Source: Euprymna scolopes (lineage: Eukaryota). From it: a stretch of 64,000 bases of DNA. Position 1 is the first letter of the stretch. The number at the start of each line of letters is the position of its first letter. A program made the position numbers and the translations under genes. Positions 1 through 64,000 of this stretch are shown one piece after another. The stretch lies in assembly GCA_053919585.1 (NCBI GenBank), contig CM132819.1. One strand, given 5' to 3'. Under the pieces are notes generated by a model that was not told the origin of the DNA, made no database searches, and saw nothing but the letters and a program-made list of their open reading frames with translations.

Positions 1-545
1 CGTTGAATATATAGGTTGAGAATTGTCTTCACACACATTCTAACTTTTATAGATAACAAACAAGTTTTTGATGAGCTGTTCCATATAAGTTAACAAATTT
101 ACCGAATTTCTATTACAAATGATTACTATATTGTCCAATTTTTACTGTACACTCTTTAAACCTTATCCTCGAGTGGCCTCTTGGCCTTGATAAGTGGTGA
201 TACCTATGTAAAAGAAAAATATAGTTAATTTTTTTTTTTTTTTTTTTTTTAATTTGTTTGGAGTCAGAAATTAATTTTGTTAGAACATAGCCTATGGCGA
301 ATATTCAGCTTTCTGTGCTAATTATGTTTTTAATTACGTTTATAATTAGACTAAAATAAATAAAAAGAAATTTGAAATATAATCTACTTATTACAATTTT
401 GGTACAATCAAATACTTGTATTAATTGGATTTACTGTCTCATCTTGATCGTTATTCTCACGTTTTGCTCCATGAAACCTCAGACCTTCAGGTGCTTCTAG
501 TCGAAGTTAGGAATCTATATCGAAATTAGCACACTTTAAAATCAG

Positions 546-592
<47 letters not shown>

Positions 593-1074
593 GAGAATGA
601 CATAAATCAGAACAGTAGTTCAGATCATCTAAATTTATCATCTAGAAGATTCTAAAAATCAAATATTTGATAACATTTTTTGCTAGAACAAATGTTATGT
701 TTCTAAATGTAAATACATCAGATGTGTTAACAAATAAGTAGGTTCTTGGAAGTCACTATTGACAGCTTTATTTTTCTTTATTCAGTTCCTCTATTAACAG
801 ATATATAAAAGTCATAAAACGTGCAATAAAGTTAGTCTAATATTAGAAATTAAATAAAGGAGTAAATTTACAAAAAGTTGACTATAGCACCTGAAGAAGG
901 CTACAGAGTTCACCAGACAGAATATTGTAAACACAATAACCAAGATAAAAACAATATCTCAAACATGTACCCAAGAAAAATATTTGACATAAATTGAAAA
1001 ACAAAAAGAAAATGAGAATTGTTCTAAATTATATTTTCAACATTCTTTAAATTTGATTTTATTAATCAACTTAC

Positions 1075-1194
1075 GACAATTTTGTTCATCTGAAGCATCA
1101 GAACAATCAAATGTTTTGTCGCATTTCTTGCTAGCATCGATGCATTGTCCGTTTTTACATTCAAATTGGTTGGGTTTGCAACGTTGTGAAGTAG
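1075..1194 (-). CDS. LDLa exon (120 nt)
   Basis: CAG..GTAAGT; [39 protein letters not shown]. Confidence 0.9.
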
Positions 1195-4100
1195 CTGGGT
1201 GATTGTGAGGTTAAAGAAAGAGAAAGGTGCAGTGCATAGAGAGACAAGTGCAAAACGATTTTTAAAAATAGGAGAAAAGGTGAGAAAAGAAAACTCGAAA
1301 AAGTTTTCCTTAAGAAATCATGACATTTTATAGAAAGATAAGCGCAAAAAAATGCAAAACATTACGAAAAAAAAAAAAAAGATTTTATAAAAGAATAATT
1401 AAATTTTATAAAAAGAATAAACGGTTTTATATAGAGAGGATTCATTAAAAAAATGATTTATCAGATTTTAATGATTGAATTTATATATTTTTTAAAATAT
1501 TCTTTTAAATTAGTAAGTTGAATTTAATTTCATTAGCCTCTATGTGCTTGCACATAATTAAATTATTGTGTAATTTATACATTTTCATGGGGGTGATACC
1601 AAACAAGTTGGAATGAATAATTAATAAATTCATGGAGATTTCAACATATTGTGAATTATTAATTCACCTTTATCTTATTTAATTTTAAAATGTACAATTT
1701 TCATTGGTTGATTTACAACCAATCAACTTACGACAATCTTGTTCATCCGAAGCATCAGAACAATCAAATGTTTTGTCACATTTCTTGTTAGCATTGATGC
1801 ATTGTCCGTTTTTACATTTGAATTGGTTGGCTTGGCAACGTTGTGATGTCGCTAAATGAGTGAGAGGTGAGAGAAAGCGAAAGGTGCAGTGCATAGGAAA
1901 ACAAGTGCAAATAATGTGATATCAATCAAGAAAATATTAAAATAAGAATCTACGAAACATTAATCAAAGAGTTCGATCATATTATCAAAAATAACTAAGT
2001 TTTAGACCTATTTCAAAACATGAAAATCAATGAATAGTTCGAGTTAATTCAACCTGACAAAATAGATGCATCAACCTCTTATATACTACTTAGGCATATG
2101 CCGAAAGGTTAATTAATTTGCATATTTGTTTTAAAAAATTATTTAAATTAACTATTGTATGTTATTGTATTTAATTCAATGTTTTTATTCCACGACTATT
2201 TATCTGAGAGTCCATCTTTCAAACTCCTTGGCCTAACGTTCACAGGAAACATGAGTTGGAACAATTACATTGAAGGCATTGCCAGGGCCGCCGCAAGAAA
2301 GGTAGGCTCTCTCTACCGTGCTAAAAAACTACTAACACCCGAAAGTATCCTGTACCTCTATAAGGCCACCATTCGCCCATGTATGGAGTATTGCTGCCAC
2401 ATCTGGGCTGGTGCATCTGCTACTAGTCTCTTGCTCCTTGACAAGGTTCAAAAGAGAGTCGCAAACCTGATAGGCCCTGAACTGGCATCTAAGCTTCAGC
2501 CTCTGTCCCATCGACGAAATGTTGCATCCCTCTGCCTTTTCTACAAGTATTTTAGTGGTGAATGCTCTGACGAACTGCAATCACTTGTGCCCCCACGACG
2601 TGAGCACCCTCGACAAACCCGACAGGCTACTAGATCCCACCCCCACACTGTAGAGGTCCCTAGATGTAAAAGATCTTTTTACTCCAATAGTTTCTTCCCC
2701 AGAACCGCAAGACTCTGGAATTCCATTCCAGGTCCCTGCTTCCCCAACAGTACTGACATGCAGAAGTTCAAGTGTAACGTGAACCGACACCTTGCTGCCC
2801 AAATCCGTACATAGTACCCCAGTAGTTGTTGCCCCTGATAGTAGCCCCCTACACCAAAGTGGCAATTTGCCTTGTTTGGGGTGAAAATGTAATTAAAAAA
2901 AAAAAAATAAAAAATATAATAAATCATACTGTTTCACAATAGTGTTTTTTTTCTAAGATAAATATGTAGCATTATTTTCTATTTGTGTCGATATGGTACT
3001 TCCTTTATGTAATTTTCATAATGTTTAATGTCCAATCAACTTACAACAATCTTGTTCATCTGAAGCATCAGAACAGTCAAATGTTTGATCACATTTCTTG
3101 TTAGCATCGATACAGTGTCCGTTTTTACATTTGAATTGGTTGGGTAGGCAACGTTGTGCAGTTGCTAAGAGTAAGAGGTGAAAGAAAGAGAAAGGTGCAG
3201 AGCATCGAAAGTGCAAATACGAGAAAGAGAAGAAAAATATTTTCCTGAAGAAATATTTTATGAATTCAGAAAAAATAAAACATAAGTCATATTGAAATAA
3301 GTATTTATCTGTTCAACTGAATTAGAATTATTGATTAAAATATGACCTTAAAATACTAATGTCAGAAATTAACATTAATTTTCAGTAATGAAATATACCA
3401 AATACATTTTAATATCCTTTCGAAATTATCTTTTTATCATATCTATCATTTTCTATTGAGAATCTTATAACCAATAATTAAATGGACATTTTATTTTAAA
3501 TGATAACATTGCGATGTGACAGAGTGAAAGGCAAAAAAAAGAAAAAAGGTGTAGTGTTTAAACACTACAATGCAAAAAAATGCAATATAAATAAAAAAAG
3601 AAAAGGCTTTCTTAAAAAAAATGAGATATTTAAGCAAAGGTTCGTGAAATTCATAAGCATTGAAATTATGAATGATAAATATGATTATCTTGAATATTTT
3701 AACTCTGTAATAACTTCCAAATATTTGCAACAAGTTTCACCACCCATATCAACTGGTGTATGGTTGAATATAATAGCGCACATTAACTTGCACAGGTTTA
3801 TTTTATGATAATTTATATTTCAGTTTAATAAAAAGGTAGAAACGAAAATGGAGGTTTCTGCTTGTGTAATTTTTTTTTAACTAGAAGGGTCACGAATTAT
3901 TAAGGCCAAACTTACAACAATCTTGTTCATCTGAAGCATCTGAGCAATCAAATGTTTTGTCGCATTTCTTGTTAGCATCGATGCATTGTCCGTTTTTACA
4001 TTCAAATTGGTTGGGTTGGCAACGTTGTGCAGTGGCTAAGAGTAGGAGGTGAAAGAAAGAAAGTTGCAGTGCATAGAAAAACAAGTGCAAAGAAAACGAA

Positions 4101-7100
4101 AAATGGAAGAAAAAAAGCTTTTCAGAAATATTTTATAGAAAGATGAACGCAAAGAAAAAATGTGAAGGTAGAAGAGGTTTTAAAACGGAAGAATTAAATT
4201 TTATAAAAAAAAAGAATTACGATTATTGCTAAGAATTTAAATTTAATTATTAATAGTGTTTTAACTGTTTTTCTAAAATTACAATTATATCCTAACTACT
4301 GAATTCAAATAATTATATGCAAGAGAAAATACTTTTGGTTTAAAAAATCACGTCTGTATAAATTTTTTTCTTTTTTTTTTTTTTACTTTTGAAAAAGTTA
4401 TTTAGATTCTTGTTTTAAAGTTTATCAATCTTAAATTGTGTAAATTAATGCAATTTCGATATTTGCTAATCAACTTACAACAATCTTGTTCATCTGAAGC
4501 ATCAGAACAATCAAATGTTTGATCACATTTCTTGTTAGCATCGATGCATTGTCCGTTTTTACATTTGAATTGGTTGGGTTGGCAAAGTTGTGATGTGGCT
4601 GAGAAAAGGAGGTGGAAGAAAGAGAAAGGTGCAGTGCAAAGGAAAGTGAAATAGAAACAGAAAAAAATGGCAAGACAGAAGAAAATGAGAATTTTAAAAA
4701 AGGATTCATGAGATTTCTTGATTCACACTAAATTCATATTTTAGTACATTATTAAGATTTATTTAGGCATATATTATTTCCATAGAACAGGCATCCGATT
4801 TCAATCTGTATGAATGTCTTAAGAAAACCGTCTACTTCTTAAGATATAAAATTTACAAGATTAAAATTAAATGTAAAAGATGCTTCTTTGCAATAATCCT
4901 GCCGTTACAAAATGCTTGTTGGTACTTAAGCAGAATAAGGATTTTTCTATTGTTAGACTTTTTCGGGCAGTTTATGTAAAAATGCCGAAACACCGGGTCA
5001 ATAAAATCGCAGCAGCAAACGTCGTTTAAAACATTTGTCATCAACAAAAATAATCATTAAAAAAAAATCATACAAAATTTTTGTGTTTGCTATCAGTTGA
5101 TTTTATTTTAAAAAAAAAAAAAAAGTGAAAAATAATGAACCTTACCTTACAAGGAGTGTTTTTCTCTTGATTTGATATATAGTTTTCTTAGTTTTCTAAA
5201 AATTGTCCAATAAAACTTGTATAAAATTGTATATTTTTCATAACAAAAAGAAGTTGTTCTTAATTTAATTAATTTTTTTTATTGAATTATCTTCATAACA
5301 AAGAAAATGTTTTTCTATATAAAAAAATTGATCAGTGTTTGTGTGAGAAAAAAAAAAAAAAGATCACAAAATTTCGGTCGACATCTTCCAGCATTTTACA
5401 TAAATGCCCGGAAAATTCCGATGGTAGTATGGTCCTTATTCTGCATAAGTACCAGATTGTTTTATTTTCTAAATAATTCGACTTTTGGTGTAACTACTTC
5501 AACAGAGTCGTAAACCCTTAGAATCGAAATCTGTTTCAATAACATCATCATCATGAGCATAAACAAACAAGTAATTTTCAGTATTTTACTTCTGAATGTT
5601 ACTAGTGTTGGGACGATTAATCGGAATTGGAAATATTGTAACTTGTTAAGGTATTAAAATCAGTATTAGAAACGGAAATGTTTGTATGGATTTTCCGATA
5701 CCAAAAAAAAAAAAATATTTTAATTTTATTTTGCTTGTTTTTGTTTAAAACTATCTTCCATTACTAATAAATATTTATGGATTTTAAAACTAAAATTTAT
5801 AAATCATCTCCCACAATGTATTTTTATTTTATATTTGCGAAAATATATGCACATATTAAATGTTTTGAAAATAATCTGGAAAAAAAAAATCAACAACTCA
5901 AACTAAATATTTAGCGATTTTAAAAGAATTGGAATCAGGATTAGTAAAAATATTGGAATTGTCACATCACTACTTACTACATAATAGCACTATGAGAGTC
6001 GCCATGTTGTAAGCTGTATTATAACTACGGCAACAGAAAATGTTTAGTGTATAAGGTTTATGTGCACAAATACTTGAAAGCCCCAAAATATAAATGTGAG
6101 CGATGTGTGCTGCCATGTCAACATATAATTTCAGTATGTAATTAGACGAATGTTTGTCTGAGTACAGTTTGATAAAACTTATGTTCATTAACAAAGATTG
6201 AAATAAAGACCTATAGCTACAAAAAACTGATGTTTAAAAGTCGTTATTGTTATTTTGACCAACATTCTTTACATGAATTTGATCTTAGTAAATGTCTAAA
6301 ATATAAAGTTTAAGCTTAAGGAGCTTAAAGAAGAAATTGAAATTCAGGAAATCTTACTTAGTGTCTAATAACTATAAACCAAATTTAATGCAAATGTGAA
6401 ATATTTGAATTTTGAAATAAGTTGCACCTATATTATTTCCTCTAAAACCTCTTTGAACTACTCTAAACTAACTGAAATTTGAAGAATATTTATTGATTGA
6501 GATAAATGGCAACTAGGGGTGACTCCAACCCCACTCCATCAATCTCTGAAATTGGGACTCTTCTTAGCAAAATGTAAACTAAAGCTAATTGTTTATTAAA
6601 AATGCTTTGATATTAAAAAAAATAAACTTATGATTGGAGTATCTACATAAAAAAAAAAACAAATTCAGAAAATGAGATTTTTTTATATTAAAAACCTCCA
6701 AAACTAGTTTGTGCTTTTCTTTAATTACTTACTACAATTGGATTTATCTGGCCCATCGGAACAAGCATCTGAATCATCACATTTGTAGATAGCATTTACA
6801 CATTGTCCGTTTTTACATTCAAATTGGTTTTTACATTCAGATTGGCAATGTAATGCAGAGCCACCCCCTCCCCCAGTATAATTCTAATTAAAATATAACT
6901 CATTTGTTACATGACAATAACTAGATTTAATTACTTACTACAGTTGGATTCATCTGACCCATCGGAACAATCAACATAGTCATCACATTTGTAGCTAGCA
7001 TCTATGCATTGTCCGTTTTTACATTCAAATTGGTGAGCTGGGCAACGTTGTGAAGTAGCTGAGCAAGAGAGGTTAAATACAGAAAAATGTTAGGTGCAGT

Positions 7101-10100
7101 GCAAAAGGGAGATAAGTGAGCCGAAAAAATGTATACACAAAGAAAAGCAATGATTTTTTTTATTTACATTTGAGTATATATTTATTTTCATTAAATACGG
7201 TTATGTTTATTGAATCAAAATATCTTAAATATTTCACACATCTCTAACTACTATCAATGCTATCATATTGGAGGAGTGTGCTCACATGATAGATATAGCA
7301 TTTCCTTAACACATGACAATTGAAATATATCCAAAAAGCCACTGTATTTTTTTTTTAGACTTATTACATCATTTTGCCGGCTTTTCTCTATTAATGATTC
7401 CCTTATTTTAGTTCTTTAATCTTCACATTCCACAAGCGATTTTTCTGACAAAAAGTGAATTGCTGACCCATTGGAACAATCAACATAATCACATTTGTAG
7501 ACAGTATTTTTACATTGTTGGTTTTTACACTCAAATTGGTGAGCTGAGTAAATTGATATAGAGGCTGAAAGGTACACAAATGTTAGGTGCAGTGCAAAAT
7601 GGAGACAAGCATAGTAAAAAGAGAACGGATTTCAAGAAAGGGAGTGAAAAATATATAAATTACTTTTCTTTATGCAACCTGCATCTACCCGACGTTACCC
7701 AGGAATCATTTTACTGTTATGTTTGTTTCACTTATTGAATTTTCTCACATATTTTTGCCCTTTATCCAAACTGATTTCTTATGAGAAATATTTACATTTT
7801 TTAAAATATAATTAAACAATGGAATATTTTTATATAATAGTAGAGACTGAGATAATCTAAGGTTGCATCTATTTCGTGCACTAACATCAAAGTCAAGAAG
7901 GCATGCTTATAATAATAATAATAATTGCTATTTCACCCCAAATAAGGCACAGTGCCACTTAGATGTAAAGGGCTACTATTCGAGACATAATTTACAGGGA
8001 GTTGAGCAACAAGATATCTGTTCACATTACACTTGAACTTCTGCATGTCAGCACAGTAAGGGAAGCAGGAACCTGGGAGTGAATTTCAAAGTCTAGAAGT
8101 CCGAGAAAAGAAATAAGAGTAAAAGGCTTTCCAACATCTAGGGATCTCTACTGTGTAGGAGTGCGATTTTGCTGGTTGTTTGTCAGGGGTATTTACATTA
8201 AGGGCTTGGAGTTCGTCAGAACATCATCTATTTAAAATAATGCTAAAATAAGCACAAGCATGCAACATTTCATCGATGGGACAGGGGTTGGAGTTTGGTT
8301 GACAGAGCGGTACCTAGCTAATGATTCTTTGTCGAACCCTATCTTGGAAAAAGAGAGGCTAGTAGCAAATGCATCAGCTCACCTGTGGCAATAATACTCT
8401 CTACATGTTTTAAGTTAATTGAACATTGAACTTTACACAATACGCGACAACTTGTTTATATAATACTTATGCATATGCAATATCAGTCGTAAGGTTAATT
8501 AATACCCAATCAACTTACGACAATCTTGTTCATCTGAAGCATCAGAACAATCAAATGTTTTGTCACATTTCTTGTTAGCATCGATACATTGTCCATTTTT
8601 ACATCTGAAATGGTTTGGTTGACAACGTTGTGCAGTGGCTGAGTGAGTGAGAGGTGAAAGAAAGGTGCAGTGCATAGGAAGACGAGTGCAAATAATGTTA
8701 TATGAATTCAGTAAATGGTGAGAAGAATGAGAATTAAAGAATTGTTATTAAAGTCACTTTATTAAAGCATTAATTGTTAATAAAGTCACTAGATTTTTAT
8801 CAAAATAATTGAAAATAGTATGTCAAAGAACATTTTTTTGGTTTTGAGAAAGCAATTCTATATTTTGCAGCACTAAAAAATAGTTGACATTATGTTTGTA
8901 TCAATTAGAAATTGCATCTATTTATGCAGTAATCATTTACTACAATCTTGTTCATCTGATGCATCATAACAATCAAATATTCCGTCACATTTCTTGGTAG
9001 CATCGATGCATTGTCTTTTATATGTAGTATAAAGAAAACGGGATATGGTAGCTTATAAAAACTGTAAGCGTATTTAATATAGCAAAGACAAATTGAGATT
9101 ATAGCAGTCAGGTGCGTAAGTTATAACTTTTCTATATTTGTCAAAAGCAGAAATAAAACCTGGCTGAAGAATGAGTTCAGGTTTTGTTGAATGACGTAAG
9201 ACTGAGCACTGACCTAACAGATACTCTACAAAACAGCCATATTGGTTTCCAATTATGGACTTTAGAGTTTGATTAAAAAAATGTTTAAATGGAGTCCATA
9301 AGAAATCTAATCAACTTACGACAATCTTGTTCATCTGAAGCATCAGAACAATCAAATGTTTGGTCACATTTCTTGCTAATATCGATGCATTGTCCGTTTT
9401 TACATTCGAATTGGTTGGGTTGGCAACGTTGTGGTGTTGCTGAGTGAGTGAGAGGTGAAAGAAAGAAAGGTGCAGTGCATTGGAAAAAAAAGGAGTAAAA
9501 AAAAAAAAGACAAAAGCTTCCCTAAAGAAATGAGATTTTTAAGAAAACATGAAATTTATTGATTATCATTAAAGCTATTGATGATAAATATGATTGTCTT
9601 GAATATTTTAACTCTTTAATAACTGAAATATTTGCAACAGGTTTCATATCACATTTTGACAGATGTAGGCACAAACATAATAGAGCATATTCTTGCCTAG
9701 TTGGATTTTTGCAGATTTTTAATTTTACTTGTGTTAGATCCCACATAATAATCATGCATTATATTTCTGAAGAAATTGTACACGCCTTTACATTTTTTAA
9801 TCATTATATATATATATATATATATATATATAGCTGTACTAACAATTATTATTTAGATTTATTATTAAAAATTGTGTCGATTTATGTAATATATTTTCTC
9901 ATCAACTTACAACAATCTTGTTCATCTGATCCATCAGAGCAATCAAATGTTTTGTCACATTTTTTGCTAGCATCAATGCATTGTCCGTTTTTGCATTCAA
10001 ATTGGTTGGGTTGGCAACGTTGTGCAGTGGCTGGGTGAGTGAGAGGTAGAAAGAAAGAAAGAAAGGTGCAGTGCATAGGAAGACAAATTCAAAGAAAAAA

Positions 10101-13100
10101 TAGTGCACAAATAAAAATAGTTACTATAGGAAAGTATTTATGGCATTATTGAGAAGAATTAAAGCATCAATGTAAATTTAAGATTTTAATTAAAGTTAAT
10201 TGTAATAGAATTGTTTAATTAGAATATCTTGAACGTTAGTGAGAAATGTTGAGAACTGCTATTTTAAATGAAAGTGAATCTGCGTGAATTTATAGGGGAT
10301 TATGAAAAGACTTTTTTTATATTTACGATTAAAAGCAAAAAGTAACGCAAAAAATGTCCACCGACCAGTTTTGCCCTCATGAACGAACATGAATAGTCTC
10401 AGGGATAGTCATACTCAATATGTGTGTGTGTATATCATTTAAAGATCAGATCTTGGAAACTATGCATTGTATATATACCATAATGCTGGTTTTATTTTAA
10501 ATATACATAGTTCCCACCGGTTTTTCCTTATAAAATAACAACTCGATACAGCTCTTGATGAGCGAGCCCAAAACCGGTAGGCTTATTTTATTTTTATATA
10601 TTTTGGTTTTGCTTTTAATCTTGCATATTAGAAAACAAAAGTCTTCTCTTCATAATTTCAATAATTAATTTTTATTTTATAATTTTGAAAATTCAGTTTT
10701 AATTTATTTTATATATTAACTAGCAATATTTGCCCGGTGAAGAGATTTTAGTTTTTAATTTTTATTTCTTTACAAATTTTTAAACTTAAAAGAAAAATCA
10801 AATCTTCATAAGATAAACAATTCCTACACTAATTATCCCTATTGATAATTTTTATTTTTAGCTCTTTATTTTCAAATATTTCATATTTCCTTTTGTCTAT
10901 GCTGAACTGAGTAATTTCGTTAGACAAATTGTTAGAAAGTATGTCATTATGCTGTCAATGACATGGTGTGATAATAAAACGTGAAAATTGGTTTGTTCAA
11001 AGCAAAGTTTGATTGCAAACTTAAATGCTATTCCAGTCTGATTTAAAAAAAATCCGACAAGATAACCTTATATGCTAGATAAAATTAATTAAAATTAAAT
11101 TAATTAAATTCAAGCCCTTATTGCTAATCTACTTACTGCAGTTGGCTTCATCCGAAGCATCAGAACAATCAAATGTTTGGTCACATTTCTTGCTAACATC
11201 AATACATTGTCCGTTTTTACATCTGAATTGGTTGGGTTGGCAACGTTGTGCAGTGGCTGGGTGAGTGAGAGGTGAAAGAAAAAGAAAGGTGCAGTGCATA
11301 GAAAGACAAGTGCAAAGAAAAAGTGAACTATAAAGATAAAGAATAAATGAAAAATAAAATTTTTTTAGGTAAGGTATACATTCTTTCACTGTGGCCATAC
11401 TATCTAAGTCTCCTATTCTGTACAAATTTAATCTTCTGGGATCATCAGAACAAAGCCTGCGTTGTACACTGACATAAGACATCCATCATATCATTCTACA
11501 GAGTTCGAATAAGATCCATTTGTAAAAGTTTGGAGGTTACATTGGTCGAAATGAAAACTTTCAAGATGAGAATAGTTGTCCAAAAAAATCCAAATACAAA
11601 CATCAATCTTTATCCTAAAAATTTGGAAATACACGAAACAAAATTGTTTATATTTTAGATGAATTCTTATGAAAAAAAAAATCAGTGTATTTGAACTTTT
11701 ATGAAATATTTCTACGTTACTGTTATATTTTTATTTCGTAAAACCAAGGTTCTCCTTAAGACCCAATGGACAAAGAAACAGCTATTCTAGTAATAAGAGA
11801 GTTCTTTCCCTTTATTATGTCGAACATTCAGAAGAGCAAGGAAAGGAGACTGAATCTTCAGATTAACAACATGGTCACAATCAACAAGTAGGTCTCTCTT
11901 ATTTTTGATATTTGCCAATATGTAAATATCTCTAGGATGAATAATTATATTTATAAAACGTTACCATTTTAAATTTATTTGAGTTTTGTGACATATTATA
12001 CTAGTATGTTTATCTTGATATTGAGATAATTCAAATGTTTAAATGTCAATATGAAATTTTATCTAAAGAACAATTCGATACGCGACAGGAACTAGATTTA
12101 ATTACTTACTACAGTTGCTTTCATCCGACCCATCGGAACAATCGACATAGTCATCACATTTGTAGATAGCATTTATACATTGTCCGTTTTTACATTCAAA
12201 TTGGTTAGCTGGGCAACGCTGTGAAATGGCTGTGCACGAAAAATGAAACGTGTCAAAATGTTAAGTGCAATGAAAAGGGAGATAAGCATGCAAGAGAAAA
12301 TGGAAAACAAACAAAAAAAATAGTTTCCATGTGTGTTTGAAGATAAAATTACAATGTTTTGTAAGGATGTACTACATCCTTTCCTTTTTTATTACTTCCA
12401 AAGTAGTCTATCTTTAGCCAGGTCTTTATTTATCCTTACTTTCCCTCAAATTCAACCCCTATCATTTCCTCCCATGTTTTCCTTGGTCTTCCATTTCCAA
12501 CTGATCCTATTACCACAACTCTTCTACATCTAGTCTTTCTAGGTTATGCTAATCTTTTTCTACTATTAGTATTTCCATAATAGGGGTTCGACTGAGCTTC
12601 AGGCTCTGCCCTCCCCTAATAATCTTAGCAAGACAATATATCCAAAAATTGCAAAATTTTATCACGTAGAAGATCTATTAGTTCAGAAAAATGTATAAAT
12701 ATTATGGTAAGAATCAATAGCTGACATAAACGTCACANNNNNNNNNNNNNNNNNNNNNNNNNNNNNNNNNNNNNNNNNNNNNNNNNNNNNNNNNNNNNNN
12801 NNNNNNNNNNNNNNNNNNNNNNNNNNNNNNNNNNNNNNNNNNNNNNNNNNNNNNNNNNNNNNNNNNNNNNNNNNNNNNNNNGCCTGTTTAAGGCCATATT
12901 CCGACTATCAATGTAAAGAAAAAAAGCGAAATAAACAATTTTATGTAAAAATTATTTTATGCAGAAAAAAAAACATCTACTTTATTAACTTTCGTAATTT
13001 ATGGATATATTGCTATTTTCGACAACAAAGCCAACTGACACGTATGTAGCAGCAGCGACATCTCACATGAAAATGACCAAGATGTGGCGGGAGGCGATGT

Positions 13101-16100
13101 CACAATGGAGGAAGAGAAAGGAAAAAAAAACTGAGGTTTGAAGCCATGTGGCGACGATAGCAATTTGGAAACGTTTGCGCAAGAGAATTTTTTTTTTTTT
13201 TTTAAAACATTTTCACGCCAAGCAAAGCACAGTTCCACTTTGATAAGGACATAAATTACATGGATATCATGTAGTGAGTTGTACAGTAAAATGTTCACAC
13301 TACACTTGAACTTCTGCATGTAAGTACAGTTGTAGAACCCGTAAGAGAATTTCAAAGTCAAGCAGTTCTGAATAAGAAGCTATATGAGTAGAAGGCTTTC
13401 ATACATCTAGGCATCTCTACTGTGTAAGGGTGGGACTTTACTGCTTGTCGGGTTTGTCAGGGGTATTTACGTCGAGGGGGTAAAAGGGCCTGTAGTTCTT
13501 TGGAACATTCACCATTAAAATACATGTAAAACAGGCAGAGGGATGTTATATTTCGTTGATGGGATATAGGTTGAAGCTTAGATGACAGTTCAGGAGGTAT
13601 TAGGTTGGTGACTCTTTTGAACCCTGTTAAGGATGGAGAGACTAGTAGCAGATGCACAAGTCCAAATGTGACAACGATACTCCATATATAAGCGAACAGT
13701 GGCCTAGTATAGGTACAAGATACTTTCAGATGTAAGTAACTTTCTAGCAGAACAAAAAATGGTAAGATGATTGTTCGCCGTCGGGAAGACATAGCAGCTG
13801 GTTGTAGCTAAGGACTGGAAAGTGGGTAATTGATTCGCGAGAAATGCAGGGATGTATTTTATATTTTTGCTCACTTGGAAAATTATGTGGTTTGATAAAA
13901 AAAACGACCGTAAATAAATGCCTTTTGTTTCAACTGAAAAAAAAATCAAGTTGAATTTCTTTCCTTTGTTATTGTCTCGGCATACAATGGATTGTGTCAC
14001 AGTTAAACTGTAATGGCCACGTTACAAGATGACAATCATTTAAGCAACACACTTTAATTAAAAGGACATTTATTTGTAGCTTAATTGTAAACAAGGACTA
14101 GTATTGGTTGCTTATGATGAGAATGATCATTCCCATCATTCAAATAGACATATGAGAAAATGTAGATGAAACAAAGAAAACAATGCCTGGTATAAAGAAA
14201 GAGTGAGATTATTAAGAAATTATACAAATTATTTATTCCTAGACTAGATGTGCGATTGTTTTGATTGTAGTCAGGTGTTTAGATCTTAGATGAAAGACGT
14301 TCTTATTTTAGTTTACTTTCTCTGCCAATGCTGTGGGGGTTGGATAGGTCTCGATTTGTCAGTAATCTGTTGCAATTTATATCTTGTGTTTATAATTTTT
14401 GTATGGAAACTTTCAGTACACCTGGCAAATCTGAAAGAGTCAACCAGAAATTAGGATTACTAGTACGGTGACAAAGGCATACGTAAAACAAATGTTTGGT
14501 GTCAGATGCCGCAGGATAATTATTCTTTAATCCTTTAAAACTGAGTTGCTTTGACAAGATCATCATATTCGGTTCATCGTCCATTTTACATGCTGGCATG
14601 TGCTGAGCAGCTTTTAGAAAATGAATTCCAAATTAATCTACCACTGGCCAGACATTTATCTGTCGCTCTTTCTTTCAAGTCGATTCTTTTAAATTAGTCC
14701 CATATTCTGCTTAACCTTTCCTTGTAAATTGGTCCTCTTACTTGAAATGTTCTACATCTCTTAGCCCAAGAACTCTCCTCCATTCTTTCAATGTGGCTAC
14801 ACAACTGAAGTTTCCTGTTCTGCAAATATACCCGCTATACTGTCCAGATTTAATCTTCCTCTGAGGTCTTCAGATCTAAACAGCATAGTGAAATACGATA
14901 GACATGGCATAACACTGATATATGACAACTGAAGAAGGTTGAAATAGTCACAAAGTTTTGCCAGACTCCTTACATCATTCTACCAGATTATCTGTAATTT
15001 GTTTCCTCCAAAATATCCTTTTTATAGACTGAACATCGATAGCTTGTTTTTCTTGTCTTCGTAGGATTTAATTAAAAATAAATGTATAGATGGTAATTAC
15101 TTTTTAAGCAATAAAGCTTGAAGATAGCATATAGACTACATGTGACATGCTAGCTCATTTAAGTTTATTTAATGTGGAAAAGACAAATTGAGATAATAGC
15201 AGTAAGGTGCATAACTTATAACTTTCCTATATTTCTCTAAGGCAGAAATAAAACCTGGCTGAAGAATAAGTTAAATATTTAGGTTTTGTTAAATGAAGTT
15301 AGACTGAGCATAGTAAAAGCCCTGATCTTAGAGATGTTCTACAAAACAACTGGTTTCCAGTTATGGACTTTAAAGTTCGATTAAAAAAATGTTACAGTAG
15401 AGTCCATTAAAAATCTAATTTACTTACTAGTACAATCTTGTTCATCTGAAGCATCAGAACAATCAAATGTATTGTCACATTTCTTTTTAGCATCGATGCA
15501 TTGTCCGTTTTTACATTTGAATTGGTTGGGTTGGCAAAGTTGTGGTGTAGCTGAGAGTAGGAGGTGAAAGAAAGAGAAAGGTGCAGTGCATTGGAAGACA
15601 AGTGCAAAGAATGAGAAATGAATAAAGAAAATGGTGACAAAATATGAATTTTATGAATTTATGAGATTTATTGATGAGAAAGCATTAATATTTATGAAAG
15701 TTTCTTTCCAAATTTAAACGAATTTTATTTGAATAATCGAATGCTCAAGAATACTTTTTTGAGTTGAAGAAAAAAAATGTTCATTTTGCAATACTAAAAA
15801 ATAATTGATGCTATTATAGATTTAGGTTTATAAGTCAAAGATTGTGTCGTTTTATGTAATAATCATATTTTCTAATCAACTTACAACAATCTTGTTCATC
15901 TGAAGCATCAGAACAATCAAATGTTTGGTCACATTTCTTGTTAGCATCGATGCATTGTCCGTTTTTACATCTAAATTGGTTAGGTTGACAACGTTGTGAT
16001 GTGGCTGAGAGTAGGAGGTATAAGAAATTAGGAAAACAAAAAAATAGAAAAGAAAAAGAGAAACTCACAAAGAAATGAGATTTTTAAGAGAATATTTATG

Positions 16101-16333
16101 AAATTTATTGATTTAAATTAAATCTATTAATAATGAATATATGGTTATCTTTAACAGTCTAACTCTTTAATAACTGCCAAATATTTGCAAAATCTCGCAT
16201 TCTGACAGACATAAGCACAAAAATAATGGGGCATATTATTCTTGCGATTTTTAATTTTACTTGTGTTTGATCCCAGTAATAATTAATCATGCATCATATT
16301 TTTGAAGAACGCATTTAAATTAAAAACAAAAAA

Positions 16334-16402
<69 letters not shown>

Positions 16403-17199
16403 CGCGCTGTACGAAAAAAATTTATTTAGATTTATTTAGTTATTGGAAATTGTGTCGATTTATGTAATAATCATATTTTCTAATTGACTTACAACAATCT
16501 TGTTCATCTGAAGCATCAGAACAATCAAATGTTTTGTCACATTTCTTGCTAGCATCGATGCATTGTCCGTTTTTACATTCAAACTGGTTAGGTCGGCAAC
16601 GTTGTGATGTGGCTGAGTGAGTGAGAGGTGAAAGAAAGGTGCAGTGCATAAGACGAGTGCAAAGAAAAGATTGTACAAAAAGAAGTTACTATAAGAAAGG
16701 ATTTATTAAGAATTAAAGCATCAATAACAATTTAAATTCAAGATTTTTTTTTCGTTAAAATTGTAATAGAAATATCTAATTAGAATATTTTGAATTTTAA
16801 ATGAAAATGAATTTGCATTAATTTTATTTCATGATTTCTGGGGGATTATGAAAATTAACCATCATAATTATGGAAAGATTTTTTTTTTTTTAATATTTAC
16901 GATTAAAATCAAAAAATAACACAGAAAAATGTCCACACATCAGTAAAACTCATCAGTGCAGTTGGACATACACCTTTCCGCAGTCGTGGATCCAACCTAT
17001 AACCATGTTAACAGTCGGCAGCCCTTAGCATCGGACTACGAATAAGTGCCTGTAAAGATTTCTTAAGTGTCTATTAAATTAAGACTTGCCGGTCGCACAA
17101 TGCTAAGACCATGAGTTTGTTTGCAAACAAACTTAATAGTTGGCTTTGTTTAGTTGCTTAAATATGCGTCGGATGAAACTATATTTACGAAGTGCTCAG

Positions 17200-17260
<61 letters not shown>

Positions 17261-20200
17261 TCATTTAATGATTTGATCTTGGAAACTATGCATTGTATAT
17301 ATACCATAGTGCTAGTTTTATTTTAAATATACATAATTACCACCGGTTGTTCCTTTTAAAATAAAAAAAGCTTGATATAGCTCTTGTTGAGTAAGGCCGA
17401 AACCGATTGGCCGACTTTATTTTTGTAATAGTTTTTTACTTTTAATCTTATATACTAGAAAAAAAAGTCTACCCTTTATAATTACGATAACTAAATTTTA
17501 TTTTGTAATTTTAAATATTCAGCTTCAATCTATTTTAGATATAAACTAGCAATAATTACCCAGTGAATAGATTTTAGTTATTAATTTTTATTTGTTTACT
17601 AATTTTTAAACTGAAAAACAGGAGAAATAAAATCTGAATTATGAAGTAAACAGCTCCTATACTAACAATCACCACCGATAATTTTTATTTTAAGGTCTTT
17701 ATTTTTAAATATTTCATATTATCTGTTTTCTAGGCTGGACTAAGTAATTTTGTTAGATAAGTTGTTGGAAAGTATGTTATGTTGTCAATAACATGGTGTA
17801 ATAATAAAACGTGAAAATTGGTTTGTTCAAAGCAAAGTTTAATCGTAAGCTTAAATGCTATTTTAGTCGGACTTTAAAAAATCCGACAAGATAATTTTAT
17901 CTAATATATAAGGTTATCTTAAATTGTATAAATTCAAGCCCTTATTGCAAATCTACTTACTGCAGTTGGCTTCATCCGAAGCATCAGAACAATCAGATGT
18001 TTGATCACATTTCTTGTTAGCATCGATACATTGTCCATTTTTACATCTGAATTGGTTGGGTTGGCAACGTTGTGCAGCGGCTGGGTGAGTGAGAGATGAA
18101 AGCAAGAAAGGTGCAGTGCATAGGAGAACAAGTGCAAGTAATGATATCGATTACGTGCATAGAAAAAGTGAAATATAAAGATAAAAATAATTGAAAAATA
18201 AAAGACTTAAGGTTAGGTTCACTAAATTAGAAAGAAACATATTGCATCATTTGGGTTTTTCAGACTACTCTTCTGATTTGAATGGAACACCCGATATAAG
18301 AAAAAAAAAAAACACTCCGTCACTTTAAAGGTATCCAGATGCAGGGGGTTTCTACTTTAATAGTTTATTTTCTAGACTTGCTAACCATCGGAATTTCCCC
18401 CTGCTGCCAGTTTCCATGACTGCCCTAATGCTAATGTGGCATCGATATATATTAAGTTAAAACTTCACCACAAAAAGAGACAAGAGAAAAAATGAATACC
18501 ATTTTCAACTAAATATTTAACAAAATAGGATAAATCGTTTTAATTCTACTTTATCTAGTATCTGCTTGCTGACAACGAAAGACAAAATAAAGATTTGTCG
18601 CCATGGAAAAAAATAAAATGCTCTGCTAAATCTCGGGAAGTACAGTGTTCAACCAAATCCGTCATATCTGGAAACGTTATGGTATCACGCCAATTAACAC
18701 CAAGATAAAGGAATCGTGGTACACATGAGTCAGACGTGTGTTGAAGACTGATGACGACTCTTGCAAAACTCGCATTTAAATTTGAAGTTACTAGGTAGTC
18801 ACTAAAAGGAAAGCTAATGACGCGTTATATGAAGTCCTGGACAATGATCCCAGAAAAAAAAAAACAACAAAAAAAACAACCTTCATCCAGACCAAGCTCA
18901 TGATTGTTCCAAAGGGGAGGTAATGGTCCATTGTTGTGGACCTCACTGTGGCTCAAAACTAACACAAAGAAAAATAAAGGAACAAAGTTCAATGTCTCTA
19001 GTCAAATAAATCTTTATATAAAGATGAAATTTTTTTAAAAAGATGATTTTAGATGTGGTTGACTAAATTAGAAAGACACGCATGTTGCATCATTTGGATT
19101 ATTTAGACTACTGTTCTCATTTTGGATTGAACAACGGGTATAAGTGCTAAATATTCAGTTCTAATGCCGTGCTTTTACAGGGTGAAGATTTAATCCTGAG
19201 TACAGATAATATTATTAATACAATTACAATTTAGTTATGACCTCTACTCCATCATGGCTGATAAACAAGAGCAAGTTTCCATCATTACCATCATTATATT
19301 TGTTTAACGTCCATTTTATATTATAGCAATAGTTGTCCGAAAAATCAACTGTCCAGATTTAATCTTCTGAGGTCATCAGAATAAGCGTCTTGTAGACCGA
19401 CATGAGACACCGATCATATACTCCTCCTGAGTTCATCATAAACATTACCGAGTTTGACAACGATGCACTTGTAAAAGTTCAGGCGTTACATTGATCGAAA
19501 CGAGGAGAAATTCCAAGATGAGAATAGAAAGCCAAAAAAACAAATATAACAAATTTATTAATCTTTATCCCGAAACTTTGAAACCACAACAAATGTTCTA
19601 AATTTGTTTATATTTTAGGTGAATTCTTATGAACAAAATCAATGTATATTTAAACTTTTATGAAATATTTCGAATTTACTGTTATCTGTAAAACCAAGGT
19701 GCTCTTAAAACCCAATGGACAAAGAAACAGTTATTTTAGTGATAAGCGAGGTATGTCCCTTTATTATGCAGAACTCTTCGAAGAGCAAAAAAAAGGAGAT
19801 TGAATCTTCAGATTAACAACATGGTCACAATGAACAAGCAAGTCTCTTATTTTTGATGTTTGCCAATGTGTAAATATCTCCAGGGTGAATAATTATATTT
19901 ATAAACGTTATCACTTTAAATTTATTTAAATTCTGTGACGTACATATTACGAGTACATTTATCTTGATATTGAGATAATTCAAATACATGTTTAAATGTC
20001 AATTTGAAATTAAAGTATAAATAATTTGATACGTGACAGGAACTAGGTTTAATTACTTACTACAGTTGGCTTCATCCGACCCATCGGAACAATCATCATA
20101 ATCATCACATTTGTAGATAGCATTTATACATTGTCCGTTTTTACATTCAAATTGGTTAGCTGGGCAACGCTGTGAAGTGGCTGTGCACGAAAGATGAAAC

Positions 20201-23200
20201 GTGTCAAAATGTTAAGTGCAATGAAAAGGGAGATAAGCGTGCAAGATAAAATAAAAAGCAAACAATTTACATGTGTGTTTGAAGAGATAATTACAATGTT
20301 TTGTAAGGATGTATTACATCCTTTCCTTTTTTATCACTTCCAAAGTAGTCTATCTTTAGCCAGGTCTTTATTCATCCCTCTTTCCCTCAAATTCAACCCC
20401 TGTCATTTCCTCCCATGTTTTCCTTGGTCTTCCATTTCCAACTGATCCTATTACCACAACTCTTCTACATCTTATCTTTCTAGATGGTGCTAGTCTTTTT
20501 CTACTATTAGTATTTCCATAATAGGGGCTCGACTGAGCTTCACACTCTGCCCTCCACTCATAATCTTCTCAGAAAGATAAAACATCCAAAAATTGCAAAA
20601 TTTAATCAATCAGCACATCTATTACTTCAGAAAAATGTACAGTTTTTTTGGTAAGAATCGATGACAGACATTAACGTCGCACGAACTTCGAAAATAACAA
20701 GTGAGATGATTCAATTTCCGCTGGCGATATTATGTCTATCAATAGAAAGAAAACAGCAAAATAAACATTTTTCTGCACAAATAACATTATGCAAAAAAAT
20801 CACCTATTTTATTAACTTTTGTAATTTTTGGATATTTTCAAGATTGTAACAATCCCGATTGACATGTATGCAACAGCAGCAGGGCGTGAGGTAACGTCAG
20901 AACGAAAGAGGAAGGAAACTGAAGCAGAGAGGTTTGAAGCCATGTGGCGATGATTTGGCGGCACATGTTGGTGAGAGGAAATTTTTACAAAGAAATGGTC
21001 AGATGATCTATGTCGCGGGGCACAAAAAGCAGCAGCTATGGACTGCAAAGTGGGTAACTTGTATGAGAGAAACGCAAGGGTGCGTCTACATTTTCGCATC
21101 CTTGGTACATTATGTACTTGTGGTTTGGTAATAAAACGGCCGTAAAGAAATGGCTTTTGTTTCAACTGAAAAAAGATAGAGTTGAATATCTTTCATTTGT
21201 TCCTTTGCAAATGTGTTGGGTCCGAGTGAAAATGTACCGGCCACGTTAGAAGATTACAATTATTCAAGTAATTGTAAACAAGAACTAGTATTGGTTGCTT
21301 ATGCTGAGACTGATCATCCCCATCATTCAAAGAGACATACGAGAGAATGTGGATGAAACAAAAGAATGCCTAGTATCAAGAAAGAGTGACAGACTATCGA
21401 GTTAAGAAAGGAATTATGCAAATTAGTTATTCCTAGACTATATGTGCAATTGTTTTACTTTTAGTCAGGTGTTTAGATCTTAGATGAAAATGTTTGTATT
21501 TTATTTTCCTTTGTCTGTCAATGCTGTGGGAGTTGGACATCTCCCGATTTGTCAGCGATCTGTTGCAATTTGTATCTTTTGCTTATAATTTCTATATGGA
21601 AACTTTCAGTACGCCTGGCAAATCTGAAAGAGTCAACCAGAAATTACCTTGACTCGTCCGGTGAAAAAAAAGCATACGTAAAACGAACCATGTTTGTTGT
21701 CGGATGCTGCATGATAATTATTCTTTAATCCTTTAAAACAGTTGCTATGGCAACATCGTCATTATATTCGGTTCATCGTTCATTTAACATGCTGACATTT
21801 GCTGAACAGCTTTTAGAAAATGAATTCCAAGTAAATCTACCTTTGGCCAAATATTTTTCTACCGCTTTCTGTTAAGTCTATTCTTTTAAATTAATCCCAT
21901 ATTTTGTTTAACCTTCCCTTGGAAACTTCAACCGTTCTACATCTCTTAGCTCTAGAACTCATTCATTCTCTCAATGTGGCTACACAACTGAAGTTTCCTG
22001 TTCAGCAAATATACCCCTATACTGTCCAGATTTAATCTTTCTCTGATTTCTTCAGATCTAAACAACAGCATAGTGAAATACGATAGACACTGATATATGA
22101 CAACTGAAGCAGGTTGAAATTGTTACAAAGTTTTGCCAGACTCCTTACATCATTCTACCAGATTTTTTCTTATATTTGATTTCTCCAAAATCTTTTTATA
22201 AACAAAACATTGATATCTTTTTGTATTTTGTTTGTAGGGTATAATTAAAATAAATGTATTGATGGCAATTACTTCTTATGCAATAAAGCTCATTAAAACT
22301 AAGTTTATTTAACATGGCAAAGACAAATTCAGATAATAGTAGTAAGGTGCATAAGTTATAACTTTCCTATATTTCTCTAAGGCAGAAACAAACCCTGGCT
22401 GAAGAATAAGTTAAATATTCAGGTTTTGTTTAATGAAGTTAGACTGAGCATAGTAAAAGCTCTGATCCTACAGATGGTCTACGAAACAACTATATTGGTT
22501 TCAAGTGATGGACGTTACAGATCAATTAAAAAATATTTAAGTAGAGTTTATCAAAAATCTAATTTACTTACTAGTACAATCTTGTTCATCTGAAGCATCA
22601 GAACAATCAAATGTATTGTCACATTTCTTGTTAGCATTGATGCATTGTCCGTTTTTACATTTGAATTGGTTGGGTAGGCAACGTTGTGGTGTAGCTGAGA
22701 GTAGGAGGTGAAAGAAAGAGAAAGGTGCAGTGCATTGGAAGATAAATGCAACGAAAATGTGGTAAGTATAGAAAATGGTTGAAAATAAGGGATTTTTTTT
22801 TTTTTTTTTTTAGAGAATCCAGGATATTTATTGATGAGAATTAAAGCATTAATATTTATGAAAGTCATTTTCAAATTAATTTTATCAAAATGATCGTATA
22901 CGAATAATCGTACGCCAAAGAATCCTTTTTGTAGTTGAAGGGAAAAAAATGTTCATTTTACAATACTAAAAAATAATTGACACTATTATAGATTTAGGCT
23001 TATAAGTCATCAGAAATTGTACCCATTTATGTAATAATCATATTTGCTTATCTGCTTGCAACAATCTTGTTCATCTGAATCATCAGAACAATCAAATGTT
23101 TTGTCACATTTTTTGTTAGCATCTATGCATTGTCCGTTTTTACATTCAAATTGGTTGGGTTGACAACATTGTGAGGTGGGTGAGTGTACGAAGTGAAAGA

Positions 23201-26200
23201 AAGAAAGGTGCAAATCTTGGAAGATAAAGGTATAAAAAGAAAACAGCTTCCCTAAAGAAATGAGATTTTTAAGAAAATATTTATGAAATTTATTGATTTA
23301 AATTAAATCTATTAATGATAAATATATGGGTGTCTTGAACAGTTTAACTCTTTAATAATTACCAAATATTTGCATCATCTCACTTTTCGACAGACGTTAG
23401 CACAAAAATAATAGGGCATATTATTCTTGCGATTTTGGATTTTTAATTTTACTTGTGTTTGATCTTCGTAATCATAATTCATGCATCATATTCCTGAAGA
23501 ACGCATTTAAAGTTAAAATAAAAGAAAATCCTTATATATATATATATAGAGAGAGAGCTGTACAAAATTATTAATTTAAATTTATTTAGTTATTGGAAAT
23601 TGTGTCGATTTATGTATTAATCATATTTTCTAATCAACTTACAACAATCTTGTTCATCTGAAGCATCAGAACAATCAAATGTTTTGTCACATTTCTTGTT
23701 AGCATCGATGCATTGTCCGTTTTTACATTCGAATTGGTTAGGTCGGCAACGTTGTGATGTAGCTGAGTGAGTGAGAGGTGAAAGAATGGTGCAGTGCATG
23801 AGAAGACGAGTGCAAAAAAAATTTTTTACAGAAACGAAAAAGTTACTATGAGAAAGGATTTATGGCATTATTGATCAGAATTAAAGCATGAATGTAAATT
23901 TAAGAATTATTTTCATTAAAATTAATTGTAATAGAATTATTTAATTAGACTATTTTCAATGTTAATGAGAAATGCTATTTTAAATTACAATGAATTTGCA
24001 TCAGATTTATGACTTTACATATACATAGTTTCCACCGGTTTTTCCTTTTCAAATAAAAAACTCGATACAGCTTTAGATGAGCGAAGCCAAAACCGGTAGG
24101 GTGACTATTTTAGTTTTATATTTTTGCTTTTGATCTTGCATATTAGAAAACAAAAATCTTCCCGCCATAATTACGATAACTAAATTTTATTTTGTAATTT
24201 TGAAAATTCAGTTTTTATCTTTTTTTATATATAAACTAACAATAATTAACCGGTGAAAGGATTTTAGTTATTAATTTTTATTTGTTTAATTCGAAAAAAA
24301 AAAATCTGAATTATAAAGAAAACGACTTCTATACTAATTATTCCCATTGATGGTCTTTATTTTTAAATTTCATATTACCTGTTGTCTAGGCTGAATTAAG
24401 TTATTTTGTTAGATAAATCGTTGGAAAGTATGTTATGCCATCAATAACATGGTGTGATAATAAAACGTGAAAATTGGTTTATTCAAAGCAACGTTTGATT
24501 GTAAACGTAAATGCTATTCTAGTCTGACGTTAAAAAATCCGACAAGATTAACTTTATATGTTAGAAAAATTATCTTAAATTGTATAAATTCAAGCCCTTA
24601 TTGCTAATCTACTTACTGCAGTTGGCTTCATCTGAACCATCAGAACAATCAGATGTTTGGTCACATTTCTTGTTAGCATCGATACATTGTCCGTTTTTAC
24701 ATCTGAATTGGTTGGGTTGGCAACGTTGTGCAGTGGCTGGGTGAGTGAGAGGTGAAAGAAAGAGAAAGGTGCAGTGCATATGGAAAACAAGTGCAAAGGA
24801 AAAGTGAAATATAAAGATAAAAATATTTGAAAAATAAAAAAACTTAAGGTCAGGTTGACTAAATTAAAGAGAAACATGTTGCATCATTTGGATTAGTCAG
24901 ACACCTATTCTCGTTTTAGATGGCAAAACGGATATAAAAAATCCCACCCCTTCATTTAGAGGTTCCGAGATGCAGAAGGGTTTCTACTTTAATAATTCTT
25001 TTCTAGACTTGCCAGTTTTTCTGCCTGCACTAATGGTAAGGTGGCATCAATATTTATTAAACTAAAACTTATTACTATAAAAAGAGGTAAGAGAGAAAAT
25101 AAATACCATTTTCAACTAAATATTTAACAAAATAGGATAAATCGTTTTGGTTCTATTTTATCTAGTATCTGCTTGCTGACAACGAAAGACACAAAGTAAA
25201 GATCTGCCATCTTGGAAAAAAGTAAAATGCTCTGCTGAATCTCGGGAAGTACAGTGTTCAACCAAATCTGTCATATCCAGAAACATGATAGCATCACGCC
25301 AATTGATAGCAAGTTCAAGGGATCGTGATACACAGGATTCAGACATGTGTTAAAAACTGTTGACGACTCTTGCGGAACTCATTCAAATTTGAAGTTACTT
25401 AGGTAGCCACTGAGAGTAAAGCTATTGACGAGCTAGATGAAACTTCTGGACAATGATCTCAGAACAAAAAAAACAACAAAAAAACCTTCACCCATAAATG
25501 AAGCAAAGTTCAATGTCTCCAGTCAAATAAATCTTTATATAAAATATAAGAATGGAAACAAAAATAAAAATAATTTATTTTAGGTTAAGTACATTAGAAA
25601 TAAACGCATGTTGCATCATTTGGATTATTCAGACTACTGTTCTCATTTTGGATTGAACAACGGATATAGGTGCTGAATATTCAGTTCTAATGCCGTGCTT
25701 TTACAGGTTGAAAATTTACTCCAGAGTACGGATGATACAAATAATACAATTACAATTTAGTTATGACCTCTACACCATCATGGCTTATGAAAAAGTGCAA
25801 GCTACCATCATCGCCATCATTATATTTGTTTAACGTCCATTTTATATGCTTGCATGCAATGGACGGCTTAAAGTAATTGACTAGCAAATTAATGTTATTT
25901 TGCTAGTTTTTTTTTTTTTTTAAATAACAATTTAAAATTTTTTTATTGTATTCTCTAATGGTCTCTAATTACCTCTATTTGCTCACAGATTCTACATCTA
26001 CCAACTTCATCCCTTCTTACACCGTGGCCATACCATCTAAGTCCCCTGTTTTGTACACATCTTATACTGTCTAGATTACATCTGAGATTTTCAGAACTGA
26101 GCCTGCTTTGTACACGGACATTAGACATCCATCATATGATTCTCCAAGTTGACCAAGATGCACTCGTTGGAGGTTACATTAGTCAAAAACGAGAATTATT

Positions 26201-29200
26201 CGAAGATGAAAATAGTCAGAAAATCAACTGTCCAGATTTAATCTTCTTCCGAGCTAATCAGAACTAAATCTGTCTTGTAGACAGACACAAGACAGCGATC
26301 ATATACTCTCAAGTTCAACATGAACATTCCGAGTTTGACAAAGATGCAATTGTAAAAGTTTGGGCGTTACATTGATTGAAACGAGAATAACTTCTAATAC
26401 AGACTTATTAATCTTTATCCCGAAAATTTGGAAACAAGAAACAAGTGTTCTTAATCTGTTTATATTTTAGATGAAGTCTTATGAAAAATATCAAAAGTGC
26501 ATTTGGACTTTAAACATTTCTAATTTACTGTTATCTTTTTATTAAGTAAAACCAAGGTGCTCTTGGAGACCAAATGGACAAAGAAACAACTATTTTAGTG
26601 ATAAGAGAGTTATGTCCCTTTATTATGTAGAACTCTCAGAACAGCAAAGAAAGGAGATTGAATCGTCAGATTAAAAACATGGTCAAAATGAACAAGCACG
26701 TCTCTCTTATTTCTGATGTTTGCCAATGTGTAAATATCTCCAGGATGAATAATTATATTTATAAATATTACCATTTTAAATTTTGTGAAATTATACGAGT
26801 AAGTATCTTGATATTGAGATAATTCAAATAAATTTTTAAATGTCAATTTGAAATTTTATTTAAAGTATTAAAAATTTGATACGTGAGAGGAACTAGGTTT
26901 AATTACTTACTACAGTTGGCTTCATCCGACCCATCGGAACAGTCGACATAGTCGTCACATTTGTAGATAGCATTTATACATTGTCCGTTTTTACATTCAA
27001 ATTGGTTAGCTGGGCAACGCTGTGAAATGGCTGTGCACGAAAGATGAAATGTGTCAAAATGTTAAGTGCAACGAAAAGGGAGATAAGCATGCAAGAGAAA
27101 ATGAAAAGCAAACAAAAAACAGTTCCCATGTCTGTTTGAAGATAAAATTACAATGTTTTGTAAGGATATATTACATCCTTGCCCTTTTTTATCACTTCCA
27201 AAGTAGACTATCTTTAGCCAGGTCTTTATTCATCCTCTTTCCCTTAAATTCAACCCGTATCATTTCCTTCCGTGGTTTCTTTGGTCTTCCATTTTAAACT
27301 GATCCTACGACCACACCTCTTTTAAACGTTGCTAGACTTTCTCTACTATTTGTATTTCCATGATCGGTGCTCGACTGAGCTTCACACTGACTCTTCCTCA
27401 TATAGTCTTCTCAGCGAGACAATATATTAAAAAATTACGAAATTTCTACAAGTTGTGGCGCGAGGTATCGTCACAAGAAAGTAAGAAAAAGAAAAGCAGA
27501 GAAGTTAGAAGCCATGTGGCTACGATATCAACTTGGAAACACCTGTTGTTTCAAGAGGAACTTTTAACAAAAATACGATCAGATGACAGTGTTCCATAGG
27601 CCAGACATGGTAGCCGGCTATATCTGGACTGGGAAGTGGGTAATTAATCCGAGAGAAATGCAGAGATGCGTCTATATTTTCACTGACTAAGAAAATCATG
27701 TCTATGGTTTGATAATTAAACGACCATAAATAATTGCCCTTTGTTTCAACTGAAACAAAATCGAGCTGAATTTCTTTCCTTTGTCCTTTTGCAACTGTCT
27801 CTGCATACGTGTTGGGTCCGAGTGAAAATGTAATGGCCACGTTACAAGATGACGATTATTCAAGTAAAAGTTTTTTAATTAAAAAGGACATATTTAATTT
27901 TAAATGTTAGCCTAATTGTAAACAAGGACTAGTATTGGTTGCTTAGATTACAATTATTCAAGTAATAGTATCTTTAGTTAAAAGGACAATTAACTGTAGC
28001 ATAATTGTAAACAAGAACTAGTATTGGTTACTTATGATAAAACTGATCATTCCCATCATTCAAAGAAACATATGGGAGAATCTAAATGAAACAAAAGAAT
28101 GTCTAGTATCAAGAAAGAGTGACAGATTATCGAGTTAAGAAAGGAATTATGCAAATTATTTATTTCTAGACTAGATGTGAAATTGTTTTACTTTTAGTCT
28201 GGTGTTCAAGTCTCTTAGATGAAAGATGTTCATTCCTTTGTCTGCCAATGCTGTGGGAATTGGACATCTCCCGATTTGTCAGCGATCTGTTGCAATTTGT
28301 ATCTTTTACTTATAATTTCTGTACTGAAAGTTTCCGTACACCTGGCAAATCTGAAAGAGTCGACCAGAAATTACCTTGACTCGTCCGGTGAAAAAATGTA
28401 TATATAAATTAAACCATGTTTGGCGTCGGATGCTGCAGGATAATTATTCTTTAATCCTTTAAAACAGTTGCTATGGCAACATCGTCATTATATTCGGTTC
28501 ATCGTTCATTTAACATGCTGACATGTGCTGAACAGCTTTTAGAAAATGAATTCCAAGTAAATCTACCGCTGGGCAAATATTTTTCTACCGCTTTCTGTCA
28601 AGTCTATCCTTTTAAATTCATTTCTTATTTTGTTTAACCATCCCTTGTAAACTGGAAGTGTTCTACATCTCTTAGCCCAAGAACTCTCATCCGTTCTTTC
28701 AATGTGGCTACACAACTGAAGTTTCCTGTTCTGCAAATATACCCCTATACTGTCCAGATTCAATCTTCCTCTGAGGTCTTCAGATCTAAACAACAGCATA
28801 GTGAAATACGATAGACATGGCATAACACTGATATATGACAACTGAAGAAGGTTGAAATAGTCAGAAAGTTTTGCCAGACTCCTTACATCGTTCTACCAGA
28901 TTTTATCTCATATTTGTTTTCTTCAAAATACATTTTTCATAGATTGAACATTGATAGCTTTTTTTTGTTTTGTCGTTGTAGAATTTAATTAAAATGAATG
29001 AATAGATTGCAATTACTTTTAAGCAATAAAACTTCAAAATAGCATATAGACTACATATGATGTGCTAGCTCATTAAAACTAAGTTTATTTAATATGACAG
29101 AGTCAAATTGAGATAATAACAGTAAGGTGCATAAGTTATAACTTTTGTATATTTCGCAAAGGAAGAAATAAAACCTGGCTTAAGAATAAGTTGAATATTC

Positions 29201-29896
29201 AGATTTTGTCAAATGAAGTAACACTGAGCATAGTGAAAGCTCTGATCTTACAGATATTCTACAAAACAACTATACTGGTTTCCAGTTATGGATTCACATT
29301 TTGATTAAAAAAATGTTTTAGTAGAGTTCATTACTTTACTTACTAGTACAATCTTGTTCATCTGAAGCATCAGAACAATCAAATGTATTGTCACATTTCT
29401 TGTTAGCATCAATGCATTGTCCATTTTTGCATTCAAATTGGTTGGGTTGGCAACGTTGTGAAGTGGCTGAGTGAGTGAGAGGTGAAAGAAAGAAATGTGC
29501 AGTGCATAAGACGCGTGCAAAGAAAAAAATTGTACAAAAATAAAAAGTTAATGAAAAAGGATTTATGGCATTATTGACAAAAATTAAATCATCAATGTAA
29601 ATTTAAATTTAAGAATTATTTTTATTAAAATTAATTGTAATAGAATTATGTAATTAGAATATTTTGAACGTTAGTGAGAATCGTACAAACTGCTATTTAA
29701 AATTAAAATTTGCATGAATTATATTTTATGATTTGAAGGAGGATTATAATAATTAATTATTGCAGTTATGAAAAGATTTTTTTGTATTTACGATTAAAAG
29801 CAAAAAGTAATACAAAAAAATGTCCACTGATCAGTTTTGCCCTCATTAACGAACACGAATAGTTTCCAAGATCGTCACCTCACCAATTTATATATA

Positions 29897-29947
<51 letters not shown>

Positions 29948-30621
29948 CCAGCAACTCATTATTCCAGCACGTCTGATAGGACACGACTGAGTCATTCTTT
30001 TTTCCGATTTTTCTGGATATCTTTTCAATTCGTCAAACGGTCTTTTTTTTCAGGTGGCATGTTGTATATAATGGCGCCCAAAAGTTGTTGTTCAGCCATA
30101 TTATTCTCAAACGCTTTCGACATTAGAAATATCTTAACTAATAATCCTACAATTTGATATCTTAATTGCACAACGACTAAAAGTACTAGAAGCCATACTA
30201 ATAAAAAAAACTATGGCCCCTTTTTATCTGGATCTCATTTAACACCGGAACAAATGAACAAATATACTAACCGTATTTAATAACTAACAAGAAACTAAAT
30301 AATGTATAAAATAAGAAAATCGAAATTATGAATAAAAATAATTCGCCCCTAACCATCCTGCACCCACCTTTATAACCAATTAAAAAAGAAATTGTAACTA
30401 CACCAAGCCTCAAAGAAAAAGAAAATGATAACAACAACAATCGCTCGTGACAACGATCAGACGCACCAATAGAAAGCGCTTAAGAATATGGCTGAACAAC
30501 AACTTTTGGGCACCATTATATACAACATTTCAGCTGAATTAAAAAAGACCGCTCGGTGAATTGAAAAGATATCCAGAAAGATAAAAAAAAAAGAATAAGT
30601 CTTGTGTTCACTCAGACGTGC

Positions 30622-30676
<55 letters not shown>

Positions 30677-32529
30677 TCAATCACATACAGTACTGTTTCG
30701 TTGTATCACAACTCATCAGTGCGACTGGACATACCTTTCACCAGACGTGCATCAAACCTACAACCATCGTATTGACAGTCGGCAGCTCTAACCATTAGAC
30801 TACGAATCAGTGCCCGTAAATATTTCTCCACAAGTGTCTATTAAATTTACACTTGCACGTCGCACAGTGCTCCATCCATCAGTTTGTTTACAAACAAACT
30901 GAATAGTGGGCTTCGCTTAGTTGCTTAAATATGCTTCGGGTAAAACTATATTTACAAGGTGCTCTACCAAAAGAGGGGAATGGCCTTTCATATACATGAT
31001 TTAATGATCTGATCTTGGAAACTATGCATTGTATATGTATCATAATTCTAGTTTATTTTAAATATACGTAATTACCACTGGTTTTTGCCTAAAAATTTTT
31101 TAAATGATACAGCTCTGTATGAGTAAGGCTTAAACTCGTAGGCTGACTTCATTTTTGTATTTTCTTGCTTTTAATCGTGGATATTAGAAAAAAGTTCTCA
31201 TAATTGCAATAGTTAAATTATATTGTAATTTTGAAAATTCAGTTTTAATCTATTTTATATCGCAATAAGTACTCGATGAAGAGATTTTAGTTTATAATGT
31301 GTTTACAAATTTTTAACTTAAAAGAGAAATAAAATCTTAATTATAAAGTAAACAGCTCCTATCTTCATTATTCCCATTGATGATCTTTATTTTTAGGTCG
31401 TTATTTTTAAATATTTCATTTTTCCTGTTGTCTAGGCTGGACTAAGTAATTTTTTTAGATAAATTATTGGAAAGTATGTTATGCCGTCAATAACATGGTG
31501 CAATAATAAAACGTGAAAATTAGTTTGTTCAAAGCAAAGTTTGATTGTAAGCCTAAATGCTATTCCAGTCTGACTTTAAAAAATCCGACAAGATAAACTT
31601 ATATGCAAGATAAAATTATCTAAAATTATATAAATTCAAACCCTTATTGCTAATCTACTTACTGCAGTCTGCTTCATCTGAACCATCAGAACAATCAAAT
31701 GTTTGGTCACATTTCTTGTTAGCTGCGATACATTGTCCGTTTTTACATTCAAATTGGTTGGGTTGGCAACGTTGTGCAGTGGCTGGGTGAGTGAGAGGTG
31801 AAAGAAAGAAAGGTGCAGTGCATATGGAAAACAAGTGCAAAGGAAAAGTGAAATATAAAGATAAAAATATTTGAAAAATAAAAACTTTAGGTTGGGTTGA
31901 CTAAATTAGAAAGAAACATGTTACATCATATGGATTATTCAAACACCTCTTCTCGTTTTGGATTGCACAACGGACATAAACAAAATCCCACCCCTTCATT
32001 TAGAGGTTCCCAGATGCAGGAGGGTTTCTACTTAAATATTTTATTTTCTTGACTTGCTAAACATTGAAATTTCTCTCCTGCTGCCAGTTTTCCTGACTGC
32101 ACCAATGCGACATCAATATTTATCAAACTACAACTTTCACCACAAAAAGAGATAAGAGAGAAAATAAATACAATTTTTAACTAAATATTTAACAAAATAG
32201 GATAAATCGTTTTGGTTCTATTTTATCTAGTATCTGCTTGCTGACAACGAAAGACACAAAGTAAAGAGTTGCCATCATGGAACAAAAGTAAAATGCTCTG
32301 ATGAATCTCGGAAACTACAGCTTCAACCAAATCTGTCATATCCAGAAACATGATGGCATCACGCCAACTGAGAACAAGTTTAAGGGATATTGGTACACAC
32401 GATTCAGACATGTGTTCAAAACTGATGACGACTCTTGCAGAACTCGCATTTAAATTTGAAGTTACTAGGTAGCCACTGAGAGTAAAGCTAATGATGAGCT
32501 AGATGAAATTTCTGGATTATGATCCCAGG

Positions 32530-32569
<40 letters not shown>

Positions 32570-35551
32570 CATCCAGACCAAGCTCATGATTGTTCCAAAG
32601 GGGACGTAATGGTCCATTGTTATGGACCTCGCTGTGGCTCAGAGCTAATACAAAGAAAATGAAGAAAAAAAAGTTCAATGTATTTAGTCAAATAAATCTT
32701 TATATAAATATAAAATAATTGATAAAAAATAGAAAAGATTTTAGGTTAGGTTGACTAAATTAGAAAGAAATGCATGTTGCATTATTTGGATTATTCAGAC
32801 TACCGTTCTCCTTTTAGATGGAACAACGGATACAAATGCTGAATGATCAGTTCTAACACCGTGCTTTTACAATTTAAAGATTTAATCCAGACTACGAATG
32901 ATACTAATAATACAATTACAATTTAGTTATGACCTCTACTCCATCATGACTGATGAAACAAGAGCAAGTTTCCGTCATCATATTCGTTTACCGTCCATTT
33001 TACATGCCGGCATGCAATGTACTGCATAAAGAAATTGACTTGCAAACTAATCTTTTTCTTGCTAGATTTTTTTTTATTTTAACTAACAATTTAAAATTTT
33101 TATCGTTTTCTCCTATGTTCTTCAATTAACTCTACTAGCTCACGTGTTCTACATCTATTAACTTTAAAACTGCCCTCCATTCTTTCACTGTGGCCATACT
33201 ATCTTTGTCTACTGAGTTTTATACATCTCCCTATATAGTCTAGATTTAATCTTCTTCTGAGATCAGAACTGAGCCTGTCGTACACTGATATTAGACATCC
33301 ATCACATTATTCTCCCGAGTTTGACAAAGATACACTTGTAGAAGGTTGGAGGTTACATTAATCGAAACGAGAATAACTACTAATATAAGGATAATAGTCC
33401 GAAAGATCCACTGTCCAAATTAAATCTTCTTCTGGGGTCATCAGAACTAAGTCTGTCTTGTAGACAGACACAAGACAGCGATCATATACTCCAGAGTTCA
33501 ACATGAACATTCCAGAGTTTGACAAAGATGCAATTGTAAAAGTTCAGGCATTACATTGATCTAAACGAGAATAACTTCCAAGATGAGAATAGAAAGCCAA
33601 AAAACAAATATAAGAAACTTTATTTTCTTTATCTCAAAAATTTTGGAAATGTTCTAAGTTTGTTTTTATTTTAGATGAATTCTTATGAAAACCAGGATAA
33701 AATATGTTTCTAGACGTATATCAAGGTGGTCTTGCTTTTGGGTAATTTTCAGAAAAATCTAATTGTCAGAAAGTATTCTATATACATGAAAAGTTCTATT
33801 TTTGCCCATTTGGACTTGTTTGACCCCCTGGGGAAGCAACCAGAATTTTCTTAGGATAAAATATTACGTTTTCAGATGTATATCATGTGGGCTTTGCTTT
33901 TTGGTAATTTTCAGCAAAATTTAATGATGGGAAAATATTTGATGTCCCGAAAAGTGCTATTTTTCACCATTTGGATCCTTTATGATCCCCTTGGGATGCA
34001 AAAAAAAAATTTTTTTTATAAAGAATCCACATGTTACATTTCCTCTCTTGCCTAGTTTTAACTTCATGAAAAATTTCAGAAAAATGTAACGAGTAGTCAT
34101 TGAGAATTTTTGGAACAGAAGGAGCGAACGGACAAGGGTGCATTTAAAGGTCCAAATCAGATTAAGTGGTTGGACCAAAAATAAGTGTATTTGGACCCTT
34201 TTGAAATATTTCAAATTTACTGTTCTCTTTATTTAGTAAAACCAAGGCGCTCTTGAAACCCAAGTTATTTTAGTGATAAGCGAGTTATGTCCCTTTATTA
34301 TGAAGAACTCTTCGAAGAGCAAAAAAAGGAGATTGAATTTTCAGATTAACAACATGATCAAAATGAACAAGCACGTCTCTTATTTTTGATGTTTGCCAAT
34401 GTGTAAATATCTCCAGGGTGAATAATTATATATATAAACGTTATCACTTTAAATTTATTTAAATTTTGTGACATACATATTACGAGTACATTTATCTTGA
34501 TATTGAGATAATTCAAATAAATTTTTAAATGTCAATTTGAAATTTTATTTAAAGTATAAATAATTTGATACGTGACAGGAACTAGGTTTAATTACTTACT
34601 ACAGTTGGCTTCATCCGACCCATCGGAACAATCATCATAATCATCACATTTGTAGATAGCATTTATACATTGTCCATTTTTACATTCAAATTGGTTAGCT
34701 GGGCAACGCTGTGAAATGGCTGTGCACGAAAGATGAAACGTGTCAAAATGTTAAGTGCAATGAAAAGGGAGATAAGCGTGCAAGAGAAAATGAAAAACAA
34801 ACAAAAAACAGTTTACATGTGTGTTTGAAGATAAAATTACAATGTTTTGTAAAGATATATTACATCCTTTCCTTTATATTACTTACAAAGTAGTCTATCT
34901 TTAGCCAGGTCTTTATTTATCCCTCTTTCCCTCAAATTCCAACCCTATTATCCTCTTAGTCTTCCATTTCCAACTGATCATATTACCAGAACTCTTTTAC
35001 ATCTAGCCTTTCTAAACGTTGCAAGCCTTTCTCTACTCTATTGGTATTTCCATGATAGATGCTCGACTGAGTTTTACACTCTGCTCCCCCCCTCATATAA
35101 TCTTCTCAGCAAGACAATATATCCAAAAATTGCAAAATCTGATCTAATAGAAAATCTATTAGTTCAGAAAAATGTAGATATTATCATAAGAATCAATGGC
35201 AGACATTAACGTCGCTGAACTTCGAAAAAAACAATGAAGATGATATAATTTTCCCTGGCCATATTCTGACTATCAGTATAAAGAAAACAGCGAAATAAAC
35301 AACTTTCTGCACAAATTACTTTACACATAAAAAATGATCTCCTTTATAAACTATAGCAATTTTTGGATATATAGCTCTTTAAGATTGTAACGAAGCCAAC
35401 TGACAGGTATGTAACAGCAGTAGCATCTCATATGCAAATGACCAAGCTGTGGTGTGAGCTAATCTCACATGAAGGAAGAGAAAGAAAAGCAGAGAAGTTG
35501 GAAGCCATGTGGCTACGACATCAACTTTCAGACACATGTTGATGCAAGAGG

Positions 35552-35605
<54 letters not shown>

Positions 35606-38600
35606 TCAGACGACCGTGTGCCAGATATAGCAGCTGGTTGTAGCTGTAGACTGCATCGTGGGTAACTGATGTAGGAGAAATGCAGGGATTCGTCTATATT
35701 TTATCTGACGTAGAAAATTGTGTGTCTGTGCTTTCGTAATTAAACGACCGTAAATAAATGCCTTTTGTTTCAATTGAAAAAAAAAAAATCAAGCTGAATT
35801 TCTTTCCTTTGTTCCTTTGCAACAGTCTCTGTTTATGTGTTGGGTCCATATGAAAATATAATGGTCATGTTACAAGATGACAATTCAATTAATACTATCT
35901 TTAATTAAAAGAATTTATTTAATTGTAAACAAGAACTAGTATTGGTTGCTTATGGTGAGACTGATCATCCCCATCATTCAAAGAGACATATGAGAGAATG
36001 TGGATGAAACAAAAGAATGCTTGGTATCAAGAAAGAGTGACAGACTATAGAGAGTTAAGAGCGGAATTATGCAAATTATTCCTAGACTAGATGCGCAATT
36101 CCTTTGTTTTTAGTCAAGTGTTTATATCTTAGATGGAAGTGTTCGTATTTTATTTTCCTTTGTCTGCCAATGCCGTGAGAGTTGGCCACATCTCGATTTG
36201 TCAGTAATCTGTCCTAATTTGTATCTTGTGTTTATAATTTCTGTATGGAAACTTTCAGTACACTTGGCAAATCTGAAAGACTCAACCAGAAATTAAGTTG
36301 ATTTGTCCGGCGAAAAAAGCATATGTAAAACAAACCATGTTTGGTGTCGGATGCTGTAGGATAATCATTCTTAAATCCATTAAAACTGAGTTGCTATGAC
36401 AACAGTCATCATATTCGGCTCATCGTCCATTTTACATGCTGACATGTGCTGAGCAGCTTTTAGAAAATGAATTCCAAATTAATCTACCTCAGACATTTTT
36501 CTATCTCTTTCAAGTCCATTCTTTTAAATTAGTCTCATATTTTGTAAACTTATTCTTCTACTTGGACTGTTCTACATCTTCTTAGCCCAAGAACACACCC
36601 GTTTTTCAATGTGGCTACACAATTGAAGTTTCCTGTTCTACAAATATACCCGCTATACTGTTCTGATTCAATCTTCCTGAGGTCTTCAGATCCAAACAAC
36701 ATCATAGTGAAATACGATAGACATGGCATAACACTGATATATGACAACTGAAGAAGGTTGAAATAGTCACAAAGTTTTGCCAGACTCCTTACATCATTCT
36801 ACCAGATTTTCTGTAATATTTGTTTCCTCCAAAATATCTTTTTCATAGACTGAACATTGATAGCTTGTTTTTGTTTTGTCGTTGTAGGATTTAATAAATG
36901 TATAGATGGTAATTATTTTTTAAGCAGTAAAGCTTAAAGATAGCATATAGACTACATGTGACATGTTAGCTCATTTAAATTGCAAGTTTATTTAATGTGG
37001 AAAAGACAAATTGAGATAATAGCAGTAAGGTGCATAAGTTATAACTTTCCTATATTTCTCTAAGGCAGAAATAAAACCTGGGGGCAGAATAAGTTAAATA
37101 TTCAGGTAGTGTTAAATGAAGTTAGACTGAGCATAGTAAAAGCTGATCTTACAGATGTTCTACAAAACAACTGGTTTCCAGTTATGGACTTTAAAGTTCG
37201 ATTAAAAAATATTTAAGTAGAGTCCATTAAAAATCTAATTTACTTACTAGTACAATCTTGTTCATCTGAAGCATCAGAACAATCAAATGTATTGTCACAT
37301 TTCTTGTTAGCATCGATGCATTGTCCGTTTTTACATTTGAATTGGTTGGGTTGGCAAAGTTGTGGTGTAGCTGAGAGTAGGAGGTGAAAGAAAGAGAAAG
37401 GTGCAGTGCATTGGAAGACAAGTGCAAAGAATGAGAAATGAATAAAGAAAATGGTGACAAAATATGAATTTTAAGAATTTATGAGATTTATTGATGAGAA
37501 AGCATTAATATTTATGAAAGTTTCTTTCCAAATTTAAATTAATTTTATTTGAATAATCGAATGCCCAAGAATACTTTTTTGAGTTTAAGAAAAAAATGTT
37601 CATTTTGCAATACTAAAAAATAATTGATACTATTATATATTTAGTCAAAGTTATATAAGTCAAAGATTGTGTCGATTTATGTAATAATCATATTTTCTAA
37701 TTGACTTACAACAATCTTGTTCATCTGAAGCATCAGAACAATCAAATGTTTGGTCACATTTCTTGTTAGCATCGATGCATTGTCCGTTTTTACATTTGAA
37801 TTGGTTGGGTTGGCAACGTTGTTGGGTAGCTGAGTGAGTGAGAGGTGAAAGAAAGAAAGGTGCAGTGCATAGAAAGATAAATGCAAAGAAAATGTGGTAC
37901 GTATAGAAAATGGTGAAAAAATGAGATTTTTAAGAATCCAGGATATTTATTAATGAGAATTAAAGCATTTATATTAATGAAGTCCCTTTTCAAATTAAAA
38001 CTAATTTATCAAAATTATTGTATTCGAATAATAGTACGCAAAAGAATACTTTTTTTTTTTTAACTGAAAAAAAAAAGGTCATTTTGCAGTACTAAAAAAT
38101 AATTGACACTATTATCGATTTAGGCTTATTTTATGACTAGTAATTGTGCCCATTTATGTAGCAATCATATTTGCTAATAGCCTCACAAACAATTACTTTC
38201 TTAGATTTCTTGTAATAATCATATTTTCTAATCTACTTACAACAATCTTGTTCATCTGAAGCATCAGTGCAATCAAATGTTTTGTCACATTTCTTGTTAG
38301 CATCGATGCATTGTCCGTTTTTACATTTGAATTGGTTGGGTTGGCAACGTTGTGAAGTGGCTGAGTATGTGAGAAGTGAAAGAAAGAAAGTTGCAGTGCA
38401 TAAGAAGAGTGCAAAGAAAATATTGTGCAGATAAAAATAAAGGTACTATGAGGAAGTATTTATGGCCTTATTGAGAAGAATTAAAGCATCACTGTAACAT
38501 CACTGAGTTATTGTCATTAAAATTAATTTTAATAGAATTTTTTAATTAGAATATTTTGAATGTTAGTGAAAAATGTAAGGAACTGCTATTTTAAATGACA

Positions 38601-41600
38601 ATTTGCAGGAATTTTCTTTTAGGATTTTTGCAGGATTATAAAAATTAATCATCGTAATTATGAAAAGTCATTTTTTTTAGTATTTACTATGATAAAAGCA
38701 AAATGTAATGCAAAAAGATGGCCACCAACCACTTTTACCCTCCTAAAAAAACAAAATTTCCAAGATTGTCGTACTCAGTGTGCGTGTATATATATATATA
38801 TATATATATGATGATTGCAACATCTTGTCAGACGAGTGCCACTCCCTCAGACACTGAAATCCATGAGCCCGAAAATGACTTTAGTCCTGCCGACGAATTC
38901 ACATGCTCAAGCAGACATGACACTGAAAACGGTCCTTGGTATACATACATATATACACAAACAAATACATATACATACACAATATGCGCACACACACACA
39001 TATATATATAGGCATATATACCCATAGATATGCATACATGCACACAAACATATCTATACATATATACAAACACATACAAATAGATATACATATGATGGCA
39101 GATCAATTATTACATGCTTCCAGCATTTCATGCCTACACACGTAACAACTTTTCCATCGCCACAGGACTATTTTTTATAGACAAATGCCTGAGGGAGTAT
39201 CTATACAAAAATGATGTTACAGAGTTTTAGCTTTGTACGACAGCTAAATCTCTCTCTCTCTCTGTTCAAAATGTTGAGATCCAGCAATAAGCAAGAGCAA
39301 GATAGCCTGCTTAATACAGGTACTGGTCTCCTGCTTTATGGTTTTTTTAAATCAGATATTTGCTTCTTCTAGTGGTTGCCTTCACCATGGCTTACGGGAG
39401 CCCTCTCCACCCCACATGGAAATAAACATACATGCATACATAGAGAATGCACGCAAACATACATGTAAAAATACACATGAAGGAGCGTTTCAACAGTCAT
39501 AAATCCTCAATGATTAGGATGAATGTGACGGGTACAATTCAAGGAGTTTGACATGAATAATAAAAAAGAAAAACAATCCAAAACAAACAATTTGTAGAAG
39601 AGAGAATCATTCGTTGAAGCGTTTGTGTAACTTTACAAATGAATGGACGTAAGAATCAGACGAAAACAAAATCCAATTGATCAGTACTAAAACGCCTGGA
39701 CTTTATCTCTTTTTAAATAACAGGTTTATTTAAAAAAAAAAAAATAAAAGGCGTTTTTAGTACTGATCGATTGGATTTTGTTTTCGTCTGATTTCTACGG
39801 CCATTCATTTGTAAAATAATGTGTGGAATTTGTCATCGTCATCATTATCTACAGTAGAACTGTGAGTCATATATATATTTTTTTATTACCGTTTTATCTG
39901 TTTGGTTAGATATGTTTCGGATGTTGGACCGTGTTTACGATCTAACAGCCTCGTCAGACCTTACAGAAATGGTTGGTTAGTATTAGGAAGAATTGATTTT
40001 AGGAGGAATACGGGGGGGGGAAAGAGTGGGGATAGGAGATAATAGAGGGGGAAGGCGGGTAAGGACAATATTTCAGTTTTAGCAATAATTAACCGATGAA
40101 GAGATTTTAGTTTTTAATTTTCATTTGTTTACAAATTTGTAAACTTAAAAGGGAAATAAAATCTGAATTATAAAGGTAAACAACTCCAATAGTAATTATC
40201 CCCATTGATGATTATTTTTAGGTCTTTATTTTTAAATATTTCATATTACCTGTTGTCTAGGCTGGACTAAGTAATTTTTTAGATAAATTGTTGGAAAGTA
40301 TGTTATTATGTCGTCAATAACATGGTGTAATAATAAAACGTGAAAATTGGTTTGTTCAAAGCAAAGTTTGATCGTAAGCTTAAATGCTATTTTAGTCGTA
40401 CTTTAAAAATCCGACAAGATAACTTTACATGTTAAAAAAAATATATCTTAAATTGTATAAATTCAAGCCCTTATTGCTAATCTACTTACTGCAGTTGGCT
40501 TCATCTGAACCATCAGAACAATCAAATGTTTGGTCACATTTCTTGTTAGCATCGATACATTGTCCGTTTTTACATCTGAATTGGTTGGGTTGGCAACGTT
40601 GTGCAGTGGCTGGGTGAGTGAGAGGTGAAAGAAAGAGAAAGGTGCAGTGCATATGGAAAATAAGTGCAAAGGAAAAGTGAAATATAAAGATAAAAATATT
40701 TGAAAAATAAAAGACTTTAGGTCAGGTTGACTAAATTAGAACGGGTGCTAATGCAGAGAGTGATCCGCACTATTTTTTTTTTTAATCGTATTTCCATGTT
40801 TAATTAAAGTTTTTTTTTTTATTCAATTGTAACGTTAAAATACAGAATGTGTACGAAACATGTTAAGAATGGCTTTTTAAATAATAACGTTATTATTTCA
40901 GCACGGATCACTCTCTGCATGAGTACCTTAGAAAGAAACATGTTACATCATTTGGATTATTCAGACTACTGTTTTCATTTTGGATTACACAACGGATATA
41001 AACTGAATCACATCTTTTCACTTTAGAGATTCCCAAATGAAGGAAAGTTTCTATTTAATAACTTCTTTTCTAGACTTGCTAAACATTGGAATTTCCCTCC
41101 TGGTGCCAATTTCCCTGACTGCACCAATGCCAATGTGGCATCGATATTTATTAAACTAGAACTTTATCCCACAAAAAGAGGTAAAAGAAAATAAAAACAA
41201 TTTTCAACTAAATATTTAACAAAATAGGATAAATCGTTTTGGTTCTATTTTATCTAGTATGCTTGCTGACAATGAAAACCATAAATTAAAGATTTGCCAT
41301 CATGGAACAAAAGTAAAATGCTCTGCTGAATCTCGGAAACTACAGCTTCAACCAAATCTGTAATATCCAGAAACATGATGGCATCACACCAATTGACAAC
41401 AAGATTGAGGGATCGTGATACACATGATTCAGACATGTGTTCAAAACTGATGACGACTCTTGCAGAACTCGCATTTAAATTTGAAGTAGCCACTGAGAGG
41501 AAAGCTAATGATGAGCTAGATGAAACTTCTGGACAATGATCTCAGAAAAAGAAAACCTTCATCCAGCCTAAGCTCATGATTGTTCCAAAGGGGAAGCTAT

Positions 41601-42784
41601 GGTCCATTGCTGTTGACCTCGCTGTGGCTCAGAACTAATACAAAGAAAAATGAAGGATCAAAGTTCAATGTATCTAGTCAAATCTTTATATCAAGATAAA
41701 AATAATTGAAAAAGAAAAAATAAATAAAAACGATTTTAGATTAGGTTAACTAAATTAGAAAGAAACACATGTTGCATCATTTGGATTATTCAGACTACTG
41801 TTCTCATTTTAGATAGAACAACGGATATAAGTGCTGAATAATCAGTTCTAATGCCGTGCTTTTACAGATTGAAGATTTAATCCTGAGTACGGATGATACT
41901 TTTAATACAGTTACAATTTAGTTATGACCTCTACACCATCATGACTGAGGAATCAAGAGCAAGTTTCCATCATCATATTCGTATTACGTCCTTTTTATAT
42001 GCTGACAATTGACTTGCAAACTAACCTTTTTTGCTAGGCTTTTTAAATCACAATTTTTTTTGTCGTATTCTCCCATGATCTCCAATTAACTCCACTACCG
42101 CACGTGTTCTACATCTACTAACTTTAAAATTGTCATCCATTCCTTCACCAAGAATAACTTCCAAGATGAGAATAGAAAGCGAAAAAAAACAAAAAACAAA
42201 TACAAACTTGTTAATCTTTAACCGAAAAATTGGGAAATACAATAAACGAATGTTCCAAATTTGTTTATATTTTAGACTAGTCTGGGTGCCAGGTGTTTGT
42301 AGGTGTGTGTTTAGCAAAAAAAAAAAAAAGAAAAAAGTGGTACTAGGCAGGCAGGCAAGCTCGAACACATGACGCGAAAGTGCAAAAGAAAATGAAAGAA
42401 AGTCTGACATTTTACCACTACTACATGACGCGACCAGAAGTTTAAAGGGTTCAAATTTAATGTAGTCAAGATGACTTGCAGAAATCTTGTTGCTTTTAAA
42501 CCTCCCACGAAAGTAAATTAGACACAAGGTCGTTTTTAATATGGGGAGGGGGGTAGCTTCCCCCAAAATGGGGCACTCTGGTAGTATCCAAATAAATAGT
42601 AATTGTCTCAGTATGAAGGGTTACCCCTAGATAAATCAAGGACCAATTACAGAACATTATTCATACTACCTGGACCAAAGGCCAGGCGTTCGCATTCGAA
42701 TAGTTCCGCTTTATTTATACGAAATAGACAAACAAACACAGGAGATGATGAAGCACGTTCGGAATTTTTTTTTTTTTTAACTTG

Positions 42785-42818
<34 letters not shown>

Positions 42819-45800
42819 ATGACGGTTTGCGAATGCAAGATATTACGATCTGGGAAGTATGCGAAAACTTTTCGTGGAATCTAACGTGAGAAGCCCTGTA
42901 CAAAAAGCCTTTAGCAGACATACACAAACGTTCGCACCCATTTTTTCCTTTATATAATAGATTCCCCTGGGTGCCCAGCATTGCCCGGGTGTTTGTAGGT
43001 GTGTGTGTGTGTGTTGAGAAAAAAAAAAAGTTGTAGAAGGCAGGCTCGAACCCGTGACGTGAAGGCGGGAAAGGAAGTAAAAGAAATTCTGACATCTTAC
43101 CGCTACTCTATAACGCGACCGGAAGTCTAAAACATTCAGATTTAACAGTCAAACAAAAGAGGACTTGCAGAAATGGCGTTGCTTTTAAATCTCCCATGAA
43201 AGCAAATTAGACACAAGGTCCTTTTTAATGTGGAGGGAAAAGCAGCTTCCCGAAAAAGGAGGCACTCTGACAGTATCCAAATAAATAGTAATTGTCTCAG
43301 TATGAAGGGTTTCCCCTACATTGACCAAGGACCAATTACAGAACAGATACTACCTGGCCCGAAGGCCAGGCAGTCGCATGCAAATAGTTTCGCTTCATTT
43401 ATACAAACAAAGACAAACAAACAGCTGACACGGTGGCACAGTGGGAATTTTGTTTAACTCGATAAAAAAAAAAAAAAAGTAGAGACAATGTCCATTTGCG
43501 AATTTGAGATCTTACGATCTGGGAAGGATGCGAAAACTTCTTGTGGAATCTAACCGACGGGAGAACCCCCCACCCAAAAAGACTTTCTTGGACATACATT
43601 CGCGCCCATTTTGCCCTTTATATAATAGACTAGTCTCGGTGCCAGCATAGTCTGTAGAGTTCTCATAGGTCAAATCGTTGAACTTTGACCCCTTAACAGC
43701 CAAATTTCTGGCCTGAAATTGATTACAAAGATTTTCCCAAATCTCAGTACTCTGTATATCAAATTTCGAGTCTGTAGACTGAGAATTGACAGAGTTATTG
43801 TGTAGGAAAATGTACACAGAAAGACACTTTCACAGATATATAGATTCTAATTTACTCTTATCTTTTTATTTAGTAAAACCGAGGTGCTCTTGAAGACCTA
43901 ATGAACAAAGAAACAGCTATTTTAGTGATAAGAGAGTTATGTCCCTTTATTATGCAGAACTCTTAGAAGAGCAAAGAAACGAGATTGAATCTTTAGATTA
44001 ACAACATGAACAAACACGTCCCTTTTATTTCCGATCTTTTCCAATGTGTAAATATCTCCAGGATGAATAATTATGTTTATAACGTCAGTATTTTAATTTT
44101 ATTTGAATTTTGTGACATATTATACAAGTACGTTTATCTTAATATTGGGATAATTCCAAAAAAATTATTTTATGTCAATTTGAAATTAAAGTATAAATAA
44201 TTTGATACATGACAGGAACCAGGTTTAATTACTTACTACAGTTGGCTTCATCCGACCCATCAGAACAATCATCATAATCATCACATTTGTAGATAGCATT
44301 TATACATTGTCCATTTTTACATTCAAATTGGTTAGCTGGGCAACGCTGTGAAGTGGCTGTGCACAAAAGATGAAACGTGTCAAAATGTTAAGTGCAATGA
44401 AAAGGGAGATAAGCGTGCAAGAGAAAATGAAAATAAAAAAAAAAACAATTTACATGTGTGTTTGAAGAGATAATTACAATGCTTTTCAAGGATGTATTAC
44501 ATCCTTTCCTTTTTATCACTTCCAAAGTAGTCTATCTTTAGCCAGGTCTTTATTCATCCTCTTTCCCTCAAATTCAACCCCTGTCATTTCCTCCTATGTT
44601 TTTCTCGGTCTCCCATTTTCAACTGATCCTATTACCACAACTCTTCTACATCTTATCTTTCTAGACGGTGCTAGTCTTTTTCTACTCTTAGTATTTCCAC
44701 GATAGGGGCTCGACTGAGCTCACACTGCCCTTCCCTCATATAATCTCAGCAAGACAATACATCCAAAAATTGCAGAATTTAATCAAGTAGAACATCTATT
44801 AGTTCAGAAAAATGTATAGATATTATGATAAGAACTAATGGCTGGCATTAACGTTGCATCAACTTTGAAAAAACGAAGACAAAAAAAAACAAAAAAAAAA
44901 ACAAGGGAGATAATTTAATTTCCCCGGCTTTTGGTCATATTCTGACTATCAATATAAAGACAACAGCGAAATAAACAATTTTCTATAAAAATTAATTCAT
45001 ACAAAAATCTACTTTATCAACTATCGTAATTTTTGGATATATAGCTCTTTGAGATTGTAACAAAGACGACTGACAAGTATGTAACAGCAGTAGCATCTCA
45101 CATATACAAATGAACAAGCCATGGCGCAGGGTAACATCACAATGAAGGAAGAGAAAGCAAAGAAAAGCAGAGTGGTTTGAAGCCCTGTGGTGATGACAGC
45201 AACTTGCAAACAAATGTTGGTGCGAGAGGAAATTTTTACAAAAAAAAAAAAAATGGTCAGACGACCATATACAGTTGGGGCAGAAATAGCAGCTGGTTGA
45301 ATTTTTGCTGACTTGGAAAATTATGTGCCTATGGTTTGGTAATAAAACGACGGTAAATAAATGTGTTTTGTTTCAACCGAAGAAAAAGTCGAGTTGAATT
45401 TCTTTCCTTTGTGACTGCATATGTCTTGGGTCCGAGTGAAAATGTACTGGCCACGTTACAAGGTTAAAATTATTCAAGTAATAGTATCTTTAATTAAAAC
45501 GACATATTCAATTGTAGCCTAATTAGAAACAAGAACTGGTATTGGTTGCTTATGGTGTGACTGATATTCCCATCATTCAAAGAGACATATGGGAGAATGT
45601 GGATGAAACAAAAGAATGCCTAGTATCCAGAAAGAGTGACAGACTATTGAGTTAAAGGAATTATGCAAATTATTTATTCCTAGACTAGATGCGCAATTCT
45701 TTTGTTTTTAGTCAAGTGTTTATATCTTAGATGAAAGATGTTCGTATTTTATTTTCCTTTGTCTGCCAATGCTGTGAGAGTTGGCCACATCTCGATTTGT

Positions 45801-47772
45801 CAGTAATCTGTTGCAATTTCTATCTTGTGTTTATAATTTTTGTATGGAAACTTTCAATACGCCTGGAAAATCTGAAAGAGTCAACCAGAAATTAGCTTGA
45901 CTAGCCCGGTGAAAAAAAGCATACGTAAACCATGTTTAGTGTCGGATGCTGCAGAATAATTATTCTTTAATAAAACTGAGTTGCTATGGCAACAGTCATC
46001 ATCCATTTTACATGCTGACATGTGCTCAACAGCTTTTAGAAAATGAATTCCAAATTAATCTACCTCAGACATTTTTCTGTCTCTTTCTTTCAGGTCCCTT
46101 CTTTTAAATTATTCCCATATTTTGCTTAACCTTCCCTTGTAAACTGGTTCTCTTACTTGAACTTTTCTACATCTCTTAGCGCAACAACTCCTTTTTTTCT
46201 ATGTGGCTACACATTCTGCAAATATACCCGTTATACTGTCCTGATTCAATCTTCCTCTGAGGTCTTCAGATCTAAACAACATAGTGAAATACGATAGAAA
46301 TGGCATAACACTGATATATGACAACTGAAGAAGGTTGAAATAGTCACAAAGTTTTGCCAGAATCCTTACATCATTCTACCAGATTTTATCTAATATTTGT
46401 TTCCTCCAAAATATCTTTTTCATAGGCTGAACATTGATAGCTTGTTTTTGTTTTGTCGTTGTCGGATTTAATAAATGTATAGATGGTAATTATTTTTAAG
46501 CAATAAAGCTTGAAGATAGCACATGGACTATATGTGACATGCTAGCTCATTTAAATTGCAAGTTTATTTAATGTGGAAAAGACAAATTGAGATAATAGTA
46601 GTAAGGTGCATAACTTATAACTTTCCTATATTTCTCTAAGGCAGAAATAAAACCTGGCTGAAGAATAAGTTAAATATTCAGGTAGTGTTAAATGAAGTTA
46701 GACTGAGCATAGTAAAAGCTGATCTTACAGATGTTCTACAAAACAACTGGTTTCCAGTTATGGACTTTAAAGTTCGATTAAAAAAATATTTAAGTAGAGT
46801 CCATTAAAAATCTAATTTACTTACTAGTACAATCTTGTTCATCTGAAGCATCAGAACAATCAAATGTATTGTCACATTTCTTGTTAGCATCGATGCATTG
46901 TCCGTTTTTACATTTGAATTGGTTGGGTTGGCAACGTTGTGGTGTAGCTGAGTGAGTGAGAGGTGAAAGAAAGAGAAAGGTGCAGTGCATAGAAAGATAA
47001 ATGCAAAGAAAATGTGGTACGTATAGAAAATGGTGAAAAATATTAGTTTTTTTTTTTTTTTTAGAAAGAATCCAGGATATTTATTGATAAGAAAGCATTA
47101 ATATTTGTGAAAGTCTTTTTTAAATTTAAACTACTTTTATCAAAATGATCGTATTCGAATAATCAACGCCAAAGGATACATTTTTGAGTTTAAGAATAAA
47201 ATGTTCATTTTGCAATACTAAAAAATAATTGACACTAGTATAGATTTAGGTTTATTTAGTCATTAGAAATTGTGCCCATTTATGTAATAATCACATTTGC
47301 TTAATCTACTTACAACAATCTTGTTCATCTGAAGCATCAGAACAATCAAATGTTTGGTCACATTTCTTGCTAGCATCGATGCATTGTCCGTTTTTACATT
47401 CGAATTGGTTGGGTTGGCAACGTTGTGCCGTGGCTGAGCAGAAGTGTAAGGTGGAAAAAATGTTAGGTGCAGTGTAGAAGAGAAAGAAAGCAAAGAGTGC
47501 AATAAAAACAGCTGAGATTGAAGAAGAATTTAGTTTGTCTTTTTTACAGCACATCGACCTTTTACAGATATTTAAGGTAGAAATATAATTCATTGTTTCA
47601 AAATATTGCTTCTAAAACAGAATCGATAATTAAAATTCATGTGATTTTCGGATTAAATATTAATAAAAATCTAAAATAATCATTACTACTACCAAAATAA
47701 ATTTTAAAGTAAATACAGCGAGGAAATTTGTTAAAATATTAATTTGATTGAATTACTTGTAATATATATATA

Positions 47773-47816
<44 letters not shown>

Positions 47817-50800
47817 ACGAAGTTATCGAAGAATATATCTTTAACAAAGCAAATGTATCAAAATAGAGAAAAGTTTGCACTGTTAAATAAATACATAACT
47901 AAAAGAGGAGGAATAAAAATTACACAAATATATTATATCATCAGATAAATAAGAAAAGAGTAAGAGAGAAAAACTCTTTAGGCCATAACATTTCGAAGCT
48001 AAATGTTTTTCATCAGAAAAGAAGGACCAGAATTATACAATATGTAAAATATATATCTAAAACTGGCTTAAGAACATTTAGTTTGGAAATGAAGAAAGTA
48101 TATATTAGGAAATATTAAAGGCGGTTTGAAATACAAGAATAAAAACTTTGAAATATAAAAATATAACTAGTTCAGCATATATATATCATACAAAATCACT
48201 GTTATAACCTTTTGTTTTCATCAACGATAGCATTACAGATAAGATACATAAAAATGTAGTGTATGGAAAGGAAGGCTAGGATACAAAATCAGGAAATAAG
48301 TAAATAAAAATGAGATTTTTAAGAGAAAAGTTTTAAAATTTGATAGAGATTAAAATACTGATTTATAATAAAATTTAATTTTATGTATGACAATTTTAAA
48401 ATAATTTACAATATTTGCATAAGTTAATAAAAAATGAAATATTAAAATTTACTTTTTACTAAAAATTATCCAATAAATGTTTATCATATCATTTGAAAGA
48501 GTAGATTTATTTATTTTTAACAAATCTGATGCATTGTTATATTGTGCCAATTCAACTTACTACAATTAGCTTCATCTGAAGCATCAGAACAATCAAATGT
48601 TCGATCACATTTCTTGCTAGCATCTATACATCGTCCATTTTTGCATTCGAATTGGTTGTGTTGACAACGTTGCAATTGGGCTAAGTGTGAGGGGCGAAAG
48701 AAATGAAAAGTGCAGTGCATAGGAAGAAAAGTGAAAAGTAGTACAGAAATTAAAGAAAAAAAAGTTACTACGGAAAATGATTTATGACATTGAGAAGAAT
48801 TAAATTTTCTTTTGCTTTTATTTAAATGTCATTAATTTATTTTAATTTTTAAATATTATGTGACAGTCCTCCTGATCAAGAAATGCTCTGGACTTTTCCA
48901 ATTTTCATTACGGACTATAATATAATATAATCAACATCTCCTGAAGAAGTTTCCAGTTAATTTAATCTGGCTGACCGAAACATGCTCATGAATGTGTAAC
49001 GACATAAATGCTAATGTAAAACAAATAGTAATCTTATTTTCTAATCAACTTACGACAATCTTGTTCGTCTGAAGCATCAGAACAATCAAATGTTTGGTCA
49101 CATTTCTTGTTAGCATTGATACATTGTCCGTTTTTACATCTGAATTGATTAGGTTGGCAACGTTGTGCAGTGGCTGTGTGGGCGGGAAGTGACAGGAAGA
49201 GAAAGGTGCAGTGCACAGAAAAAGTGGTGCATAAATGGAAAAGTTATTAAAGTATAGGAAAGGATTTTTGAAATTATTGATGAGAAAGCATAAATATCAA
49301 TTTAAATTTAAGGAATTTTCTCTATTGATTGTTATGGAATAATTTAGTTAGAATATTTCGAATTAAAATGAAATTTACATGAATTTTATTATTTTGTGGA
49401 AAGTACAAAATTTAATTATCTCAATCATGAAGGGAAGTTTTTTTTTTAATATTCTTGATTAAAAGCAAAAAGGAATACAAAAGTCATCTGACCTGTTTCG
49501 CCTTCACTCATTAAGAGCTGCATCGAGGGACTTTATTTAAAAAAAAATACAAAAAAAAAACGGGGAACTGTGTATATTTATACTAAAACCAGCATTAGTG
49601 TGTAATGAAGGAATGTCTTGGAAATTTTTGATGTTTAACCCTGATACACACTCATTGTGTTTACAAAGGGAGGGTCGTTTTAAACGAACATGGATAGTCT
49701 CCAAGATCTTCGTGCTTATGAGTCATATTCACTCGAAATATCATTTAAAGATTTTAGAGATTACCCACGTTCATTTATTTTCTTTTGGTAAATTAAAATC
49801 CTTATTACTTATTTACTTACTACAATTGTTTTCGTCTGAAGCATCAGAACAATCGAATGTTTGGTCGCATTTCTTGCTAGCATCGACACATTGTCCATTT
49901 TGACATCTGAATTGGTTAGCTTGACAACGTTGTGCAGTAGCTGAGAGCGAAGGGTTAATGAAAGAAAGAGACATCCACACAAATGTTAAGTGCAAAGAAA
50001 GAAAAGATTGTAGAAAAGATAGATTTGTTATCAGAAAGTTATAAAAAAGAAATTGTGAAAACAAAATGGGAAAACTTAATCGCAAGAACAAGGGCATCAC
50101 ATGACTAAGATTTAGTAGACAAAAATACGTTATTTTTTTTTTTACTTTTATTTAATCTAAACAAGCGACATTGCCACCGAGACACAAGATACTACCATAA
50201 TTAGGGGTCAGATTTATAGGCAACACCCTAAATGCACCAAAATCAAGGAAAGAAGCTATTAGAGTAGACCGTTTTCTAGTATCTGGAGATTTCTACAATG
50301 ATGGAATGGGATTTTTACTGCTAGTCAGGTTTGTTTAGGGTATTTACATTTAGTGGGTACAAGTCCAGTAAGTTTATTAGAGCGCATTTCATGGAAGCAC
50401 TTGTAAAATAAGTATAGGGATACAACATTGCAACAAAAGGACAAGGGCTGCAGCTTGGTAGTGCAGCACTTATGTTAGAGACTGTTTTTGTACTCTGTCC
50501 AAGAAGGAGGTGAACCAATCTAGATATGGCAACAATATGCAATGCATGGGCAAATGGATTAATTCCTTACATTTTCATTCTATAAACTCTTATCCACTAA
50601 AGATAGTAAAACTGTTTAGGTGACTAAAGCAGTATTGCTGTCCTAACAAGCAGCTTTCGCCAAGGGACAGAGTATTAAAAAAAACATGTTTATCTTTGCA
50701 GGTGCATATTATCTTATTGACTTTGTCTATTAATGACATCATCAATGATCGCCACTTTATAATATAAATCTCACCTGTCTGTTTAAATGTATGTATATTT

Positions 50801-53800
50801 GTATGTCTGTCTAAAACTTTCGACGGAGGCAACGGATTTTCACGAGATCAGTATCATTTTGAAGCTCGACCCTTCGGATGGTGAATATAAAAAAGTTGGT
50901 TAAAAACACTAATTCCTTCACCCTCAACTAGGCACTTTTTTTTTTTTACAAAGAGGGGTCGCTTTTTCGCCGATATTTTCGAAAGTTATCTCTTTTCAAT
51001 TGACTAGCCTTAATTTAAACCTTCGCCACTCCTGGTTTGGCGATGGACACATAGGCAAAGACGTCACTTTTTTTTTTCACGTTCTTTTCCTCCTTCGTGG
51101 TATTGGTTCAGGCCTGCCTGCCTGCCTACTACCACTTTTTATTTTTGTTCAACACCCCCCCCAAACACCCGAGAACGCCAGGCACCCAGGCTAATCTCAT
51201 AAAAACTAATTATATATAAACATTATTTGAATATTAACCAGATCATGTTAATTACATATTTACTGAAAAAAAATAAAGGTAGGCTCCCTTCATCATGTTA
51301 GAAAACTTGTCCCACCTATTAGTGTCCTATATATCTATAAATCCATCATTCATGAGTATTGTTGCCACATCTGGGTTTGTGCATCAACCTCTCCATCGTA
51401 GTGTGCAAAAACAAATTTTTAATCTTATAGGTTCCACACTGTCTAGTAAGCCTCATCTGCTATTGCACCACTGCAGTATTGCTTACCTCTACTTATTTTA
51501 CAAGTACTTCCATGAAATTTCCTCTGCTGAGCTTACTGAACTTTTACTTCCTACGTAAGTACTCCTGATTCACCTGATTAGCAACAAAATCACGCTCCTT
51601 CTCTGTAGAGGTACTAGGATGCCACAAGATTTTCTATGTTGATAGCTACTTACCTTTGGAATTAGCTCCCTGCTCCTTATTTCTCCGATCATACATGCAG
51701 AAATTTAAGTTTAATGTGGACAAAAAATTTTGCTCCTTATCTCCCCCCCCTTACAGGTTGTCCCCCCACCACCATTTTCCTATTAATTTGTTCCCTATTA
51801 TAATAACCTCTAATGCTTCAGTGGCAATATACCTTGTTTGGGATGAACAAAAGTAATTTTTTTTTTTTTTAAATACCTCCCATTTATGTTTAACTTATTT
51901 TGTTTGTTTACCATCTAATTTGAATATATTTGACAGTTTAGATATATATATATGTTTTAATTAAAAGAGATTAATTATATGTTAATATTTAAAGAAAAAA
52001 AAACGAGTACCCACTTTTGCGAACCATTATGATATGTACATACCGTTTTATGAAACGCACTTTATGAAATGTTGAAGTTAGTGAGTGTAAAAATTTTAGT
52101 TAAGTGTTCGGTTATTTTCCTATTAAGACTGTAGACGAGAGGGGAAAAAATAAGGATTACTTTATTAATATATAAGCATTATTAACAGTTTATGTGGATC
52201 AATCTGCATTTCGATGTAAATGTGTGCCTTTGGGACTGTAAATTTAGTTAAGAAATCAAGATTAAAAATATCTAAAAGTGATCAGACAGAACAAAATTAG
52301 ACAGTTGAAAATTAACCTCATTTAATGTGTCATTTACTCTTCCTACAAGTAAACTTGAAGTACAAAGCACTACTTTGTATTGAGCACTTTTGAAAAAATA
52401 TTGGTTTTAAGTTCATGTTATGAATATTTTACATATATATGCATGTATGTGTGTGTTGTAAGATTTAAAATTTTTAAAACTATTAATAATAAAAAAAAAA
52501 TATCATAAGTCCTTTATTGAAAAACTTCTTTGCATGAAAGTCAATCTCTTGCAATCACTGCATTAGTGTGCTTACAAAAATTTACATTGGACCTAATATT
52601 GTAGGGACCAGTGGTTGTTTTTACCCTGATGAAGTGTTTTAGGAATTTAAACAATTGATTTACGATATATATTTATATATATAACGTTTTTTTAAACTGG
52701 TAAGATTTTATTGGCGTTTGTTTTGAAGTTTGTATATATCAACATTTTCAACCATTCATGAACTACATTTAACATCCGAATGAATGCATTGACGATGATA
52801 CTTACGAGCTTTAACGGCGGACCATTATATTTTTATTAGAAATAATTTAGATATCCCCTCTTATCTTTACTTTTCCACCAGATTTTATTTTATCTTACTT
52901 TGTTTATCAACATTAAAATAAGTAACTATTTTCCTTTATATTTTAAATATTTTCCAGATATATCTGCCTTACTTAAAAATGCTAGTTTTATTTTTTGGCG
53001 TCTTTAAAAAAAAACCACCCAATATTTTTGCTGATGATGAGACTGTTTCATAAAATCAAATGATAAAATTATTATCCAAGACTTATCCATCTCAATAAAA
53101 ACATCGTTTCCGAAACGATCGTACAATTTATTGATTTTGTTTGTTCTTCCTTGTGAAACCGATTTTTAATTTTAATTATAAATTAACAATCATCTTACTC
53201 AATATTAAAATAGCTCTGGGATATCTATACCTATCGAGCGGTGCTGTCTTCTTTTAATTGTATTACTGAATTACTAATGCATTAAAATAAACACTGCTCT
53301 TTAGACTGTTCTAATCCTCTTAAAAAATATACATATATAATTGGTTGATTAAATTCAGGTATATTTTAAACGTGTGTATGTATGCATACATTTTTATTTA
53401 CAAAGGAGTTACCACTTATCACGGCCTAGAGGCTACTCAAGGATAAGGGTTAATGAGTGTACGATAGTCAATGGGACAATATCGTAATCTTAGTGGAAAT
53501 TTGTTAAACTGGATTACTTAAATATAGTATAAATCAAGTGAACACACACACACACACACTATATATATATATATATATAAAGAGTAAATTTAAAAATGTA
53601 AGGACATACAAATAGAATTCTAATTAAAATATAACTCATTTGTTACATGACAATAACTAGATTTAATTACTTACTACAGTTGGATTCATCTGACCCATCG
53701 GAACAATCAACATAGTCATCACATTTGTAGCTAGCATCTATGCATTGTCCGTTTTTACATTCAAATTGGTGAGCTGGGCAACGTTGTGAAGTAGCTGAGC

Positions 53801-56800
53801 AAGAGAGGTTAAATACAGAAAAATGTTAGGTGCAGTGCAAAAGGGAGATAAGTGAGCCGAAAAAATGTATACACAAAGAAAAGTAATGATTTTTTTATTT
53901 ACATTTGAGTATATATTTATTTCCATTAAGTATGATTGTTTATTGAATCAAAATATATATATTAAATATTTCACACATCTCTAACTACTGCCAATGCTAT
54001 CATATTGGAGGAGTGTGCTCACATGGTAGATATAGCATTTCCTTGACACATGACAATCGGAATATCCAAAAAGACACTATATTTTTTAGTGAAAACAAAA
54101 GCAAAAATATAGTAATGAACGTGTCTCCGAGGGGCACAGGCCTATAATACATTCCTCTGTAAAGGGCACTTTTAAAACAGGAGTAAAAGGGGTAAGTGCT
54201 TAGGCACCCCCTCCCCTCTGCATGTCCTTGCTCTACAAGCTATGAAGCTTTAAGATGAAGTAAAGCATATTACTTCCTCAGAAGATTGATTGTTCATGTC
54301 ACATCGGGGTAACCATTGTAAAAATAAGGCATTTGGTGTAAAATTAAATTCAATGGCAAAATTTATTTTAGTATATTTTACTAACTTTATTTACCATCTT
54401 TCCCCAACCAACAAAAGCTAAGAAAATTTTTTTTACATCAAATGTTACAATAGAGTTAATTTTGAGTTGGACATGGCACGCTTTGTGTTCCATAAGGTTG
54501 ACATCAACAGTTCAACTGCTAAGAAGCAGAAAAATATAAGTAGTCATGCAGAAATGCATCTCACACAAAGTGTTTTCATTGAATAATAGATCAATCACAC
54601 TGTACACACACAACAATGTACACACACAACAATGTAGAAACATTAGCTTAACTGGAAGGAAAATAGTTCATCCAAATGTAACGGTTACTCTCAATAAAAC
54701 AGAGTTTATTTGAGATAGTAAAGGCCAATTGAGATTATAGCAGTAAGATGTAGAATCATAATGTTTATATATTTGCCAAAAGCAGAAATAAGACCTGGCT
54801 GAAAAATCAAATATCCAGCTTTTGTTTAATGAAGTTAGACTGAGCATAATTAAAGCTCTGATCTTACAGGTGCTCTCCACATCAACTATATTGGTTGCCA
54901 GTTATGAACTTTACTGTTCAATTTAAAAAAAAAATGCACAAGTAGAGTCGATTAGAAATCTAATCTGCTTAATAATATTAAAGTGGAGCATTTTTACAAA
55001 TTATTGAAAAATGTTTGCATTGATCAAAAAGAAGTCAGTTTAATACTTATTTTGTTATATATATATATATATATAACATTTTTAATTTAATAGTAACTTT
55101 TACATAATGACTTTTTATGACCATTAAACTGACAACAATCTTGTTCATCAGAACAATCAAATGTTTGGTCACATTTCTTGCGAGCATCGATACATTGTCC
55201 GTTTTTACATTCGAATTGGTTAAATTGGCAACGTTGTGTCGTGGCTGGGCAAGAATAGTTAAAGATAGAAAAATGTTAGGTGCAGTGCAGAAGGGAAAGA
55301 GAAAAAAAGTGCAATAAAAACAGCTGAGATTGAAGAAAAGAAAGAAAATTCATGCTCATGTGAATTGTAAAAGATTCAGTTGGTCTCTTTTACAGCATAT
55401 CAATCCTTTTAATTTTAGTATTACTTAGATTTGGACTACTGTTCTAATTCTTGAATGTTATTCTCACAATGTTTTAGCCGATTTAACTTCCAACCTCCTT
55501 CCAGTGTATCTTGTCGAACGCAAGCATCTTTTTGTTAAACTCTGCAATCTGAAAGGAATTTCAAATAGAATCCTTTATTTAATCCACAGGGGTAGCATGC
55601 TCTCATTCCATCTGCTATGAAGAGTAATGTATTTCACAATTATATTGTGAGTATTGGCTGCATTGCAGATGTATGTTCAACTTCCAAAAGAGTGTCACAT
55701 AGAATTGAATTTTACGTAGTACTTTATTCGTCACTCCACTGGTCCTTGAGCATGCTACCCCTGTGGATTAAATAATGGGTTACATTCGAAATACTGTTCA
55801 GATTTCAGAGTCTGACTACATCTGAAGAAGGTTGGCGATTACATCAGTCGAAACACGAGAATAATACTCAAGATAAGAACAGTAGTTCCATTAATTCAAA
55901 CTATCTTTTCTTGTAAATTTAATGTCAAATTAAAATCCATTGTGAAGGGAGATAAGCACATTAAAAACTCAGATTAAAAAAATAAATTTTGGATGTGAAT
56001 TAAAGCAAATTAGGGTTTTTACTTAATTTTGTTAAAAAATCTCATTCTTTATAAAACTATAAAAAAGGCATTAAAAAAATTAAGATTTTCTGAGGAGACA
56101 TTTAAAATGATAATCTAAATCGATTTTTCTCAAATTTTTGACCTTACATAATACTTCAAATATCACAAGAACCTCCTCCATTCAATGTAAAAAAAAATAG
56201 AATTAAATACTATATCTTTCATTGTAAATATAGTAATTAGTGGTTTATTTAAAAATTAATAGGTTTACAAGAAGGTTCTGGCAGAATTTTTAATTACAAA
56301 TAAGTTTTCGTTATAATACCTTTATTTTATATATCATTTTAAAGAACGTTTTCGTTCTATTTATTGATTTAAATTACAATCATTTTAAACCAATTGTCTT
56401 CTTTTTCAGAACGTTGTATAGTATAGTATATGTATCTTTGAATTGATTTATGTAAAAATTGATATTTCTTTGTCATTTTTTTGCAATCTTTATAAAATTC
56501 TTAACTAACTCTTCAAATAAATGACATATCTCCAGAACCACCTGTCACTCGATGTAAATACATAGAATGAAATATATCTTATTTTATTTTCATTATAGTT
56601 TACATGTGTGTGTATATATATATATATACACACATATATATATTTGAATAACTGGTTTATATAAAAATTAATATTTCTTTGTCATTTTTTTATCTAATGC
56701 TAAATAAAAACTTACTGTTTGTTTATAATACTTTATTAGGAAGTTTTAATTGATGCAAAAAAAAAAAAAAAAAAAAAAAGTTTTAAGCTGAAGCCAAAAT

Positions 56801-59800
56801 TTCACCTAAGTCTCATCTGCTGAATGTACACAGATTAGTAACTGTTACCATACAAAAATCACTAAACATATTCCCAAGTATATATTTTTTAAATTATAGT
56901 TAGATATGATATCTATATAAAAATATATTGCACATGGTCAGCAATATTATATGAAATAAGATAAACCAAAAGAGCGTTAGTGTATCTCATTTATTCTGCC
57001 AGAAAATTTTGAAACTTTTTGTGAAATATTGGAGTTCCAGAAAACGCTGGTTATAATTTTAACAGATGTACCATTTAAAAATAGCAAATGGCAGACTGCT
57101 AATATCTGTTTCTTTTGTAAAAAAAAAAAATAATTCTAGCGGGTCAATTATTAAAAATTCTATAAATTACAGAAAATGATCTAATGGATCATTTTCTGTA
57201 ATTTATAGAATTTTTACTAATTTCGACATGACATGTAAGTACGTAATGTTTTTATCTAATATGCACTTTCTGAAATCCTATTATTATGCACACGTAATGT
57301 AAATGTAAAAGATAATGTCTTCATTATCAAATATTTTATCCTCATATTCATAGTTGTTCTTTCACCACGTTACGACTGATTCATTCTATGGCTTTCTTCA
57401 TGCATATAACCACCTGAAAAGGCCAGAGGAGGAGTTGGCCGAAATGTGGTGAAGCAACCACAACTATGAAAATTAGGATAACAGTTCGGGGGAAAAAATG
57501 AATACACAAAGTCTTTGTTATTAAACTGATGAAACAAATCAGAAAATATGTACAAAAGAATTCAGAAGCTTAAACTAGATTTTCCATAGGATATATTTTT
57601 GGATTACTTAGTAATTAATAGAAGAACTTAAACCACATCTCCCATAGCACGATATATTTTTGGATTACTTAATAGAGCATGCTCTTCATAAAATATATCA
57701 ATGGATTTTATTTAGCATGCTACTTACGACATTCTAACTCATCTGAAGCATCAGAACAATCAAATGTTTCATCACATTTCTTGCTTCCCTCGATACATTG
57801 TCCATTCTTACATTCGAACTGGTTAGGTTGGCAACGTTGTGAAATGGCTGCTTGAAGGGTGAAAGAAATGAAAGGTGCAGTGCATAGAAAGACAAGTGCA
57901 AAAAAATGGAATGAAAATCGAAAATGCTGTGAGAAAAAAAAAAAACAAAAAAACGATGAAATTTTGTCTATTCACCCACTCAATAAGTTGGTAAAAATTT
58001 ATTCTATAACTAAATTTCATTAACATGTAATTTACTAATGCGAAAAGATTTTTTCTCCAATTTTTGGAACAAACATTCGTGAAGCCCATCAGAATAGTTA
58101 AACAAAACTTAAAATGTTTAAATAATTAAACACGATTTAATTCAAACAAATCAAAAATCAAATAATGGATCTATTTAAATTTTCTTTTGAAAAAAGATAA
58201 TTGTTTAATGTGACATTTTATGTACTCAATATTTGGATTTCATTTTTGTTGCTACTTACTACAATCTTGTTCGTCTGATCCATCTGAACAATCAAATGTT
58301 TGGTCACATTTCTTGTTAGCATCGATGCATTGCCCGTTTTTACATTCAAACTGGTTGGGTTGGCAATGTGCAGTGGCTGAGAGTGAAAGAGTGAAAGAAG
58401 GAAAGAAGGAATGGTGCAGTGCATAGGAAGATCAGTGTAAAGAGTGTGACATAAGAAAATGGTGAGAAAATGAGATTTATTGATAAGAATTAAATTGGTT
58501 ATATTTTATGGTTTGTTACATCTAGTCAAGAAAAGTGAAAAAATGAATTATATAACCAGATTTTATGAATTTGAAATTCGTCTGAAAAGATATGCTCGAC
58601 ACATATTGATGAATAATAATAAAAAAAAAAGGATCTTGTCCAGAATTCCCCAGGATTAAAAGAAAAATCTGTTTGATGTACATAATCGTAACGAAACCAA
58701 AATATATTTTAAAAATCATGTAAATTGATCAAGTAGTTTAAATAATTTTTTAAGCGATTAGGAATTCATAAGCATTACAGCGGAAGTCTATTAATTATAA
58801 ATTATTGTTGAGTTATCTCCCTTTGATTTAATAATTTTTTTTTTTTTTTAAATGGTGATACTCATAAAAATTGATTTTCTTATTAAAAAAAACTACTTCA
58901 TCGATTTGTGTGATTTTTGGAGTATATTTTCGTTTCAGCACAGATACACACATACACATTTTTTTTAATATAGGGGAATTCAGGACAAGAACTGAAAATA
59001 AATTTAAAATTAGAAGTTAGAATTAAAACTGTAGCAAAATTCCAAAATAGAGGGTTAATTTTGGGACACCATTTATTATTACTTCATGATTTTTATTTTA
59101 TTATTGCTACTACTTACGACAAAACAGTTCATCTGTAGAATCGGAACAGTCGAATCGGTGGTCACATTTCTTGCTAGCGTCAATACATTGTCCATTATCA
59201 CATTCAAACTGGTTGGGTTGGCAACGTTGTGCAGCGGCTGAGAGTGTGAGGGGGGAAAGAAATGAAGAGTGCAGTGCATAGAAGACAAGTGAAAAGAAAA
59301 CATGAAATGAATTAAGAAAATGGAAAGAAAATGAGATTTTATGAAATGAGATCTATTGATGAGAATTAAAGTTTGTATTGTTTGGATTATTTGGATTATT
59401 TAGACTACTGTTCTAATTCTTGAGTTATTTTTACAACTTTTCAGATGATGTAACCTTCGACCTTTAGGCATATCTTGTTGAGCTCTTGAATCTTTCTGTA
59501 ACAGTGCGTATGGGCGCGTGTGAGAACATAGCAGCACCTGTTAAAGCACGAATGCAAATTAGCAAGTGTGCACAAGCTTGCACCACAAGAAAAGGAGAAA
59601 AAATACACCATTTGGTCAACAGGAGAAGCAAGTTGCGTGCTGAGGAAAATGGACATGTGAATACGAGGGTGAAAAAGTGCTGGATAACACCAACATCAGG
59701 TGGCTGGGGGGACAAAGACTTAAAAAGCAAGTGTGTGCAAAAAGACTTTTGTAAGATAATGAAATGCCTTGTTTTGGAAGAACCACAAATGAATGTTCAT

Positions 59801-61148
59801 TTGCACTTTAAAAAATGTCGAGTCTGATTTTTCTTTATTTTTTTTTTCCTTTGCAACAAAGTATTAAACAATGTGTGGGTTCGAAATGTAACGACACTGT
59901 TCAAGTATCACGGCTATGTTACATTTTAATCAAATTCAGAAATCGGGATAGAATTTCGATTACAACCCTTTATTTAATTCATATGGGTAGCATGCTCTTG
60001 TTCTGTCAGCCATGGCCAGGTAAATGTCTTAATTCTTAATATCACCTGTGCTGAGGATTGAACCTTCAATCTTCAGAAGAGTGCCACTTACAACTGAATT
60101 TTACCATATTTCTGAAGTAGTAAGATTCCTTAACTCAAAGTGAGAACAGTAGTCCGAATAATCCAAATACAAATTGTCAATCCTCATCTAAAAAATTCAG
60201 AAACGAGAAATATTAATATTTATGAAAGCCCCTTTCCAAATGAAAATTAATTGAGTCAAAATAATTGAATTTGAATAATCGCAGAACATTTTAAGTTTAA
60301 GAAATGAAATTTTTGATTTTGCAACGCTAAAAAAATAATTGACACTATTATAACTTTTGGTTTATTTAGTCATCAGAAATGATGCCCATTTATGTAATAA
60401 TCATATTCGCTAATCAACTTACAACAATCTTGTTCATCTGAACCGTCAGAACAATCAAATGTTTGGTCACATTTTTTGCTAGCCTTGATACATTGTCCGT
60501 TTTTACATTCAAATTGGTTGGGTTGACAACGTTGTGATGTGGCTGAGTGAGTGAGAGGTGAAAGAAAGAGAAAGGTGCAGTGCATAATAAAAAAAGTAAA
60601 AAAGAAAAAAGCTTACCTAAAGTAATGAGATTTTAAAAAATATTTAGAAAATTTATTGATAGGAATTAGTTATTAATGATCTTGAACGTTCTAATTCTGT
60701 ACTAACTCAAATATTTGCAACAAGTTTCATCTCATATTTCGACTGGTGTATTATTTTTGTCTCCTTGACTTTTGTTTAACACCCACATAATTAATCATGC
60801 ATCATATTTGAAGCCGCACGAGTCGTTAAACTTTAAAAATCTTTCTATAAGATATAGATGTACAAATAACATTAACCCCATTTGATGTTTGGTATGTATA
60901 TGGCTTCATCACCAATCATTATATCTTCAATATTGGATTCATCATTATTATCAGGTTTAATTAGACATATAAAAATGAAAAAATGCAATTAAAAAAAGTA
61001 GTTGTACACATGTACCGGCGTTGCCCGGGATAGAATATAAAGGGATAATTTGAATATAAAAATGAAATTTAATTTTCTGAAAAAAAAAATTGTTATTTAT
61101 TTCAATTCTAATTAAAAAATAATTTGATATTATTTGAAAATTAAGGTG

Positions 61149-61189
<41 letters not shown>

Positions 61190-63215
61190 TAATAATTAAC
61201 ATTTTCAAATGTAAAAAAAGAAACTTTATAATATATTTCAATTCTTTTTAAGATAGTTTAATTTATATAAGTTGTTACAGGAAAAACCCGAAAACAAAAA
61301 AATGTTCAAAATAAAACGGTATATAATTGTTGTCCTACTGGTTGAAATGCGAGAAAAAACTAATTGCAAAAATTGGTAGCCATAACAAAGTTAAAATATT
61401 CAAAATAACCAATTATGTTTTTAAATATGAATTAATTTTTATTTAATAAAGTATATTATAATTGACTAAGAAAAAAATTTAGTTATGAATAATTGTTTAA
61501 TTTAAAATACTGAAGAATTAGTTTGAATTTCTTATCAAATTTAATGTATTATTAAATTATGCTAATCTACTTACTACAATTGGCTTCGTCTGAAGCATCA
61601 GAACAATCAAATGTTTGATCACATTTCTTGCTAGCATCGATACATTGTCCGTTTTTACATCTGAATTGGTTAGGTTGACAACGTTTTCCAGTGGCTGAGT
61701 TGAAGGGGTGAAATAAACGAAAGGTGTAGTACATAAGAAAGGTGCAGTGCAAAGAGAGATAAGTGCAAAGAGATCGGATATAGTTATTTTAATTAAAATA
61801 GTATAGTATCAATTTATAATTTATTGCTTTCACAGGATTTAATTTCTCAACAATTTTACTTTTTTATAGTCAATCATTTTTTTTTTTTATTAGATTAATG
61901 TAGTTTAATAAATTTTATATAGATGTATATTACATAGCAATTTAATCATGTAATATTTTATAGTAGGATAGTAGTTTGCTTGAAGCATTGTTTAGTGTGT
62001 ATACAAAAGTAATTTATGGAAAAGCAAAAAACAATGCGAAGGTGTAACGGATAAGCACAAACTGAGAAAAGACATTTAACAGTGGAAGGAGTTTTATAGT
62101 TTCCATGTTTTTACTAATACAATATATTTTTTTATATAACAGTTTTTTATATTACAATCTTGCATCGGTGTTTGATCGAAGTTTCCGTATAACATAATAT
62201 TTCAGGAATAAATTTTCCTTCTTCAGATGTGTTCAAGGATTGATATTCATTTGATTTGTTGACTGCTACAAGTGACAATATACACATTCAAACAGAAACC
62301 AACGCAGCGATCTGATGCTGTGATGTGTAAACTGTCAAATCACTTGAACATCATTTTTAAAGTTAACTTTAGTTCAAACTAGCATTTCGGCCCGGCATTG
62401 CCCGGGTGTTTGGAGGTGTATGCTGAGCAAAAAAAAAAGAGGTAATTTTTTAAACTTTGACCCCTATTATGTCCTTAACATTTATTGTTTTGCTTTGGGC
62501 TCAAATAAAGTTATTAAGTTAGATCCATGCCCAAGGAACCAATATCTAAAATGTCAAGTGTTTAGACCCCAAATTATCGGAGGAGTTTGGTAGAGCTCAC
62601 AAAGGTCAAATCGTTAACCTTTTACTCCTTAACAGCGAAATTTCTGGCCGAAACCCAATCACATCGATTTTTCCAAATCTCAGTACCCTGTATATCAAAT
62701 TTCGAGTCTGTAGACTAAAAATTGACAGAGTTATTGCATAGGGAAATGCACACAAACACAGACACGTTCACTTTTATAGATATATAGATAAAGTGAAAAT
62801 TGATAATAAATATGTTGTCCAAAATATTTCCACATTAGATAGAAATCCTTTGTGAATAAACATTATGCTGACATTTAATTAATTTGTCTCAGCTTAAAAT
62901 TTTTTTTTTTTTTAAGTTTTAAGCTTTGTATATCTCATGTTCTCCAAATGATGTCATTTAGATTTGGTTTATGTCAACAAAAACGGTATTTTTTAAATGA
63001 AACAAAATTCATATTTGTGACATTGAAATGACTGAAATACAACAATAATCGTCATTAAAATAAGACATGCATTTCTGAGGCCACTGATTACTTACTACAG
63101 TTGGCTTCATCTGACCCATCGGAACAATCAACGTAATCATCGCATTTGTAGATAGCATTTATACATTGTCCGTTTTTACATTCAAATTGGTTATCTCGGC
63201 AACGTGATGGAGAAG
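1075..63215 (-). CDS. Partial multi-exon gene: uninterrupted array of >=41 LDLa (LDL receptor class A) modules, one per exon; no start, stop or other domain in window
   Basis: Repeated ~120-nt units bounded by YAG acceptors and GTAAGT donors on the minus strand, translating to C-x6-C-x4-C-I-x5-C-D-x3-D-C-x-D-x-S-D-E-x2-C (LDLa signature); all phase 1-1. Confidence 0.93.
1732..1851 (-). CDS. LDLa exon (120 nt)
   Basis: TAG..GTAAGT; [39 protein letters not shown]. Confidence 0.9.
2200..2915 (+). mobile_element. 5'-truncated CR1/L2-like LINE (C-terminal ORF2, 3'UTR, A-rich tail), intronic, antisense to host gene
   Basis: Open frame to 2814: [68 protein letters not shown], typical post-RT region; GC-richer than flanks; A-rich tail ~2895-2920. 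Confidence 0.88.
3045..3164 (-). CDS. LDLa exon (120 nt)
   Basis: TAG..GTAAGT; [39 protein letters not shown]. Confidence 0.9.
3502..3575 (-). pseudogene. Relic of a deleted LDLa exon (decayed acceptor region and first codons only)
   Basis: taacattgcgatgtgacagagtga...aaggtgtagtgt aligns by eye to the consensus caacgttgtgatgtggctgagtga...aaggtgcagtgca; the following intron resembles 9520-9660. Confidence 0.6.
3916..4035 (-). CDS. LDLa exon (120 nt)
   Basis: TAG..GTAAGT; [39 protein letters not shown]. Confidence 0.9.
4479..4598 (-). CDS. LDLa exon (120 nt)
   Basis: CAG..GTAAGT; [39 protein letters not shown]. Confidence 0.9.
6733..6862 (-). pseudogene. Decayed Y-type LDLa pseudo-exon
   Basis: [39 protein letters not shown]: internal duplication, SDE motif lost; donor intact but acceptor and pyrimidine tract absent. 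Confidence 0.75.
6939..7058 (-). CDS. LDLa exon, Y-type (120 nt)
   Basis: CAG..GTAAGT; [39 protein letters not shown]. Confidence 0.9.
7460..7564 (-). pseudogene. Decayed Y-type LDLa pseudo-exon
   Basis: [29 protein letters not shown]: Cys1 lost, 3' end and donor missing; acceptor CAG and upstream TGCACTGCAC retained. Confidence 0.75.
7930..8410 (-). mobile_element. Degenerate copy of the CR1/L2-like LINE 3' end
   Basis: Reverse complement matches 2385-2890 (e.g. gacatgcagaagttcaagtgtaa, gagtattattgccac). Confidence 0.8.
8519..8638 (-). CDS. LDLa exon (120 nt)
   Basis: CAG..GTAAGT; [39 protein letters not shown]. Confidence 0.9.
8941..9015 (-). pseudogene. 5'-truncated LDLa pseudo-exon
   Basis: Only [24 protein letters not shown] remains; donor GTAAAT; first third of the exon and the normal acceptor deleted. 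Confidence 0.75.
9320..9439 (-). CDS. LDLa exon (120 nt)
   Basis: CAG..GTAAGT; [39 protein letters not shown]. Confidence 0.9.
9911..10030 (-). CDS. LDLa exon, B-type (120 nt)
   Basis: CAG..GTAAGT; [39 protein letters not shown]. Confidence 0.9.
10300..10655. mobile_element. Old MITE-like inverted-repeat element, duplicated with the repeat unit
   Basis: atgaaaagactttt..atttacgattaaaagcaaaa versus ttttgcttttaatcttgcatatt..aaaagtcttctcttcat; homologues near 16870-17480, 24020-24170, 29770-31200, 38660 and 49430. Confidence 0.55.
11137..11256 (-). CDS. LDLa exon, A-type (120 nt)
   Basis: CAG..GTAAGT; [39 protein letters not shown]. Confidence 0.9.
11257..11316 (-). promoter_or_regulatory. Representative CAC/GCAC-rich intronic element upstream of the 3' splice site (present before most exons)
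   Basis: Sense strand UUGCACUUGUCUUUCUAUGCACUGCACCUUUCUUUUUCUUUCACCUCUCACUCACCCAG; UGCACUGCAC lies ~25-45 nt before the AG in 30 of 41 exons; regulatory role is inferred. Confidence 0.6.
12110..12229 (-). CDS. LDLa exon, Y-type (120 nt)
   Basis: CAG..GTAAGT; [39 protein letters not shown]. Confidence 0.9.
12738..12881. other. Assembly gap (144 N)
   Basis: Run of n. Confidence 1.
13189..13750 (-). mobile_element. CR1/L2-like LINE 3' fragment inserted only in the lowest-coordinate repeat unit
   Basis: Poly-T then reverse complement of the LINE 3'UTR/ORF ([23 protein letters not shown]; PESILYLY-like); homologous sites at ~20980, 27565, 35560 and 45240 are empty. Confidence 0.82.
15428..15550 (-). 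CDS. LDLa exon, T-type (123 nt)
   Basis: CAG..GTAAGT; [40 protein letters not shown]. Confidence 0.9.
15885..16004 (-). CDS. LDLa exon, B-type (120 nt); upstream GCAC element absent
   Basis: CAG..GTAAGT; [39 protein letters not shown]. Confidence 0.88.
16337..16402. repeat. (TA)n(GA)n microsatellite; other (TA)n tracts at ~548, 9806, 17202, 29890, 30627, 47762 and 61152
   Basis: Read directly from the sequence. Confidence 0.95.
16493..16612 (-). CDS. LDLa exon, B-type (120 nt)
   Basis: CAG..GTAAGT; [39 protein letters not shown]. Confidence 0.9.
17961..18080 (-). CDS. LDLa exon, A-type (120 nt)
   Basis: CAG..GTAAGT; [39 protein letters not shown]. Confidence 0.9.
20061..20180 (-). CDS. 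LDLa exon, Y-type (120 nt)
   Basis: CAG..GTAAGT; [39 protein letters not shown]. Confidence 0.9.
22572..22694 (-). CDS. LDLa exon, T-type (123 nt)
   Basis: CAG..GTAAGT; [40 protein letters not shown]. Confidence 0.9.
23060..23179 (-). pseudogene. Full-length LDLa pseudo-exon with both splice sites mutated
   Basis: Acceptor CAG>CAC, donor GTAAGT>GCAAGC, extra Cys ([16 protein letters not shown]), upstream element eroded. Confidence 0.82.
23643..23762 (-). CDS. LDLa exon, B-type (120 nt)
   Basis: CAG..GTAAGT; [39 protein letters not shown]. Confidence 0.9.
24617..24736 (-). CDS. LDLa exon, A-type (120 nt)
   Basis: CAG..GTAAGT; [39 protein letters not shown]. Confidence 0.9.
26911..27030 (-). 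CDS. LDLa exon, Y-type (120 nt)
   Basis: CAG..GTAAGT; [39 protein letters not shown]. Confidence 0.9.
28560..28790 (-). mobile_element. Degenerate RTE-like LINE C-terminal fragment, present in each repeat unit (also ~14640, 21840, 36480, 46060)
   Basis: [41 protein letters not shown] resembles the RTE C-terminal RRLRWFGHV.RM.E..W.K motif. Confidence 0.6.
29344..29466 (-). CDS. LDLa exon, chimeric B/T-type (123 nt)
   Basis: CAG..GTAAGT; [40 protein letters not shown]. Confidence 0.9.
29947..30627. mobile_element. Penelope-like relic with ~150-bp inverted repeats, embedded in (TA)n
   Basis: ~29962-30120 inverted against ~30470-30627; interior reads [16 protein letters not shown], like a GIY-YIG endonuclease C-terminus. 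Confidence 0.6.
31663..31782 (-). CDS. LDLa exon, A-type (120 nt)
   Basis: CAG..GTAAGT; [39 protein letters not shown]. Confidence 0.9.
33692..34180. mobile_element. Unit-specific ~490-bp insertion with an internal ~160-bp direct repeat; family unassigned
   Basis: Interrupts ttcttatgaaaa..aagtgtatttg, which is contiguous in other units (~11670, 19630, 26480). Confidence 0.65.
34600..34719 (-). CDS. LDLa exon, Y-type (120 nt)
   Basis: CAG..GTAAGT; [39 protein letters not shown]. Confidence 0.9.
37248..37370 (-). CDS. LDLa exon, T-type (123 nt)
   Basis: CAG..GTAAGT; [40 protein letters not shown]. Confidence 0.9.
37710..37829 (-). CDS. LDLa exon, chimeric T/B-type (120 nt)
   Basis: CAG..GTAAGT; [39 protein letters not shown]. 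Confidence 0.9.
38241..38360 (-). CDS. LDLa exon, B-type (120 nt)
   Basis: CAG..GTAAGT; [39 protein letters not shown]. Confidence 0.9.
39632..39816. repeat. ~65-bp inverted repeat with ~50-bp spacer
   Basis: tttacaaatgaatggacgtaagaatcagacgaaaacaaaatccaattgatcagtactaaaacgcct versus its near reverse complement at 39750-39816. Confidence 0.85.
40490..40609 (-). CDS. LDLa exon, A-type (120 nt)
   Basis: CAG..GTAAGT; [39 protein letters not shown]. Confidence 0.9.
40744..40927. mobile_element. 184-bp MITE with ~28-bp TIRs and 8-bp TSD (Merlin-like GG termini)
   Basis: TIR ggtgctaatgcagagagtgatccg / cggatcactctctgcatgagtacc; TSD ttagaacg / ttagaaag; empty site ctaaattagaaagaaacat at ~18225 and ~31905. 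Confidence 0.85.
42277..43844 (-). mobile_element. Non-autonomous Helitron-like element with tandemly reiterated ~680-bp 3' segment
   Basis: Minus strand reads A|TCTATATA...CTAG|T; ~42277-42960 repeated at ~42960-43630, third CTAG end at ~43630; absent from other units. Confidence 0.7.
44237..44356 (-). CDS. LDLa exon, Y-type (120 nt)
   Basis: CAG..GTAAGT; [39 protein letters not shown]. Confidence 0.9.
46825..46947 (-). CDS. LDLa exon, T-type (123 nt)
   Basis: CAG..GTAAGT; [40 protein letters not shown]. Confidence 0.9.
47314..47433 (-). CDS. LDLa exon (120 nt)
   Basis: CAG..GTAAGT; [39 protein letters not shown]. Confidence 0.9.
48561..48680 (-). CDS. LDLa exon (120 nt)
   Basis: TAG..GTAAGT; [39 protein letters not shown]. 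Confidence 0.88.
49054..49173 (-). CDS. LDLa exon (120 nt)
   Basis: CAG..GTAAGT; [39 protein letters not shown]. Confidence 0.9.
49821..49940 (-). CDS. LDLa exon (120 nt)
   Basis: CAG..GTAAGT; [39 protein letters not shown]. Confidence 0.9.
50150..50560 (-). mobile_element. Highly degenerate CR1/L2-like LINE 3' fragment
   Basis: Scattered similarity to the 2200-2915 element (tattgttgccatatct, aagctgcagccc, gtagaaatctccaga). Confidence 0.5.
50760..51196 (+). mobile_element. Helitron-like non-autonomous relic related to 42277-43844, opposite orientation
   Basis: gcctgcctgcctactaccacttttt..aaacacc..ggcacccagg is the reverse complement of ~42280-42360. Confidence 0.5.
51270..51872 (+). mobile_element. 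Degenerate CR1/L2-like LINE 3' fragment
   Basis: aaaggtaggctccct..gagtattgttgccacatctggg..[16 protein letters not shown]..catgcagaaatttaagt..gtggcaatataccttgtttgggatgaa match 2298-2885. Confidence 0.75.
53400..53515. repeat. Short dispersed repeat, inverted copy of ~100-205
   Basis: accacttatcacggcctagaggctactcaaggataagg versus ccttatcctcgagtggcctcttggccttgataagtggt. Confidence 0.65.
53675..53794 (-). CDS. LDLa exon, Y-type (120 nt), identical to 6939-7058
   Basis: CAG..GTAAGT; [39 protein letters not shown]. Confidence 0.9.
55134..55244 (-). CDS. LDLa exon with 9-nt in-frame deletion (111 nt); possibly decaying
   Basis: CAG..GTCAGT; [36 protein letters not shown]. Confidence 0.55.
55432..55890. 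mobile_element. Nested inverted-repeat element (Penelope-like or foldback relic); relative at ~59390-60170
   Basis: Outer actactgttctaattcttga / tcaagataagaacagtagt; inner atttaatccacaggggtagcatgctc / gagcatgctacccctgtggattaaat. Confidence 0.6.
57146..57222. repeat. Perfect 30-bp-stem palindrome with 5-nt loop
   Basis: taaaaattctataaattacagaaaatgatc-taatg-gatcattttctgtaatttatagaattttta. Confidence 0.9.
57728..57847 (-). CDS. LDLa exon (120 nt)
   Basis: CAG..GTAAGT; [39 protein letters not shown]. Confidence 0.9.
58260..58376 (-). CDS. LDLa exon (117 nt; linker one codon shorter)
   Basis: CAG..GTAAGT; [38 protein letters not shown]. Confidence 0.88.
59118..59237 (-). CDS. LDLa exon (120 nt), divergent
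   Basis: CAG..GTAAGT; [39 protein letters not shown]. Confidence 0.9.
60423..60542 (-). CDS. LDLa exon (120 nt)
   Basis: CAG..GTAAGT; [39 protein letters not shown]. Confidence 0.9.
61575..61694 (-). CDS. LDLa exon (120 nt)
   Basis: CAG..GTAAGT; [39 protein letters not shown]. Confidence 0.9.
62379..62788 (-). mobile_element. Non-autonomous Helitron-like element (410 bp)
   Basis: Minus strand A|TCTATATA...hairpin cccgggcaatgccggg...CTAG|T; shares gtatatcaaatttcgagtctgtagact block with ~43660-43844. Confidence 0.75.
63096..63215 (-). CDS. LDLa exon, Y-type (120 nt); first exon in transcription order within the window
   Basis: CAG..GTAAGT; [39 protein letters not shown]. Confidence 0.9.
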
Positions 63216-63360
63216 CTGGGTGCAAGAGGTGAAAAAAAAAATGAAAGGTGCAGTGCAAAGAGAGAAAAGAAAGATTCATATTGATTGGCAAAAAGAACCT
63301 ATACGATTTTCTTGCCAAGGATTAAAGATATTATAATTACGGACTACTAAATTAAAATTT

Positions 63361-63402
<42 letters not shown>

Positions 63403-64000
63403 AAATTATATATATAAATATTAAATTAAAAACGCTTTCAAATAAGTGAAAATATGCATATACACACAAAAACACTTATCCAGGTAGGTAGAAGAGCAGT
63501 TTATCTAGCTTTTTGTAACATTTATTTGCAACACATTTTTTTTTCATCCTTTTTTGTTCTGTTAAGTACATGACAAAATTCTCCAGATTTTTATTAAATT
63601 AAAAAAAAGTCAATTATTAAAAATGTTTTATTTACAAACAATTTTTATTTTAATAAAAAATATGCACATAAAAACGCGTTTGTAAATAAAATTATGTATC
63701 TGAAACTCATTTATCTTGTAAGCAGACGAAGATGGATAATATGCAAATCTTTTTTTAATTAAAACTAATCTGAGTAAGAAGTTTTTTATATTTATTTTAA
63801 GTAGAAATCTTTTTAGACTGAGGCAATTTAAATTTTTGTCCCAATCCAGAGTGCCCTTTTCTTTTTTTTTAGACGAGCTACATTAAAATCCAACCTTAGA
63901 AATTTATTAAAATTGAATGCATTTATAATTGAAAAACAAAATGTATAGTTACACACATTTTGTTTCCCACTAGGGCAGATTAGACACAAGGTCGGTTTTT

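What the first reader, a model, noticed from the sequence alone, without database searches (positions are those of the whole stretch)
1075..63215. Giant array of >=41 interchangeable LDLa cassette exons: candidate combinatorial or Dscam-like splicing system, or a very long LDLa-only rod
Seen: 41 splice-competent one-domain exons over 62 kb with no other domain between them, all phase 1-1. Each ends in C/T/A and begins with C-N, so every possible junction gives Pro/Ser/Thr and never a stop. Known: LDLR-family clusters hold roughly 2-12 consecutive LDLa modules broken up by EGF/YWTD domains, so an unbroken run of 41 or more is far outside that pattern; Dscam-type arrays are tandem paralogous cassette exons. 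Inference: either all exons are joined into a ~1640-aa LDLa rod, or subsets are chosen to give length- and sequence-variable isoforms. The sequence alone cannot separate these, and phase 1-1 is also the ordinary state for LDLa exons.
Basis: partly seen in the sequence, partly recalled or inferred. Interest (0 to 1): 0.9.

Follow-up and report, generated by a model that had tools for sequence, protein, structure and literature searches.

The report
Giant tandem LDLa exon array
A 62-kb stretch of one unannotated gene, probably from a mollusc, consists only of 40 near-identical one-domain LDLa exons that most likely splice in order into a calcium-binding rod of at least 1,600 residues; it is the longest unbroken LDLa run I could find, but nothing points to a Dscam-like diversity system.

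Summary
On the minus strand, between 1075 and 63215, lie 40 canonical LDLa exons of 117-123 nt. All are phase 1-1, all have GTAAGT donors, and each holds one Pfam PF00057 module. There is also one borderline exon, two copies with intact reading frames but dead splice sites, and three relics. No other domain lies between them. The assembly gap sits inside an intron, and its flanks are colinear with three paralogous units.

The array grew by tandem duplication of a 7-9.6 kb multi-exon unit. Copies are 80-86% identical including introns. Exons are under purifying selection (pN/pS 0.15-0.3). RNA contigs show splice joints exactly at the predicted borders, but the partners could not be assigned. 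A related genome carries the same kind of array.

Arthropod perlecan/Trol and LRP2-like models have unbroken runs of 18-27 modules, and their isoforms skip single LDLa modules. Forty is still the largest run I found.

A Dscam-like choice is not supported. The modules average 79% pairwise identity, all exon lengths are multiples of three, splice sites are uniformly strong, introns are long, and I found no docking/selector complementarity. The most likely reading is serial inclusion with occasional frame-neutral skipping. The splicing pattern itself remains untested.

The parts
1075..63215 (-). Whole array as seen in the window: 40 canonical single-module LDLa exons in eight repeat units. Exon numbers follow transcription order, from high to low coordinates. 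It probably continues past both window ends.
57728..63215 (-). Unit a, exons 1-6: 63096-63215 (B type), 61575-61694 (A type), 60423-60542, 59118-59237, 58260-58376 (117 nt), 57728-57847. These are the most diverged exons; none is more than 92% identical to any other copy.
   Evidence: splice joints land on 59237, 60423 and 63096
46825..53794 (-). Unit b, exons 7-12: 53675-53794 (B), 49821-49940, 49054-49173, 48561-48680, 47314-47433, 46825-46947 (123-nt T type).
   Evidence: exon 7 is identical to exon 36
37248..44356 (-). Unit c, exons 13-17: 44237-44356 (B), 40490-40609 (A), 38241-38360, 37710-37829, 37248-37370 (T).
29344..34719 (-). Unit d, exons 18-20: 34600-34719 (B), 31663-31782 (A), 29344-29466 (T).
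22572..27030 (-). Unit e, exons 21-23 and 25: 26911-27030 (B), 24617-24736 (A), 23643-23762, 22572-22694 (T). The splice-dead copy 24 lies between exons 23 and 25.
15428..20180 (-). Unit f, exons 26-30: 20061-20180 (B), 17961-18080 (A), 16493-16612, 15885-16004, 15428-15550 (T).
8519..12229 (-). Unit g, exons 31-35: 12110-12229 (B), 11137-11256 (A), 9911-10030, 9320-9439, 8519-8638.
1075..7058 (-). Unit h, exons 36 and 38-42: 6939-7058 (B), 4479-4598, 3916-4035, 3045-3164, 1732-1851, 1075-1194.
55134..55244 (-). Borderline exon: CAG acceptor, 111 nt, phase 1-1, three residues missing from the calcium-binding loop, donor GTCAGT.
23061..23165 (-). Copy 24: intact six-Cys reading frame, but the acceptor is CAC (no AG) and the donor is GCAAGC. 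Probably no longer spliced in.
6734..6835 (-). Copy 37: 34-residue core with the D-E of the calcium cage lost and no acceptor. It lies inside the intron just downstream of exon 36.
7463..7541 (-). Frameshifted relic of a B-type exon.
8942..9015 (-). Relic holding only the 3' half of an exon, with no acceptor.
12738..12881 (.). Assembly gap (N) inside the intron between exons 30 and 31. Left unfilled.
   Evidence: flanks colinear with units at 20181-20880, 34720-35527 and 44357-45237

Best explanation
The window is an internal piece of one very large, publicly unannotated gene on the minus strand, probably of a mollusc. The piece is made only of tandemly duplicated exons, each encoding one LDL-receptor class A (LDLa) module plus a five-residue linker. 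Shown: the array grew by repeated tandem duplication of a multi-exon unit of 7-9.6 kb, ordered as a B-type exon, an A-type exon, one to four Q-type exons and a 123-nt T-type exon. The copies have been kept as coding sequence by purifying selection. A few copies are decaying. Splicing happens at the predicted borders. Inferred: the exons are mostly joined in genomic order into an unbroken, strongly acidic array of at least 1,600 residues and 40 calcium-binding modules. This array would act as a long multivalent rod or binding platform in a secreted, matrix or receptor protein. Occasional frame-neutral skipping of single modules would occur as a by-product, as in perlecan-like genes.
For: All 42 modules lie on one strand, and 40 have canonical phase 1-1 borders. 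All 40 donors are GTAAGT, pyrimidine tracts average 0.82, and every acceptor is C/T-AG. The six Cys and the four acidic calcium ligands are invariant. Pfam scores are 48-50 bits. Units are colinear at 80-86% identity including introns, and each exon's nearest relative is the same-position exon of another unit. Exons are 94-96% identical against 76-91% for adjacent intron; pS is 0.10-0.14 and pN 0.02-0.04. The conceptual join gives 1603 aa with no stop, pI 4.4 and net charge about -106. RNA contigs show joints exactly at exon borders 59237, 60423 and 63096. A related genome has the same exon type and borders on 236-kb and 258-kb contigs, with only LDLa-bearing ORFs around them. Uniformly strong splice signals and the lack of UGCAUG enrichment fit constitutive exons.
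Against: No transcript spanning several identifiable exons was obtained. The joints seen have short sides (21-25 nt) and fit several exon pairs. One polyA run had almost no depth on the exons (X23). RNA-run contigs also cover introns colinearly, so DNA carry-over or pre-mRNA is present. The gene's ends, signal peptide and other domains are outside the window. No multi-module product of this gene or an orthologue exists in the protein collections searched, so there is no gene model to lean on. Annotated isoforms of long LDLa arrays elsewhere do skip modules.
Confidence: 0.6

Rival explanations
1. Regulated combinatorial cassette use. Subsets of the 40 exons are included in a tissue- or stage-specific way, giving isoforms of different length and valency, as in the annotated isoforms of arthropod perlecan-like genes.
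For: Every exon is symmetric (phase 1-1, length a multiple of three) and any junction gives Thr/Ser/Pro. Spider perlecan-like RefSeq isoforms differ by exactly one 37-40-aa six-Cys module at four different positions, or by two adjacent modules. A herring LRP2-like isoform lacks 219 aa with 30 Cys. Mercenaria isoforms X4 and X5 differ by about one module. Splice-dead copy 24 shows that the array tolerates the loss of a module.
Against: Splice sites are uniformly strong with no class-specific weakening, and there is no UGCAUG enrichment. All 40 exons are equally well conserved. No non-adjacent joint could be assigned with confidence.
Confidence: 0.22
2. Dscam-like mutually exclusive choice. One exon, or one per unit, is selected per transcript through competing RNA structures, generating a recognition repertoire.
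For: The array consists of tandem paralogous exons of equal size and phase. Tandem exon duplication is often linked to mutually exclusive choice (PMC9013439).
Against: Mean pairwise identity is 79% and only 38 distinct peptides exist, with a conservative class structure, so there is little diversity to select. pN/pS is below 1, so there is no sign of diversifying selection. Exon lengths are multiples of three, so double inclusion would not be punished. Introns are at least 334 nt. The only conserved intronic island has no complementary partner. Long inverted repeats are transposon copies or (TA)n runs, and they do not recur at equivalent positions in each unit. A docking site outside the window cannot be excluded.
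Confidence: 0.03
3. A tandem cluster of separate small genes, one per repeat unit, each encoding a protein of 3-6 LDLa modules.
For: The higher-order unit structure has long introns of 2.2-3.9 kb at unit borders. Short LDLa-only secreted proteins are annotated in other invertebrates.
Against: T-type exons keep perfect donors and B-type exons keep strong acceptors in the same phase. No conserved coding island that could be a first or last exon lies in the unit-border introns.
Confidence: 0.05
4. A decaying or silent exon array: a pseudogenised segment, or an artefact of assembling repeats.
For: Six defective or fragmentary copies are present. There is an assembly gap. No annotated product exists. 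Depth is near zero in one polyA run.
Against: Forty of 46 copies are intact, with pN/pS of 0.15-0.3. Copies are 80-86% identical, not 99-100%, so they are not assembly duplicates. Splice joints are seen in RNA runs. The array is conserved in a related genome at 73-90% protein identity.
Confidence: 0.05

Closest known systems
Domain II (LDLa region) of invertebrate perlecan / Trol, e.g. tick XP_075744885.1 and spider XP_035226040.1 with its isoforms
   Same: Both have long unbroken runs of LDLa modules with short linkers, 27 and 24 modules by my count. Annotated isoforms differ by whole single modules. The best per-module identity to this array is 66%, the highest of any hit.
   Different: Those runs are 24-27 modules with about 46% internal identity. 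They sit next to Ig and laminin-type domains. Here there are 40 or more modules at 79% mean identity in a higher-order repeat, and no other domain is visible in 64 kb. Orthology is not shown.
LRP2/megalin-like receptors, including crinoid XP_033115105.1
   Same: The LDLa modules have the same cysteine and calcium-cage pattern, and solved LRP2 structures are the best PDB matches. The crinoid model has runs of 16 and 22 modules with uniform 4-residue linkers and 74% internal identity, which is a comparable recent tandem expansion.
   Different: Classical LRPs break their LDLa clusters (up to 11 modules) with EGF and YWTD propeller domains. None is present in this window.
LDLa-only or LDLa-dominated secreted proteins of invertebrates (Oscarella XP_065835527.1, Lineus XP_064649717.1, Pomacea PVD30337.1 and XP_025094410.1)
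   Same: Pfam finds only PF00057 in them, with 11-19 modules, and some have signal peptides. This is the architecture the window would give if no other domain exists.
   Different: They are two to four times shorter. Their modules are at most 58% identical to these. Their function is unknown.
Dscam1 mutually exclusive exon clusters
   Same: Both are tandem arrays of paralogous exons of equal phase.
   Different: Dscam variants are diverse and are chosen one per cluster through docking/selector RNA pairing. Here the exons are near-identical and symmetric, and no such pairing is detectable.
Super-repeat exon blocks of giant modular proteins (titin, nebulin, obscurin)
   Same: Multi-exon blocks are duplicated in tandem, with one domain per symmetric exon. 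Length isoforms arise by skipping runs of exons (PMC9013439 for obscurin and nebulin as duplication hot spots; the rest is my own knowledge).
   Different: Those are intracellular Ig/Fn3 or nebulin repeats, not extracellular calcium-binding LDLa modules.

Membership tests
LDL-receptor class A domain (Pfam PF00057) | Score above the curated Pfam threshold | tested here: met
   49.6 and 48.0 bits against a cut-off of 24.1 for a B-type and a Q-type exon
LDL-receptor class A domain (Pfam PF00057) | Six cysteines in canonical spacing, plus the acidic calcium cage (D..D, D..DE) | tested here: met
   C5, C12, C17, C24, C30, C39 and D25, D29, D35, E36 are invariant in all 40 exons. They align residue for residue with solved LRP2 modules.
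LDL-receptor class A domain (Pfam PF00057) | Aromatic (Trp) pocket residue two positions before the fourth Cys, used for lysine binding in classical ligand-binding modules | tested here: not met
   The residue is Lys in 32 modules and Tyr in the 8 B-type modules. This is a functional feature, not a fold-defining one. Some LRP2 modules also lack the Trp.
LDLR/LRP receptor family | LDLa clusters interrupted by EGF and YWTD beta-propeller domains; transmembrane segment | tested here: not met
   None was found in 64 kb. Regions outside the window are not testable.
Perlecan / Trol | LDLa region followed by Ig, laminin B/EGF and LamG domains | not testable with these tools
   The window holds only the LDLa exons, and attempts to see the flanks failed.
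Dscam-type mutually exclusive exon cluster | Tandem paralogous exons of the same size and phase | tested here: met
Dscam-type mutually exclusive exon cluster | Exactly one variant per cluster in each mRNA | tested here: inconclusive
   Exon-exon joints exist but the partners are ambiguous. They fit adjacent pairs such as 18-19 and 38-39, which would mean consecutive inclusion.
Dscam-type mutually exclusive exon cluster | Docking site and selector sequences able to base-pair | tested here: not met
   No significant complement to the conserved intronic island was found. Inverted repeats are transposon copies or (TA)n runs. A docking site outside the window remains untested.
Dscam-type mutually exclusive exon cluster | Substantial sequence diversity among variants | tested here: not met
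   Mean pairwise identity is 0.79 and pN/pS is 0.15-0.31.

The most novel reading that the evidence does not exclude
The array is a programmable-length module store. Regulated inclusion of different subsets or whole units sets the valency and reach of an extracellular binding rod in different tissues or in response to challenge. Unit copy number may also vary between individuals. This would be a new use of LDLa cassettes on a scale far beyond perlecan.
Probability: 0.15. Interest if true: 0.7.

Novelty: new member of a known kind. Interest (0 to 1): 0.4.

Why it matters
If the 40 or more modules are joined, this is the longest unbroken LDLa run on record among the best matches in 1.84 billion representative proteins; the next longest is 27. 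It is absent from public protein sets. It gives a clean natural example of how a higher-order repeat of symmetric one-domain exons builds a giant extracellular protein. It is also a tractable case for asking how splicing copes with dozens of near-identical exons. It corrects the idea that LDLa runs stop at about a dozen modules. It does not, on present evidence, open a new principle of diversity generation.

Tried and rejected
1. Reading the splicing pattern from public RNA data. The apparent exon 1 to exon 4 joint fits the adjacent pair 18-19 equally well.
2. Finding an annotated product. These searches found no protein with modules more than 66% identical: an exhaustive profile search, a region-restricted search with a stop-free exon stretch, and a profile with a long first row to widen the length range.
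3. Seeing beyond the window. Exact ORF look-ups near both ends were not on record. The related ENA contigs gave gene lists but no DNA. The scan's notes had nothing nearby.
4. Extra exons or domains in the introns. I found none.
5. Structured RNAs. Rfam gave nothing.
6. A class-specific UGCAUG code, a lead from another window of this genome. The motif is at background level here.
7. Docking/selector pairing. Not found.
8. Long-read cDNA runs. None was listed.
9. Literature on mollusc LDLa mega-arrays. Nothing specific turned up.
10. Structure prediction. I left it out because Pfam and PDB sequence matches already settle the fold, and a multi-module query has no reference to hand in.

Full report
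**What is there.** The window is AT-rich, about 31% GC. A six-frame scan for the six-cysteine LDLa pattern gave 42 hits, all on the minus strand. Forty of them sit in exons with a pyrimidine tract, a C/T-AG acceptor and a GTAAGT donor. Each exon starts with two bases (CC, CT, CA or CG) that complete a codon and ends with one extra base (A, T or C), so every intron is phase 1. Lengths are 120 nt in 34 exons, 123 nt in five and 117 nt in one.

Pfam PF00057 scores 48-50 bits against a cut-off of 24.1. All six cysteines and the four acidic calcium ligands are invariant across the 40 peptides. They align residue for residue with solved LRP2 modules.

A more sensitive sweep added four items:
- One borderline exon at 55134-55244. 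Its frame and acceptor are intact, but three residues of the calcium loop are lost and the donor is weaker.
- Three dead fragments.

Two of the 42 modules have intact reading frames but no usable splice sites.

**The gap.** The N run at 12738-12881 lies in the intron between exons 30 and 31. Sequence on both sides is colinear, in the same order and orientation, with three paralogous units. In those units the matching interval is 42-79 nt and contains no exon. Each exon is a self-contained phase 1-1 unit, so frame continuity does not depend on the gap. What cannot be excluded is that the assembler collapsed one or more whole units there.

**Nothing else between the exons.** The large intronic ORFs have no Pfam match. 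A five-way alignment of the repeat units shows identity peaks only at the LDLa exons and at one AT-rich island with stops in every frame. Rfam finds nothing. One intronic ORF looks like a retrotransposon tail, which is a weak lead only.

**How it arose.** Self-comparison shows a higher-order tandem repeat of 7-9.6 kb between about 9.3 and 47.5 kb. It is 80-86% identical across introns as well as exons. Each unit reads, in transcription order: a B-type exon (Tyr at the pocket position), an A-type exon, one to three Q-type exons and a 123-nt T-type exon. The class string is BAQQQQ BQQAQT BAQQT BAT BAQ-T BAQQT BAQQQ B-QQQQQ. Each exon's nearest relative is the same-position exon of another unit, not its neighbour. 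This is the signature of unit duplication by unequal crossing-over. The outer units (exons 1-12 and 36-42) are older, because only the exons and about 100 nt of flank still align. A 480-nt tract containing exons 7 and 36 is 95% identical over a distance of 47 kb, with the exons themselves identical. That suggests conversion or a local copy.

**Is it functional?** Within positional classes, exons are 94-96% identical while adjacent intron is 76-91% identical. pS is 0.10-0.14 and pN is 0.02-0.04. Over all pairs pN/pS is 0.31. Gene conversion alone would not lower pN relative to pS, so the copies are kept as coding sequence.

A related genome (ENA analysis ERZ21867824) carries ORFs with the same module, the same acceptor context and the same donor read-through, at 73-90% identity. 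A B-type exon is among them. They lie on contigs of 236 and 258 kb, and the only Pfam family among neighbouring calls is PF00057.

**RNA evidence.** RNA runs labelled mollusc or invertebrate metagenome, and runs of the coded organism, hold 20-49% of the sampled words of a stretch that is only 13% exon. When laid on 57700-63250, their contigs match at about 98-100% and cover exons and introns colinearly at low depth. So pre-mRNA or DNA carry-over is present.

Exon-containing bins are deeper than clean intron bins in the polyA run X4, but cross-matching of short contigs from the other exons inflates that figure.

Exon-exon joints do occur, and they fall exactly at predicted borders (59237, 60423, 63096). 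However, their shorter sides are only 21-25 nt, and the letters at the junction fit other exon pairs better. The apparent exon 1 to exon 4 joint matches the adjacent pair 18-19, with one mismatch per side and the observed CCA start. The exon 3 to exon 4 joints match pairs such as 38-39.

A polyA raw-read run (X23) had almost no depth on the exons. So splicing at the predicted sites is shown, but the order of joining is not.

**Comparison with what is known.** An exhaustive profile search of 1.84 billion representative proteins gave 19,708 hits. None resembled a close relative: the best score about 27 bits per repeat, whereas single related exons score 58-73 bits.

Among the 150 best hits, these are the longest unbroken LDLa runs:

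| Protein | Longest run (modules) |
|---|---|
| Tick Trol/perlecan | 27 |
| Two fish LRP2-like models | 25 and 25 |
| Spider perlecan-like | 24 |
| Crinoid LRP2-like (74% internal identity) | 22 |
| 6021-aa perlecan-like model | 18 |

Forty is still the maximum I found.

The eight full-length spider isoforms differ by exactly one 37-40-residue six-cysteine module at four different places, or by two adjacent modules. A herring isoform lacks about five modules.

LDLa-only proteins of 11-19 modules are annotated in a sponge, a nemertean and a snail. A second search tuned to 388-1234-residue proteins found nothing above 63% per-module identity. The gene is therefore unannotated in public protein sets.

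**Testing the Dscam idea.**
- Conceptual joining gives 1603 residues with no stop, 240 Cys, pI 4.4 and net charge near -106. All 1600 junctions are sense codons. This follows from common descent of the exons and is not evidence of design.
- Modules average 79% pairwise identity, with conservative, class-structured differences. That is a poor substrate for a recognition repertoire.
- Exon lengths are multiples of three, so double inclusion would not be punished.
- Introns are 334-3933 nt.
- All donors are perfect, and there is no UGCAUG enrichment: 5 sites against about 4 expected.
- The one conserved intronic island has four same-strand copies and no complementary partner.
- Long inverted repeats are opposed transposon copies or (TA)n runs.
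- A docking site outside the window remains possible.
- PMC9013439 links mutually exclusive choice to competing RNA structures. It also lists obscurin and nebulin, giant modular genes, among genes heavily affected by tandem exon duplication.

**Function (inferred).** The product would be a long acidic chain of calcium-stabilised modules with five-residue Thr/Ser/Pro-rich linkers. The classical lysine-binding pocket Trp is Lys in 32 modules and Tyr in 8. Ligand binding may therefore differ from LDLR-type modules. A structural or spacer role, or multivalent low-affinity binding, is my best guess.

**Verdict.** This is a real, selected and expressed LDLa mega-array, and a new, extreme member of a known kind. 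Serial inclusion with occasional skipping is the most likely reading (0.6). Regulated cassette use is possible (about 0.2). A Dscam-like choice is unlikely (about 0.03).

Noticed in passing
window 41170-41290, 32159-32252, 25094-25187, 18501-18580 (minus strand): An AT-rich non-coding island of 80-120 nt lies about 600-750 nt upstream of the A-type exon in four units. It is 92-95% identical between copies, while the surrounding intron is about 80%. It has stops in every frame, no Rfam match and no complementary partner. It may be a splicing or transcription element.
   Followed up: partly
window 2155-2814 (+), with opposed copies at 13188-13749 and 7922-8399: A 219-codon ORF antisense to the gene has no Pfam hit, and its atlas neighbours include reverse-transcriptase clusters. 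It is probably a non-LTR retrotransposon tail. One copy sits right next to the assembly gap. The opposed copies form the longest inverted repeats in the window.
   Followed up: partly
window 62350-62907, 58630-58815, 59932-60303: These intronic segments have summed word depths in RNA-run contigs that reach tens to hundreds of thousands in the deepest bins (62350-62907, 60118-60303), with poly(A)-like loose ends. They are probably abundant transcribed short interspersed repeats.
   Followed up: no
window 16337-16387 and 17202-17252; also 29882-29937 and 30626-30677: Long (TA)n runs flank exon 28 on both sides. Because they are self-complementary, they could loop the exon out of the pre-mRNA. 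A second pair lies within the intron upstream of exon 20.
   Followed up: no
window 6877-7352 and 53613-54087: A 480-nt tract is 95% identical over a distance of 47 kb, with exons 7 and 36 identical at all 120 nt. It is much more similar than the rest of those two units, which suggests gene conversion or a recent local copy.
   Followed up: partly
window 42289-43648: A tandem duplication of about 696 nt (75% identity) lies in a GC-richer insert specific to unit c. Same-strand ORFs of 101-172 codons there have low complexity. The two longest (172 and 126 codons) were scanned against Pfam and have no match.
   Followed up: partly
window 39632-39815, 55534-55816 and 30043-30544: Local fold-back structures with arms of 61-69 nt at 84-93% complementarity, probably miniature inverted-repeat elements inside introns.
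   Followed up: no

What the first reader, a model, noticed from the sequence alone, without database searches (positions are those of the whole stretch)
1195..63260. Conserved UGCACUGCAC / tandem-CAC element before almost every acceptor: candidate MEC-8/Couch potato/RBPMS switch for the whole array
Seen: sense-strand consensus UUGCACUUGUC..UAUGCACUGCACCUUUC..UUUCACCUCUCACUCACYCAG|CCACUGCAC. The 10-mer is exact in 30 of 41 exons, including divergent ones (57728, 59118, 63096) whose introns are otherwise hard to align, and it is not a standard branch-point consensus. Known: MEC-8, Couch potato and RBPMS are dimeric RRM proteins that bind tandem CAC/GCAC; RBPMS bound near 3' splice sites tends to repress exons, and MEC-8 promotes exon skipping in C. 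elegans perlecan (unc-52). Inference: one trans factor could silence dozens of exons together, giving short versus giant isoforms. Alternatives are a Dscam-style selector pairing with a docking site outside the window, or plain inheritance by duplication.
Basis: partly seen in the sequence, partly recalled or inferred. Interest (0 to 1): 0.85.

Follow-up and report, generated by a model that had tools for sequence, protein, structure and literature searches.

The report
Conserved U2-matching motif before LDLa exons
A 10-letter intron motif (UGCACUGCAC) before almost every exon of a 40-exon repeat gene is real and kept by selection; it sits where the branch site should be and pairs perfectly with U2 snRNA, so it is more likely a core splicing signal than a proven master switch.

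Summary
Observation confirmed. The window is a minus-strand array of 40 intact LDL-receptor class A exons (117-123 nt, in frame) plus about 5 decayed copies, in a cephalopod-like genome. TGCACTGCAC occurs 31 times, always on the sense strand, ending 26-37 nt (once 47 nt) before the acceptor.

It is selected, not just inherited. It changes 1.7 times per column on the exon tree. The rest of the upstream block changes 6.0 times, distant intron 9.2 and codon positions 1+2 1.5. A marine-metagenome contig from another organism keeps it exactly while the rest of that intron cannot be aligned.

Interpretation partly supported. The motif fits RBPMS/MEC-8 taste (UGCAC, CAC-rich upstream flank). However, the two constrained GCACs are 1 nt apart, against an optimum above 6 nt, and polyA RNA-seq gave no coverage, so skipping is untested.

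A stronger lead is that ACUGCAC is the ideal U2 snRNA branch-site complement (ACUG[A]CAC) without the bulged adenosine:
- It lies just upstream of the pyrimidine tract.
- It is the best U2-pairing site in 37 of 40 units.
- Some variants keep U2 pairing while destroying GCAC.
- Units that lost it mostly carry a canonical branch site.

Best reading: a branch-region U2-pairing element (about 0.5). An array-wide RBPMS-type switch remains possible (about 0.2).

The parts
1075..63257 (-). Tandem array of one-exon-per-domain LDL-receptor class A cassette exons: 40 intact and about 5 decayed. It runs off both ends of the window. Eight 'YKCDDY' type exons spaced 5-9.6 kb apart mark a super-repeat.
63248..63257 (-). 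Exact motif; exon 63096-63215
61742..61751 (-). Exact motif (distal copy of a local duplication); exon 61575-61694
61724..61733 (-). Proximal duplicated copy TGTACTACAC. Both GCACs are destroyed, but it gives a 9-bp duplex with U2 GUGUAGUAU (-11.5 kcal/mol).
60575..60584 (-). Exact motif; exon 60423-60542
59269..59278 (-). Exact motif; exon 59118-59237
58414..58423 (-). Exact motif; exon 58260-58376 (117 nt)
57875..57884 (-). Exact motif; exon 57728-57847
55280..55289 (-). Exact motif followed by CTAAC. It precedes a variant LDLa unit (about 55130-55245) with a 9-nt deletion and a GTCAGT donor, probably a pseudo-exon.
53830..53839 (-). Exact motif directly followed by the canonical branch sequence CTAAC; exon 53675-53794
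49969..49978 (-). Motif decayed (GTGGATGTCT). The unit has TTAAC branch-like sites at -46 and -15; exon 49821-49940
49206..49215 (-). Exact motif; exon 49054-49173
48710..48719 (-). Exact motif; exon 48561-48680
47467..47476 (-). TACACTGCAC: the first GCAC is lost and the U2-pairing heptamer is intact, followed by CTAAC; exon 47314-47433
46980..46989 (-). Exact motif; exon 46825-46947
44392..44401 (-). TTCATTGCAC followed by TTAAC. The first GCAC is lost and the C>U change keeps U2 pairing through a G.U pair; exon 44237-44356
40642..40651 (-). Exact motif; exon 40490-40609
38391..38400 (-). TGCACTGCAA (last C>A); exon 38241-38360
37860..37869 (-). Exact motif; exon 37710-37829
37401..37410 (-). 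Exact motif; exon 37248-37370
34755..34764 (-). TTCATTGCAC + TTAAC; exon 34600-34719
31813..31822 (-). Exact motif; exon 31663-31782
29497..29506 (-). Exact motif; exon 29344-29466
27066..27075 (-). TTCGTTGCAC + TTAAC; the A>G change is compatible with a G.U wobble; exon 26911-27030
24769..24778 (-). Exact motif; exon 24617-24736
23789..23798 (-). Exact motif; exon 23643-23762
23058..23215 (-). Pseudo-exon unit. The acceptor AG and the donor GT are both lost, and the motif is reduced to a single TGCAC (tttgcacc) by a 5-nt deletion.
22725..22734 (-). Exact motif; exon 22572-22694
20216..20225 (-). TTCATTGCAC + TTAAC; exon 20061-20180
18111..18120 (-). Exact motif; exon 17961-18080
16639..16648 (-). 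Exact motif; exon 16493-16612
15885..16084 (-). Intact exon 15885-16004 whose upstream block has lost the motif altogether; a CTAAT branch-like site sits at -24
15581..15590 (-). Exact motif; exon 15428-15550
12265..12274 (-). TTCATTGCAC + TTAAC; exon 12110-12229
11289..11298 (-). Exact motif; exon 11137-11256
10066..10075 (-). Exact motif; exon 9911-10030
9470..9479 (-). Exact motif; exon 9320-9439
8665..8674 (-). Exact motif; exon 8519-8638
7587..7596 (-). Exact motif + CTAAC in front of a decayed LDLa pseudo-exon (7463-7560)
7094..7103 (-). Exact motif + CTAAC; exon 6939-7058. The 20-nt core TTTGCACTGCACCTAACATT is identical in marine-metagenome contig L002.
4629..4638 (-). Exact motif; exon 4479-4598
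4064..4073 (-). TGCACTGCAA; exon 3916-4035
3195..3204 (-). TGCTCTGCAC; exon 3045-3164
1884..1893 (-). Exact motif; exon 1732-1851
1227..1236 (-). Exact motif; exon 1075-1194
12738..12881 (.). Assembly gap inside an intron; it is not part of any unit

Best explanation
UGCACUGCAC is a selectively maintained, single-stranded RNA element at the branch-site position of each LDLa cassette exon. It ends 26-37 nt before the acceptor, is followed at once by a 15-16 nt pyrimidine tract, and no AG intervenes before the acceptor. Its 3' heptamer ACUGCAC forms seven contiguous pairs (one G.U) with the invariant U2 snRNA branch-recognition sequence GUGUAGU. The register is the same as for the ideal branch sequence ACUG[A]CAC, but there is no bulged adenosine. 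Each UGCAC alone also pairs with U2 GUGUA. I infer that the element works by engaging U2 snRNP at the 3' splice-site region. It could be a non-canonical branch site or a U2 landing site that supports weak nearby branch sites. It could also be a bulge-less competitor that tunes how well each exon is used. Shown here: conservation, position, U2 complementarity and the pattern of variants. Inferred: actual U2 binding, which nucleotide branches, and whether the effect is positive or negative.
For: Selection: the motif shows 1.7 changes per column, against 6.0 to 9.2 in surrounding intron, which equals codon positions 1+2. It is the best-kept upstream 10-mer. Position: it ends 26-37 nt from the exon (47 nt in one unit), and the nearest upstream AG is at least 61 nt away in 39 of 40 units. 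The only constrained adenosines upstream of the AG are the two inside the motif, with 3 and 1 changes; the downstream UUCAC and CUCAC adenosines show 6-10 changes. U2 pairing: RNAduplex against GUGUAGUAUCUG picks the motif position as the best site in 37 of 40 units. The median energy is -9.1 kcal/mol, against a mean of -5.4 for 2,000 other intron windows (5th percentile -9.0) and -4.5 for shuffles. The U2 sequence is as printed in PMC4315302 and PMC12342898. The ideal intron mimic in the latter paper is ...GAUACUG[A]CAC, and deleting its A gives ACUGCAC. Variants: the A-type units have CAUUGCACUU, where C>U keeps a wobble pair while the first GCAC is lost. The proximal copy at 61724-61733, UGUACUACAC, destroys both GCACs yet gives the strongest U2 duplex (-11.5 kcal/mol). 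Redundancy with canonical branch sites: a yURAy site within -50..-10 is present in 3 of 29 units with the exact motif and in 8 of 11 without it. In the other organism (L002), exon 3 has AAUACUAAGCA, a canonical bulged-A site, in the same part of the upstream block. Cross-organism footprint: in L002 exon 2 the 20-nt core is 100% identical, while the exon is 87-88% identical and the rest of the intron cannot be aligned. Intron-read-through ORFs of another assembly encode the motif in 8 of 15 units. No local secondary structure is predicted, so the site is accessible.
Against: The 10-mer has no yUnAy branch consensus and no bulged adenosine. Deleting the branch A weakens SF3B binding to a U2-intron duplex from nanomolar to near micromolar (PMC12342898). 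U2 pairing in the heptamer register explains 7 of the 10 constrained letters; the first UGC needs a second register or a protein. About 5% of random 57-nt intron windows pair with U2 as well as the motif does, because U2 is G/U-rich. Among the six single substitutions inside the heptamer, three keep pairing and three break it, which is no better than chance. In units such as 7058 and 53794, and in L002 exon 2, the motif and a canonical CUAAC are both conserved, so the motif is not simply a replacement for a branch site. The motif-versus-branch-site association is not corrected for shared ancestry; after collapsing clades, by hand count, it is roughly 4 of 7 against 2 of about 25. There are no lariat or transcript data.
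Confidence: 0.5

Rival explanations
1. The tandem UGCAC is a binding platform for an RBPMS/MEC-8/Couch potato family RRM protein. When that protein is expressed, it represses many or all of these 3' splice sites together, giving short versus giant isoforms.
For: Every GCAC in the upstream 80 nt is UGCAC, which is the preferred (A/U)GCAC site, and the G is constrained (PMC5311487). CAC density is 5.9 per 100 nt upstream, 0.5 downstream and 0.9 in other intron. CACN1-12CAC is present in 36 of 40 units. This matches the map for RBPMS-repressed exons, with enrichment within about 80 nt upstream and in the exon (PMC6613909). The site is unstructured. A protein on this site would also cover the U2-pairing heptamer, which gives a direct route to repression.
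Against: The two constrained GCACs are 1 nt apart. ITC shows that one dimer prefers more than 6 nt (8-12 nt is best), and the shortest spacer tested was 4 nt. The upstream GCAC at suitable spacing is unconstrained and accompanies only 16 of 29 exact motifs. Variants that destroy GCAC but keep U2 pairing persist in front of intact exons (A-type units). Loss of the motif goes with presence of a canonical branch site, which a pure silencer model does not predict. No skipping data exist. The presence and expression of an RBPMS orthologue were not tested.
Confidence: 0.2
2. A different sequence-specific protein reads the motif. One candidate is a Y-box protein on GCACC, a general intronic splicing silencer in human cells. 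Another is U1A/SNF on (U)UGCAC.
For: GCACC is present in 28 of 40 units. [quoted passage not shown] U1A recognises GCAC in the same conformation as MEC-8 does.
Against: The GCACC silencer was shown only near 5' splice sites and lost activity with distance from them. The C after the motif is less constrained, with 4 changes. The U1A heptamer AUUGCAC is not matched (UAUGCAC and CUUUGCAC instead; my reading of the consensus against the U1A site recalled from memory).
Confidence: 0.12
3. RNA-RNA pairing. Either the motif pairs Dscam-style with a docking site elsewhere, or copies in different introns pair with each other and loop out exons. The second option is possible because UGCACUGCA is nearly self-complementary.
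For: Two copies can form a 4+4 bp duplex of -9.4 kcal/mol. There are many copies in one transcript.
Against: No sense-strand complement occurs in the window beyond chance: only two hits on that strand, each with 3 mismatches. An 8-bp interrupted helix is weak. No consensus structure is predicted. All copies being identical is unlike Dscam selectors, which compete for one docking site.
Confidence: 0.06
4. There is no function. The motif is carried along by duplication and gene conversion of exon-proximal intron.
For: The array is built from recent super-repeat duplications. The whole -70..-1 block is shared between units. The decayed pseudo-exon at 7587 still has the exact motif.
Against: The motif columns change 3-5 times less than the columns on both sides, including those lying between the motif and the exon. 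A conversion gradient running outward from the exon cannot produce that pattern. The motif survives the deepest split of the tree. It is also identical in another organism whose surrounding intron cannot be aligned.
Confidence: 0.04

Closest known systems
U2-type branch-point sequence / 'B-box' (yUnAy; ideal form UACUG[A]CAC pairing with U2 GUGUAGUA)
   Same: The distance to the 3' splice site is the same, and the pyrimidine tract follows immediately. Pairing with U2 is 7 bp in the canonical register. Transitions that keep wobble pairing are tolerated, as described for human B-boxes (PMC4315302).
   Different: There is no bulged branch adenosine and no U at -2 from an A. Constraint extends over 10-13 nt, which is more than a normal metazoan branch site. 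The pentamer is repeated in tandem.
RBPMS / MEC-8 / Couch potato binding sites (tandem GCAC; Tpm1 exon 3 upstream CAC clusters; UGCAC repeats of the Xenopus localisation signal)
   Same: The UGCAC pentamer, the constrained G, the CAC cluster within 80 nt upstream of a cassette exon and the single-stranded context all match.
   Different: The constrained pair has a 1-nt spacer instead of more than 6 nt. No binding, expression or skipping evidence exists. Variants that lack GCAC are tolerated.
GCACC-type intronic splicing silencer (Gao et al. 2022, PMC8789036)
   Same: The same pentamer with an essential G, and copy-number dependence. That RNA pulled down SF3B1, a U2 snRNP protein.
   Different: The known element acts just downstream of 5' splice sites in human minigenes; here the motif lies upstream of 3' splice sites.
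Dscam exon-cluster selector/docking sequences
   Same: A conserved intronic element sits in front of each exon of a tandem exon array.
   Different: No docking complement was found. All copies are identical, and the exons are not known to be mutually exclusive.

Membership tests
U2-type branch site (B-box) | [quoted passage not shown] | tested here: met
   ACUGCAC pairs with GUGUAGU over 7 bp at -9.1 kcal/mol. It is the best site in 37 of 40 units and falls within about the top 5% of control intron windows.
U2-type branch site (B-box) | Bulged branch adenosine with U at -2 (yUnAy) | tested here: not met
   No yUnAy occurs within the 10-mer, and the duplex has no bulge.
U2-type branch site (B-box) | Lies about 18-40 nt upstream of the acceptor, followed by a pyrimidine tract, with no AG in between | tested here: met
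   The motif ends 26-37 nt from the exon (47 nt in one unit). CCTTTCTCTTTCTTTC follows it. The nearest upstream AG is at least 61 nt away in 39 of 40 units.
U2-type branch site (B-box) | Lariat forms at this site | not testable with these tools
   There was no transcript coverage in the runs laid on the window.
RBPMS/MEC-8/Cpo binding site | Two or more (A/U)GCAC motifs with a conserved G | tested here: met
   UGCACUGCAC is exact in 29 of 40 units; the G columns show 3 and 1 changes.
RBPMS/MEC-8/Cpo binding site | GCAC motifs separated by more than 6 nt (optimum 8-12 nt) so that one RRM dimer can bind both | tested here: not met
   The constrained pair has a 1-nt spacer. A third GCAC 6-20 nt upstream is present in 16 of 29 units and is unconstrained. 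The looser CACN1-12CAC definition is met in 36 of 40 units.
RBPMS/MEC-8/Cpo binding site | Positional signature of repressed exons: enriched upstream and in the exon, depleted downstream | tested here: met
   CAC per 100 nt is 5.9 upstream, 1.4 in the exon and 0.5 downstream, against 0.9 background.
RBPMS/MEC-8/Cpo binding site | Physical binding and factor-dependent exon skipping | not testable with these tools
   No CLIP or expression data are available. The polyA RNA-seq depth was about 0.
Dscam-type docking/selector system | A complementary docking site on the same transcript | tested here: not met
   The sense strand of the window has only two hits, each with 3 mismatches, which is within chance. 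The gene outside the window was not searched.
GCACC-type intronic silencer | GCACC pentamer close to the 5' splice site of the regulated exon | tested here: not met
   GCACC is present in 28 of 40 units but lies upstream of the 3' splice site. GCAC density in the 80 nt after donors is 0.06 per 100 nt.

The most novel reading that the evidence does not exclude
The motif is a dual-use site repeated before at least 40 exons. It is a perfect but adenosine-less U2 snRNA landing site, and it is also a UGCAC site for an RBPMS-family protein. Competition between U2 snRNP and that one protein at the branch position would then set, in a single step, how many LDLa modules the giant protein contains (short versus giant isoforms).
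Probability: 0.13. Interest if true: 0.8.

Novelty: new variant of a known kind. Interest (0 to 1): 0.45.

Why it matters
If the element is the U2-pairing site, these 40 introns are a natural set of strongly conserved branch regions with perfect U2 complementarity but no bulged adenosine. Structural work says that arrangement should bind SF3B poorly. It would therefore ask how such introns branch, or whether bulge-less U2 sites are used as built-in brakes. If a GCAC-binding protein competes there, the array would be a clear case of one factor controlling the length of a modular extracellular protein. Either way the finding gives a sharp experiment: a G>A change in ACUGCAC keeps U2 pairing but kills GCAC, which separates the two models. 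If lariat mapping simply shows ordinary branching at or next to the motif, the finding reduces to a well-conserved core splicing signal in a duplicated exon array.

Tried and rejected
RNA evidence: reads of two polyA RNA-seq runs and contigs of two further runs were laid on 57600-63300. Exon depth was about 0, no splice joints appeared, and the pile-ups were only on repeats and poly(A/T). The contigs cover intron and exon alike at low depth.

Orthologue search: phmmer of one exon against 1.84 billion representatives gave only generic LDLa-rich proteins, with at most 66-68% identity per repeat. The gene product appears to be unannotated.

A word-indexed search with intron-read-through ORFs found homologous arrays in ENA assembly ERZ21867824, but its DNA could not be fetched. 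Only the ORF translations could be used.

A scan of JGI metagenome contigs with a degenerate exon pattern gave 0 hits.

Rfam gave no family in the window. RNAalifold on -80..+15 of the 40 units gave no consensus structure. The docking-site search found nothing on the sense strand.

In-frame ATG: the ATG inside tATGCACTGCAC opens an ORF into the exon in some units. However, 2-, 4- and 6-nt indels shift the frame between units, so coding was rejected.

The upstream UUGCACUUGUC resembles part of miR-92-family miRNAs (from memory). There was no Rfam hit and those columns are unconstrained, so this was rejected as chance.

Earlier scan notes on this genome gave nothing for this place or motif.

Full report
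WHAT IS THERE

The whole window lies inside one minus-strand gene. A protein-pattern scan finds 41 LDL-receptor class A units, and Pfam confirms PF00057 with E about 1e-13. Forty units have an AG acceptor and a GTAAG donor and are 117, 120 or 123 nt long, so every exon keeps the reading frame. A nucleotide profile search adds about five decayed or partial units:
- 23058-23168 has lost both splice sites.
- 7463-7629 is decayed.
- About 55108-55311 has a 9-nt deletion and an odd donor.
- 6717-6859 and 8926-9015 are fragments.

Eight exons of a distinct 'YKCDDY' type recur every 5-9.6 kb, so the array grew by duplication of multi-exon super-repeats. Notes by other agents on this genome call it cephalopod or octopus-like. 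Consistent with that, runs labelled 'mollusc metagenome' hold this DNA.

The assembly gap at 12738-12881 is inside an intron, 509 nt from the nearest acceptor. Its flanks are ordinary intron. Nothing below depends on continuity across it.

CHECK OF THE OBSERVATION

TGCACTGCAC occurs 31 times, always on the sense strand, against 0.03 expected. It precedes 29 of the 40 intact exons, plus the units at 55280 and 7587. It ends 26-37 nt before the exon, and 47 nt in one unit.

I built a tree from exon and donor-flank columns only and counted parsimony changes per column:

| Columns | Changes per column |
|---|---|
| Motif | 1.7 |
| Rest of -69..-3 | 6.0 |
| -140..-70 | 9.2 |
| Donor +7..+30 | 7.65 |
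| Codon third positions | 3.2 |
| Codon positions 1+2 | 1.5 |

The motif is the minimum of all intronic 10-column windows, and the Mann-Whitney p value against the flank is about 6e-6.

Columns lying between the motif and the exon evolve faster than the motif itself. A gene-conversion gradient running outward from the exon therefore cannot explain the pattern.

An alignment-free count agrees. The motif is kept exactly in 29 of 40 units. The best-kept coding 10-mer is kept in 30 of 40, and the best downstream intronic 10-mer in 11 of 40. The motif also survives the deepest split of the unit tree.

OTHER ORGANISMS

No annotated orthologue exists among 1.84 billion representative proteins. ORFs that read from the intron into the exon found homologous arrays elsewhere.

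In ENA assembly ERZ21867824 the DNA could not be retrieved. Eight of the 15 ORFs that reach far enough upstream encode CTA[H/P], ALH or HCT at the expected place. These are the three reading frames of TGCACTGCAC.

A Tara Oceans contig, L002 (1,224 nt), carries three consecutive exons of such an array with introns of only about 370-420 nt:
- Its exon 2 is 87-88% identical to the window's A-type exons. Upstream it has TTTGCACTGCACCTAACATT, identical to the units at 7058 and 53794, while the rest of the intron cannot be aligned.
- An unbiased BLAST profile of L002 against the window peaks, within the introns, exactly on the motif.
- Its exon 3 unit (also L001) has lost the motif.

WHAT IT IS LIKELY TO DO

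Local RNA structure is not predicted. No complementary docking site lies on the sense strand in the window, and no Rfam family matches.

The RBPMS reading

Points in favour:
- All upstream GCACs are UGCAC.
- The flank is CAC-rich, at 5.9 per 100 nt against 0.9 background and 0.5 downstream.
- RBPMS-repressed exons show CAC pairs within about 80 nt upstream (PMC6613909).

Points against:
- One RRM dimer of MEC-8, Cpo or RBPMS prefers GCACs more than 6 nt apart, and 8-12 nt is best (PMC5311487). The constrained pair here is 1 nt apart, and the suitably spaced third GCAC is unconstrained.
- GCACC is also a general silencer in human cells, with YB1 and SF3B1 as bound proteins (PMC8789036). The reading protein is therefore not uniquely implied by the sequence.

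The U2 reading

Folding the 3' splice-site region against the U2 snRNA branch-recognition stretch picks the motif itself. ACUGCAC pairs over seven contiguous positions with GUGUAGU. The U2 sequence is GUGUAGUA as printed in PMC4315302 and GUGUAGUAUCUGUUCUU as printed in PMC12342898.

The ideal intron partner used for the SF3B structure is ...UACUG[A]CAC. The motif is that sequence with the bulged adenosine removed.

Several further observations fit this reading:
- The motif position is the best U2-pairing site in 37 of 40 units. The median energy is -9.1 kcal/mol, against -5.4 for other intron windows and -4.5 for shuffles.
- The site lies at branch-site distance, and the strongest pyrimidine tract follows it directly.
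- The only constrained adenosines before the AG are inside it.
- Some variants fit U2 pairing better than GCAC reading. The five A-type units have CAUUGCACUU or CGUUGCACUU: the first GCAC is gone and pairing is kept by wobble. The duplicated proximal copy at 61724-61733, UGUACUACAC, has lost both GCACs but gives the strongest U2 duplex.
- Units without the exact motif mostly carry a canonical yURAy branch sequence nearby (8 of 11), whereas units with it rarely do (3 of 29) (not corrected for shared ancestry).
- In L002 exon 3 a canonical bulged-A site, AAUACUAAGCA, lies in the same part of the upstream block.

Cautions on the U2 reading:
- About 5% of random intron windows pair with U2 equally well.
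- Single substitutions inside the heptamer split three pairing-preserving to three pairing-breaking.
- The first three letters of the motif are constrained but unexplained by the heptamer register.
- The motif and CUAAC are both conserved in some units.
- Removing the bulged A weakens SF3B binding strongly. A bulge-less site may therefore be a landing pad or a brake rather than the branch itself.

VERDICT

The best-supported mechanism is a branch-region U2-pairing element (about 0.5). It could also combine with the U2 reading, because a GCAC-binding protein would sit on the U2-pairing site itself.

Nothing is known about expression. Two polyA runs gave essentially no reads on six exons.

The element is best filed as an unusual variant of a known kind of signal. 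A G>A point mutant would separate the two main models.

Noticed in passing
window 23058-23215; 7463-7629; 6717-6859; 8926-9015; 55108-55311: These are decayed or partial LDLa units inside the array. One has lost both splice sites and one TGCAC copy, one is decayed yet keeps the exact motif, two are exon fragments without the upstream block, and one has a 9-nt in-frame deletion and a GTCAGT donor.
   Followed up: partly
window exons starting at 63215, 53794, 44356, 34719, 27030, 20180, 12229, 7058: A distinct exon type (…[10 protein letters not shown][VD]DC…) recurs every 5-9.6 kb and marks a super-repeat of 4-6 exons (2 between 12229 and 7058). The same two exon types occur in the other assembly (P0155, P0176) and in Tara contig L002, so the type split is older than those lineages.
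   Followed up: partly
window 61720-61755: A local tandem duplication of about 18 nt covers the motif block. The distal copy stays exact. The proximal copy has two transitions that destroy both GCACs and yield the strongest U2 duplex in the array (9 bp, -11.5 kcal/mol).
   Followed up: yes
window 62375-62947, 59892-60273, 58555-58745, 57791-57981: RNA-seq reads and contigs pile up here very deeply (word depth up to tens of thousands), but 92% of the laid reads run on into unlike sequence. These are interspersed repeats or poly(A/T) stretches inside introns, not expression of this gene.
   Followed up: no
window 58657-58673 and 58923-58933: Contigs of runs labelled RNA show clusters of T>C on the plus strand, which is A>G on the gene's sense strand. 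Run X3 has 23 T>C places against 12 A>G. This could be intronic A-to-I hyper-editing of unspliced transcripts or strain polymorphism. No matching DNA run was compared.
   Followed up: no
window 40482-40652 and equivalents: The ATG inside tATGCACTGCAC opens a reading frame that runs into the exon in some units ([20 protein letters not shown]…). Indels of 2-6 nt shift the frame between units, so it is not coding. These read-through ORFs are nevertheless what prokaryote-style gene callers record, and they made the cross-assembly comparison possible.
   Followed up: yes
L002 1-1224: A Tara Oceans marine-metagenome contig carries three consecutive exons of a homologous LDLa array with introns of only about 370-420 nt, against 0.4-4 kb in the window. 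An unidentified pelagic relative therefore has a much more compact version of the gene.
   Followed up: partly
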